This document shows positions 1 through 51,869 of a stretch of 51,869 nucleotides of DNA, piece after piece (the first letter of the stretch is position 1; each line of letters opens with the position of its first letter). The translations under genes and the position numbers were made by a program. The stretch comes from Reclinomonas americana ATCC 50394. Taxonomy: Eukaryota. The stretch is from NCBI GenBank assembly GCA_048213135.1, contig PS015160.1, forward strand, positions 134,250 through 186,118, written 5' to 3'. The notes under the pieces were generated by a model that worked only from the letters and a program-made list of their open reading frames with translations, ran no database searches and was not told the DNA's origin.

Positions 1-7
1 CTACCTC

Positions 8-51
<44 letters not shown>

Positions 52-72
52 CCTCTCACATCTCTCACTCAC

Positions 73-181
73 CAAACACCCACGCCGAGTGCTTATACTT
101 GTCGTGCCACGACTTGCCCGAGGTCAAGCCCAACTCAATCTCCCGCTCATTGATGCGGTTGATCTCCTTCACCACGTTCAT
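73..181 (-). CDS. RBMX2: RNA-binding motif protein X-linked 2 / Snu17-Ist3 (RES complex), exon 1; gene continues off the left edge
   Basis: Reverse strand reads MNVVKEINRINEREIELGLTSGKSWHDKYKHSAWVF then G|gtgagt. This matches the RBMX2/Ist3 N-terminus (NERE..LG..SWH..YK.SAW). Confidence 0.85.
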
Positions 182-711
182 CTCAAACAAAAAAACAAAA
201 GATATATAGAGGACACATGAGTCAATCTGGAGTTGTCCTTCAAGAACTTCAAGGCAACTGTGGGCAGTACTAAGCTATGCAACAAGTTGTTTATGTGCTT
301 TACAGCTTGAGCTGTGTGGTTATATCCATGCTTTGTCACGAGTCAGCATTATAATTCGGCATTCGACGTCGACAACAACAATTGCAACAACAGCTTCACT
401 GTAATCCAAACAGCAACACAGCTGCATGATGATCATCATCTTGAGTGAGCACCGGAAACTCAGACATCACGAAAAAAACAAGAAAAAGTCGAGATGGCTA
501 ATGCTGGCGTTTCTTTACGTTCGACTCTTGCTTTCTCTGTTTTCGTGGTGTCTCCGTGTTTTGGTACTCTAGATGGTGGTCATCATGCGGGTGGGTTGCT
601 GTGAAGATCTTGTTAGAAACTGTTCTGTTTACTATTCTCTTCCCTGTCAACGAAACCTCAATCAGCAACCTTGCGAACACATTGCACCATCTACTCTCCC
701 ACTCACCTGCA

Positions 712-3651
712 TCACAGCTTGGCTCGCAGATTCGTGGCCCGTCGCGAATCGGTGACCAGCACCACCTTGCCGACGACCTTGCGATCCAGCACGGCGCGGT
801 GCGCCTGCACGACTTGATCGAGAGGGAATGCTTGCGACACGGGAATCGGCTTCATGCCGGCGGCCACCAACTTGAACACTGCCATGCGCGGAGTCAGGGA
901 GTGCGTGGCAGAGGATACCAATGCAAGGACAAGGACGAAACGATCGCCAAACGAGTCGCGCACGACTTTGGGGTCTTTGGCAAAGTGCGCACCCCAGAAG
1001 ACGCCAGTGGCGCTGCGGAGGAGAGATCAGCGAGACAAAGAACGCAGCTTGGTGCAACAGCGGAAAGTATCCAACTGATAGACAGAGAGACAAAGAACGG
1101 GTGGATGCACAGCACACAGAACACAGACATTTTGGAAACCACAATGACCGCGACACGTCCTCCACCAACCAGCCGTCACGGACCCACGCACCTTGAATTC
1201 TTGACAAGCTGCACGAGACAGTCAGCAATCAGATGGGAGAGAGGTGGAAAGGAGAGGGAGGGACGAGGACGGGAAGGCGAGAGAACGTAAGAAATAGAGG
1301 AAGAGAGAAACCATCAGACATAAAGGAGACTGCCTGAGGATACGACGAGAGAGGCTGAAATGTAAACCAAGAGGGTGACGCACAGAGAGAGGGACGAAGG
1401 AAGTGACTGGAGATGCTTGGCGACAGAGACGGAGAACGAAATAAAAGGAAGGAGGATGAGTGAGAACAAGACACAATACAGCATGAGAGCCATGTGCGCA
1501 AGAGAAGAGGGTGGTCTTTCCCTCCCTAATCCCTACTTTCTTTCTCCCTCTCTCTCATGTGCACTGCACTCTTTCATCGGAGTATTGAGGAGCATTTCGA
1601 TCCCCTTGATGTCTCGGGTGACCTTCTCTCTCGCCCACCCGCACTGTGGCTCATGTCCCCTTCCAAGCCCTCTCTAATTCAGCCTCTCCAGTTTCTTTTT
1701 ACTTCCCTCTCTCCCTTTGTCTGTCCTCATCTTGTCAGCCTCTTCGCTGCTCTTCCATTTCTCTCATGAACGAATTGCACGACTTCTTCTTCATCAGGCG
1801 CATTCTCCTCGCCGAATCAGTTGGTGTTCCCCTCGTCCTCGGTCTCTCTCTCTCCCCTCTCCCCTCCCTTTCCTTTCTAACCCCTCCCTTCCCTTTCTAC
1901 CCCTTCCCCAACATCAGGCTCACCAAAATGTTCGCCGGGATCTGCGGAATATCCCCCGACGCGAAACCAACAATCACAATGCGCGCCGACCACTTGATGC
2001 ACCGCAAACACTGCTTGAANNNNNNNNNNNNNNNNNNNNNNNNNNNNNNNNNNNNNNNNNNNNNNNNNNNNNNNNNNNNNNNNNNNNNNNNNNNNNNNNN
2101 NNNNNNNNNNNNNNNNNNNNNNNNNNNNNNNNNNNNNNNNNNNNNNNNNNNNNNNNNNNNNNNNNNNNNNNNNNNNNNNNNNNNNNNNNNNNNNNNNNNN
2201 NNNNNNNNNNNNNNNNNNNNNNNNNNNNNNNNNNNNNNNNNNNNNNNNNNNNNNNNNNNNNNNNNNNNNNNNNNNNNNNNNNNNNNNNNNNNNNNNNNNN
2301 NNNNNNNNNNNNNNNNNNNNNNNNNNNNNNNNNNNNNNNNNNNNNNNNNNNNNNNNNNNNNNNNNNNNNNNNNNNNNNNNNNNNNNNNNNNNNNNNNNNN
2401 NNNNNNNNNNNNNNNNNNNNNNNNNNNNNNNNNNNNNNNNNNNNNNNNNNNNNNNNNNNNNNNNNNNNNNNNNNNNNNNNNNNNNNNNNNNNNNNNNNNN
2501 NNNNNNNNNNNNNNNNNNNNNNNNNNNNNNNNNNNNNNNNNNNNNNNNNNNNNNNNNNNNNNNNNNNNNNNNNNNNNNNNNNNNNNNNNNNNNNNNNNNN
2601 NNNNNNNNNNNNNNNNNNNNNNNNNNNNNNNNNNNNNNNNNNNNNNNNNNNNNNNNNNNNNNNNNNNNNNNNNNNNNNNNNNNNNNNNNNNNNNNNNNNN
2701 NNNNNNNNNNNNNNNNNNNNNNNNNNNNNNNNNNNNNNNNNNNNNNNNNNNNNNNNNNNNNNNNNNNNNNNNNNNNNNNNNNNNNNNNNNNNNNNNNNNN
2801 NNNNNNNNNNNNNNNNNNNNNNNNNNNNNNNNNNNNNNNNNNNNNNNNNNNNNNNNNNNNNNNNNNNNNNNNNNNNNNNNNNAACCTCGCCACCCACAGT
2901 CTGCCATGCGCCCGTGAGGAGCCATTGCGAAGACAGAGCGCCCTCCAATCCACACAGAACCGCACCTCATACACCACATTCACACCCTTGTTGCCGGCCA
3001 GCCGCTGCACCTCGGCCACCAGATCGTCCTTGGCGACATCGATCGCGTGGTCCGCACCCAGCTGTGGCACGAAATATAAAATCAGTCATCTTTGCTACAA
3101 TTAAACCACCCATTGCATCTATACCGTCTCCACGCAGTACTTGCACTTGTCTTCCCCGCGCGCCGTCGCAATCACTGTGCACCCGAGCGCCTTGGCCACC
3201 AGCACCGCCGCCGAGCCCGTGCCACCCGCCGCTCCCGTCACCAACACCACCTCTCCGGCCTTCAAGTGCGCCCGATCGCACAGACCCACGTGCGCAGTGC
3301 CCATCTACAAGCACTTTCGTGAGCGCAAGGGTGATTATGAGGTCGCCACGAAAGCGACAACACAACTCCCACAGGAAACGCGGCGGCCTCCTCAAACGAC
3401 CATCCACTCGGCATGGGCAAGCACGAGGACTCGGGCACGACCACCTGTTCCCCCCCTTTTAGTCAGCCACTGGTGATGGCAAAAGCAACCAAAGACGAAC
3501 CTCCTCAGCGTATCCGCCTTGTCCACGCGCCGCAGTGACCACAGCCATCACACGAGCGCCGACACGCAGCTTGCACTTGTTGCCGACGGCAGCGACGGTA
3601 CCGGCGACCTCGTTGCCGGGAGTGAAGGGCAGTGGAGGGCGTTCTTGGTAC
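712..3651 (-). CDS. NADPH:quinone oxidoreductase (zeta-crystallin/MDR family), multi-exon, 5' end missing, C-terminal PTS1 (AKL)
   Basis: Spliced exons give YQERPPLPFTPGNEVAG, VLVTGAAGGTGSAAV (nucleotide-binding motif), LGADHAID, VGFASGDIPQIPANIL|LVKNS|SATGVFWG and GKVVLV...AKL*. One internal exon region lies in the 2020-2882 gap. Confidence 0.9.
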
Positions 3652-3785
3652 TGTGAGTGGAGGGTGTGAGATGGGAAGATTGAGTGTGGGACGGAGGGAG
3701 TGAATGAGTGAGTGGGAGAAGAGTGAGATATTGCGATGAGTGTTTGGTGCAAGTGCAAAAGTGTGCGCAAGAGTGTGCACCAGTG

Positions 3786-4068
3786 GAAGAAGAAGAAGAA
3801 GACGAAGAACAAGAAGAAGAAGAAGAAGATGAAGAAGAAGAAGAAGATGAAGAAGAAGAAGATGAAGAAGAAGAAGAAGAAGAAGTGTAGTAGTATGTGC
3901 AAGTGTGCAAGGGTGTATGTAGGAGTGCAAGTGTGTGCAAGAGAGAACAAAAGTGTGTGCAAGAGTGTGCACCAGTGGAAGAAGACGAAGAAGAAGAAGA
4001 AGAAGAAGAAGAAGANNNNNNNNNNNNNNNNNNNNNNNNNNNNNNNNNNNNNNNNNNNNNNNNGACGC

Positions 4069-4156
<88 letters not shown>

Positions 4157-4157
4157 A
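3786..4157. repeat. (GAA)n, (CA)n and (GA)n microsatellites with a short duplicated unit, flanking an N gap
   Basis: Directly visible. The unit aagagtgtgcaccagtggaagaag occurs before both GAA tracts. Confidence 0.9.
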
Positions 4158-4214
4158 TGAGAGACATAGACAACGGAATTGATTGCATTGTGAGTTGCAT
4201 GATTGCTGTAACTC

Positions 4215-5165
4215 GTTCTCACACTCACTTGTCGCCCTCCTTGTCCCTTCAGCTCCTCTCACTCTCACTCACTCTCTCACTCACTCACTCACTCTACTTC
4301 CCTCATTCTCCTTGCCTCATTCTCCTTGCCTCATTCTCCCTGCCTCTTACACTCGCTCACTCTGCACTCACTCTTATCTCTCACTCACTGCCTTCCTTGT
4401 TCCTTCAGCTCCTCTCACTCTCTCACTCACTCACTCTCTCACTCACTCACTCATTCTCCTTTCCTCAGTCTCCTTGCCTCATCACACACTCTTGTCTCTC
4501 ACTCACTGCCTTCCTTGTCCCTTCAGCTCCTCTCACTCGCACTCACTTGCTCACTGACTCACTCTTGCCTCACTCATTCTCTCACTCTCTCTCTCTCACT
4601 CTTCTCCTTCCCTCATTCTCCTTGCCTCATTCTCCCTTGTCCCTTCAGCTCCTCTCACTCTCACTCACTCTCCCTCTCACTCCTGTCCCTCACTCACTCA
4701 CTCTCTCGCTCGCACTTGTCTCTCACTTGTTTCATTCTCCCTGCCTCTCGCACTCGCTCATCACTGCAGTCACTCTCTCATTCCCATTCACTCCTTCGCG
4801 CACTCTTTACTCTTGTCTCTCACTCACTGCCTTCCTTGTCCCTTCAGCTCTTCCCACGCTCACTTCCTCACTCTTTTCCCTCACTCTTGCCTCTCACTCA
4901 CAGTTCACTCACTCGTTGCCTTCCTTGTCCCTTCAGCTCTTCTCACTCTCGCTCTCACTCACTCACTCCACTCTCATGCACTCTCATTCGCTGCCTTCCT
5001 CGCCCTTCCTCACACTCTCACTCCGTCTCCCTCACTCCCTCACTCACTCACCTCCTTCCTCTTTTTCCCTGCTTCTCACACTCACTCACTCCTCGCTGCA
5101 ATCGATTACTCACTCACTCTCATGCACTGCGTTCCTTGTCCCTTCTCTCTCTCTCTCACACCCCC
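4215..5165 (+). repeat. Pyrimidine-rich degenerate minisatellite in an ABCA intron
   Basis: Recurrent ccttccttgtcccttcagctc unit (about 7 copies) interspersed with (tcac)n. Confidence 0.8.
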
Positions 5166-5198
5166 ACCTTCACACTTCTCCTCTCTCCCTCCTTCAGG

Positions 5199-6242
5199 AT
5201 TTTGGTTCCTCGCGGTGCACACCAGCGGCCTCCCACCAAGTACCGTCGTTGTTCCGGTGGCCGATCTCGATGAGGCCTCTGCGCAACGCGGGCAGTTCTT
5301 GTTTGCGCCCTCGGGTCATGACGACACGCAACGAGTTATCGTTGAGTATCCTCGGGGCTCCACCTCATGTCCGCGGCAGTGCTTCTTTTCCTTTTCCCCC
5401 TCTCACTCCCTTCCCCCCACTTCGCAGTCATACATGCGCCTCCTCGCCCCCAATTTACGCATCCGAGGCTTCCCCGATGCCTCCGCCATGGTGGCATTCG
5501 CGTCGAGCACCGCCGACACCATCTGGTGCGGTGTCGTGTTCGACCTGACCACCGAGCAGATCGACAGCGGTCAATTCTTCCCCGATAATGGTGGCACGGG
5601 TCCACCGGTGAGCAAGCTGTCGTACTCGTTGAGGTATCCGGGCAGCATCTTGGGCGCCAACGGCGAGGTACGGCGACTGTTTTTTCCCGCACGAGGAGAA
5701 ACACAACCGCCTCACAGCAATTCACTCGCAGATCATTCAAATGCCCAGCACATACGAGATGATTTACACACCGCCTCCGGGGACGTGGTCCAAAGCAGGC
5801 GTGTACCGCGAGTCTGGCCTGGTTTCCATCATCAGCACCATCGATCGTGCGGTGTCGTTGATTGCTCAAGGTGTGTGGTTCGACAGGAAGAATTGCTCTG
5901 CCATCCACCTTGCTGCTTCTTCTTTTGAGTGCTGCTACTTCTCCATGTTGTGCGTTGCACACTGACTGTGATTCGTGTCAAGCCCCTCCTCGCCTGTGAG
6001 TGTCACTTATCCTGTTCTTTGTTTGTGCTTTCTCTCTCCATCTCAACCAGAACACGTGATGTCGCCCATCTCTCGTCTTCTCTTTTTTCTCTGAGTTTGC
6101 CAATTGTCGACTTCATCTCTCTATATCTCTCCCTCTCAGTCTCTGTCTGTCTCATTCGCTGCAGTTGTCACTCACTTTTCGTTTCTTCTTCTCTCGCCCT
6201 CTCTTCCCTCTTCCGTTCGTGTCGTCTGTCTCTTGTATTTCC

Positions 6243-6282
<40 letters not shown>

Positions 6283-9015
6283 TCCATGTAGTGTCGTTTT
6301 ATTATTCCTTTCTCCCTCGTCCCCGTTGTCTCGTTGGAGTCGTTATCTTCATTTTCCCCTCTTTGTTTCTCTCTGCGTTTCTCTTTCCTCTCGCTTCTCT
6401 CGTCTCTCAGTTCTCTCTCTTTCCGCTCTTCCACAAGTGTCGCCCGTCTCTTGCTTTCCCTTCTCTCTCTGTTTCGTTCGTTGCAGTTGCTGCGTTCACT
6501 TTTCCCTTTCTTTCTCGCTCATCTCTCTCCGTTCGTCTTTTCCTCACCATTCCTTGCACATCGTCTCTTGCCCTCCCCTTCCCCTTTCCCCCACCCTTCC
6601 CCTCCCACCCTCCCTTCCCCTCCCGCCCTCCCTTTCCCTCTTTTCCCCTTCCCCTCTCTCATCCCTTTCCCCACTTGCAGGCCAACCACTCTCGCCCCAC
6701 GCCATCCCCTTCATCTACGAAACCACGCAACGCTTCCCGCTCGACCCGCACAGCTCCGGGCAGACTGCCGCCGAGAACCGCGCTCGTGAGGGCTTTGTGC
6801 GCTACGCCGTTGGCGTGTGGGTCATTGTGGGCTCACTCCTCGCCTACTACCGCCTGCTCACCGACGTGGTGGTGGAGAAGGAGACGCGCGTTCGTGAGAC
6901 AATGCGCATGATGGGACTGCATAGCTTCCTCTACTGGATCACGTGGTTCTTCACCACGCTGCTGATGAATACGGGGGCGGCCGTGCTCATTCCGGTCCTC
7001 TTGCAAGTGTCTGGAGTGTGGCCGGAGAGCGACGTGGCGCTTATCTTCCTCGTCATCCTCTTCTTCAACGCCGCCATGACCACGCTGTGCTTCCTGCTGA
7101 GTGTGTTTGTGGAGCGTCCGCGCTCGGGCGGCCCTGTCGGTCTCCTCGTCATTGTCGGTGTGAGCGTGCTGGGTGTCTTTGTCTCCGCCGACCCCAACAC
7201 GTTCCCCGAGCCCGTGGCCATTCTCCTTTCGCTGCTGCCGCCCGTGGCCCTCACCAATGCGTTTTCGACCATCAACGCCGGCGAGGTCAATTCCGCGCCC
7301 ATCAATTTTAGCAATGCTTCAAGTATGGGATCGGTGCGTTTAAGGGAGAGAGAGAGAGAGTATGTGTTCTCTTTTCCTTTCGTTTGTGCGTGTCTCTCTC
7401 TTTCGCCCATTCCTGTCCCCGCGAAACTCCTCACACTTTGCCGCTTACGCAGCCATCGGTGGCACTGATGATCGGCATGCTCATTCTCGACACCTTCATG
7501 TATGCCGTGTTTGCCTGGTACTTTGCCAATGTTATTCGTGGCGACATGGGCATCCCGCGTCCGTGGTACTTCCCGTTCCAAGAGTGCGCCAAGTTTTGTG
7601 CGGGCCGTGCCAACACCCGCAGTCGGAAGCGCTTCTCGGCAGGCAGTCTCATCAATAGCACTGAGGCCAGCGGCTCCGGCTCTGACATTTCATCGTCGTT
7701 GTATTCGGCGTCGACAATGCCGCCGTCCTTGCGTTGCGTTGGGCTGCCAGCTGTATCTCGCCCGGCATTTCTCGCTTCTCATTTCCTCGCACCCCCTCGC
7801 AGACCACGCTGACATTGAGGATCGCGAAGAGGTCGGCGGCGAGCCGGCGATTTCCATTCGTGGTCTGACCAAGGAGTTTCCGAATGGCACCGTCGCCGTC
7901 GACGATTTGTTCCTCGATGTGTATCCCGACGAAATCACTGTGCTGTTGGGTCATCCGGGCGCCGGCAAGGTTCACGCAGCGTGTTTCTCTCCATGCTGTT
8001 GTAACCACGATGCTCACGGTTGGTTGCAGACGACTGTCGTCAACATTCTCGCCGGCATGCTCACCATCACATCCGGAGACGCCGTTGTGGAGGGTGTTTC
8101 GCTGCAGAGACATCGCAAGTTGGTACGGCGCTACGTTGGCATCTGTCCGCAGGTTAGCGCGCTGTGGGAACAGCTCACCGTGCGCGAGCATCTGGTGGTA
8201 TTCGGTGGCGTCAAGGGCCTGTCGTACACGTCGGCCTTGAACGGTGAGCACATGCAGCACACTGGGGGGGGGGGGGGTGGTGGGGCGGGGTGTCGTCCCT
8301 GTTGCTCATTTCTGACTGCGCACAGAAACCGATCGACTGATTCACGAACTTGGTCTGTCACACAAACGCGACACGGTGGCCTCCAAGCTGACTCTCAGTC
8401 AGAAGCGCAAACTGAGTGTGGTACGCAAAGTGATACAGAGTGTCTGCACGCGTTTGTTGTGTCGCTTTTCTCTACTGTACATGTGCAGGGGGCGAGATTG
8501 TCGCTCTCTCCCCCTCTCTCCGTATTTGTAATTCTCTATTGTCCTCTGCCCTCCCCTCATTTCTCTCTGCGCTTCGATATCGACAGGGAGTGGCGCTGAT
8601 TGGCGACTCGCCGATTGTGATTCTGGATGAGCCCACCGCCGGACTTGGTGCGTCACGATGCCAATACTCTCACATCATGTTATTGCGCTTACTTGTTCAT
8701 GCATGTGCAGACCCGTTCACTCGTCGAGCCTTGTGGGATGTGCTAGAGAGAAACAAGCGCGGTCGTACGATTCTGCTCACCACTCAGCACATGGTAAGTC
8801 ACTCTCTTTTTCGGTGTCTCTCCTCTTTCTTTGTCTCTCTTCTTACTTGCTGTCTCTCCTCTTTCTCGCTGACTCTATTCTCACTTGCCGTCTCTCTTAT
8901 GTCTCAATTCTTACGTTCCATCTCTCCTGCTACTCGCCGTGTCTCCTCGTACTCGCCATCTCTCCTCTTACTTGCCGTTTCTTGTCTTGCTTGACGTCTC
9001 TCCTCGTACTCGCCG

Positions 9016-9072
<57 letters not shown>

Positions 9073-12000
9073 CTCACCGTCTCTCCTCTTTTTCGCCGAC
9101 TCTTGTCTTGCGTGCTCTCTCCTGTCTTACTCGCCTTTCTCACTGTCTCTCCTTTCACTCGCCGTCTCTCCCCGTTCTTGCTGTCTCAATTCTTACGTGC
9201 CATCTCTCCTGCTTCTCGCTGTCTACCCCCTCTCTCTCTCATTTTGTATGTTTCTCTTTCTCGCTGTGCTCCTCCTCTCACTTGCCATCTCTCCTTTTTC
9301 TCGGTGTCTCTCTCTCACTCTCTTTCTCTTTCTCTCTCTCACACACCTCACTTCAACCTGCCATCTTCCCTTCCCCTTTCTAATCTGTAGGACGAAGCCG
9401 ACATGATTGGAGACCACATCGCCATTCTGAGCCAGGGTCAGTTGCGGTGTGCAGGCTCTTCGCAGTTCCTCAAGGTTCGGGACATGCTAGCTTATCGATT
9501 GTGTTGGCGTGTTTCTTTTCCGCTCACTTTCCACTCGACAGACTCGATTTGGCATCGGCTACATGCTGAAGCTGGAATGTGCTCCCGACTGCAACCCGAA
9601 CACAGTCACCGAACTCATTCGGCGGCATGTACCTTCGACGGAACGTGTCTCCTATCCAGAAGAGCACGTGCTGGCGTACAGACTCGCGCGCTCACAGTTG
9701 CGGATCTGTTTTTCATCACATCTCCGGTGTCTGTGCTCTCACATGTCTCCTGATCTCTTCTTTCACAACAAGAGTGTGTTTGCATTTCTTTCCCTTCTGT
9801 TCGTTCTCCTGCTGCTTCACCTCTCACGTCAAGTTTCTTTCCCTCTCTTTGTGTCGGTCTTCTCCTTGTTGTTCATTCTTCTCCATACTGCTGGAATCAC
9901 GTGGAAGAGCTGGCCTTCCCTCGCTCTTCTTGGTTCCAGTCTCCTCCTCTGTGTACTCTCTGTTCTCTCCTCCCGTTTGCTTGTACAACCTGCCCTACTC
10001 TTCTCTTTGACTTTCCTTCTTCTGCTCCCTTCTCTCCCTTTGCTTGCACAACCAGCTCTTCCCTCCTCTTCTCTCTCATTTCCCTTCCCGCTCTCTCCTC
10101 ATGTGACTTCCTCTGCGATTCCCGTCACCTCGAGATTCAGTGTTGTCTATATCTCTTCGCTCATCTTCTCTTCCACCATCTCCCCGGCTGCTCTCCAGGG
10201 GGAATCCTTGCAGTTTTTTTGCTTGCGCATTGATTCCTCCGTGCCACCGCGCAGCGTCCGTTACTCCTTACTCGCTCCTCTCCCTTTGCCTGCCCAGCCT
10301 CTCGCTCATTTTTCTTCTCTTCCACCTTCTCTTTTCTTTGTTTCACTTCTCATTACCTTTCTTCTCCACACCAGCTGCGACGCCTTCAGTGCCATGTTCG
10401 AGGAGCTCGACCGCTCAATGCGCGACCTGCACGTCCTGGGCTACGGCATCTCGATGACCACCCTGGAGGAGGTGTTCCTGCGTCTCGTACAAGAGGGCGA
10501 TGAGTGGGAACAGTCCACAGTTTCGTTGTGTCCTTTCTTCCCAGTTACTTCACCTGACGCTCTTCCTCATGCTTATGCCCACAGGACCTCGGTCGCACTC
10601 TCGACGAGCGACGATTGATGCGCTCCCACAGCCTCACCGGCCACAGTGAGCACGGTGCCAGCGGAGACATTGAGTTGGGAGGCACCTACGGTTCCTTCTC
10701 CACTGGTGTGCGCCTTTGTTTCGTACGATCCACCTCTGCACTCTTTTCCTCACACGGTGGCGCAGAAATGAGCAACCAATCGTTCCTCCGAGTGGACTCG
10801 ACGCGACCACACTTCCTGCTCCAACTCGGCGGCCTAATGGTCAAACGCGGTCGCCTGGCGCTGCGCAACAAGCGATTCCTCTTCACCCAGCTGCTGCTGC
10901 CACTGCTCTTGTTCCTCCTCGGCGTCCTCTTGCTGGTTTGTTCCTTGTTGTTGGTCCGTTAACTGGAACAACCTATTCACGATTCTTCTTTCGGCCAATG
11001 TGCAGTACTTCCTCACCAGTCCACCGGCCCCCGCCCAGCCACCACTGCCACTCACCATCGCCTCGTACGGCCCGTATGCCAATCTCATTGTGCCGTACGC
11101 ACCGGCCACTGCAGCCGCGGAGAATATCCTCCAGTACTTGCCTGGCTTCTCGTTGCTGAAATCCACGCCGTCGTTTGCCTCGGACAGTGATCTCGAACAG
11201 TATCTGCTCCAGAGCGCCATTCTCAACGGCCTCTACCAGAACACCACATTTGGCGGGTACAGCTTCTCGTCGGCGGATCCGCAGGGCCAGATCGCCTTCA
11301 ACACGTGGTTCTCACCGGCGGCCGTCCACTCCATTCCCATCTGGGTGCACTCGATGAACGAGGCCATCTTGCGCTCCACGCCAGGACGGGCGCAGTACGC
11401 TGTCTTGGCCTCGCTGTGGCCGTTCCCGATTTTCGACTTTGCCAATCTGAACACGCACGTGTACGCCGGCATCTGCTTCATCTTGGCGTTCTCCATTGCG
11501 GCCAGCTCCACGGCGGTGCACGTTGTCAGCGAGCGTCGCTCCAAGGCCAAGCATTTGCAGCTGTTGGCGGGTGCCGGAAAAGTTGCGGAGGAGAGGGTGG
11601 TCATATGTTTCTTCTTCTTCGATTTTTCTATTGGAATAGTTGTGAATGGTGTTGTCTCCTGCACTCTTCCCTCGTGTTATTTTGTTCGATCTCTCCGCCG
11701 TTTCAGTTTCCCTTACTTTTTTTCCCTCTCATTCTCGCTGACTTTGCTTTCTTCTTTCCTTCTACTCTTTCATTTCGCCCTTCATTTGGCTTTCTTTTCC
11801 CTTCTTTGCTTTCTCTTTCCTCTTTGGTGTCCTTTCCCCCTAACCCTTTCCTTCCTTTTATGCAGTTCGTATACTGGCTCGCCAACCTCCTCTGGGACGT
11901 CCTGTGGCAACTGCTCTTCGTCTCCTGCGCTGTGGTCCTGCTTCTCGCGATGCGTCCAAACGAATACGCAAACGCCGGTGCCTACCTCGGAGCCGGCAAC

Positions 12001-12943
12001 TCACCCGCGGCCCTGGTTCTGCTCTTTCTTGGCCACGCATTCGCGTCCACTGCGCTCACCTACCTGCTGTCGCTCGGATTCCGCGGGCAGACGGCTGCGC
12101 AAGGATCGCTGGCTGCCATCTTCTTCTTCTTCGCCTTGTGTCTACTGTCCACCATTACCTCTGTGGGCGCCACACAAGGCCCGAGCAATCACTCACTGAC
12201 GTTCCTTCTCGAGTGGATCTTTGCCAGCCTCTCCAGCACGTACGCCATGACAGTGGTTCGTGAGCATTCCACGCGCGCACAGGCTGTTTTGTCGCTTGCT
12301 CCTCATCTGCAAACACTTCGCAGGGCATTCTCAAGTTCGAGGGCTTCCTGTATCTGCGCCCCGATCCTCCACACGTTACACCGTGGACATTTGATCAAGG
12401 CGTCCTCAACGAGATCGTTCTGCTGTGGGGTCAAGCGGTGCTCTATTTCGCCGTGCTGATGGTGGTCGAGATGCGACAGGAGCTCTTCCGGTGTATGATG
12501 CTGCGGTGTCGATGGTGCTGCTGTTGTTGCTGGCCTCGCGGAAGCCGCCTGTCGCGCAGCCGGCGTGTGCTGGTTGCCAATGGCACCATCTCCGCACAGC
12601 CGCTGCTGCCCGGAGCCTCGGCCGCTGCCGGTGCTACCGCGCCGCCTGAAGGTGCAAAGCCGCCAGTTGTTTGAATGTGCTGACGTGCGCTGCTGATTTC
12701 AGTGTCTGCTTGTTCTGCGCAGAAGGCGAGCCAGAGCTGGACGAAGACGTGCTGAATGAGGAGGCACGAGTGGCGCAAATTCTGCAAGTCAACCACGGCA
12801 CACCACCAGACGACAACGCAGTGCTGCTGCAGCAGGTCCGCAAGGAGTACAATGCCGGCACGCCACTGGCAAAGGTTTGTGTGCGCTTCCTTTGTCAACT
12901 CTCTTTGTCTGCACGTCTGCTGCGATTAGATCTCCCCAGTACC

Positions 12944-13038
<95 letters not shown>

Positions 13039-15477
13039 CGTGTGTGCGCGTGCGTCGAAACCATGATGATGCAGCACTGAGAACGCGTTGTTCTTTTCCT
13101 TCTTCCTCATCTCGTCGTCTTTGTTCTCTGATCTCTTCTGCATCCCTTGCTTCTCGTCTCACTCTCCCTCCTTCTCCCCTCCTTTCCCTCGTCCAGGTCG
13201 CCGTCAATCGCCTCTCCTTTGCCCTGGAACCTGGAGACTGCTTCGGCATTCTGGGTCGCGGCGGCTGCGGCAAGACGTCTGTCGCGCTAATGCTCACCGC
13301 GCAGCTGCGAGCCACATTCGGTGATGTGTTTGTGGAGGGTCTGGATGCGGTGATCGAACCCCGCGAGTTGCAACGCAACGTCGGCTACTGTGCACAGCGC
13401 GACGCACTGATCGAGGATCTGACCGGGCGCGAACACCTCCTGCTGTTCGCGCGCCTCAAGGGCATTCCCACCAACAAAATAGGCATGGTGGTAGACGGCC
13501 TCATCAACATGATGCGACTCGGCAAGCTGGCCAACCGACGTGTGGCGCGCTACGGCAACGGCATTCGGAGGCGACTATCGCTGGCGATTGCACTAATGGG
13601 CAACCCCTCGGTGTTGGTCCTCGACGAGGTCACGCGCGGCGTCGACCCATCAACAAGAAGGTCTCCGACGTTGCTGACTCACTCACGTGGTGATGATGAT
13701 GCCGCTGCTCACGCGGTCCTGTTGGGCAGATTCATCTGGAACACCATCATTCGAGTTCGCGAGGAGAAGACGATTGTTCTCACAACACACAGCATGGAGG
13801 AGGCGGATGCGCTGTGCACGAGAATTGGAGTGCTGAAGGGAGGAGAGGTGCGTTGTTTTGCAGTGATTGAAGAAGAAGAGAGGACGAAGGAGAGGAGGAG
13901 ATGTACAGGAAGAGGAAAAATAGAAGGTGGGGGACGAAGCGCAACAACAAGAAGAACAAAAATAAGTTGAAGAAGGAAGAGGAGGAGAAGCACACACACG
14001 GGCCACTGGCCTCGAAGAAGGAAGAGAGCAGCAGAACAGAGAAGATCTTCAGGGAAAGAGGCGTTGAAGACGCGGAAGAGGAAGAAGAAGCAGAAGAGGG
14101 AGAAGAGAAACAACATCAACTACAATAAGAAGATGAAGGAGAAGGAAACAGAAGCAGAAACGAGCAGCAGAACCTACAAGGGACACTGGGTGTGAAGAAA
14201 AGGGAGCAGAGAAGTAGAGAAGAACGAGTAAGCATGCATATGTAGACAGAAAGAGGAACTGATCGCGGTCGCGGCACTCCGAAGCTGAGAGCTTGGAAAC
14301 AGGAAAAATGTTTCGCTCTCTCATCTCTGTGCTCCTCAACTCGGTCGTCTCTCGCCCCGCCGATATCTATTCTTCTTGTTCTTCACCGCACTCTCGCAGT
14401 CGTTCTTACAAGTGTCCCTGCATCTCTTGTTTTTCTCCTTATCTCATATCGATATCTTGGCTCACTCTCAGTCGTGCTGAAGGTTGTCTCCTGCATGAAC
14501 TTTTCGTTTTCTCTCCACCTGTAATTGATTTCTTGACTCCCTTTGTTGTTCCTCACCACACTCTCACAGTCATGTTCTGTGTTTCTCCGCCGATCATCGG
14601 TATCTTGATCACGATTGTCTCTGCATATACTTCTTTTAATCTCCGCGTATCTGTGATATCTTGACTCCTTTGTTGTTCCTCACCACACTCTCCCAGTCGT
14701 GTTCTTGTGTTTCTCCGCCGATCATCGGTATCCTGATCACCTTCTCACGATTGTCTCTGCATTTACTTCTTATTCTCTCCGCGTGTCGTGATATCTTGAC
14801 TCACCTTGTTACTCTTCACCACTCTCTCGCAGTCTAATATATTCACTTGTTTCTCTCTCCCTTCCCCCTCCCTCTCCTCTTCCCTCTCCCCCTTTCCCCT
14901 TCCAGATGGTGTGCCTCGGCACCTCGCAGCACCTGCGCGACCGCTTCAGCACCGGCTATCACATGGAGATCAAGACCATCACCCCCGAGTACTCGCCGGC
15001 ACTGCACGCGTTCATGGACCGTCAGTTCCCCGACGCGCAGCTGTTGGATGAGCACGGATGCCTGCACACGTTCCAACTGCCTTATGCCGCACACTCGCTC
15101 GCCTCTGTGTTTGGCCTGTTGCAGCGCAATTCGCAGGCTCTCGGTATCGACGACTATGCGGTGACGCAGCCGACGCTGGAGCAAATCTTCATTCTCAAGA
15201 CTCAGGAGCGCGTGGATCGTGATCCTGCCACAATTGGTGCGTTGTCTCTACTCCTCTTTCACTCTTGGTGGTCACCTCATCCATCTGTCACTTGTTTGCA
15301 GACCGCGTCGAGTTGCGACCACGGCGCTCCTGCCTGCTCTGCTGCGGCTGCCGGTGCTGTTGTGGCGCCTCGCCGGCCTCATCGGTCGACTCGGTCCGCG
15401 AAGTCACCGGCACGGTCACCTACACGGACGGGTACGACGAGTATGCAGAATCAGAGACCGAGTACGGTCGATCCTAA
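5199..15477 (+). CDS. ABC transporter subfamily A, full-size (TMD-NBD-TMD-NBD), about 23 visible exons, 5' end missing
   Basis: [29 protein letters not shown]1 GHPGAGK|TT and [46 protein letters not shown]2 [59 protein letters not shown]. Stop TAA at 15475-15477. Confidence 0.95.
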
Positions 15478-15587
15478 AAAATCGTAATATATAAATTAAC
15501 AACAACCAGCTCATTTGTCTTTGTGTGTTCTTACAGCTTTATGGGGGTTTCTCCCCTTTTCCCTTATCTCTTTAACATTATACGCGG

Positions 15588-18500
15588 CTATCGCCCCGAC
15601 CGCCGCTCCTTGGTCTTCATGAGCACAAAGCTCTCGCCGTCGGATGTCGCCACAATCGACTTGCCGCGTCGTGCAAACGTGGTCACCTGCGACATCTTGG
15701 TCGAGTGCAAGTGGCCGCGTGGCGAAATGCACTCCACTAGACGCGCTGTCTGGTTGAATCCGCGATCCGGGATCGTCGCATCCTCGGCAGAGAGCTGCGG
15801 CTTGGTGGTCATCTCGGCACTGGGGCCGGAACCGGCGCCACGCTGCCGATGGATACCTTGCAGAACCTCGGTGCGCCACTCTCGGGCATCTTGTGAGGCA
15901 AAGAGCTCGGTGTCTGAGTTCTTGTTCTTGCGCTCGTAGAGGAGGCTGACGTCGGGCGTGCGTCGGGTCACGTGAGAGTCGAGTGTGATTTGGTTCGGAA
16001 TGCGCGCCTGTGACATCCACACGCGAAGCAAATGAGTCACTTGAAAGCACTACGTCATGGAGGCGGGCGGGGCGTGACGCAACGCAGAGGTAGTTCATCG
16101 GGAGATCTTGTCCCGAGACTCGCCAAGTGATGCGCTGGCCCTCGCGGAACGACAGCGGAACATTCTGCAGAGACCGTCAAGTTATAAGCCGGAATCATGA
16201 AGGGGAGAATCGCTTAGGTACACACACCTTGTCCTTGGTCTCATTCTGCGTAAACTTTTGCTGCATCCGCCTCCGCACTTTGCGCATCTTTTCGTCAAAC
16301 TCCACCACGGTCTGGTCGCGCCGTGAACGCGCGAATGCCACGCCACCGCCCCGATGTGCCACAGCTCGCCACCCTCGCTCAGTGTCGTACTCCAGCTCGT
16401 TGTGCGTCTCGAGCGGCGGGTCGCTCCACTTGGCAAAGAAACCACGCCACTCGTCGGGCCGATCGGTGGCCGAATCAAAGCTGATGGCGCCACGTGGTCG
16501 TTTCTCCGTGACTCCCGACTTGGTGAACTCGGGAGGCGACAGGAACGGTCTCCGTGGTGGATCAGCCGACTGCGGTCGTTGACGATCGGCAGGCGAGCCA
16601 GCCGACGTCGGTCGTGAGGGTGAGCGACCGCGCGAGGCCGGTGTCGCCGACGTTGGTCGCTTCTGTGACGACCTGCCTTGCGTGGCCGAGCGACCACGAG
16701 CAGAGGACTTGGCGCCCTCGGCTTCGACCGTGCCAGCACCTGAAATGCGGCCCGACATTGCGCGTGAGGAGCCCGGCGTGCGCTCGCTCTCAAGCAGGGC
16801 GCTTGCCGGTCGCCCTCGCTTTGTGGGCGACGTGGACGGTGACGGCGTGCGGGATCCACCCTTGGCGCTGCCTGCGGTGCCGTTCAGACCAATGCTGGAC
16901 AGCAGCTCGTGTTGCACGCGGCGCCACTTCTTCTCAGGCGTCGACATGAACGGAATGGAACTATTTGATGCATGCAGGTGAGTGAGATCAGCAGCGCGCG
17001 GTGCAGTGAGAGTGCGCGGAGTCTGACGCAACGATTGACCGCTCTTTGCGCGTCGTTTCTCCTCCAAAACCTCCAAAGCGTGCGCCATCTCCAACTTGCC
17101 ACCAACGCCAGCCACTGCCGCTTCCAGCAGGCGCCCTAGTGCGCCACCGATAGCGGGTCCGGAGGTGGACTTGGTGGCACTCAAGTGCGGTAGCGAGTCG
17201 CCCGAGCTCTCCGACCGCGCAATCACCGATTCCATGTCGACGCCATCATCATCGTCATCGTCGTCGCCGCCCTGGTCGTCGTTCTCGCCGGCACTTTCGT
17301 CTCCGCCGAGTTTCGGACCTGCGGCAGCAACAGCCGACGATGCGGAAGGAACCGACAGGAGCGGAACAGCAGAGGAGGCTGACAGGGTGGAGGTGGCCAC
17401 ATTGGTCGACGATGCGGGTGCGGCCGGCGACAGGCTCGACGGTTGTCGGTCATTGGTACCGACCGACTGCAAAGACTGCTGCTGTTGCACAACGACATCG
17501 CGATCCGAGGCGGCGCGAAGTGTCGGGGATACGGAGCGGCCAGTCTCAGATGTCCTCGACACGTCGGGTGCCGAGGAGGCTGCTAGCTGATTGTCGCGGA
17601 AACGCAGCGCGCGGCCGATAGCGTCAGCCGCCCTTGCAGAAGACGACACGCGCTGAACAGATGGTTCTGGTGAGCGCGGAACCGGCGATTGTGATTGTTG
17701 ACTCCTTTCTCTACAAACCAAAAAGAGACGAGTTGCCATGAGTACAGCGAAGGCAAAAGAGCTGCTACGCAGAAGAAAACAGACGCAACGATCGTGCTCC
17801 CGATCTCGCATCGGGTCTTGGCGATCCAGAAGCGTCCGACGCGGCGGCCACCGCCAGTACAGGAGCAGACGGCATGTCGTGCGCGGAGGCCGACCGAGAG
17901 TGGCCACCTGAACGGCCGCGCACATGCGCTGGCTGCGGTGATGCGCCTCGCTTGGTCTGTCGCTGCTGTTGGCGACGGTGTGCGGCACGGAACATGGCGC
18001 TGTCGCGCTCATCCGGCGTCGTTGGTGTTGTACTGGCACTTCGATTCGTGCCAGGAGTGGCCAGTGCGGCGGCTGTCGCGGTGGTGGTGGTGGTCGCTGT
18101 GGTGGTAGTCGTCGTCGTTGTTGTCGTGTCGTGCTTGCTGCCGTCGACCGACGATGTCGGTCGCAGATGATCGGGCGGTGAGTGCACCGTATCTGCGTAG
18201 TACGACGTGCTCTGGTCCTCCGTGTCCAACATGTCATCGAGGGGGTCGACCAGGAACGACTTATCGCTGGACTGACGATCCACTCGACTGCGGTAGGCTG
18301 CCGTGGGAGGTCGTGGTCTCCGGTCCATTTGCGGAGAACGACGGTCCACGCCGGGCGCCGAGCTCGGTCTCAAGACAGCCTCAGCCGTGGCGGGAGTCGC
18401 CAGCAACATCGAGTGATTGAGTCGATGCTGTGGTGGCGTGTCGTGGCTCATGGGCGAAAGCGTGACATGCGACGGCGCTGCATGCGTCGCCGCGGCAGTC

Positions 18501-21339
18501 TTGATTTGCGGCGACGTGGGCGCTGACATTGCCGCCGCAGCGGCGGTTGAGGGAACCGACAGATTGCTGCTGCCACGCGGCGGCTGCCGCGAGGACGATG
18601 TGTTGCGGAGAATGGACGACGACAAAAAGTGCATCGACGATGAGGCCGAGTCCTCCAGGCTGTGGAAGCCGCCGCCGCCCCCACTCTCATCCAGGTCGGG
18701 CGACGAGGCCAGGGAGAAGCCGTCCATGTGACCTGCACATAATTCAACGTTGAGTGCTTCATAAGACACTTTCCCCCCACGCACACGCGTGATCCATACG
18801 CACCGGTATTGTCCATGGACGCCGCGTCGTCGGCCGATGGTGGCGCAGTAAAGAGTGCCTTGACGACCTCGGTGTTTGCTTCGACTCGTCGCTCAATTTC
18901 TTGCGCCTGTCCATGCGTGCTCTGTGTGCGCTTTACCGCCGAAAACGGAACGCCCCCGACTGGCGAGCGCAGCTCGTACTTGTCCTTGACTTTCCCCAGT
19001 TCCACCACGTCCTGCATGCGTTGCGTGCGCTCCGTGGTCGGCAAGTAGCGTCCCGACGTGGTGGTGCGCTGCGCTTGCGGCTGTGCCGAGGCCGGACGAA
19101 TCTGGCTACAGGTGGGCTTGCGATCACGCAGCCGCTGCAAGTCTTGTCGCACCTGCGAGTGCGGCAAGAGTGGGTGGGTGGGTGGGAGGATTCGCAAGGT
19201 AGGTGGGGGTGTTTCGGCACCAACCTCGTCGTTCAAATCATACGAATCGTCGCGAAGGTCGGCGGAACGAGCGACCTTCATCACCACCTTGATGGGAGTC
19301 TGTCGCGCAACAACGCAGAGTGTGAATGAGTAATTGATCGAAAGACTGGCACGCGTGTACGGGTTCGACTCGTGCAACAGCACGCACAAAGAGGCAGGCA
19401 GACGCAAAGGGCCACAGGGCAGACGAAGCGAGCGACACGATGAAGACAGCAGAGCTCAAGTGTGCGTTCGTTGAACGCATCCCCCCCAAAGAAAAACCGT
19501 TTTTCCTCTTGACTACAGCAACGCACCGGAGTCTTCACACTCATCATCGCCGACACTGCCGCATCANNNNNNNNNNNNNNNNNNNNTCCGAGTCGAGGAA
19601 CATGGGCGAGGGTGAATCCGATCCGCGTTCCGACAGAGTAGCCATCAGCGCGGCGACTTGTCCGGGCGCCTCCATTCGACGGTCGCTTCTCTGTGTGTGT
19701 GCGATCAACGCCCGTTTTCTCTCGTCAATTGAGGCAAATCGAAAAAATTTCGGGCGAGACTAAAAACGGTCGCTTTGCGCGGCGAGAAACGGAAAAATGT
19801 TTGTGTAGAGAGATCAGACGAACCTCTCGTTGCACGTCGTCATGGATGCGTCGCCGGTTGGCCCGGAAGCGTTCTCCATCAGCAGCCGAGGCGGCGGAGG
19901 GGGCGGTGGCGGCGGCAAGGATGGCGGAACGTGACTGGGGGAGGGTAAATGAGGAGAAGAGATGGGGGGGAAGAATGGAGGGAGGGTCGTGCTTACAGAG
20001 ACAAAAAAGGAGCGCAAGACAACAATATGCAGAAGGGAAGCGACGCTTGACGTCAGACCAGAAACGAGCACATGACGAGGGAAGAACGGAGCACGTTGTC
20101 GTGACATGCATTGCCGCAACGGAGAAGCGATACAAGAGTCTCTCACTCGGTGCACCCTGCTTTGCTCTCTGTTTCGTTCCTTGGGAGACAGAAGACGCAC
20201 AGCCTTATCCAGAGACGAGCACACAGAAGGGAAGAGGGGGGAGAGGGGGAGAGAACTGTCACTCGGAACTCCCTGCTTCGCTTTGGAACGCAGGACGCAC
20301 TGCTGGTTCTTTTCTCTTTCAGAAACGAGCATCGCGACAGGAAAGAGCGAGACAAGAGATGAAAGACGCGCAGGCCATCCTCCTCACTCAGAACACCCTG
20401 CTTTGCTCTCTGTTTCGTTCCCTCCAAGACACAAGACACACTACCCGTCCGTTGCTACTCCAGAAGCAAACACATGGCAAGGGCAGAGAGGAACACAAGA
20501 GACGAGAGACGCGCTGGCCATCCTCCTTCTCCCACAGACGATTCTCACTCAGAACACCCTGCTTTGCTCTCTGTTTCGAGCACTAAGAGACCGCCCTTCC
20601 TTGGCTCTTCTGAAACAGATGAGAGGCTCGCTGCTCTTTCCCAGAAACACCCTGCTCCGCTCCCGCCCCTCTCTTCCATGCCCCTCACCTTGGCCTCCTC
20701 GGCCAGCTCCTCCGCCGACATGCCCAACAACGTATTAATCGCATTTCCCAGCACCGATGCTCGACTCGCCGCCGCCGACTTGCTGCTCGTCGCCACAGCC
20801 GCAGCCGCCAAAGCCGTCGCACTCACCTCCTTCTTCTTACTACTCCCAGCAACAGACGATTCATCTTTCCCATCCTGCTCAGCTCCAGATCCCAGCTGCA
20901 ACAGCGACTTCACACGTCGATGACTGGACGACGACGGCGACGCGGGCTTTTGCCACGCGACGCTGACACCACGCAGGACCACGGGAGGACGCTGCTGGTG
21001 CTGATGATCGCCCTCATCGAGCGCCAGCAGTGTCTCCGGGTCATCCAGTAAGTCCGGTCCGTAGCGCAGAATTCCCGCGGAGGATGTGCTGCGTCGTGTG
21101 GAGGCCGAGGTTGCACTGCTGGGGCGTGCGCCTTTGAGAGGTGCAGAGGGTGACGTGGCGATGTTGGCTGCTCACACAGAGAGAGTGAGTGACTGTGAGA
21201 GTGAGTGTGAGACACACAAGCACGCGCGGACGTAACAGAGATGTGCGAGAGAGGTGCTGAGTGGATCGTGCCTCTTCATCTTCTTGGTGTCGTTGGTGGC
21301 CAGTGAGGCGGAGCGTGGGCGGGTGCCACGAACCTCCAT
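15588..21339 (-). CDS. Large low-complexity Ser/Pro/Arg-rich protein of unknown function (multi-exon). May be two genes split at the 19567-19586 gap.
   Basis: Long ORFs 16195-17715, 17790-18733, 18805-19153 and 20690-21168 can be joined by GT-AG introns. Putative ATG at 21339 (MEVRGTRPRS). No family motif recognised. Confidence 0.55.
20150..20580. repeat. Three dispersed direct repeats in an intron
   Basis: caccctgctttgctctctgtttcg near 20153, 20394 and 20554. Confidence 0.8.
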
Positions 21340-21699
21340 GAGTGGAGAGAGGGTGTTTTGTGTGCGCACGCGCGACTCCCGCTGCAAGATACAGTGCCAA
21401 CGGCAGGTGTCACTGACATCCATCAATACTGTTCGGTCTTTCGCAGTCCTGAGAATCGTGCGCCACCCAGCGTGTTGGCGGTGGAACGGGCACTGCTGCA
21501 ACGACACGACGCAGCCTTTCGCGAGGAAGAAAAAGTCAACGAGAGAAAAAACGCAATTGCCATCGCGTTTCATTTTCGAATTGCCACTCTCTTTCCAGCG
21601 GCGGTTCTCTTACAGCAGCAGAAAGAGGAGCCGTTGCCACCATCTGCACATGGTGGCAGTGTTAGTGTACGTAATGCGAGGAAAGAATTCTCCATTTCG

Positions 21700-23076
21700 T
21701 TAACGAAACGATTGCTTGACAGGTCCGGTCGAGAGCGGACGTCCGTCGCCCAAGTACCGCGCCATGACGAGTGCCGGATGGAAACGGAAGCGGATAAAGT
21801 AGTAGAACTGAGGTGTAGGGTGAGACGGGACCAGCAGCGATAGTATGTGTGGGTGGGGGAGTGCGCAACTCGATGCTCGTCCATCACGGAGAAACCTAAT
21901 CTCTCGTAAAACCGGACGGCGGCCTCGTTTCGCTTCTCGGTGTGCAAGTAAATCACTTTGGCGGCGTACTGATGCGTGCAGTCGGCAATGGCGTTCTCCA
22001 TAAGCTTGGAGGCTGTTCGGTTTATGAGAATAGTGCGCGAAGATCTCTCTTCTCATGCGACACCAGGGCCACTTGCTGCATCCTAACATCCATGTATCTT
22101 CTTCTCCATCACTTCTCACCAGCAGCAAATGCCTTCTTCGTCTCTCTGTACGGGACTAAGTGACTCGTGCAACCTCACTTCGACTACCTTTCCATCCATC
22201 ACCAACGCTTTTCTCGCAATGCCTCTCGCCTCTGTCGGCAAAGGGCCACTCGCTGCATCCTCACTTCCTTCCTTTCCCTTTTCTCACAATCCCTCTCGCC
22301 TCACTCGTGAGGCAGCTTTTTCACTCATTCTACCGCTGCGCCTCACATGCACGTGCGACGCACTGCGAAACAACCGCGATGCAGCTCCCCTCTCTCTTTC
22401 GGCTTCTCTCTTTCTCTTCCCTCTCAATCCCTCTCGACTCGCCCGCGATGCCATTTCTTCTCTCTACATCGTGCTCTACGATGGCGCCTCCCCTCATCTC
22501 TCTTGCCTATTCTTCCTCTTCTCCCTGTACCCTCTCGACTCACCCGCGATGCCGTTTCTTCTCTTTCTTGCCATTTCTCTCTCACACTCTGACCGCGACT
22601 TTCTCATCATCTCTTCTCCCTCGTCTCCGCCCTTTCGCCACGCAACATATGCCATGTCGACGGAACGGCTGATCCACGCCCAGCATCATGACATAGGCCA
22701 CCGCACTAGGTCCACACTCCGGCGCCAACAATATACTCTCCTTCTCATCCCCACACGAAAAACAATCAGTCGCCCTCGCCCTGACACTCCTCCTACTCAC
22801 CCCGCACTCACCGCACGCATCACCCGCTCAGGCGGCCGCACTCTCGTCAACACAAACCCCACAACGCTCTCCGCAGATGCGTCATACGGCTTCTGCTGCG
22901 CAATCCACATGACAAGATCCGGTTCCGAGCGAAAGATGGACCGGAAAACACCAGGAGGATACCTGCAGAGACAGACAGACACTCAACAACGGACTTGACA
23001 GCTGTGTCTCTGTGCCTCTCTCTCTCACTCACTCACTCACTCACTCACTCACTCACTCACTCACTCACTCACTCAC

Positions 23077-23130
<54 letters not shown>

Positions 23131-24103
23131 TCACTCTCTCTCTCTCTACTCCTCCTCCTCCTCTACCTCCTCCTCCTCTCTCTCTCTCTCCTACCTCCTC
23201 CTCCTNNNNNNNNNNNNNNNNNNNNNNNNNNNNNNNNNNNNNNNNNNNNNNNNNNNNNNNNNNNNNNNNNNNNNNNNNNNNNNNNNNNNNNNNNNNNNNN
23301 NNNNNNNNNNNNNNNNNNNNNNNNNNNNNNNNNNNNNNNNNNNNNNNNNNNNNNNNNNNNNNNNNNNNNNNNNNNNNNNNNNNNNNNNNNNNNNNNNNNN
23401 NNNNNNNNNNNNNNNNNNNNNNNNNNNNNNNNNNNNNNNNNNNNNNNNNNNNNNNNNNNNNNNNNNNNNNNNNNNNNNNNNNNNNNNNNNNNNNNNNNNN
23501 NNNNNNNNNNNNNNNNNNNNNNNNNNNNNNNNNNNNNNNNNNNNNNNNNNNNNNNNNNNNNNNNNNNNNNNNNNNNNNNNNNNNNNNNNNNNNNNNNNNN
23601 NNNNNNNNNNNNNNNNNNNNNNNNNNNNNNNNNNNNNNNNNNNNNNNNNNNNNNNNNNNNNNNNNNNNNNNNNNNNNNNNNNNNNNNNNNNNNNNNNNNN
23701 NNNNNNNNNNNNNNNNNNNNNNNNNNNNNNNNNNNNNNNNNNNNNNNNNNNNNNNNNNNNNNNNNNNNNNNNNNNNNNNNNNNNNNNNNNNNNNNNNNNN
23801 NNNNNNNNNNNNNNNNNNNNNNNNNNNNNNNNNNNNNNNNNNNNNNNNNNNNNNNNNNNNNNNNNNNNNNNNNNNNNNNNNNNNNNNNNNNNNNNNNNNN
23901 NNNNNNNNNNNNNNNNNNNNNNNNNNNNNNNNNNNNNNNNNNNNNNNNNNNNNNNNNNNNNNNNNNNNNNNNNNNNNNNNNNNNNNNNNNNNNNNNNNNN
24001 NNNNNNNNCTACTACCTACCTACCTACCTACCTACCTACCTACCTACCGTACCTACCTACCTACCGTACCTACCTACCTACCTACCTACCTACTCACTAC
24101 TAC

Positions 24104-24151
<48 letters not shown>

Positions 24152-24471
24152 TCACTCACTCACTCACACACTCACTCACTCTCCCTCCCCCTCCCTCCCT
24201 CCCTCCCTCACTCACTCACTCACTCTTCCCTCTCTCCCTCCCCCCTCCCTCTTCCCCTTCCCACCCTCCCTCCCGCCCTCCCTCTCTCTCACCCCACAGG
24301 AAAGAGTCGCCGACTAAGTGAGGCCAAGGCCGGCACCACTTGCTGCCTTTCATGCATGTCCTGCAGTCGCGTGTATCGTATTCCATCGCCTGCAGCCACC
24401 GACGTTGCAGTGTGCAAGCAACGTCGCGAGAGAAGCAGCAGGCCGCAAGAGGAAACTCGTCGAAGGAGCAT
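21700..24471 (-). CDS. GNAT acetyltransferase, Naa60/Naa50-like, with an Arg/Leu/Ser-rich N-terminal extension
   Basis: Spliced: LFPVG|YPPGVFRSIF...VVGFVLTRV; VAYVMMLGVDQPFRRHGIS|SKLM...VIYLHTEKRNEAAVRFYERLGF...|FYYFIRFRFHPALVMARYLGDG...*. The motif order matches Naa60. Confidence 0.8.
23015..24290. repeat. (TCAC)n, (TC)n, (CCT)n and (TACC)n microsatellites around an N gap in GNAT intron 1
   Basis: Directly visible. Confidence 0.9.
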
Positions 24472-24542
24472 TGCAATAAAGAGAGAAGGACAGATAGGTG
24501 TCCTATCGACGACCAAGGCGCGAGTTTCTCCGAGAGCGAAGC

Positions 24543-27500
24543 ATGGACGCGGCAACAGGAGGCGGTGCGTGTGTGCACACCTCTCTCTCCCTCACTCACC
24601 CTTTCATTCACACTCACTCTCTCTTGTGTGTTTATTTTCTTTCGATATCGTTGACAGTTGCGCGCGCCTCTCCCTCCCCGCCTGTATCGCCTCCGTCGCC
24701 GACTTTGGACGTGTCTGTGCGACAATGGCGACTGCGACCGCTCTCGCCACACACACCTGCCTCGTCGCCTCCTGCTGGCCATGGAGTGCCGAACAATCAT
24801 CAGCACTCGTCTGGTGAGGAAGACGACGACGAGGATGAGTCATCCTCCTCGTCGCCGGGCATCCGCGAGGAGTACCGCGGAGCGCGTGCTGGTAAGGACG
24901 TGCTTACGCCTCCACGACCGGTGTCGTCGTCCAAGTCGAATCAGCGACTGGCGCGGCGACTGGCGGCGCTCATGCCGCGACCACTGCGTCCGCCGAGCTC
25001 TCCAGCCGCCTATCAGAACAAGAGAGGAGGCGGGTCGCCTGTGCCGGCGGTGGAGGCCGATGCAGTGTCGCTGGGCGTGGGTAGCGATGCCAGCCTGGCG
25101 CCTGTCGTGGCTCCGTTTCCGGGCATTCGACCGGCGACGGTCTTGCACTGGGATTTGGGAGAAGAGAATGGCGAGGAGGGCGAAGGAGCGGCAGTGGAGG
25201 ATGTCGTAATGCGGTCGCCGCCGCGTGCTGCTGGGGTGGCGGTGGGTGCGGCGAAGCACTCGGAGAGTGAGGTGTTGTGGCGTCGTGTGTTGGCTGCTTT
25301 CGGAGTGCGGCAGCGGCACAAGCAAGACACGGCGGCGGCGGTGCTTGTGGTGGTGCATTTGGCCATTATGTGGGCGCTGTTCATTATTGCTGTGTACCTG
25401 CTGGCACGCCCCACAGTCGCCTATCAGACGCTGCAGGTCACCGGTGAGTTTGGTTGACGGAATCGGTTTTCTTGTGAGGAATGCTGATCGGCGTGCGTTG
25501 CAGGTTCGGCGGCGTTGCCACAGACCACCATCATAGAGACGGTATCGATCACGTCAACACAAGCGGGACGTGCCGCCGAGGTTGTTATTGCCTCGCCGAC
25601 GCAAGCATCGCTGGGGTTCGATGGAGGTGGCGTGGCGCGTGGCACGGGGTTTCGGGTCGGCGCCGACAACGCCACCACGCTCTCCATCTCCCTTGCCACT
25701 GCTCCGCTGCTGCAACTGAAGCCGCGCACATCACTCAACGTCTTGTCGCTTCCACCAGTGTCGCGGAGGTTTGTTGCGAGCCCGCTTACGCGCGCGCTTG
25801 ATGCGTGAGCATCCACACTTAAATATCGCCTTTCCGCAGACTGCTGCAGCAAGACACCTCCGAATCATCGTTCCACATCCTTACAAACTCTGTACTCCTC
25901 GGTAACTCCACCTCGAGTGACGTGTACATGACGCGCCTGGAGTCCACGACTGGAACTGCCGGACGACTCATCTTGGCTGGACAGTCGGTGCCGGTGAGTC
26001 AGTGGTCGACCACGTGCGCAACCCCGTGCAACTGCTCACCTGCCCGCGTCGTGTACACAGAGCACCACCGCCGCGACTGGAGGCCGCATACTGCTGGTTG
26101 CGGGTGCCGGCAATCCTGGCGGCGACGTCGCCATTCAAGGAGGCTCAGGTGTGCAGCCGGGCCTATGTGTGGTGGGCTGTTGTCGAGGCTGATTGTGACA
26201 AAAATAATGTTGTCGAGCAGCGCAAACGTCTTCCACGGGCGGCAACGTATTCATCGCGGCCGGCAACGCAGGAGAGGCTCCCAACTCATCGGGCCTCGTG
26301 CAAGTGCACGGCACCAAGTTGCAGATCCGACCGCCGGGCAGGACCAACGAGAGCGGTGGCAACGGCGAAATTCAGATCGGCACACGTGCAGACCTCGGTG
26401 ATGTTGCGTGATTGGAGGGCAGTTCTCGGTCAGCGCCGCCTCTCACAGCTCTGACATCCTGCCATGCACTGCAGTGGATTACCTTGCGAGCGGATCCGCT
26501 TGCGTTCACGCTTCTTGACACGCTGTCGCGCACTATTGTTCGCTTTCCCGTCACTGGTCCATTCGACTTTGACCGTGAACTGTCGGTGAGGACGCGGCTC
26601 GGAGTCACCTCATCGGCGCCCGGCGGAGCCGCTCTCGTGTACGCCACTTCAAGCGGTGGCGGTTGCGTCTATTCTTTCCATACATCGTGAGGTGGGCCAC
26701 GCTGGTGCTTATCAATCCGTGGCACACAGATGGACTCGCACGCATGGTGCTGTCGGTCGACTCCAACAGTGTGGAGCTGGTTCGTGAGCCTTTGTGAGAG
26801 GTTGCTTGATCACGCATTCTCTTATTGCTTGTTGTGCTGTTTCCTGCGCAGCGGGTTAGCCAGAGCGCGACAACGGACACCGTCCTGTCCACCTCCAGCT
26901 CTAATCTTCGTGTCGTACCGAAGACTGGCTTCTCGACCGTGGTCGACAGCCCACTTTTCGTCACTCAGTCTGCGTCGGTGACCGGTCTTGTGACTGGCGG
27001 CAGCTTCACTACAGCCGGCACGGCGTCGGTCGCTGGTCTAATTACTGGAGGCAGCGTGACGACGACCGGCAGTGTGCAGAGTGGTACAGTTAGCTCGTCT
27101 GGCTTGATCAGCGGCGGCAGCATCACGACGGTTGGCTCCGTGCAGTCAGGCACTGTCAGCTCGTCTGGCTTNNNNNNNNNNNNNNNNNNNNNNNNNNNNN
27201 NNNNNNNNNNNNNNNNNNNNNNNNNNNNNNNNNNNNNNNNNNNNNNNNNNNNNNNNNNNNNNNNNNNNNNNNNNNNNNNNNNNNNNNNNNNNNNNNNNNN
27301 NNNNNNNNNNNNNNNNNNNNNNNNNNNNNNNNNNNNNNNNNNNNNNNNNNNNNNNNNNNNNNNNNNNNNNNNNNNNNNNNNNNNNNNNNNNNNNNNNNNN
27401 NNGTTGGCAGCATGCAATCCGGTACTGTTAGCTCTTCCGGGTTGATCAGCGGCGGCAGTGTGACGACTGTTGGCAGTGTCCAGTCTGGCACTGTTAGTTC

Positions 27501-30500
27501 AGCAGGATTGATCAGTGGTGGCAGTGTGACGACGGTTGGCTCCGTGCAGTCTGGGACTGTATCTTCCAGCGGCCTGATCAGTGGCGGCAGCGTCACGACA
27601 GCCGGCTCGATCGAGAGTCTGACGTTGAGCTCAAGTGGCTTGATCAGCGGTGGAAGTGTAACTACGGTCGGCAGCGTGCAATCTGGCACTGTTAGTTCGA
27701 GTGGCTTGATCAGCGGCGGCAGCGTGACGACGGTTGGAAGTCTGCAGTCGGGCACTGTCAGCTCGTCTGGTTTGATCAGCGGCGGCAGCGTGACGACGGT
27801 TGGAAGTCTGCAGTCGGGCACTGTCAGCTCGTCTGGTTTGATCAGTGGCGGCAGCGTCACGACAGCCGGTTCGATCGAGAGTCTGACGTTGAGCTCAAGT
27901 GGCTTGATCAGCGGTGGAAGTGTAACTACGGTCGGCAGCATGCAATCTGGCACTGTTAGTTCGAGTGGCCTGATCAGCGGCGGCAGCGTGACGACGGTTG
28001 GAAGTCTGCAGTCGGGCACTGTCAGCTCATCCGGGTTGATCAGCGGCGGCAGCGTCACGACAGCCGGTTCGATCGAGAGTCTGACTTTGAGCTCATTTGG
28101 CTTGATCAGCGGCGGTAGTGTGACGACGGTTGGCAGCATACAGTCTGGCACCGTGAGCTCCTCTGGCTTGATCAGTGGCGGCAGTGTAACTACTGTTGGT
28201 AGTCTTCAGTCGGGCACTGTTAGTTCGAGTGGCCTGATCAGCGGCGGCAGTGTGACGACGGTTGGTAGCATGCAGTCCGGCACTGTGAGCTCAAGTGGTT
28301 TGATCAGTGGTGGAAGTGTGACGACAGCCGGTTCGATCGAGAGCCTGACGTTGAGCTCGAGTGGCTTGATCAGCGGCGGCAGTGTGACGACGGTCGGCAG
28401 CATGCAGTCGGGCACGGTCAGCTCGTCTGGTTTGATCAGCGGCGGAAGTGTGACGACGGTCGGCAGTCTTCAGTCTGGCACTGTATCTTCCAGCGGCCTG
28501 ATCAGTGGCGGCAGCGTCACGACAGCCGGCTCGATCGAGAGTCTGACGTTGAGCTCAAGTGGCCTGATCAGCGGCGGAAGTGTAACTACTGTTGGTAGTC
28601 TTCAGTCGGGCACTGTTAGTTCCAGTGGCTTGATCAGCGGCGGCAGTGTGACAACGGTCGGCAGTCTTCAGTCGGGCACGGTGTCCTCCAGCGGCCTAAT
28701 CAGCGGCGGCAGCGTCACCACGGCCGGCTCGATCGAGAGTCTGACGTTGAGCTCAAGTGGCTTGATCAGCGGCGGCAGCGTGACGACGGTTGGAAGTCTT
28801 CAGTCGGGCACGGTGTCTTCCAGTGGCCTGATCAGCGGCGGCAGTGTGACCACGGTCGGCAGTATGCAATCTGGCACTGTCAGCTCGTCTGGCTTGATCA
28901 GCGGTGGTAGTGTGACGACAGCGGGCTCGATCGAGAGTCTGACATTGAGCTCTTCTGGCTTGATCAGCGGCGGCAGCGTGACGACGGTCGGCAGTCTTCA
29001 GTCGGGCACGGTGTCCTCCAGCGGCCTGATCAGCGGCGGAAGTGTCACGACAGCAGGTTCGATCGAGAGTCTGACGTTGAGCTCTAGTGGCTTGATCAGC
29101 GGCGGCAGTGTGACGACGGTCGGCAGCATGCAGTCTGGTACCGTCAGCACCTCTGGCTTGATCAGCGGCGGCAGTGTAACTACTGTTGGTAGTCTGCAGT
29201 CGGGCACGGTGTCCTCCAGCGGCCTAATCAGCGGCGGCAGCGTCACCACGGCCGGCTCGATCGAGAGTCTGACGTTGAGCTCATCTGGCTTGATCAGCGG
29301 CGGCAGTGTGACAACGGTCGGCAGTCTTCAGTCGGGCACGGTGTCTTCCAGTGGCTTGATCAGTGGTGGAAGTGTGACCACTGCTGGTTCGATCGAGAGT
29401 CTTACTTTGAGCTCATCTGGCTTGATCAGCGGCGGCAGCGTGACGACGGTCGGCAGCATGCAGTCTGGCACTGTCAGTTCGTCTGGTTTGATTAGTGGCG
29501 GCAGTGTGACGACGGTCGGCAGTCTTCAGTCGGGCACCATCAGTTCATCTGGTCTGATCAGTGGCGGTAGTATCACGACAGCCGGCTCGATTGAGATGGT
29601 TTCTGTGAGCACCAGTGGCCTCATTAGTGGCGGCAGTGTGACAACGGTTGGCAGCATGCAATCTGGCACTGTTAGTTCATCTGGGTTGATCAGCGGTGGC
29701 AGTGTGACGACAGCCGGTTCGATCGAGAGTCTGACGTTGAGCTCGAGTGGCTTGATCAGTGGCGGCAGCGTGACGACGGTCGGCAGCATGCAATCTGGAA
29801 CTGTCAGTTCGTCTGGTTTGATCAGTGGCGGCAGTGTGACGACGGTCGGCAGTCTTCAGTCTGGCACTGTTAGTTCCAGTGGCCTCATCAGCGGCGGCAG
29901 TGTGACGACGGTCGGCAGCTTGCAGTCGGGCACCATCAGTTCATCCGGTTTGATCAGCGGCGGCAGTATCACGACAGCCGGCTCGATTGAGATGGTTTCT
30001 GTGAGCACCAGTGGCCTCATTAGCGGTGGTAGCATCACAACAGCCGGTGCAATTGAGAGTCTGACAGTGAGTTCCAGCGGCCTCATCAGTGGCGGCAGCA
30101 TCACGACGGCGGGCTCGATTGAGAGTCTCACATTGAGCTCGAGTGGCTTGATCAGCGGCGGCAGTGTGACGACGGTCGGCAGCCTGCAGTCTGGCACTGT
30201 CAGCTCAAGTGGTCTGGTCAGTGGTGGTAGCCTGTCGTCGGCGGGCACCATTGTGTCGTCGAACTTGGTAGGTGCACAGCGTCTGCAACTGGCCTCGGAT
30301 GACACTGACCGCACGATGGAGATTTCGTCGGGATTCGCGCTGCTGCAGTACGTCGAAGGCAGCATGGCGGCAAATGACAGGGTTTGTTCTCTTTTGCTGT
30401 TTCTTCTGCGTTGGAGAAAGAAAGCTGACGATGTGTTGTGTGTGTGTGTTTGGCGACACACAGCTGTATCTCCTCTCCGGGCACGGCGCGTACTCGGAGA

Positions 30501-31126
30501 TCACGCTCAACATGGTTTCGTGACCTCGTCCACCCACCGACAACCTACGGCGCCAATCTTTTCTCACCCCTTGGAGTGTGCGTGTACAATGCAGTCTCCA
30601 AGTTCCATGCCGTCGGATGCCGCTCTGAAAACCAATGTGAAACGCATCGAGGGAGCCCTCGAATCGACGCTGCGTCTGACCGGGCGCACATTCACCTGGA
30701 ATGAGGTCCGCCATAGTTGTCGTTCCATCCGCATCCCGCAGCTCTCTCACGTTGGCTTGCAGGCCGCGGCATCACTGGGCTTCGTGCCCGGCACCGAATC
30801 CCTCGGTTTCGTCGCACAGGAAATCGAAGAGCACTTGCCTCTCCTCGTGGAGAGCCGTAGTCGTCCCAATGGACTGGTGAGAACATGAGACAAGCATATC
30901 GCATACGCTCTTGGCGTGACACTCACAACTCCTCCTTGCGCAGACTGTGAAGCAGGTCGCCTACGCCCAACTGGTAGCTGTGCTGGTGGAGGCCATCAAA
31001 GAGCAGCAAGTGATCATTGATGACTTGCGCAGCCGCCTGCAGGAGCGCGAGCGCGCAGAAGCGTCGATCCTCGATCGACTGACCACAATAGAGCAAGCGC
31101 TACGTGCGCTCCGCGAACCGCTCTGA
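24543..31126 (+). CDS. Type II membrane-anchored repeat fibre protein with a C-terminal intramolecular chaperone/autoprocessing (Peptidase_S74) domain; 13 exons, about 1,900 aa
   Basis: ATG 24543 (MDAATGG|VARASP...). Pro/Ser-rich N-terminus; hydrophobic helix AAAVLVVVHLAIMWALFIIAVYLLA; RR|LL motif; GG-x-I-x-L-x-A-G repeats; 22-aa repeat stalk. Then SDAALKTNVKRIEGALE...FTW...LGFVAQEIEEHLPLLV...VAYAQLVAVLVEAIKEQQ and a coiled coil to TGA at 31124-31126. Confidence 0.85.
26965..30260 (+). repeat. Coding 66-bp tandem array (about 50 units of 22 aa)
   Basis: Unit QSGTVSSSGLISGGSVTTVGS[LMV], with variants AGSIESLTLSSS and AGSIEMVSVSTS. Interrupted by an N gap at 27172-27402. Confidence 0.95.
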
Positions 31127-31170
31127 TGAGGAGCAACAACACAATGCCGGTCCAGACACAAGAAAATTCC

Positions 31171-34100
31171 CTAATTTTTATAAAAGCTGTTGTAGTTTAG
31201 TTTCATCAACATGTGCGCCACTGCGCAATCCTCCAGTCAGCCACTGAAAACGATGCAACGAAAACCCACTCAGTCAATAGTGCAACGACGCAACAGTGTG
31301 TGTTCCCAGATTTCCGATGCACCGTAGTCAGCACCGACAGCAGCATGTGATGACCGTGTCGGAAGGCCTTGGAGATGCGCTGATGCTCCAACTCGAGCAG
31401 GTCGAGACCGGAGCTCGTCCCATTCTCTGCGTACCGTACGATCACTGAGAATGAGACCATTGACTTTCATGCAACGCAGCACACAAAGTCCTCACCGGCA
31501 AGCTCGCGAAACTGCAGTTCCCGCTGCCGCACCTCGACAGCGAGATCCAGTATCATGACAATGGTCGTCATGAGGCGAGAGGCCTGCGTGTGGACAACGG
31601 CGGTCAGAGATGCGCGTGGACAAACGACGGCTTGTGCGGTGCAACTCACCTTTTCTTGCAGGAGGCAGCGATGCCCGATTCGCTTCACATACTCGTCGTG
31701 CGCCTGCCGAATCTCATGGAGATTGAGAGTGGAGGCCGTGCTGAGGCGTTCCTGCAGCTCCAGCCACGACGTCTCCAGCACACGTGACATTACGTAGTCG
31801 TGCAGCGTGACGACAAAATGCAGCATCTCTGACCGCAGCAGCTGGAATTTGTGCACAAGCACGTGTCTCGTGGTAAGCGGATGACACGTGCTACCCTCCA
31901 GCACGTACTGCCAGATCATCGAGTGTGAGCGTGGCGAATTGCACAAACACGCAAATACACAAGAGGTGTCACGGACCTTGGCCAGCTTCAGCTGCAACAG
32001 GAAGGTGAACACGGTGCGATAAATCGACAGCGTGTCGTCGCGAATGACCAAATTGAGAGGCCACCCGACCTACACGAGAAGGAGTGAGCATCGTGTGCGA
32101 AGAGTAGAATCTGCTCTGTAAACAATCACCTGAAACTCGATGTGGTACCGCCGCAGCTTCTTCATCACCGTGTCTGGAATGCCGCCAGCTACCGATGGCG
32201 CGGCAACTTCGCGCGCGTCTCCGTCGGGGACGAGTGGAAGAACTCCAAAATGGATACGCTCCACCATTTCACGTGTGGTCGGACAGCCGCGCAACACCTC
32301 ACGCAACGACGAGTCTCCCTCCAGTGCGTCCACCCAATCGGGATCGGCCATGAGCTGCAGTCATGCACGCAAGCACTCGTGAGTGACGGCGCTCGTACAC
32401 TGCACACACTGGGAAAAAACATCCAACGCAACTCGCTCAAAGACCACTTGGCAGAATTCGTGCATGACGTCGCCTTGGCCCATGAAGAACACAGCCTTCA
32501 GCTCTCGCAGGCGCTGCAGGAGGCCGCATTTCTCAAACAGCAGGCGATTCAGGTAGGGTGCCACTGTCTGGCACTGGTGCCGAATGTGCGACAGCAGCGT
32601 ATCACGCAGCAGCACACTGAACGGGATGCGGCTGACCACGGTGGCGTCTGTTGGAAGAAAAGAAAAATCGGTGGGATGATGTCGATAAAAATGCTTCAGC
32701 AAACAACCTCACTCGCACCATCCGCAGAGAGTGCGACGCGTCGCCGAGGTGCCAGTATTGCATCCAGAGCCGGAAGTGCGAACACGGGGGCCGAATCGAG
32801 AAAGTCGGAATCCACAGAGATGGCATCCATGGCCTCTGCATGCACAGAAGTGAGTCACATTGCCGCAGCGCATGTGCGTGTGTGCGCCATTTGCTCGCCG
32901 CACCAGCCGTGAAAAACGTTCTAGACTCGTCCTCCGACTCTGCCGCCAGTGCTGACGGCCGCCAATCGTGATCACCAAAGAGATCGTCGGCCGCCGAGAG
33001 GACATGCCGTCTGCACAACGCTCAGCCATCAGGGGCCCACCAACAGTAATTCTGAATCCATTGACAAACCGTGCTGTTGGAGTCTTGCCAGTCTGCTGCA
33101 GTGGTCCGCGACCGCGCTCTGCGACGCGAACAGAGTGGTCAAACAACGCTGACTTTCACATCAAGGAAGGCGAACAACAGCGGTACGAAACTGACAGCCG
33201 TAAAGAATGTGGGTGCGCGCGCAGACACTCGGTGGCCGCACGTCACCGCAATCGAATCGGCAAACAGCGCGTGCAGTGGCTCACGCCGCAGCAACGTAGA
33301 AATGCTGCCGGACGACAGCAACTTGCTCTCCTGAGAAACGAGTCGCCGCCTCTGTCGTGAGTGTCCGTGTAGGCAGCGGGGCGATAGTGAGAATGGTTTC
33401 GTACCTTCTCAATGTACATGATGAGATTGATGGACTTGCCAGCCAGCAGAATATCTTGCACCAGTTCCCGCAGAAACGACGGCACTAACAGCTCTTCTGC
33501 TGGCACAGAAATCGACAAGTATTTGTTAAGCACATCACCACGCACCACGTTAGTTATAACCTCACCGTTTCGACGACGACTGTCATCGCTGGGGACCGTG
33601 CGTAGACGGAAAGCTGACACGAATCCCTCGTACGACTCCACACGCACGCCAGGTGTCCTGTGTGCTCGTGAATGACGTGTCTTACAGAGGTGGTCTCCCA
33701 GTCGGCATCACACACCGTGCAATCATGAACTCGTCAAAGGCGTCGTTGAGAATGCCCTCATACAGCCACGAATCCAGCATGTCGAGAAGCGGATTCACGG
33801 CATCACAAAAGAGCTCAACGACCAGACCATAAGCATCCGGTGTCAGATTCAGCTGCGTCTGACACACGTAATTGTACCTGATCCACGAAACGCATGAGCA
33901 GTGAGGGAGACGAGGTGCGTAGGCTCCTCAGCAAGCGACCGTCAAGCACGCAACAGCAACGACAGAATGCGGGAGGCACTCGCTGCACGCGACTGGTCCG
34001 GCTCCAGAGGTCTCACAAACGCGAGGACATCGTGCACCAAGTCGAGTGGTCGAACCGCCGCGCGAACCTCGTTCTCCACAGCCAGCACTGTGACTCGACG

Positions 34101-36136
34101 AAGTCCTGTGAAGCGAGCGGCGATGGGTGAACGTGGTTTCTCACAAGCAATCGCCTTCAACAAATTCTCTCACCTCGCAGACGAACTAATCTCGGCGACT
34201 GCAACAACGGGGCCAGCACCGGATGTGTGGCACGTACGTGTGGCGCGTCGACGTGCAGCATGATTTCTGCTGCCCGCTCAATCTCCGAAATGTGCGTCTC
34301 GAACTCGACGAGATGCCGCTTGATGGCGTGCGCCAGCGCCTGATGCACCTGTGTCATCACCGCGGCCAGCTCCTCCACATTTTCGACCCGCTCCGGACGA
34401 CACCCTGCCAGTTCGACTCTGTGTGTGCAAACAGCGGTGAGGGGGAAAGCGAGAGAAGGAAACGAAGGTGACACAATTCGTCGCACCTTTCCACAAAGTT
34501 ACGCAAACTCACAACCGTATTGGCAGCGCGACAAACCATCGCCAACACAGCCTCCGAGGCTGCCGCCGTGATGCCGGCAAGGCGAATGTGACCTCGTGGC
34601 TGTACAATAGGAAGCACGGGGTCAGCTGTCATGTCTACAGAGTATGAAAAGAGCAGCCAGTGCGACGGAGACCTCCAGCATGCCAGAATCCGGCCGACAC
34701 AAGAATAGACCCGATGGCACACCGTGCAGTGCGTGCAGTAGCTCTCGCACAACACCGTGCTCATTCTCAAACACCACGCCACCCGGTTGCGCCACGACAA
34801 ACGGGGCCAACTGTGCCTGTCGCTCGTACATGTCATCGACAGTCGGTGGTGCTGTGCGTGTGGCGACGGAGTGAGTCGCCAACAGAGTGGATAACTCGCA
34901 ATGCACATGCATCTCTCCACACCTTGCCCAAGGGACGTCACGGAGGTGGTCGTCGTTGTCGTCGTTGTGGATGTCCGCGGCCGCAGCACCTCAGTCTGTC
35001 GACTCTCAAAGCGCTCCAGCCACTCCCGCTCCTCCTCCGTCTCCGGCTCGTCGACGTCGAGACACTCGGCCGGCGTGTCGTCGTCTGGCGTCTCCAGCAA
35101 TCCGCCCTCGCCTCGTGTTGTGCCTGTCTCTGACGGCCACGAATCCGCTGCGGCCGATATTGCACCACGATCGCCGGCACCTTTCCTCCTCTTGGCCTCG
35201 TTCGCCCGCCGCTCATTCGAATCCTCGTCATCCGTTCCCGACGCAGACGAGGCGCTGGAGAGCGAGTCGTCGTCCTCGTCTTCGACCAACTCGTCTTCCC
35301 ACTCGTGCAGTTCCAACCAGGCACTGTGTGGTAATTAGATCTCACGAATAATGCGGCGTGCGACGACGCAAGAGGACGCACACGCTTGGTTCCTCGTCCT
35401 CGTCTTCATCGTCCTCCAGGAAGTGATCAGTGGCCGGCGCTGGCAGCTGCGGAGCATTGCAGGGAGCGAAACTCAACAAACGAGCGACACAACAACGCAG
35501 GCGGCACGTCGAACCTGTCGCTGCAGCATGGCCTGCACGTCGTACGCTGCCCACTCGTAATCATCGGTGCCCTCCAGCGGCGACGTAGACAGCAGCAGCA
35601 GCACAGAGAGGATCGCGTGATTCGTCTCCTGTGCCAGCACAGAATCAGCAGAGGCCGCAGGGGAACGAGACAGAGTGTGATGAGAAGAGGAGCCCAACCG
35701 CTTCCTCGTGGTTCCACCGAAGCGAGAGGAATCGCTGCACAAGGGCCTCCAGAGCCTTGGCTTTGTGCATCTGCGAGTTCACGCGAAGCTTTGCCGCCAG
35801 CCTAACGCGTGCACGTCAGAGCGAACAGAGAAGAGACTTGTCGATCCATCCATCACACACACACACCCTTGCAGAGTCCTCTCCACGACCTTGGTGTCGA
35901 CATCCAAGAACGAGTGCTGACACAGCGAATCCACAGTAAACTCAAACGCGCGTCGACGATCGTCCTCGCTCATCTCATCCACCTGTGCGCGCAAAGAGTG
36001 AGCGAGCCAAACTGCTGCCGCTGATCACACCCATTGTGGTGGTGGTGTACACAACAGGCAGGAGGCATTGTGTAAGCCGAAGCGCGAGGTCCTCCACGCG
36101 TCGCTGTCGACGCACGGCGAAACGCGACGTGGCCAT
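31171..36136 (-). CDS. TUBGCP5: Gamma-tubulin complex component, most likely GCP5
   Basis: N-terminal AFEFTVDSLCQHSFLDVD and HAILSVLLLLSTSP. GRIP motifs LDSWLYEGILNDAFDEF, PSFLRELVQDILLAGKSINL, LRELKAVFFMGQGD, WPLNLVI, YRTVFTFLLQLK, HFVVTLHDYVMSRVLETSW and AHDEYV. C-terminal LMKLNYNSFYKN*. Confidence 0.85.
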
Positions 36137-36216
36137 CTCGCTGGGAGAGAGTGAGAGTGAGGAAAAGCGCGCGAAAATGAATTGCGATTGTATCTGTCCA
36201 TTGTGTAAGGTTTGAG

Positions 36217-37808
36217 ATGAGCGCAGCGCCTTTGGACTGGCAAGTTGTGTTGCACGAACGGGAGCAGACTGTGCTACAGTTGAAGCGGGTGAGGGAATAC
36301 ACAGGCACACAATTTCTCACTCGCTCACTCACTCACTCTCTCTATCTCTCCCCTCACTCACTCTCACTCACTCACACACACACACACGCTCACTCACTCA
36401 CCCACTCACTTACACTCACTCACTCACTCACTCACTCACTCACTCACTCACTCACTCACTCACTCACTCACTCACTCACTCACTCACACTCACTCACACT
36501 CACAGATCATCCCTCGCGCCGAATCATCGACTGACAACGCAGAAGAAGAAGAAGAAGAAGAAGAAGACGAGCAAGAGCGGGAAGAGACATGCGAGCTGGT
36601 GATCATTGGCACCGCACACGTGTCGGCGACCAGTGTGGAGATGGTACAGCGTCGCATTCGTGAGTTGCAGCCGGACGCGGTGGCACTGGAGCTCGACGCG
36701 CAACGAGTGCAGGCTCTGGCCAGCATTGGCAAGAAGCCAGAGAAGAAGGAAGAGGGGGAGGAGACCAAGGAGGGCGGGGATGGTGAGGAGAAAGCAGAAG
36801 AAGAGGAGGAGAAGGAGGAGGCGATGTCGGCGGTTGCTGTTATGCAGCGGGATCCGACAGTGGGCAACTTGCTGCGCGCGATTTTGGAGACGAGGCGGAG
36901 GAGTGGTGCTGCTGGTGGTGGCAAGAAGGGCTCGTCGACGCCGTCGATGCTCATGCTGGTGCTGGCGTTTGTGATGCGGAGAGTCACGAGTGACTTGGAT
37001 GTCGCCATGGTGAGCGCGTGCGTTTGTGTCTCTGTGCGCTGTCTCCTCTCGCTGATGAGTGTCTGGCGTGGCGTGCAGGGCGACGAGCTCAAGGCGGCTC
37101 ACGAGGTGGCGGTCGAGTTGGGCATTCCTGTGCATCTGGTGGACCGGCCTGTCAGTTGCGCTCTTCTCGCGTGGTAGTGAAAGGAAGGAGCGCTGACTGT
37201 GCGGCAGGCGTCACCATCTCGCGCGTGTGGAGCACACTGTCGACATGGGACATGCTTCGTGTGTTGTGGCACTTGACGCCGGCCCTCTTCTCGAAAGTCA
37301 CCGCCGAGGAGATTGAGAGACTGAAGCACGGCGTGACGGCCGAACTGGAAGAGTTTTGCCGTCAGTTCCCGGTCGTGCATCGCGTGTTGCTCGACGAGCG
37401 CGACTGCTACATGGCGTTCCTGTTGCATCGCATGTTCCAGCACAAGTTGCACCATCACGCCACGTGTGCTTCCCCATGACTCCAATTCACGTGCGTTGCG
37501 CAGGGTTAAAGAAAACGCCGCGCCGCCGCCGCGACGTGCCGTAGCCGTCCTTGGTCTCGGGCACATGGCGGGCGTGGTGGAGTGGGTGCGTGCTGTGTGT
37601 CTTACTCCTGCCCCAATGGCCGCTGACCGTCGCTCGCGTGCAGCTGTCGGGCAAGCGAGGCAAGATGCACCGACAGCAGCTGCTCGAGTTGTGCGGTCCC
37701 GTCAAGAAGCCGGCGTTTGGTTGGATCCGCTTCACGTGCCGAATGCTCGTCTTGCTGCTCGTGCTGCGCCTGCTCTTCTGGATGCTGTCGTGGACAGGTG
37801 TCTTTTGA
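36217..37808 (+). CDS. TRABD: TraB-domain protein (TRABD / pheromone shutdown family) with a C-terminal hydrophobic anchor
   Basis: [53 protein letters not shown]-terminal [13 protein letters not shown]. Confidence 0.85.
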
Positions 37809-37907
37809 CAGGCGAAGATATTTTTAATGCAAACAATTCAGCAATTGTGTCGTCACTCGAGGCGTCTCCGGGCTGCTGCTGCTGGTCATTGCGGGCGGTC
37901 AACCCAT

Positions 37908-38637
37908 TCAGTAGCAACCGACTGCGCTCGTCTTCTTGTGTGCGTCGGTCGAGCGCCAAGCCGAACCTGCGCGGTCGATCGACGACCGGCATCAGCGAAA
38001 GAAACACAAACAACAAAGCACAGTCACGAATCCCCCTCGCAGTCGGCAGCAGAGGCATTCAGGGCACACGCAGAGGACGAAGAAACAGGAAGAGGAGGAG
38101 CAGGAGAAGAGAGCAGCGGAGGGCACATGATCTGCGTACGTTCGCGTTTGACGGCCAGCAACAGTCCGAGCGACGGGTAGCCGAGCAGCAGCGTCTGCGA
38201 GCACCACAGCAGCGTGTGTCGCGTGGAGAGCTGAATGAGCGCGCAGATAAAGCCAGCAATGACACCTACGCAGGCAGACAGGCAAGCATGAGAAAGAAGT
38301 TACATCATCGCCGCTTGTGCGCCTTTTTTGCTTCACCTTCGATGAGGTGCATCGCCAGTGCAAAGGCGCCAATCACATGCAACACTGTCTGATCAAACAG
38401 CCAGGAGAGTGGCACAGGAAGGAAGTGCTCAATGGCCGAGCGGCGTGGTGAGTCGAACTCCAGCCACCATGTGATGCCGAGACCAATGGGAATGATGATG
38501 AACCTTTGTTGAGTGAGAGAGTGTGTGAGTGAGTGTGTGAGTGAGTGCAGGTAACACGCACAGGCAGCAGGGGGCATGTACCAGAAGAGTGCCGGTCTGC
38601 GGAAGGGCTTGCGAGCCTCGATGTCTGCGCGCTCCAT
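37908..38637 (-). CDS. TMEM254-like (DUF4499) small membrane protein
   Basis: Spliced: FRRPALFW|FIIIPIGLGITWW...AFALAMHLIEG|VIAGFICAL...LLWCSQTLLLGYPSLGLL. This fits the H..E and W..QT..G..SL pattern. Confidence 0.65.
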
Positions 38638-39221
38638 GTCGATGAAAGGTGACAAACATCGTCCTCCGTCTTTCCTCCTCTCGCGACGTTGGGCGCGCAG
38701 CTATCCAGCATGCCTCAAGCAAGGCTTAATGATGCACTTCCTTGTCGACTTCTCGAGCAGCTCGATCGCGATAAGCTGGCCACTTCATGTACTGTGCTGT
38801 AGCAAAGCAGTCAGCCTCCTCAACCGCAGTGGCTCCATGCACTCCCTGGTCGACTACTTGAGCAGCTTCCGACGAACCCGGCCCTTGTTCATACAGCCCT
38901 CCTTGCACTCGAGCTCTGGGCCTGCGTTCATGTCTCTTCTGCTTCGGATTCTGCTGCTGCAGCTGGCGCCAGTTCCAAAGCAGTGAGGTATTCAACAGCG
39001 GCTTCATACATACCGTGGTCGACTTCCTGCTCATGTTCCGATGTACTCGTCGCAAGACAGCTCTCCTTGCAACTGCCAACTCTGTATCACTAACCACTTG
39101 TTCTGCTGGTGGCCGGGTACTTGGCCAACGACAACATGCTGCGCAGTACGCTTCCTGCTGAGAACGAACTCGGCCTCTTGTGCAACGCCATGCAGCTCTC
39201 CTTGCCAACTCTGTACAACGT

Positions 39222-39533
39222 TCATTGTCCGCCTTCTGCTGCTGCTGCTGGCGCCGGTTCGGGTGCGGCCTTGACCAGCGGCAACGCATACGGCTGCGTC
39301 TTGATCTCGACCCGCGTGAGCTGGCCAGCAAACTGCGGAGTGGAGGTGACTGGCGGAGGCGAACAGTAAGCCGGCAGCTCCGACATAGAGGCAACGGAGC
39401 ACAGTGCCACCTACCGCGATCGTCATACACCTCGTACTCATCATCCTGCAACAACACCGTCGTCTCATCCTGCACCGCGGGCACCCATCGTCACTCGATG
39501 CACATCTTTTCTCTCACACACTCACAGGTCGTG
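39222..39533 (-). CDS. 3' exons of an unidentified gene whose 5' part is hidden in the gap
   Basis: GT-AG-joined exons DETTVLLQDDEYEVYDDR|VTSTPQFAGQLTRVEIKTQPYALPLVKAAPEPAPAAAAEGGQ*. This is not SHMT sequence. Confidence 0.45.
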
Positions 39534-39585
39534 NNNNNNNNNNNNNNNNNNNNAAAGATGACGCCGAGAGAGATATAACCGCAAC

Positions 39586-40266
39586 TCCCGTGGCCACCAG
39601 ACCCGCAATGTGCGCCATGTCCATCATCAGGTACGCACCAACGCTGTCGGCAATCTCGCGGTACTTGGCGTACTCCCACTCGCGCGGGTACGCACTGCCG
39701 CCGGCAATCAGCATCTTCGGGCAGTATCGCTCCGCCATCTCCGCCAGCGACTCGTAGTCCAAGTAGCCCGTGCTCGGGTCGGTGCGGTAGGGGAACGACT
39801 CAAAGTAGACCGACACGGCCGAGATCTTGCGCTTGCTGGTGTAGTAACCGTGCGTCAAGTGGCCGCCGCACGGCAAGTCCAAGCCCATGATGCGATCATG
39901 CGGGCGGAGGAGGGCCGTGTAGACGGCAAAGTTGGCGGGCGAGCCCGAGTACGGCTGAGCGAGGGAACGGGAGTGAGCAAAAGGGTGCATGCACAAAAGT
40001 CACTCGACGCACCTGCACATTGACACCCCACTCGTTCGGGTCCAACCCGAACGCCGCCAGAGCGCGCTCTCGGCACAGGTTCTCCACCTGATCCACGTAC
40101 TCGTTTCCACCATAGTACCGCGCTCCCGGCAGTCCCTCCGCGTACTTGTTGGTCAGCGCAGAGCCGAGGCACTCGAGCACCGCTCGTGATGTGAAGTTCT
40201 GAAGAAGGGGGGAAGAGAGGGAGGAGAATGAGAGCGGAAGTGGAAGAAGGGTTGTGACAGTGCGCT

Positions 40267-40331
<65 letters not shown>

Positions 40332-40729
40332 GATGAAGAATGATGATGATGATGATGATGATGAAGAATGGAATGCATGTCGGTTATGTGAGAGAATGTG
40401 CACATACACGCACATGTGTGTGTGCCTCTCATGAGCGTGACGACAGAGCATGCAGTGTGCGTGTGTGTGTGCGAAGAGAGAGATGCACATGTTCTCTTGT
40501 GCACAAAACACACACACACAAACACCCACCTCTGAGGCAATGAGCTCCAGACCGCGCCACTGTCGTTGCTTCTCATGCTCAATGAGGTCAGCGAGGACGG
40601 GGTCGACTTCGGCGAGAGAAGAGTTGCCTGCTCCAGTTGGATCCTGTCACTCGCACGACAGTCAGTGAGTGATTGAGTGAGTGTGTGAGTGTGTGAGTGT
40701 TGGGGTGTGCGGGTGAGAGGGCAAACCAT
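39586..40729 (-). CDS. SHMT: Serine hydroxymethyltransferase (cytosolic type), 3' half lost in the gap
   Basis: [60 protein letters not shown] and [10 protein letters not shown]. Confidence 0.97.
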
Positions 40730-41072
40730 TGTGTGAGTGCTCAAAGCGCGAACGAGAGGAATGAGAAGGCGGGAAGCGGTGGACGAGTTGAACCAATTTG
40801 CCAATTCATGACAACACGTCGTCTTTTTCTTTCGCCCCTTTTTCCTCTCATGGCGATCTGCGTCAAAGTATATCGCAATCAGTGTGTCGCCGACCGCGGC
40901 TAGCGGGGCTTGTTCAGCAACTTCAGGGGCTACCAACGGCATGCATGGATCCGAAGTATCGTAGCAGTCTCATGATTGGAAGCCTCAGTGCGAAATCATC
41001 GTCGTGATGAACAACGTTCACAAGTCATTTCTACCAAGTGCTGGTGGCGTCGGTGGAGCTCGCTCGTACTCA

Positions 41073-43159
41073 TCACTTGATGCCAAAGCGGTGCGCCACG
41101 ATCACGTCGTACATTTCCTTGTTAGGAATCACAAGGCCTGCATGAAGGATATTCAGAGGCACAATCAAACCGTCTCTCATCCTCTCTGCACGCAACTCTT
41201 GCCGTCCTCGCTGACGGTGAAACCACCAAGGTACTGGAAGAAGGTGGCCATGTCGCCAAAGTCGCCACCAAGAACGTCCTCGCTCGTCATCCGTGCATTC
41301 GCTTTCGCCGGCACCGGCGAGAGCAGATGCTGGCTCATGGCCGCCAACACGTTCTCGTTGAAACGGGTCATCATGTGCAGGTCTCGCTTGGTAAGAGGAG
41401 CTTGCAGGCCCACTGTCATTCGCAAGTGTACAGCAATATCCGGTCGGTCTGCCGTCGTGCACGCATGCTGCAAAAAATAAATGAACGGATCGTCAGAAGA
41501 CAGCTGCGGGAGCTGCTGGAACACAATGTCGACACACACCGACAAGTACGCTGCAACCTCGCCGCTGCAGTACACCGGGACAGCAGCTGTCGATGACCCC
41601 ACGCCGAAGCGAAACCCAAAGCTCCTCGCCAAAAACTTCTTGTGCGTCTCCACCTCATCGTCCCTGAAGTTTCTTGACGGCTTTGAAAAGATGGCGTTGC
41701 CGTACATGCGAATGTTGTGCATAGTGTATGCGTTGATGTGCGACAACACGAGATCGAGCTCCTCCGTCGTCACCCCGCACATGGTCTGCATCTGCTCGTC
41801 GTTCGTCCAGTCTTGCCACAGGCTGTGGGCGAAATGGTCGCCCAAGTCGTTGACCAACAGCGGAGTCCTCCTGCATGCGCATACCCAATGAATGCGCGGA
41901 CGGCAGGCGACATCGACACACGAGTGCAAGTAGGCAGGAGCGCACCCGGTGAACATCATAAAGCTGACTGCGCCCTCCTGGTAGGCCTTCTGAATCGCGG
42001 CGAAGAAATCGACAACTCCGGACTCGCGCAGCATCTTCGACGCACGTTCCGCAACACCATCGACGCGGCAAGCATGCGACTCGATCGTGGCCTCCCAGAT
42101 CTCCCGCTCCACGCGTCTTGTGCACAAGTCATCCAAGCCGTCGATTAGCACGACCAACTGCACATGCATGTGAACCAAATGATGACTGATGTGCACATGC
42201 GCATCATCAGCCTTACAAAACCTTGCGGTCTACGCGCTTCACGGCGGCGACAATTTCCGCAAACAACGTGAGTGCATCGACATCTTCCTCGGGACACCGC
42301 AGTTGAAGCTCTGGGTAGGTCAAGCAAAAGTCGGAGAGGCCGCCGCAAATGGTCGCCGACGCACCCGCCGTCACGTTTTCGTACAGCGGCTCCGCAAAGT
42401 TGACGTGGGGCTTGTCACGGTCGGGAATGCCGATACGCAACACGTAGTGTTGGCACGGAAGGTTGTTGGGGTGCACGTGAGACATGAAGTCCAGGATTTG
42501 GAGATTCTGAGAGAGCAGTCGAATGAACACATGATACGCAGCAACGCACGCACAACGCACACATGCAGCTCACCGCAAACAAATTCTCGAACGTGCTCGA
42601 TTTCTCTGACGTCTGACGCATCGACGGCGCAAGCAAGCGTTCATGCAGCGCCGACACGGCACTGTTCAACACTTCGTGCGGTTTCGAATCCGTGCATTCC
42701 AGGCGCTTGCGATCGTCGTTGGTGAGAGCACCACGAATGTTGTGGTACGTGGCCAGCGTTTCGACAAGCATGCTCTTGCCAAACCCGCGTGGACGCCAGA
42801 ACAGAACAGGCGCCACGCGCTCTGGCTGGAGCCACGGCAAGAGCAGCGCGGATTTGTCCACGTAGAAGTACCAGTCGCGACTCATGCGGATGCTCTTGAA
42901 GGAGAGTGGACACCAGGCGACCAAGAAGCCTGATGAAAAGCACAGTGGGCGGTTGGCCTGTCTCTCTCACTCGTGCCTCTGCACATCAACAATCGAGCAC
43001 TAACCTCCTTCGACCGATGCACGAGTCGACAAGGCTGCGAGTGCGGGGAGCAAAGAGTGTGAAACGACGACAATGATGGGGAGCGAGTGGGGCGCGCGAC
43101 TCACACTGACCTCGGCCCACTGCAGTGCGCGTCGCCATCGTGGTGCACGCGCGCAACAT
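41073..43159 (-). CDS. AAA-ATPase-like protein (PF09820-type, bacterial-like), intron-containing
   Basis: F..IR...YVDKS, RPRGFGKSML, FENLF, LVVLIDGLD, FMMFTG, MCGVT.EEL, YLGGFT and LVIPNKE. These follow the AAA-ATPase_like motif order. Confidence 0.75.
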
Positions 43160-43543
43160 TTTGCGTTTGAGAAAGTTTTTACACAAGAAACGTCCGACGG
43201 TGTCCTTCGCTCTCACGACTCACAACCGTCGTCCTTTTCCCGACTCAAGATCACAGTCCGCACAGATCTCTCAGCCAGTAACCGATGCACAATGCCTTCT
43301 CCGAGTGAAGGCAACAGAACGCACTCGTCCACACAGCATTGATTTCTCTCCTCTGATCGTCGACGTCTTCACCACTCGCCAGTGATCGCACGCGAAGTGT
43401 CTCGTCGTCTGTGCTAATCATCAGGAGTAACTGGCCCGTGCAGCACCCACGTCCTCCTCTCAATCAATCCCAGCAGTCTCAACATCCATCACAGTTGTCG
43501 TCCGTCTCACACACATGCATCAGCTCTCGTCTCCAGTCCGTGA

Positions 43544-43616
<73 letters not shown>

Positions 43617-43697
43617 GCAGCGACAAAGGCGCCAGACAATCGCTCGCGCTGCGATCATTTGCGCGCGAAGCTTCATTAATTAACTGCCGCACCCGCA

Positions 43698-46600
43698 ATG
43701 TCAGTGGGCCAGGTGTACGACACCGAGTTCGTGGACGAGAATGGGTGCGTCTCTTCTCTCCCACCCCTCTCCCCGCCCTCTCCCTCCCCGCCTTCTCATC
43801 CTCTGTCGCGCCTGTAGCATCACTCGCATCGGTCAGCTCACCGAGATCTGGAACGCGGACGGTACCAGCGAGGAGCACATCAAAGACAAGGCCGACGGGT
43901 TGCTCCTCTGCGTTCGCCTGTACGACGCCAAGGGCAATCATCGTTGCGCATCGATCGCCAAATAGTCAAACGATCACAGATGATGAGATCGCTCACCCCT
44001 TCATCTTCACACACGCAGACTCGACGCGCTTCTCTCACACTGCCGCGCGTGCTGTCGCTCCCGGCACCTCAGCAGTCACCGCACAAGCCGGCTCGTTGGC
44101 TCGATCGCGCATGCCACCTGTGCCGCGATCGTCGTCGCGATCGCTGGCGCGATCGTCCGTGTCCAACTCACCACTCGCGCCTCGCACGTCTTCCTCGTCG
44201 TCGTCGACAGCAACGGCCGCGCGACGCTTGCTGAGTCGCGAGCGATCGCGGTCGCCGTCGTCTGAGGGCGAGCGTGCGCCAGAGTCGAAGCTGGGCAGTG
44301 AGATGCGTCGGTTGACTCGCGGCAAGCGGGTGCCGCAATCGACGCCACCACCGACGCCTCCTCCCTCGGCTCAACAACAACCGGCACAGTCTGGCGCAGC
44401 GCAATCATCACGCGATGCGTCGCCGGAGCCGTCCACGAGAATGGCGCGGGAGATGCGGCGAGTGCGGCAGTCGGGGTCCGCGTCGAGCGGTGGCGGCGGT
44501 ATGCCACCACGACCGCAGCGTATGGCGTCGCGCGTGAGCAGCTCGCAGGATGGCGGCGTGGGCGTGTCGTTTGCGGAGGCGGATGGCGAACCGCTGCCGT
44601 CGACGTTGATGGCGTCGGCCGGGGTGCAGCCGCCCGTCACCATGCAAGATTTGCAAGAGTCGCCCGTCTCGGTGCCGGCGGCGCCGTCGTCGGCGGGTTC
44701 GGCGCGTCGCCTATCGATTGGCTCGATGGAGCACGTGGAGGCGCACGAACTCACCGATCCCGACGCCGCCTCCATGCACGGTTCGCAGGGGGGCCTTCGC
44801 GCCGACGATCTCGGCGATGGCGGCCCGTCGTTCACGAATCGCAACGTGCCACTCGGCGTCTCGGCGAATCACCCGTATGCCACCAACTTGACGGTGCGCA
44901 ATCTGCACCAGCTGCAGGCCACGTTCCGTATGTTCGACACGGATTCGTCGGGTCAAATCGATGCCACGGAGCTGTCGGCTGTCTTCCGTGCGTACGGCAT
45001 GGACATGTCCCCGGAGGCGGTGCGGGCGCACATTCAGGACTTTGATCGCAACGGCGACGGGCAGATTGACTTTGATGAGTTTGTGGCGCTCATGAACGAG
45101 ACTCTGCAACTCAATCCAGAGACTCTGGTGAGTTTTTCTTCTCTCTCGCCTTCTCTCACTCTCTCCTCCGTTAATGGTACTCATGGACCGTGCATGCGTG
45201 TGCACCAGGCGCTGCGTCTGGTCCAATTCTTCCACGAGGTCGACACGGATCACAGCGGCTCGCTCAGCGTCAGTGAAATCCTTTACGCAGTGCGCACTCT
45301 CACCGGGCGGCGCGACTGTGTCACCGAACAGGAGGTTGTCGATTTGGTGAAGGCAATGGATGTCGACGGCTCGAACGAGGTCGATCAGACCGAGTTTGTC
45401 GAGTACCTCATGTGCGCCGAGGATCCACTGTCGGCTCGCATTCTCGATGTTGCGCGATTGCGGAAAGGGGGGAGGAAGTGATGCAGTTGCTGATCGAGTG
45501 CTGTTGCGCAGGCGCTTGTGCCGTCGCCAGTGGAGGCCTTGCGTGCCTTCCTCGGCCTTCCGTCCGGTTACCGCGAGTCGACGCTGGCGTCGCTCGAGTC
45601 GCGCTCCATGAACACGCTGGGTGATCTTTTCCGCCCTCGGTTGGACGAGTGTCGCTTGTTTATCGACACTGCCACTGTGGATTGCACCAGCCGGCAAGTT
45701 ACGTCCATCGCTGCTGGTGCCAGAATCTTGCGTTATTTTGTTGTTGACAAGATGTGCAGCTGGTGGAGAATCCCGGAGAGTCGATGCGCTTCTCCATTCT
45801 GATGGCGCGTGGCGTGCCCAAGCCCGACGTCAACACACGAGTACTCTCCCGCCGCGCACGTCTGTGTCTGTACGACGGCGAGCGTTTCCTCGGCAACTGG
45901 TGGACGCTGAATGCGCAATGGAATCCGGATTTGGAGGACGAGTGGTCGTTCAACACCAAGGTTCCTCATTCTGAAGGAAGAGTCCTCGTTCCTCTCTGTC
46001 TCATCGTATCACCAGGCGGACGACAACAACCTGCTGCTGCGCATTCCGTACGGCACCACGACCAATCGCCTGTACTTGGTCATCGAGCTCACCATTGTTG
46101 CTCAACGACTGAAACCGAATCGCGCCAACCAGGCACCGGCGCCGCCGGCAACAGCGGCAGCAGCGGCGGCAGGGGCTCCACTTGACTTGCCCGACACCTC
46201 GACGGCTGCTGGTGAGAGGCGCTGGAGTATGTACGCTCGCCGTGCCACCACTGGTCTCTCACTGTGCGTGAATGTGCGCAGGAGGTCGGGTGACAGAAAT
46301 GTGCTGCGGGTTCAGCATGCTGGATCTGGGCACGCCAGGCGAACCCGTGCAGCCAAAGCAACACACGTTGCGGTTCCTTGGCGGCACCATTGCGAGCCCC
46401 ATGCCCATTCGACAGCACGAGATCCTGGGTGTGTTTTCTTTTCGAACTTTTCCCTCTCTGCGACCCATAGCACTCATCCTGTGCGGTGTGTCAGCGCGGC
46501 GTACTGGATTCCGGCGATTCGGCAAGTGGGTCAAGGGCCTGTTCTCTGACACTGTGGTGCGGCCCGAAATCGATGTTCAGTTGGAGACGCTCTCGCTGGC

Positions 46601-47167
46601 GAGGAGAACAAAGCACCGGTGTGACTTGTCGTCGTTTTTCCTCAACCGTTCAAGGAATTCTGCTCACTGCCTGCTTGCCAGTACACTTCCGAGTGCTATG
46701 ATTGTACCCTACAAGTACCACCGAGCACTGCATGCGTTCCAGGATCTGTGTGCCGAGGTCGTGCTGCGAAGAGTTTTGTTGTATTGGTTTCTGCCGTGGT
46801 CGCGTGAACGCCATGATCTCATCAAGATTGTTTTCTCGCGTCGCAGGCACTCGACGATCCACCGCCTCCCACGCAAGCCAATGCCGTCCTCACATGGTTC
46901 CCGTATCTGCTCAACTGTGCCGACATCCGACAGCATCTCATTACACTGCTCGACGAACGCTACAATTCCACACCGAGATCGCTAAAGGTGCTCTCGCTGT
47001 CGTCCACAGTCACTGCTGGCTGTTGTCGATTGCGCTCACACAACTAATACAGCAAAAGAAACCGTGGCGGATTTCGTGGTTGTCCAAGGGCGTGCACCAG
47101 CTGTATCCGCTGCTGCGTTCCATCAAGCTGCCGAAGCGCGACTTGTCTCAGCCGACAGTGCAGACGG
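43698..47167 (+). CDS. EF-hand-containing nephrocystin-1 (NPHP1)-like protein; 3' end in the gap
   Basis: Four EF-hand loops (DTDSSGQIDATE, DRNGDGQIDFDE, DTDHSGSLSVSE, DVDGSNEVDQTE). Then VLSRRARLCLYDGERFLGN..T..A.W....W.F, EMCCGF, L.FLGGT and LP...I, matching the NPHP1 C-terminal homology domain (human VLSRHVRLCLFDGNKVLSN...ELSCGW...LNGGT). Confidence 0.75.
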
Positions 47168-47966
47168 TGATTTTCGCGTCTCCTCGCCAACCTTTTCTTC
47201 TTCTTCTTCTTCTTCTTCTTCTTCTTCTTCTTCTTCTTCTTCTCTTCTTCTTCTTCTTCTTCTTCTTCTTCTTCTNNNNNNNNNNNNNNNNNNNNNNNNN
47301 NNNNNNNNNNNNNNNNNNNNNNNNNNNNNNNNNNNNNNNNNNNNNNNNNNNNNNNNNNNNNNNNNNNNNNNNNNNNNNNNNNNNNNNNNNNNNNNNNNNN
47401 NNNNNNNNNNNNNNNNNNNNNNNNNNNNNNNNNNNNNNNNNNNNNNNNNNNNNNNNNNNNNNNNNNNNNNNNNNNNNNNNNNNNNNNNNNNNNNNNNNNN
47501 NNNNNNNNNNNNNNNNNNNNNNNNNNNNNNNNNNNNNNNNNNNNNNNNNNNNNNNNNNNNNNNNNNNNNNNNNNNNNNNNNNNNNNNNNNNNNNNNNNNN
47601 NNNNNNNNNNNNNNNNNNNNNNNNNNNNNNNNNNNNNNNNNNNNNNNNNNNNNNNNNNNNNNNNNNNNNNNNNNNNNNNNNNNNNNNNNNNNNNNNNNNN
47701 NNNNNNNNNNNNNNNNNNNNNNNNNNNNNNNNNNNNNNNNNNNNNNNNNNNNNNNNNNNNNNNNNNNNNNNNNNNNNNNNNNNNNNNNNNNNNNNNNNNN
47801 NNNNNNNNNNNNNNNNNNNNNNNNNNNNNNNNNNNNNNNNNNNNNNNNNNNNNNNNNNNNNNNNNNNNNNNNNNNNNNNNNNNNNNNNNNNNNNNNNNNN
47901 NNNNNNNNNNNNNNNNNNNNNNNNNNNNNGCAGTGCAGGGGGTAAAGAAAGGAAACAAAGCACATT

Positions 47967-50900
47967 TCACTCCGCTGATGTGGTGAGCCAGTCCAGTCGA
48001 AGGGCCGGCACACCTTTTATGGGTGGTGGTCGCACGCCGCTGCCACCATCACCAAGGCTGTTCTCGTCGCCGTCATCATCGTCGTCGTCGCTGTCATCAC
48101 TGTCGTAGTTGTCGAGAATGCCTTCGTCGGCACGTCGAGGCATAGAATTCGCCGCGCCGTTGGCGGCCGATTTGACGTGGTGACCATTGCCTTGATGAGA
48201 TGCTCGTGGTGGCTGCGATGGAGGTGGTGGGGGCGGGGGTGGGGGCGGCGGTGGTGCATGCTGCGGGCGAGGTGGTGGTGGAGTAATCGACAAGCTGCCC
48301 GGCCGTCCGAATTGTGGACTCGGTGAGAAGCGCGAGGAGTCGTCGTCAGCCATGGCGAGACTCATGACCTCCTCCCCGTATCCGGGAGACGGCAAGCGCA
48401 GGAACTCGGGGGAGGCACTTGGCGCAAGGTTTGCCTGCTCCAACATCGAGCGCTGCTCGGTGAGCAGCGATGCCAGTGCCTGCAAATCCTCCTCCATTCG
48501 TGCAATCACAGTGGCATGTTCTTGCCGCTGTTGCTCCAACGAGGTCTGTGAAGAGACACCGACAGGAATCTTGAGTCGCTTGTCGATGTGATCTTACGTT
48601 CACACCACACGGCTTCGCACCTCCAATTCAACAATTCGTGCACGCTCGCCGGCCAGCTTGCTCGCCAGCAGGCGGATGAGGTGCTGCTGGCTCTGCATGG
48701 TGTCGGCCGCCGTGGCACCGCTCGGGCCGCTCTCACTCTCGGGATCCTACACATAATGTTAATGAGAGGAGGGGATGGGGAGAGAGAGTGAGACGGGCAC
48801 GACGCTCACCATCAGTTGCCGTGACTGTACAAACGGCAACGACTTGGTCTCCTGCTCGGTCAGCGGCAAATCAAATGCCTCGGTGTCGAGTCTGCAGCAA
48901 CAATGTGACGCGGTGAGGAGCGGCAAGCAACATGACCGCAGGAGAAGAGGACTTCGACTCACGGAGACACTGACGGCGATCGGAACAGCTGAATGCGAAG
49001 TGTTCTCTCGTGGCCCTTGTTGGGTGCCTGCGAGCGGCGGCACGGTGAATGTGAGTGTTGTGTTGGGAGGCATGCACGCAAAGAAAGCACAAGAGCGACT
49101 CACCGAGCTGTCTTCCACACGCACACGCACGTGCGACTGAAATTCCTCGGCTGTCTTGAGGGCCAGCTTCTGCCAGTGTTCCACGTCGGCCTTTAGCTTT
49201 TGCACAAGCGCTGATTCAGTCTCCCCTGCTGGTGCCTGCGCGCCGCCACCACTGATGCTGTTTCTCCTGCTGCTGCTCTTCAACTCCTCCATCTCCACAG
49301 TCTTTTGTTGGTTGACACTGCGCAGATCGTGATTTTCCGCCGTCAACTCCGCCAACTGCGCCTCCAGCCGCTCACGCGCCCGCCGTTCTTCCTCCACCAG
49401 CGCTTGCAATCGTTGCATGTTGCCCGTCGCGGAGGCAGAGGCCTGCGATGATTGAAAGAAAGCGAAGATTAGTAACTGCGCGTATTGGACGATCCGTGCT
49501 CCGTCCACATCCCCACTCATCACCTGTTCGCTGTCGGTGCGCATCATGGGTGCCAGACTGCGCACCAGTTCCTCCCGCTGTCTCCGCTCAATGTCGAGCT
49601 GCGACTCGAGTCTCAGCAATTGATCAGTCAACTCGGCATTTGCGTGCACTGCGTCGGGCGGAAGGGGTGAGATGACGAGGCAGGAAGAGATACAAACAAA
49701 GGAGAAGGAGAACCTTCGCCCTTGTACTGCTCGGTGACCTGCCGCAGGCTCTCTTGCAGCTTGAACATAATGGAGCTGCCTTCGGATTTGAATCTGTGAA
49801 TCGCCTCCTGTGTAGGTGTGCATACCGTCAGCTCAGTGGTCCAAGCGCGCACCGTGACGAGGACATGGAACGCACCTGCGCTCGTTTCCGCTCCGCCTGC
49901 TCACTGCTCACTCGGTGATCCATCTCGTGCACCAGTTGATGCATTTGTGCTGCATTCCATCGGTGATCAGCAAGCTACGATGCGAAGAATGAAAGCTCAC
50001 CGTCACACACGCACCTTCTCGCTTCAGACGACTCTCGCGCTCCTCCTTCCTTCTCCGCAGCAACTCCTTCAGGCTGCCCAGCAGCGTGTTGCTCTCCTTC
50101 CGGTGCAGCGAGGCCATGGCGGCGAGTTCTTCGTCGACGGCACGAACGGCACGAAGACGCTCCACAAACGCGTGGGCGAATACCACATCCTCCTGTTCCA
50201 ATTCCGCAAGCAGCTGCGCCACGGTGCCTTCTCCATCCTCAGACATGGAAGGCAGCGCCGCCGCCGCAGCCGCCGCCGCCACCGCCGCCGAAAGGCCACC
50301 GACGGGAGTCTCGGTCAAACGGTGGGGGGTGACGGTTCGTGATGACGCGCGGGACGTGGCCTTGCCGGGACTTGGCGTGCGCGGAGGTCGCCGCACGGGC
50401 GATCTCGACGAATTCGACAACCATGGCTTGCTGTAGGAGCGCGATCGCGGAGACCGCGACGCCGCATTCGAAGTAGGTGTGCTGGCAGCAGCGCCATTCG
50501 CGCCCTGCCCACTGTATCCCTTGCCACGCTTGGGCGGCAGCGGCGCAGGAGGCGGTGGTGGTATGGAGCTGCCGCCACTCGAGGAAGGCGGAAGAGGAGT
50601 CCCATTGGCGGCCGCCATGACACCGGCCGACGACAGAAACGCACTAAACTCCTGCAACTCGTTCAGCAACGAGTCAGCGTCGCTCAATCCCAAACCACTA
50701 TCCATCGACGCCGGCCGCCGCTGCACTTCGGCGACCGACAAGGACGAGGAGGGCATGGTGGAGACGACGCCGCCGCCGCTCACCGCCGTGATAATGGCTC
50801 CATATTGTGAGGGCGACGACTGGAAGTGCAGCGGAGAGCCCTGTAATGAGGCCGACGATACTCCCAACGGTGACGGGTGTCGTTGTCGCTGTACCACCGA

Positions 50901-51481
50901 CTGGTACGGCTGCGTGCGGGCACTGTAGGACGACACTGCGTTCGCCGCCGCCATTTGCCGCGGTGACAGCTGCTGCGGTGGACCAGGTGATGCCTGTTTC
51001 GACAAGCGCAGCTCGTACTCCAGCTCACGTTCCCGCTGCTCCAGCACCGTCGGCATGCTGGCTCCCAACTGATACTGATGATGATCATACGCCGAGCCGT
51101 TCCACGCCTGCACTCCAGGCGACGGCATCGTGGCGGACAGCGCACCAAGGGAGAGTGCAGGTACGACGGGTGACGCGGCAGCACTCATGGGAGCGACTGG
51201 CGGTGACGCAGTTCGCGCGGCCAGGCGCGCACGAATGATATCCCGCGGCGACTGCAGTGGTCTGTTCAACTCACTCGCAGTGGTCTCGGCCGGCGACGAC
51301 ATGACCACGGGGTAGATGCCGACGGAGGAACCACCCGCAAAAGGAATCGGAGGCACCAGGCCGACCGTGTATGGTGACGGTGCGACAGAGGCGGTGGCGG
51401 TGGTGGCGGTGGTGGCGGTGGTGGGAAGGATGGCAGGTGAGGTGCCACGACGCGAGGAGACGAGTGGGGAGGCGGAGGCGT
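47967..51481 (-). CDS. Large Pro/Ser-rich coiled-coil protein of unknown function; 5' end beyond the right edge
   Basis: Long ORFs 50023-51481, 49132-49443 and 47967-48546, with heptad-rich segments (LQALVEEERRARERLEAQLAEL) and a poly-Pro tract. Joined by GT-AG introns. Confidence 0.6.
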
Positions 51482-51803
51482 CTGTGCAACGTAGGAAAGG
51501 GAGGGGGGAGAGAGGAGAGTGAGGGAAGGGTGGAGGGGGGCAGAGAACAGATGGAAGGAATGAGGAAGAGTGAGGGGAAGAGCGATCTCCAACAGCTGCG
51601 TAGCGAACAATCAAGGCGGACGGTCATGAAACAGCGACAAAGACGATGATGAGAGAGAGGTGAGTGCAGAGTGCATAGAGGAAGAGAACAAATGGCTGGG
51701 ACTAGAACACACAGGAAAGGCAAAGAGCGATGGAAGGCATGAGGAAGAGGGAGGAAGAACAATCTTTATCAGTTGCGAATCGAACGGCCCAGTTGGACGA
51801 TTA

Positions 51804-51869
<66 letters not shown>

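What the first reader, a model, noticed from the sequence alone, without database searches (positions are those of the whole stretch)
941..46779. Abundant one-nucleotide-shifted 5' splice sites (H|GTTGCG class) across the window
Seen: most donors are G|GTGCG, G|GTGAG, G|GTACG or G|GTTCG, with G at +5. About 24 frame-supported donors show the same motif displaced by an extra T, putting G at +6. Plus strand: 5341 gttgagt, 7733, 9697, 10520 gtttcgt, 11582, 26403, 26662, 30515, 37155, 43943, 45449, 45698 gttacgt, 46773 gttttgt. Minus strand: 941, 3366, 17789, 21236, 21869, 22646, 31294, 32432, 33954, 39585, 41196. 22 of the 24 follow a non-G exonic base. Several are fixed by conserved protein frame (AGK|FVYW, RRHGIS|SKL, DRPVS, VFER|L). 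Known: atypical GUUAAGU donors read by 1-nt-shifted U1 pairing exist but are rare in mammals (Roca and Krainer). Inference: here they are roughly a quarter of introns, implying a spliceosome that routinely uses two registers, or variant U1/U6 snRNAs.
Basis: partly seen in the sequence, partly recalled or inferred. Interest (0 to 1): 0.85.

Follow-up and report, generated by a model that had tools for sequence, protein, structure and literature searches.

The report
Splice donors shifted by one base
In this unidentified eukaryote, about a quarter to a third of introns start with GTTGCG-like sequences in which the usual donor signal sits one base further into the intron, a pattern known in humans only as a rarity.

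Summary
All 24 strings are at the stated coordinates, and 22 of 24 follow a non-G base.

They behave as real GT-AG donors. At 11582, all 7 homolog alignments cross the junction without a gap. Eight sites are the only frame-keeping GT for their acceptor. 22646 and 21869 fit N-acetyltransferase homologs.

I curated 64 donors:
- 33 are GTNNG, and 32 of these follow G.
- 24 are GTT-N-H-G, and 22 of these follow non-G (Fisher p = 2e-12).
- 7 are other forms.

T moves from +6 to +7 together with the G.

Weak points:
- 941, and possibly 5341, may be coding sequence rather than intron.
- About eight sites have alternative donors in the same phase.
- 39585 cannot be tested.
- No RNA run, genome or U1 gene was available.

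The best reading is one recognition heptamer, G-(G/T)-T-N-N-G-T, with cleavage before its first GT. That amounts to 1-nt-shifted U1 pairing used constitutively. This is inferred, not shown. A bulged-U register or a variant snRNA remains possible. I rate it a new variant of a known kind.

The parts
5341..5347 (+). candidate donor C|GTTGAGT, ABCA-type transporter gene
   Evidence: Phase 0 to the acceptor at 5428. The 87-nt segment is in frame and stop-free, so it could also be coding. One alternative donor at 5335.
7733..7739 (+). donor C|GTTGCGT, ABCA gene
   Evidence: The only frame-keeping GT for the acceptor at 7803. Also picked by the motif-blind gene finder. The protein region is unconserved.
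9697..9703 (+). donor A|GTTGCGG, ABCA gene
   Evidence: Phase 2 joins to the conserved next exon. Seven frame-keeping alternatives exist. It lies in a loop of variable length in homologs.
10520..10526 (+). donor A|GTTTCGT, ABCA gene
   Evidence: Phase 0 to the acceptor at 10585. Alternatives at 10487 and 10544, the latter A|GTTACTT. Unconserved linker.
11582..11588 (+). donor A|GTTGCGG, ABCA gene; the best-anchored site
   Evidence: The spliced model aligns without a gap across the junction in 7 of 7 HSPs to six ABCA homologs. Every alternative would add at least 5 residues. Picked by the motif-blind gene finder.
26403..26409 (+). donor T|GTTGCGT, repeat/Peptidase_S74 gene
   Evidence: The only frame-keeping GT. 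An in-frame stop follows two codons later. 72-nt intron.
26662..26668 (+). candidate donor G|GTTGCGT (-1 is G)
   Evidence: Phase 1. An equally frame-keeping alternative is G|GTGGCGG at 26656.
30515..30521 (+). donor G|GTTTCGT (-1 is G)
   Evidence: The only frame-keeping GT. A stop follows two codons later. The next exon is a Peptidase_S74 domain, E = 2e-9.
37155..37161 (+). donor A|GTTGCGC, TraB-like gene
   Evidence: The only frame-keeping GT for the acceptor at 37208. 53-nt intron. The TraB family match is weak, E = 0.18.
43943..43949 (+). donor C|GTTGCGC, EF-hand gene
   Evidence: The only frame-keeping GT. A stop lies 19 nt downstream. 76-nt intron.
45449..45455 (+). donor T|GTTGCGC, EF-hand gene
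   Evidence: The only frame-keeping GT. The 63-nt intron carries in-frame stops. Picked by the motif-blind gene finder.
45698..45704 (+). candidate donor A|GTTACGT, EF-hand gene
   Evidence: Phase 0. One alternative, T|GTGGATT at 45677.
46773..46779 (+). candidate donor A|GTTTTGT, EF-hand gene
   Evidence: Phase 0. Alternatives at 46758 and 46761.
935..941 (-). doubtful donor C|GTTTCGT, zinc-type dehydrogenase gene
   Evidence: The only frame-keeping GT, but the 63-nt segment is in frame and stop-free. A PDB alignment (2eih_A) runs through it without a gap. Pfam ADH_zinc_N_2 starts at its 3' edge. Unresolved.
3360..3366 (-). candidate donor A|GTTGTGT, dehydrogenase gene
   Evidence: Phase 0 to the acceptor at 3304. 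Alternatives at 3372 and 3363. The next exon matches ADH_zinc_N.
17783..17789 (-). candidate donor C|GTTGCGT
   Evidence: Phase 2. Alternatives at 17780 and 17768. Low-complexity protein.
21230..21236 (-). candidate donor T|GTTACGT
   Evidence: Phase 1. One alternative at 21215. Unconserved protein.
21863..21869 (-). donor A|GTTGCGC, N-acetyltransferase gene
   Evidence: 62-nt intron to the last exon. The one alternative, 21887, would delete 6 residues of the segment aligned to NAA50.
22640..22646 (-). donor T|GTTGCGT, N-acetyltransferase gene
   Evidence: The upstream exon aligns up to its last residue with NAA60 chain residue 108. The downstream exon aligns from its residues 2-3 with NAA50 chains. 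The one alternative, 22661, would delete 5 residues of the conserved loop.
31288..31294 (-). donor T|GTTGCGT, gamma-tubulin complex (GCP) gene, last intron
   Evidence: The only frame-keeping GT for the acceptor at 31220. 74-nt intron.
32426..32432 (-). candidate donor A|GTTGCGT, GCP gene
   Evidence: Phase 0. Five alternatives. The upstream exon reaches GCP_C_terminal profile position 29 and GCP5 chain residue 744. The downstream exon found no GCP match.
33948..33954 (-). candidate donor T|GTTGCGT, GCP gene
   Evidence: Phase 2. A stop follows three codons later. Three alternatives. The next exon matches GCP_N_terminal.
39579..39585 (-). untestable donor A|GTTGCGG, SHMT gene
   Evidence: The exon ends where homologs continue with conserved sequence that is absent here. 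The downstream exon is missing behind the N run at 39534-39553.
41190..41196 (-). donor A|GTTGCGT, unnamed gene
   Evidence: Phase 1. A stop follows seven codons later. Joins to the terminal exon (reading). Picked by the motif-blind gene finder. The script check failed because my acceptor coordinate was wrong.
   Evidence: Phase 2, about a 60-nt intron in the TraB-like gene. It lacks G at +6.
9441..9447 (+). apparently unused A|GTTGCGG inside a conserved ABCA exon
   Evidence: It lies inside the NBD exon, which aligns gaplessly to homologs.

Best explanation
These are genuine U2-type GT-AG introns. This organism's normal donor is G|GTNNG(T). A second, frequent class is H|GTTNNG(T), mostly H|GTTGCG(T).

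Both classes fit one seven-base recognition element, G-(G/T)-T-N-N-G-T. The early 5' splice-site reader is most likely the 5' end of U1 snRNA, whose C9 pairs with the first G. It binds this element in one way. The catalytic spliceosome (U6, U5, Prp8) then cleaves before the first GT inside it.
- In GGT... that GT is the second base, giving a normal donor with -1 G.
- In GTT... it is the first base. U1 then sits one nucleotide downstream of its usual register, and the exon's last base is free to be anything.

Shown here: the sites are in frame, several are fixed by homology or uniqueness, and the base statistics shift by one position.

For: The donors look real.
- 11582 is gapless in 7 of 7 homolog alignments.
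- Eight sites are the only frame-keeping GT for their acceptor.
- 22646 and 21869 are consistent with NAA50/NAA60 alignments.
- A gene finder that knew only GT placed 4 of its 64 donors on GTTGCG, against about 0.5 expected.

There are two exclusive classes among the 64 curated donors. GTNNG follows G in 32 of 33. GTT-N-H-G follows non-G in 22 of 24. Fisher p = 1.7e-12.

Only 2 of the 24 donors that follow a non-G lack the GTT-N-H-G form: 33713 T|GTGTGA and 37446 A|GTTGCAC. So every donor but these two has a G in the slot that would pair with U1 C9.

The downstream signal moves as a block. G goes from +5 to +6. T at +7 is 17 of 24 in the shifted class, against 10 of 33 in normal donors (p = 0.003), and matches +6 T in normal donors, 20 of 33.

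Pairs to the U1 5' end as printed in PMC4856993, for the shifted class: 4.1 in the canonical register and 6.3 in the shifted one.

Loss of selection at -1 is expected if +1 G already occupies the C9 slot. A bulged-U register would keep C9 facing -1.

The mechanism has precedent in human cells (PMC4856993 and PMC11162779, passages read).
Against: - No RNA evidence for any junction, and no snRNA gene seen.
- Pair counts do not separate the shifted register (6.3) from the bulged one (6.2).
- The shifted class is strongly GC at its variable pair (16 of 24), while normal donors have GA 10 and GC 8 of 33.
- The -1 A excess expected from pairing to U1 U10 is not significant (11 of 24, p = 0.19).
- Identical motifs lie apparently unused inside conserved exons (9441, 32307, 32295).
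- About eight of the 24 have same-phase alternatives, and 941 may be coding.
- My curated canonical donors outside the ABCA gene were chosen by eye.
Confidence: 0.55

Rival explanations
1. Bulged-U register. U1 pairs in its normal register at -1, +1 and +2. One of the two U's at +2/+3 bulges out, and pairing resumes at +4 to +7.
For: It gives the same number of pairs as the shifted register (6.2 against 6.3). Single-nucleotide bulges at +2/+3 are an experimentally listed register in humans (68 predicted sites; PMC4856993 Table 3, passage read).
Against: In this register -1 still faces U1 C9. The strong -1 G preference of normal donors (32 of 33) should then persist or even strengthen, but it falls to 2 of 24.
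Confidence: 0.15
2. Dedicated variant snRNA. The genome encodes a second U1 (or U6) whose 5' end is changed so that it pairs perfectly with GUUGCGU. For example, the base opposite +2 in the shifted register is changed. There would then be two recognition RNAs rather than one in two registers.
For: The class is unusually uniform: GTTGCG in 16 of 24, and GC-biased relative to normal donors. This fits a specific complementary RNA better than promiscuous pairing does.
Against: Nothing direct. No snRNA gene lies in the window, and no genome is held. Minor members of the class (GTTTCG, GTTACG, GTTTTG, GTTGTG, GTTGAG) vary at the same two positions that vary in normal donors.
Confidence: 0.15
3. Mis-called junctions. 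The GTT sites are chance GTs near exon ends. The true junctions, or no junction at all, lie elsewhere.
For: GTTGCG is not enriched in the window as a whole (47 against 38). About eight sites have same-phase alternatives. 941 and 5341 are in-frame, stop-free segments, and a PDB alignment runs through the one at 941. No RNA data exist.
Against: 11582 is fixed by 7 of 7 gapless homolog alignments. Eight sites are unique solutions. Nine of 9 fixed non-G donors are GTTGCG, against 0.75% background. A one-base-later cut (HG|TT) would break the reading frame at every anchored site.
Confidence: 0.07

Closest known systems
Shifted-register 5' splice sites of human genes (Roca and Krainer 2009). The paper itself was not held. 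It is known here from its description in PMC4856993 and PMC11162779 and from recall.
   Same: The intron begins with GU followed by an extra U-like base. The rest of the donor motif lies one position further downstream. Complementarity to the U1 5' end is better when shifted by one nucleotide. Cleavage still occurs at the GU.
   Different: In humans this is a rarity. All validated noncanonical registers together make up 1.5% of 201,541 sites (PMC4856993). Here it is 15 of 47 donors in six genes. The motif is GC-rich (GUUGCGU), in line with this organism's GUGCGU-type normal donors. Nothing has been tested experimentally here.
Bulge +2/+3 register of U1:5'ss pairing (Roca et al. 2012; Tan et al. 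2016, PMC4856993)
   Same: The same strings can be drawn with one bulged U and give the same number of pairs.
   Different: A bulge register keeps -1 opposite U1 C9. Here the -1 G preference is lost.
Compensation between -1 G and +5 G in ordinary U2-type donors (the topic of PMC8283771, abstract seen; the rest is recalled)
   Same: Donors lacking -1 G carry a compensating intronic G.
   Different: The compensating G is at +6 behind an extra T, not at +5. The ordinary solution, H|GTNNG, was seen once in 64 donors (33713).
U12-type (minor spliceosome) introns
   Same: A second, sequence-distinct donor class that coexists with the major one.
   Different: The minor-class donor consensus (recalled) is absent. 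The introns are 53-90 nt in most cases and end in a pyrimidine tract plus CAG, like the normal ones.

Membership tests
U2-type GT-AG spliceosomal introns | Intron starts with GT and ends with AG, and its removal restores the reading frame | tested here: met
   22 of 23 testable sites joined in frame to an AG by script. 41196 was joined by reading only. 39585 has no downstream exon.
U2-type GT-AG spliceosomal introns | Junction position confirmed on RNA | not testable with these tools
   No RNA run was listed.
Shifted-register 5' splice sites (Roca and Krainer type) | More base pairs to the U1 5' end when shifted one nucleotide downstream than in the canonical register | tested here: met
   Mean 6.3 against 4.1 pairs over the 24 sites, using the U1 5' end printed in PMC4856993. 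This organism's own U1 is unknown.
Shifted-register 5' splice sites (Roca and Krainer type) | The shifted register is distinguishable from a bulged register | tested here: inconclusive
   Pair counts are 6.3 against 6.2. Only the loss of -1 G (2 of 24 against 32 of 33) favours the shift.
Shifted-register 5' splice sites (Roca and Krainer type) | Rescue of donor mutations by U1 suppressors designed for the shifted register only | not testable with these tools
   This is a bench experiment.
Bulge +2/+3 register donors | Canonical pairing at -1, +1 and +2 is retained, so -1 G remains favoured | tested here: not met
   -1 G occurs in 2 of 24, which does not differ from exon background (p = 0.09).
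U12-type introns | Long, rigid donor consensus of the minor class | tested here: not met
   None of the 24 donor strings listed resembles it. The consensus itself is recalled, not taken from a tool.

The most novel reading that the evidence does not exclude
This lineage's spliceosome needs a G opposite U1 C9 at essentially every intron and accepts either GGU or GUU after it. One-nucleotide-shifted U1 binding is therefore not an exception but a constitutive second mode, used by a quarter to a third of all introns. The cut site is fixed later as the first GU of the bound heptamer. That would make this the first genome in which binding register and cleavage position are routinely uncoupled. It would be a natural system for studying how the 5' splice site is handed from U1 to U6.
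Probability: 0.45. Interest if true: 0.85.

Novelty: new variant of a known kind. Interest (0 to 1): 0.72.

Why it matters
How the spliceosome fixes the exact cleavage bond after U1 has found the site is still studied mostly through a handful of atypical human donors. A genome in which a large share of introns carries a donor signal displaced by one base would offer thousands of natural test cases. It would show that the U1 register and the cleavage site can be uncoupled on a genomic scale.

There is also a practical consequence. Gene finders trained on a single donor matrix would mis-call a quarter to a third of this organism's introns by one or more bases or miss them altogether, which would corrupt its proteome annotation.

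Tried and rejected
- RNA evidence: no RNA holder was listed for window 39560-47270, so read laying was never used.
- Genome: none is held for this window, so U1, U5, U6 and splicing proteins could not be sought.
- Rfam at gathering thresholds found nothing in the window.
- Earlier findings of this scan: four look-ups, all empty.
- Protein searches with a mostly intronic SHMT ORF and with the GCP exon returned nothing. The organism was not identified. The nearest SHMT relatives are about 76% identical, and the named ones come from red algae and assorted algae.
- Two home-made gene finders were built with a GT-only donor model. The codon-usage version was noisy. The order-3 self-trained version drifted onto wrong strands and over-split genes and was discarded. 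Only the GTTGCG count from the first version is used.
- A coding-boundary score around every GT discriminated too weakly to use.
- Whole-window word statistics show no enrichment of GTTGCG and no significant lack of G before it.
- The PDB search with the GCP exon downstream of 32432 gave only chance matches. Pfam found nothing for it either.
- Pfam on short exons flanking 37155, 3366, 941 and 21869 gave no hits.
- Rejected from the frames: a sequencing error turning GGTGCG into GTTGCG, and cleavage one base later (HG|TT). Either would add one base to the exon and break the frame at the anchored junctions.
- Literature: full-text searches for GTTGCG or GUUGCG with splice or intron, for 'shifted register', and for noncanonical base-pairing found no description of such a donor class in any genome. 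Roca and Krainer 2009 (PMC2719486) is not held. Supplementary files were not consulted.
Full report
**What the window is.** It is 51,869 bases of a eukaryotic draft assembly with seven N runs and about 55% G+C. It is gene-dense, with many short introns. No whole genome is held, no RNA run was listed, and Rfam finds no RNA gene. The genes recognised are:
- an ABCA-type transporter on the plus strand, about 5-15.5 kb;
- a zinc-type dehydrogenase on the minus strand, 0.7-3.4 kb;
- an N-acetyltransferase on the minus strand, 21.7-23 kb;
- a repeat protein ending in a Peptidase_S74 domain on the plus strand, up to 31.1 kb;
- a gamma-tubulin complex protein (GCP) on the minus strand, 31.2-34.1 kb;
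- a TraB-like gene on the plus strand, about 36.8-37.8 kb (weak Pfam match);
- serine hydroxymethyltransferase (SHMT) on the minus strand from 40,646, cut off by the N run at 39,534-39,553;
- an EF-hand protein on the plus strand, 43.7-47.2 kb.

The organism was not identified. The nearest SHMT relatives are about 76% identical.

**The strings.** All 24 sites carry GTT at exactly the stated base on the stated strand. Sixteen are GTTGCG, three GTTTCG and two GTTACG, with one each of GTTGAG, GTTTTG and GTTGTG. Twenty-two follow a non-G base. As a word, GTTGCG is not enriched in the window: 47 occurrences on both strands against 38 expected from a second-order Markov model. The base before it shows no significant bias window-wide. 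Any significance must therefore come from where the sites lie in genes.

**Are they donors? Homology.** I read the genes in three frames. For the ABCA gene I assembled 13 exons (7453-12490) into a model with no stop codon. I aligned it locally with six full-length homologs found with one exon as the query.
- At 11582 (A|GTTGCGG), 7 of 7 alignments cross the junction without a gap. Every other frame-keeping GT would add at least five residues.
- In the same alignments the ordinary junctions at 8244, 8421, 8648 and 8794, and the GTT-starting but G-preceded donors at 7970 (G|GTTCAC) and 9475 (G|GTTCGG), have no gap within ten residues of the junction.
- 9697 lies in a loop of variable length. 7733 and 10520 lie in unconserved linkers.
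- In the acetyltransferase gene, the exon before 22646 aligns to its last residue with NAA60 chain residue 108. The exon after it aligns from its second or third residue with NAA50 chains. The only alternative donor would delete five residues of that conserved loop.
- The alternative to 21869 would delete six residues of the aligned segment.

**Are they donors? Frame logic.** For each site a script listed every GT from 45 nt upstream to 120 nt downstream that keeps both flanking frames open with the chosen acceptor.
- The claimed GT is the only solution at 7733, 26403, 30515, 37155, 43943, 45449, 941 and 31294.
- It is one of two at 5341, 26662, 45698, 21236, 21869 and 22646.
- It is one of three or more at 9697, 10520, 11582, 46773, 3366, 17789, 32432 and 33954.
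- For 41196 my acceptor coordinate was wrong and the check failed. The reading (phase 1, a stop seven codons later, then the terminal exon) stands alone.
- 39585 cannot be tested, because the rest of SHMT is absent from the window.
- Two sites are doubtful as introns at all. The 63-nt segment after 941 and the 87-nt segment after 5341 are both in frame and stop-free. For 941, an alignment to a solved alcohol dehydrogenase runs through the segment without a gap. The Pfam domain match begins only at its 3' edge and gains just 2 bits.

**A motif-blind check.** A crude gene finder used codon usage, any GT as donor and any AG as acceptor. It placed 4 of its 64 donors on GTTGCG (7733, 11582, 45449, 41196), where about 0.5 would be expected from the word's share of all GT. 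A more elaborate self-trained version drifted and was discarded.

**The pattern across donors.** I curated 64 donors: the 24 claimed ones and 40 others met in the same genes. Their coordinates were checked. Sorted by intron sequence alone, 33 are GTNNG, 24 are GTT-N-(not G)-G and 7 are neither.
- The exon's last base is G in 32 of 33 of the first class and in 2 of 24 of the second (Fisher p = 1.7e-12). It is G in 6 of the 7 others.
- Only two donors that follow a non-G lack the shifted form: 33713 T|GTGTGA and 37446 A|GTTGCAC.
- Restricted to donors I had graded as fixed by homology or frame, the table reads 9/0 against 1/9 (p = 1e-4). Those grades were my own reading, and later showed that 9697 is not unique.
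- T is at +7 in 17 of 24 shifted donors, against 10 of 33 normal ones (p = 0.003). That equals T at +6 in normal donors, 20 of 33. So at least two conserved positions move together by one base.
- In the six genes read end to end, the class makes up 15 of 47 donors: ABCA 4 of 17, EF-hand 4 of 11, GCP 3 of 9, acetyltransferase 2 of 3, TraB-like 1 of 4, SHMT 1 of 3. At least one GCP junction between 33.3 and 32.65 kb was left unresolved.
- The overall figure of 24 of 64 is inflated, because every claimed site was included while several genes were not fully read.

**Results that cut the other way.**
- The shifted class is not a simple copy of the normal motif. Its variable pair is GC in 16 of 24, whereas normal donors have GA 10 and GC 8 of 33.
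- The -1 base of the shifted class does not differ from exon background (A 11 of 24, p = 0.19; G 2 of 24, p = 0.09). G is unselected there rather than avoided.
- In 7,237 nt of curated exon there are 10 internal H|GTT-N-H-G strings. Three of them are GTTGCG (9441, 32307, 32295). There are also 22 internal G|GTNNG strings. Both motifs are therefore about equally poor predictors on their own and need context.

**Mechanism.** I counted pairs to the U1 5' end as printed in PMC4856993. The 24 sites form on average 4.1 pairs in the canonical register, 6.3 when shifted one base downstream and 6.2 with one bulged U. Counting pairs therefore cannot choose between shift and bulge. The -1 base can. In a bulged register it still faces U1 C9 and should stay G, as in 32 of 33 normal donors. 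In the shifted register C9 is taken by +1 G and -1 is released from selection, which is what is seen.

The simplest rule covering 62 of the 64 donors is one bound element, G-(G/T)-T-N-N-G-T for most and at least its first G for the rest, with cleavage before the first GT inside it. It was not tested here. A dedicated variant U1 or U6 would explain the uniform GTTGCG better and cannot be excluded without the genome.

Cleavage one base later (HG|TT), or a base-calling error turning GGTGCG into GTTGCG, would add a base to each exon and break the frame at the anchored junctions. Both are rejected.

**Comparison and novelty.** Shifted and bulged U1 registers are established in human cells but rare. 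All validated noncanonical registers together account for 1.5% of 201,541 donors, and the +2/+3 bulge for 68 predicted sites (PMC4856993). Four full-text searches found no report of a GTTGCG/GUUGCG donor class or of a genome with frequent shifted-register donors. The original 2009 paper was not held, and supplements were not seen. I therefore rate this a new variant of a known kind: a known mechanism, if it is the mechanism, promoted from curiosity to a major class.

Noticed in passing
window 9441-9447 (+), 32301-32307 (-), 32289-32295 (-), 46367-46373 (+), 42049-42055 (-): Sense-strand H|GTTGCG strings identical to the used donors lie inside exons and appear unused. 9441 lies in an exon that aligns gaplessly to homologs. 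They may be cryptic or alternative donors. 9441 is out of phase with the real donor at 9475.
   Followed up: partly
window 7970 (+), 45961 (+), 12631 (+), 46988 (+), 32129 (-), 3124 (-): Six donors preceded by G have G at neither +5 nor +6 (G|GTTCAC, G|GTTCCT, G|GTGCTA, G|GTGCTC, G|GTGATT, G|GTATAG). 7970 is fixed by homology. The -1 G alone seems to suffice in some contexts.
   Followed up: partly
window 39534-39553 and minus strand below 39586: The SHMT gene stops after its third exon at a 20-N gap. None of the conserved downstream motifs occurs anywhere in the window. The scaffold join here probably hides missing or misplaced sequence.
   Followed up: partly
window 22012-22646 (-): The 634-nt intron of the acetyltransferase gene is purine-rich (GA-rich) on the sense strand. 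The other introns read here are pyrimidine-rich.
   Followed up: no
window about 27400-30250 (+): A long run of near-identical coding repeats precedes a C-terminal Peptidase_S74 (endosialidase chaperone) domain at 30595-30876. This is a tail-fibre-like architecture in a eukaryotic gene with introns.
   Followed up: no
window 12945-13030 (+), 8990-9070 (+), 40270-40330 (-), 47190-47270 (+): Long GT, CT and CTT microsatellites sit inside introns. Several N gaps adjoin such repeats.
   Followed up: no
window 37446-37452 (+): A probable donor A|GTTGCAC in the TraB-like gene resembles the shifted class but has A at +6.
   Followed up: partly
window 31220-31294 (-): The last GCP intron ends in a purine-rich stretch before GCGCAG instead of a pyrimidine tract. 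A better-looking acceptor about 20 nt upstream, TTTTCAG, would give a different C-terminus.
   Followed up: partly

Follow-up and report, generated by a model that had tools for sequence, protein, structure and literature searches.

A spliced gene of Reclinomonas americana for a predicted membrane-anchored fibre of viral style, probably built by the cell itself

S74 domains and the fibres they cap are already known from phages, giant viruses, endogenous polinton-like viruses, Bdellovibrio and MYRF. A locus on contig PS015160.1 of Reclinomonas americana ATCC 50394, analysed within a stretch of 51,869 nucleotides (the window), raises the question of whether such a fibre can belong to a eukaryotic cell. 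We judge, with slightly better than even confidence, that it is a spliced cellular gene of a poorly sampled eukaryote, which descends from the receptor-binding fibre of a virus or phage and was retained to serve the cell; the cell itself would then probably build a virus-style fibre. The observation made in an earlier sequence-only reading was confirmed as a whole by the rebuilt exon chain, the position of the helix, the repeats and the S74 match. Its interpretation, a domesticated and self-assembling trimeric surface filament, was supported in part: the S74 identity, the introns, the C-terminal position and the cellular flanks were borne out, with selection as further support, and the trimer, the autocleavage and the surface location are predictions.

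Rebuilt from the DNA without the earlier exon list, the locus (24543–31126, plus strand) reads as 13 exons and 12 introns, in agreement with the 13-exon gene proposed before. All 12 introns are of the GT..CAG type and are 57–93 nt long. The model product has more than 1,829 residues and comprises, from the N- to the C-terminus, ~232 N-terminal residues, one hydrophobic helix, ~340 residues without a family match, at least 46 22-residue repeats and a complete Peptidase_S74 domain. This exon chain is a model, above all for exons 1, 8 and 10 and for the joining of the anchor exons to exon 9. Its features, in window coordinates, are as follows.

24543–24564, plus strand: exon 1, 7 codons and 1 nt; the putative start codon is the first ATG downstream of an in-frame stop
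24658–25443, plus strand: exon 2, low-complexity N-terminal region rich in P/S/A/R/E, and the only hydrophobic helix
25332–25406, plus strand: predicted transmembrane helix, model residues 233–257, hydropathy maximum 2.83
25504–25768, plus strand: exon 3, predicted membrane-proximal ectodomain; no Pfam or PHROG family
25840–25993, plus strand: exon 4, donor GTGAGT, acceptor CAG
26061–26148, plus strand: exon 5, G-rich motif
26221–26402, plus strand: exon 6, G-rich motifs
26475–26661, plus strand: exon 7
26730–26779, plus strand: exon 8, 50-nt mini-exon between introns of 68 and 72 nt; the least certain exon
26852–30381, plus strand: exon 9, repeat exon, without a start codon at its 5′ end
26984–30276, plus strand: array of G/S/T/V repeats of 22 residues, opening with one unit of 17
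27172–27402, no strand: assembly gap of 231 N inside exon 9; the reading frame differs on its two sides
30464–30514, plus strand: exon 10, 51-nt mini-exon, linker ahead of the S74 domain
30595–30705, plus strand: exon 11, first third of the S74 domain, with the cleavage motif
30613–30615, plus strand: codon of the predicted catalytic Ser, at which cleavage would occur; it follows a Pro codon and is aligned with the Ser of SDxxxK in homologues and solved S74 domains
30628–30630, plus strand: codon of the predicted catalytic Lys, at +5 from the Ser
30763–30876, plus strand: exon 12, middle of the S74 domain
30944–31126, plus strand: exon 13, end of the S74 domain and long C-terminal helix, with a TGA stop at 31124–31126

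Ten of the 12 introns cannot be read through, as eight contain an in-frame stop and two more shift the frame; only those at 24565–24657 and 30706–30762 could stay in frame. The former, the 93-nt intron after exon 1, ends in a pyrimidine-rich tract followed by CAG. There is no Cys codon among the 1,829 codons of the model, and the intron read-throughs do encode Cys. No resemblance was detected between any two of the 12 introns, and an introner origin was dropped on that ground.

The repeat array of exon 9 is highly regular. Three units, one of them of 17 residues, precede the assembly gap, and 43 units follow it, with a spacing of exactly 22 residues in 42 of 42 cases. Because the gap lies inside exon 9 and the frame differs on either side of it, the repeat count and the product length are lower bounds. 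The sequence-only reading had described ~1,100 residues of 22-residue G/S/T repeats; the period and the composition (31% Ser, 13% Thr) stand, and the length is revised to ~1,010 sequenced repeat residues plus whatever the gap encodes. Codon differences over 903 unit pairs comprise 8,390 synonymous and 3,359 non-synonymous changes, and 13 units with identical peptides are encoded by 13 different DNA versions. The synonymous share is 0.71 in the coding frame, which has zero stops, versus 0.01–0.51 in the other five frames, which have 9–98 stops. Since the divergence is synonymous-biased, and only in the coding frame, the reading frame of the repeats is under protein-level (purifying) selection. 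A single chain of the repeats was predicted as an all-beta structure, a beta-solenoid with a 22-residue period (pLDDT 75.6). Fold searches with this model gave no match at E ≤ 0.001. In the PDB, the highest TMq was 0.46, for 3p4g; in BFVD, a podovirus DUF7666 protein came closest, with E 5.9e-3 and TMq 0.56. A prediction with three copies of 29599–30381 (repeats and linker, S74 domain omitted, run without controls) scored 0.00 (mark 0.32), which weighs neither for nor against a trimer. Judging from the single-chain beta-solenoid and the lack of a significant match in the fold libraries, the repeat fibre could be monomeric. The repeat piece and exon 3 each scored ≤0.90 in the ESM Atlas, with low recognition, and the matches are leads only.

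The C-terminus had been read as the Peptidase_S74 intramolecular chaperone, with HMMER against PF13884 named as a check. On unspliced DNA, the Pfam PF13884 profile matched at positions 1–57 of 58 with 37.3 bits and E 3.5e-9, above the curated cut-off of 22; the strings quoted in that reading and the Ser/Lys pair are also present. The Ser and Lys of SDxxxK, a motif defined in PMC10769870 and PMC8326128, line up with the motif in four homologues and in solved domains, and their spacing of five residues is that described for S911/K916 of endoNF and S587/K592 of MyRF (PMC8326128). PHROG tail-fibre families match exons 11–12 and exon 13 at consecutive positions at the very C-termini of the families: phrog_8215, for example, is matched at positions 909–963 and then 967–999 of 1000, and the PHROG matches span the last ~90 profile positions. 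A direct PDB search with the unspliced S74 piece gave chance-level matches only. A profile that included the three exon translations found the solved S74 domains 6f45 (E 8e-18), 8jov, MYRF 7dc3 (E 1e-9) and 3gud.

The earlier claim that two introns lie inside the S74 domain is upheld by comparison with intronless homologues, as removal of these introns restores colinearity. Exons 11–13 tile the alignment of such homologues end to end, with no overlap and no missing columns. Against a local HMM of eight intronless S74 domains, the spliced product scored 86.4 bits as a single domain, in comparison with 73.7 bits in two pieces when intron 11 was retained and 47.0 bits for genomic read-through. 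The alignment of the spliced S74 domain with P0030, a 677-residue protein from a public assembly, is gap-free across both intron positions; in the exon 10 stretch, the spliced C-terminus aligns with P0030 and P0154 with gaps. The domain follows a linker of ~70 residues downstream of the predicted all-beta repeats. For exon 13, a single helix of 56 residues (residues 2–57, pLDDT 95.9) was predicted. This is consistent with the C-terminal coiled coil claimed before, of which the long helix stands and the triple coiled coil itself does not follow from the prediction. In MyRF, trimerisation is driven by the triple coiled coil into which the terminal helix assembles (PMC8326128), and by analogy the present S74 domain would be expected to trimerise and to cleave itself.

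If the C-terminus is of viral type, the locus might simply encode the fibre of some endogenous virus (polinton-like virus, virophage or giant-virus insertion) and be either still part of that element or passively decaying, with no function for the host. According to PMC12220804, polinton-like viruses are integrated in most protist groups, and S74-capped modular fibres of up to 3.9k residues are ubiquitous among them; like the present protein, the fibres of polinton-like and giant viruses are described there as large, modular and repetitive, as ending in a single S74 domain and as encoded in the nuclear DNA of protists. This prevalence in integrated elements, which the sequence-only reading did not take into account, makes the present gene less surprising, and it is plausible that integrated polinton-like-virus fibre genes are its most likely source. 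The repeats point in the same direction, as a search of 1.84 billion proteins gave long, phage-like metagenomic proteins as the best matches (P0001: E 2e-59, 31% identity over 580 residues). The repeats of these proteins share the G-x-[IV]-[ST]-G-G register of the present ones and, like them, combine periods of 17 and 22 residues. These repeat-based matches may be due in part to composition; P0005, one of the top matches, is a MAM-domain protein with an unrelated G/S/V repeat. The S74 domain was confirmed by Pfam in three of the 150 matches listed (P0030, P0134 and P0047), and a motif screen of the 150 flagged four.

The surroundings of the gene speak against a resident virus. Polinton-like-virus fibre genes are described as lying in viral elements of 14–40 kb that also contain capsid genes, and as carrying laminin-G, collagen or phage-tail repeats (PMC12220804), whereas the present gene has cellular neighbours, is rich in introns and contains a different, 22-residue repeat. 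Twenty flanking ORFs, chosen by length in the ~52-kb window, were scanned; no viral family and no capsid or packaging neighbour was found among them, and seven match a family, in every case a cellular one (two below the Pfam cut-off); an element that is distant or degraded might escape such a scan. The families are ABC transporter, GNAT, gamma-tubulin complex protein, TraB, EF-hand and, weakly, SHMT. The 12 introns have the size and boundary type of a 69-nt GT..CAG intron in the neighbouring ABC gene (13661–13729), and the GC content of the fibre gene (0.53–0.60) is similar to that of its flanks. A short-intron search in the gamma-tubulin-complex gene yielded only options of 396–441 nt, probably owing to a skipped intervening exon, and Rfam and tRNA scans of the window detected no RNA genes. 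The frame of the fibre gene is intact over more than 1,829 codons, and its repeat divergence is mostly synonymous. No close viral relative was found either: the matches comprise seven loci in IMG/VR (33–34% identity), two loci in JGI metagenomes (29–38%) and 86 phage records, all below 60% identity and the best at 34%. A viral gene without a role in the host is thus unlikely. None of the protein, IMG/VR, JGI metagenome and phage-record searches returned an orthologue of the fibre gene, and a word-index search with the S74 piece yielded 266 candidates among longer proteins, of which none reached E ≤ 0.01. As a gauge of lineage sampling, the same kind of search was made with an exon of the gamma-tubulin-complex gene, and none of its 640 candidates reached E ≤ 1e-5.

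Phage tail fibres and tailspikes, such as the K1F endosialidase and the T5 L-shaped fibre, resemble the present protein in the C-terminal S74 domain, the SDxxxK motif, the terminal helix and the long beta-rich repeats upstream. In contrast to them, the present gene lies on a eukaryotic chromosome and contains 12 introns of spliceosomal type, the identity of its S74 domain to phage S74 domains is at most 34%, and a membrane helix with a long low-complexity tail takes the place of the virion-attachment domain. No virion- or baseplate-attachment domain (Phage_T7_tail or similar) was matched in exons 2–9 (Pfam for exons 2, 3, 4 and 9; PHROG including exons 6 and 7).

The anchor and the fibre could also be parts of two misjoined genes, one for a small membrane protein (exons 1–2, perhaps to exon 8) and the other for a separate secreted or cytosolic S74 fibre. 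The tiny size of exons 8 and 10 is compatible with such an error, as are the two frame-compatible splice options at exon 6 (donor 26397 with acceptor 26448 is the alternative) and the region between anchor and repeats, which is covered by no homologue. However, exon 9 begins at a splice acceptor, and its repeats are preceded by no ATG; because it has no start codon of its own at the 5′ end, it must be spliced to upstream exons. The junctions of exons 2–9 all keep the frame, with introns of 60–72 nt that end in CAG. In P0030, moreover, one uninterrupted ORF encodes a hydrophobic helix at the N-terminus, then repeats and, at the C-terminus, an S74 domain. The order of the parts of P0030 is that of the present gene (basic low-complexity N-terminus, hydrophobic helix, short-period repeats, linker and S74), although P0030 is much shorter, has a different repeat sequence and shares only 29% identity overall. 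Four relatives of P0030 beyond itself, plus one viral locus, were found, and its layout suggests that the anchor–repeat–S74 arrangement represents a small unrecognised family rather than a single case. A misjoined pair is accordingly improbable, and the exon 9 boundary together with the P0030 layout supports anchor and fibre in a single protein.

The only hydrophobic segment of the model spans residues 230–262 (Kyte–Doolittle, 19-residue mean >1.6), and its core maps exactly to the transmembrane helix placed at ~25332–25406 by the sequence-only reading. Five K/R residues are present in the 20 residues that precede the helix, versus one in the 20 that follow. This positive-inside bias points to a type II topology, with ~232 residues predicted to be cytosolic and the remainder lumenal or extracellular. 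Pfam detected no family above cut-off in exon 2. The N-terminus had been called disordered; its low-complexity composition is clear, and by that composition it may be disordered. The ~340 residues between anchor and repeats matched nothing in Pfam (exons 3 and 4), in PHROG (exons 6 and 7 included) or in a phmmer search against 156 fetched proteins. Basic R-x-L type motifs direct the cleavage of type II secretory proteins in apicomplexans. An RRLL motif, also noted before, is indeed present at model residues 356–359, ~100 residues past the helix, and is formed only across the exon 3/4 junction. The helix might therefore be a signal anchor only, with the ectodomain of this single gene product cut, for example near RRLL, and secreted into a wall, matrix or vacuole; the Ser and Thr content of the repeats is likewise that of secreted matrix proteins. 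However, a protease of this kind cannot be presumed here, a single four-residue motif that exists only after splicing is weak evidence, and we assign a low probability to a released fibre.

To our knowledge, no S74 protein of eukaryotic cells other than MYRF has been characterised. MYRF/MrfA and the present protein are alike in being eukaryotic cellular proteins with one membrane helix, an S74 domain (ICA) and a Ser-Lys pair at +5, and the 7dc3 match noted above is to the MYRF ICA; the Pro before the catalytic Ser is likewise found in MRFs (PMC3828593). MYRF carries its S74 domain in the cytosol, N-terminal to the helix, and the domain sets free a DNA-binding trimer. The present S74 domain, in contrast, is at the extreme C-terminus and is predicted to face away from the cytosol, and what would be retained is the fibre. 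The earlier claim that the MYRF arrangement is reversed holds: the only hydrophobic helix is N-terminal, more than 1,000 fibre-repeat residues separate it from the S74 domain, and hydropathy over the whole model revealed no transmembrane helix, indeed nothing at all, after that domain. No Ndt80-type DNA-binding domain was detected (Pfam for exons 2, 3, 4 and 9; PHROG including exons 6 and 7), and a membrane-bound transcription factor freed by S74 cleavage is thus highly improbable. A phage or bacterial origin through contamination or misassembly, in favour of which one could cite the seven N runs in the window (one of them within the gene), can be dismissed almost entirely, because the contig continues into cellular genes on both sides, as the sequence-only reading had argued from its flanking housekeeping genes, and because GT..CAG introns interrupt the S74 domain.

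A precedent for a cell that displays such a fibre is found in Bdellovibrio, whose mosaic adhesive trimer (MAT) proteins of the S74 group are described as S74-capped trimeric beta-helical fibres on its own surface, with C-terminal self-cleavage at SDxxxK (PMC10769870). The likeness would consist in a long, cell-displayed, S74-matured fibre. The MAT proteins differ in being bacterial and intronless and in starting with a signal peptide, after which comes a conserved N-terminal domain of 130 residues (PMC10769870).

Returning to a cellular gene of viral descent, its mode of action can be outlined. The chain would be inserted into the ER membrane through its single N-terminal helix, with ~232 residues in the cytosol and the rest in the lumen, as the charge bias suggests. 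By homology, three C-terminal S74 domains would then associate through their long terminal helices and template the repeats into a trimeric beta-structured fibre. Each chain would cut itself at Pro|Ser of SDxxxK, which would free a 129-residue chaperone fragment and expose the tip of the fibre. The product would be a stable, very long fibre with three membrane anchors, of ~100 nm by an estimate scaled from Bdellovibrio Bd3182, the fibre of which was modelled at ~550 Å (PMC10769870). It would most likely be shown on the cell surface for adhesion or recognition. That a eukaryote took over a viral receptor-binding fibre, added an anchor and introns, and assembles it in the secretory pathway, where the lumenal S74 domain trimerises and then cuts itself off to leave a ~100-nm surface fibre, is a tentative proposal in which we place rather less than even confidence. 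The surface fibre could be an adhesin or a prey-recognition hair; alternatively, by analogy with domesticated retroviral envelope genes, it could act as a decoy and occupy the receptor used by the source virus.

The full-text literature searched, mostly outside subscription journals, contained no account of a eukaryotic S74 fibre that is cellular, membrane-anchored and encoded by a gene with introns. If the proposal is true, this gene would represent a second and opposite eukaryotic use of S74, in which the whole fibre is retained, the anchor is N-terminal and maturation takes place on the non-cytosolic side. It would also mean that virus-derived attachment fibres can become ordinary structures of the eukaryotic cell surface, as in Bdellovibrio, and would bear on how the genes of integrated viruses gain introns and host functions.

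The fibre gene comprises 13 exons when the DNA is read directly, from an ATG at 24543 to a TGA at 31124–31126, the same number that the sequence-only reading had reached. Each of the 12 introns begins with GT, finishes with CAG, and measures 57–93 nt; no two of them resemble each other. Reading through them encounters an in-frame stop in eight of the 12 and shifts the frame in two more; retention is possible only for intron 1 (93 nt) and for the intron at 30706–30762 (57 nt). Cysteine codons are absent from the 1,829 exon codons, and several intron read-throughs do encode cysteine. Such a lack of cysteine is uncommon among large extracellular proteins of eukaryotes, and it doubles as a convenient internal test of where the exon boundaries lie. 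The exon chain, predicted from sequence logic and homology, is least secure at exons 1, 8 (50 nt), and 10 (51 nt), and for exon 6 an alternative splice choice also keeps the frame. Exon 9 contains an assembly gap of 231 N (27172–27402) with different frames on its two sides, and the model was therefore treated as two parts of 684 and 1,145 residues, a length that covers the sequenced parts and leaves the gap content uncounted. Just upstream of the first exon, at 23206–24294, lie a gap of 803 N and then CTAC and CTCT microsatellites (24012–24294), so neither the promoter region nor a possible further 5′ exon is covered by sequence.

The proposed Peptidase_S74 (S74) C-terminus was recovered with PF13884 already on the unspliced DNA (37.3 bits versus a cut-off of 22, E 3.5e-9). 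In PHROG tail-fibre and baseplate families, exons 11–12 and then exon 13 align to consecutive positions at the extreme C-terminus of the profiles (for example 909–963 and 967–999 of 1000, or 1466–1521 and 1529–1560 of 1567). Splicing was further assessed with a local HMM of eight S74 domains that lack introns, in which the fully spliced product scored 86.4 bits as one domain, compared with 75.9 bits for an alternative acceptor, 73.7 bits in two pieces when the 57-nt intron was kept, and 47.0 bits for the genomic read-through. The translations of the three S74 exons tile four homologues end to end, and the profile of this alignment matches the solved structures 6f45 (long tail fibre distal subunit, E 8e-18), 8jov (tail fibre), 7dc3 (MYRF ICA domain, E 1e-9), and 3gud (GA-1 neck appendage). 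The domain carries an S-D-x-x-x-K motif, with its Ser and Lys codons at these positions:

30613–15, forward strand: serine codon of S-D-x-x-x-K
30628–30, forward strand: lysine codon of S-D-x-x-x-K

The Ser-Lys spacing equals that described for S911/K916 of endoNF and S587/K592 of MyRF (PMC8326128), the same 'SDxxxK' motif is given for Bdellovibrio fibres (PMC10769870), and the serine is preceded by a proline, as reported for MRFs (PMC3828593). The last exon is predicted to form a single 56-residue helix (pLDDT 95.9); in MyRF, the corresponding C-terminal helix of S74 is described as forming a triple coiled coil that drives trimer formation (PMC8326128).

The 22-residue periodicity noted earlier is strict after the gap, where 43 units are spaced by exactly 22 residues in 42 of 42 cases. 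Three units precede the gap, the first of just 17 residues. There are 13 distinct repeat peptides, and three types account for 30 of the 43 units. Mean identity between units is 72% for DNA versus 83% for protein, and over 903 unit pairs, which are not independent events, the differing codons comprise 8,390 synonymous and 3,359 non-synonymous ones. The 13 units with one identical peptide all differ in their DNA, and some Ser columns mix AGY and TCN codons. The frame control agrees, with a synonymous share of 0.71 in this frame versus 0.01–0.51 in the five other frames and no stops versus 9–98. Together, these observations show that the array is old, translated in this frame, and maintained by peptide-level selection. 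Modelled as a single chain, the final 327 residues of exon 9 are predicted to form an all-beta solenoid that repeats every 22 residues (pLDDT 75.6, pTM 0.75); such a model cannot discriminate an intertwined-trimer native state. No significant fold match to the solenoid model was found in PDB or BFVD.

The only hydrophobic segment of the protein maps to 25332–25406, where a transmembrane helix had been proposed. Five Lys/Arg occur within the preceding 20 residues and one follows the segment, a bias that suggests a cytosolic N-terminus and type II orientation. Exons 3–8, between the anchor and the repeats, encode roughly 340 residues with G-rich motifs. Pfam and PHROG yielded no family for this stretch, the 156 fetched proteins yielded no match, and the Atlas gave no cluster that was convincing. 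An RRLL motif arises at the exon 3/4 junction (25764–25845), in the spliced product only, ∼100 residues past the membrane helix. It resembles the R-x-L type cleavage/export motifs that occur in apicomplexans.

A HMMER search of 1.84 billion representatives with the region 27403–30885 as query matched 359 proteins at E ≤ 0.001; 67 of these reached 1e-10 and 5 reached 1e-30. Every match ran through the repeat part, and identity was 45% or less in each case. The best matches, P0001, P0003, and P0047, are long, phage-like metagenomic proteins (1,432–1,964 aa) with weak Phage_T7_tail matches, and P0047 also has an S74 end. Their repeats have the register G-x-[IV]-[ST]-G-G...T-T-x-G in common with the fibre gene. 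Built around a G-x-[IV]-x-G-G core, they alternate between periods of 17 and 22 residues, the mixture also present in the fibre-gene array, which starts with a 17-residue unit and continues with 22. Some matches are compositional only, for example P0005, a MAM-domain protein. Among the 150 matches listed, an S74 motif screen flagged four, three of them confirmed by Pfam (P0030, P0134, and P0047). P0030 (677 residues) has S74 at the end of a single ORF that opens with a basic, low-complexity N-terminus and continues through a hydrophobic helix, short repeats, and a linker. Over its final 185 residues it aligns with the spliced model (E 1e-20), ungapped across both S74 intron positions. No closer relatives were found in phage records (best 34%), IMG/VR (33–34%), or JGI metagenomes (29–38%). 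Another protein, P0154 (502 aa), has the look of a bacterial fibre with a pilin-type anchor and an S74 cap. Its prokaryotic N-terminal methylation motif, of the type IV pilin-like kind, scores 19.4 bits, slightly short of the cut-off of 21.2; it also carries short fibre repeats and an S74 domain with a strong score (69.6 bits).

The window is 51.9 kb of eukaryotic nuclear DNA with a GC content of about 53–63% outside seven N runs; Rfam and tRNA scans across it found no RNA genes. Pfam matches were obtained for 7 of the 20 flanking ORFs scanned, two of them below the Pfam cut-off, and none of the 20 matched a viral family. Judged by these domains, the recognisable genes around the fibre gene are cellular:

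about 5500–15500, forward strand: multi-exon ABC transporter, upstream of the fibre gene (ABC_tran, E 2.8e-21)
21573–22052, reverse strand: GNAT acetyltransferase exon (Pfam)
31470–32069, reverse strand: exon (GCP_C_terminal, E 2.6e-26) of a gamma-tubulin complex protein that lies immediately downstream of the fibre gene and also has a weak GCP_N match
in the flanks: TraB-family exon (Pfam)
in the flanks: SHMT piece (weak Pfam match)
in the flanks: EF-hand protein (Pfam)

On the reverse strand, an open frame of 724 codons at 16198–18369 has much low-complexity sequence and no Pfam match; it may not be a gene, since overlapping frames are open too. Long CT-rich introns laden with microsatellites interrupt the ABC gene and explain why GC and AT skew are strongly negative over 4–12 kb. 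The ABC gene also contains a 69-nt GT..CAG segment at 13661–13729 whose removal brings two stretches of the conserved ATPase region together, so introns of this short type are a feature of the host. The well-conserved gamma-tubulin-complex exon has no word-sharing relative among 5.8 billion protein clusters, which suggests that public protein sets cover the source lineage poorly.

The cellular neighbours, host-type introns, intact frame, and purifying selection argue against a passive viral remnant. The same four observations disfavour contamination. The most economical reading takes the fibre gene for a host gene with a viral or phage fibre as its ancestor. The observations of the sequence-only reading (gene, S74, repeats, and anchor) stand, and its interpretation is supported in part: we lean slightly towards an anchored, self-cleaving trimeric fibre. 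Novelty is tempered by the S74-capped fibre genes already known from other systems, which PMC12220804 calls ubiquitous among the polinton-like viruses found integrated in the genomes of protists and which also occur in giant viruses, and by the established S74-matured trimeric fibres that Bdellovibrio carries on its own cell surface (PMC10769870). A full-text search, of partial coverage and confined to main texts, found no description of a protein combining the four features of the fibre gene. It is this combination that is new: a eukaryotic cellular gene, with many introns, some of them inside S74, with an N-terminal anchor, and in an orientation opposite to that of MYRF.
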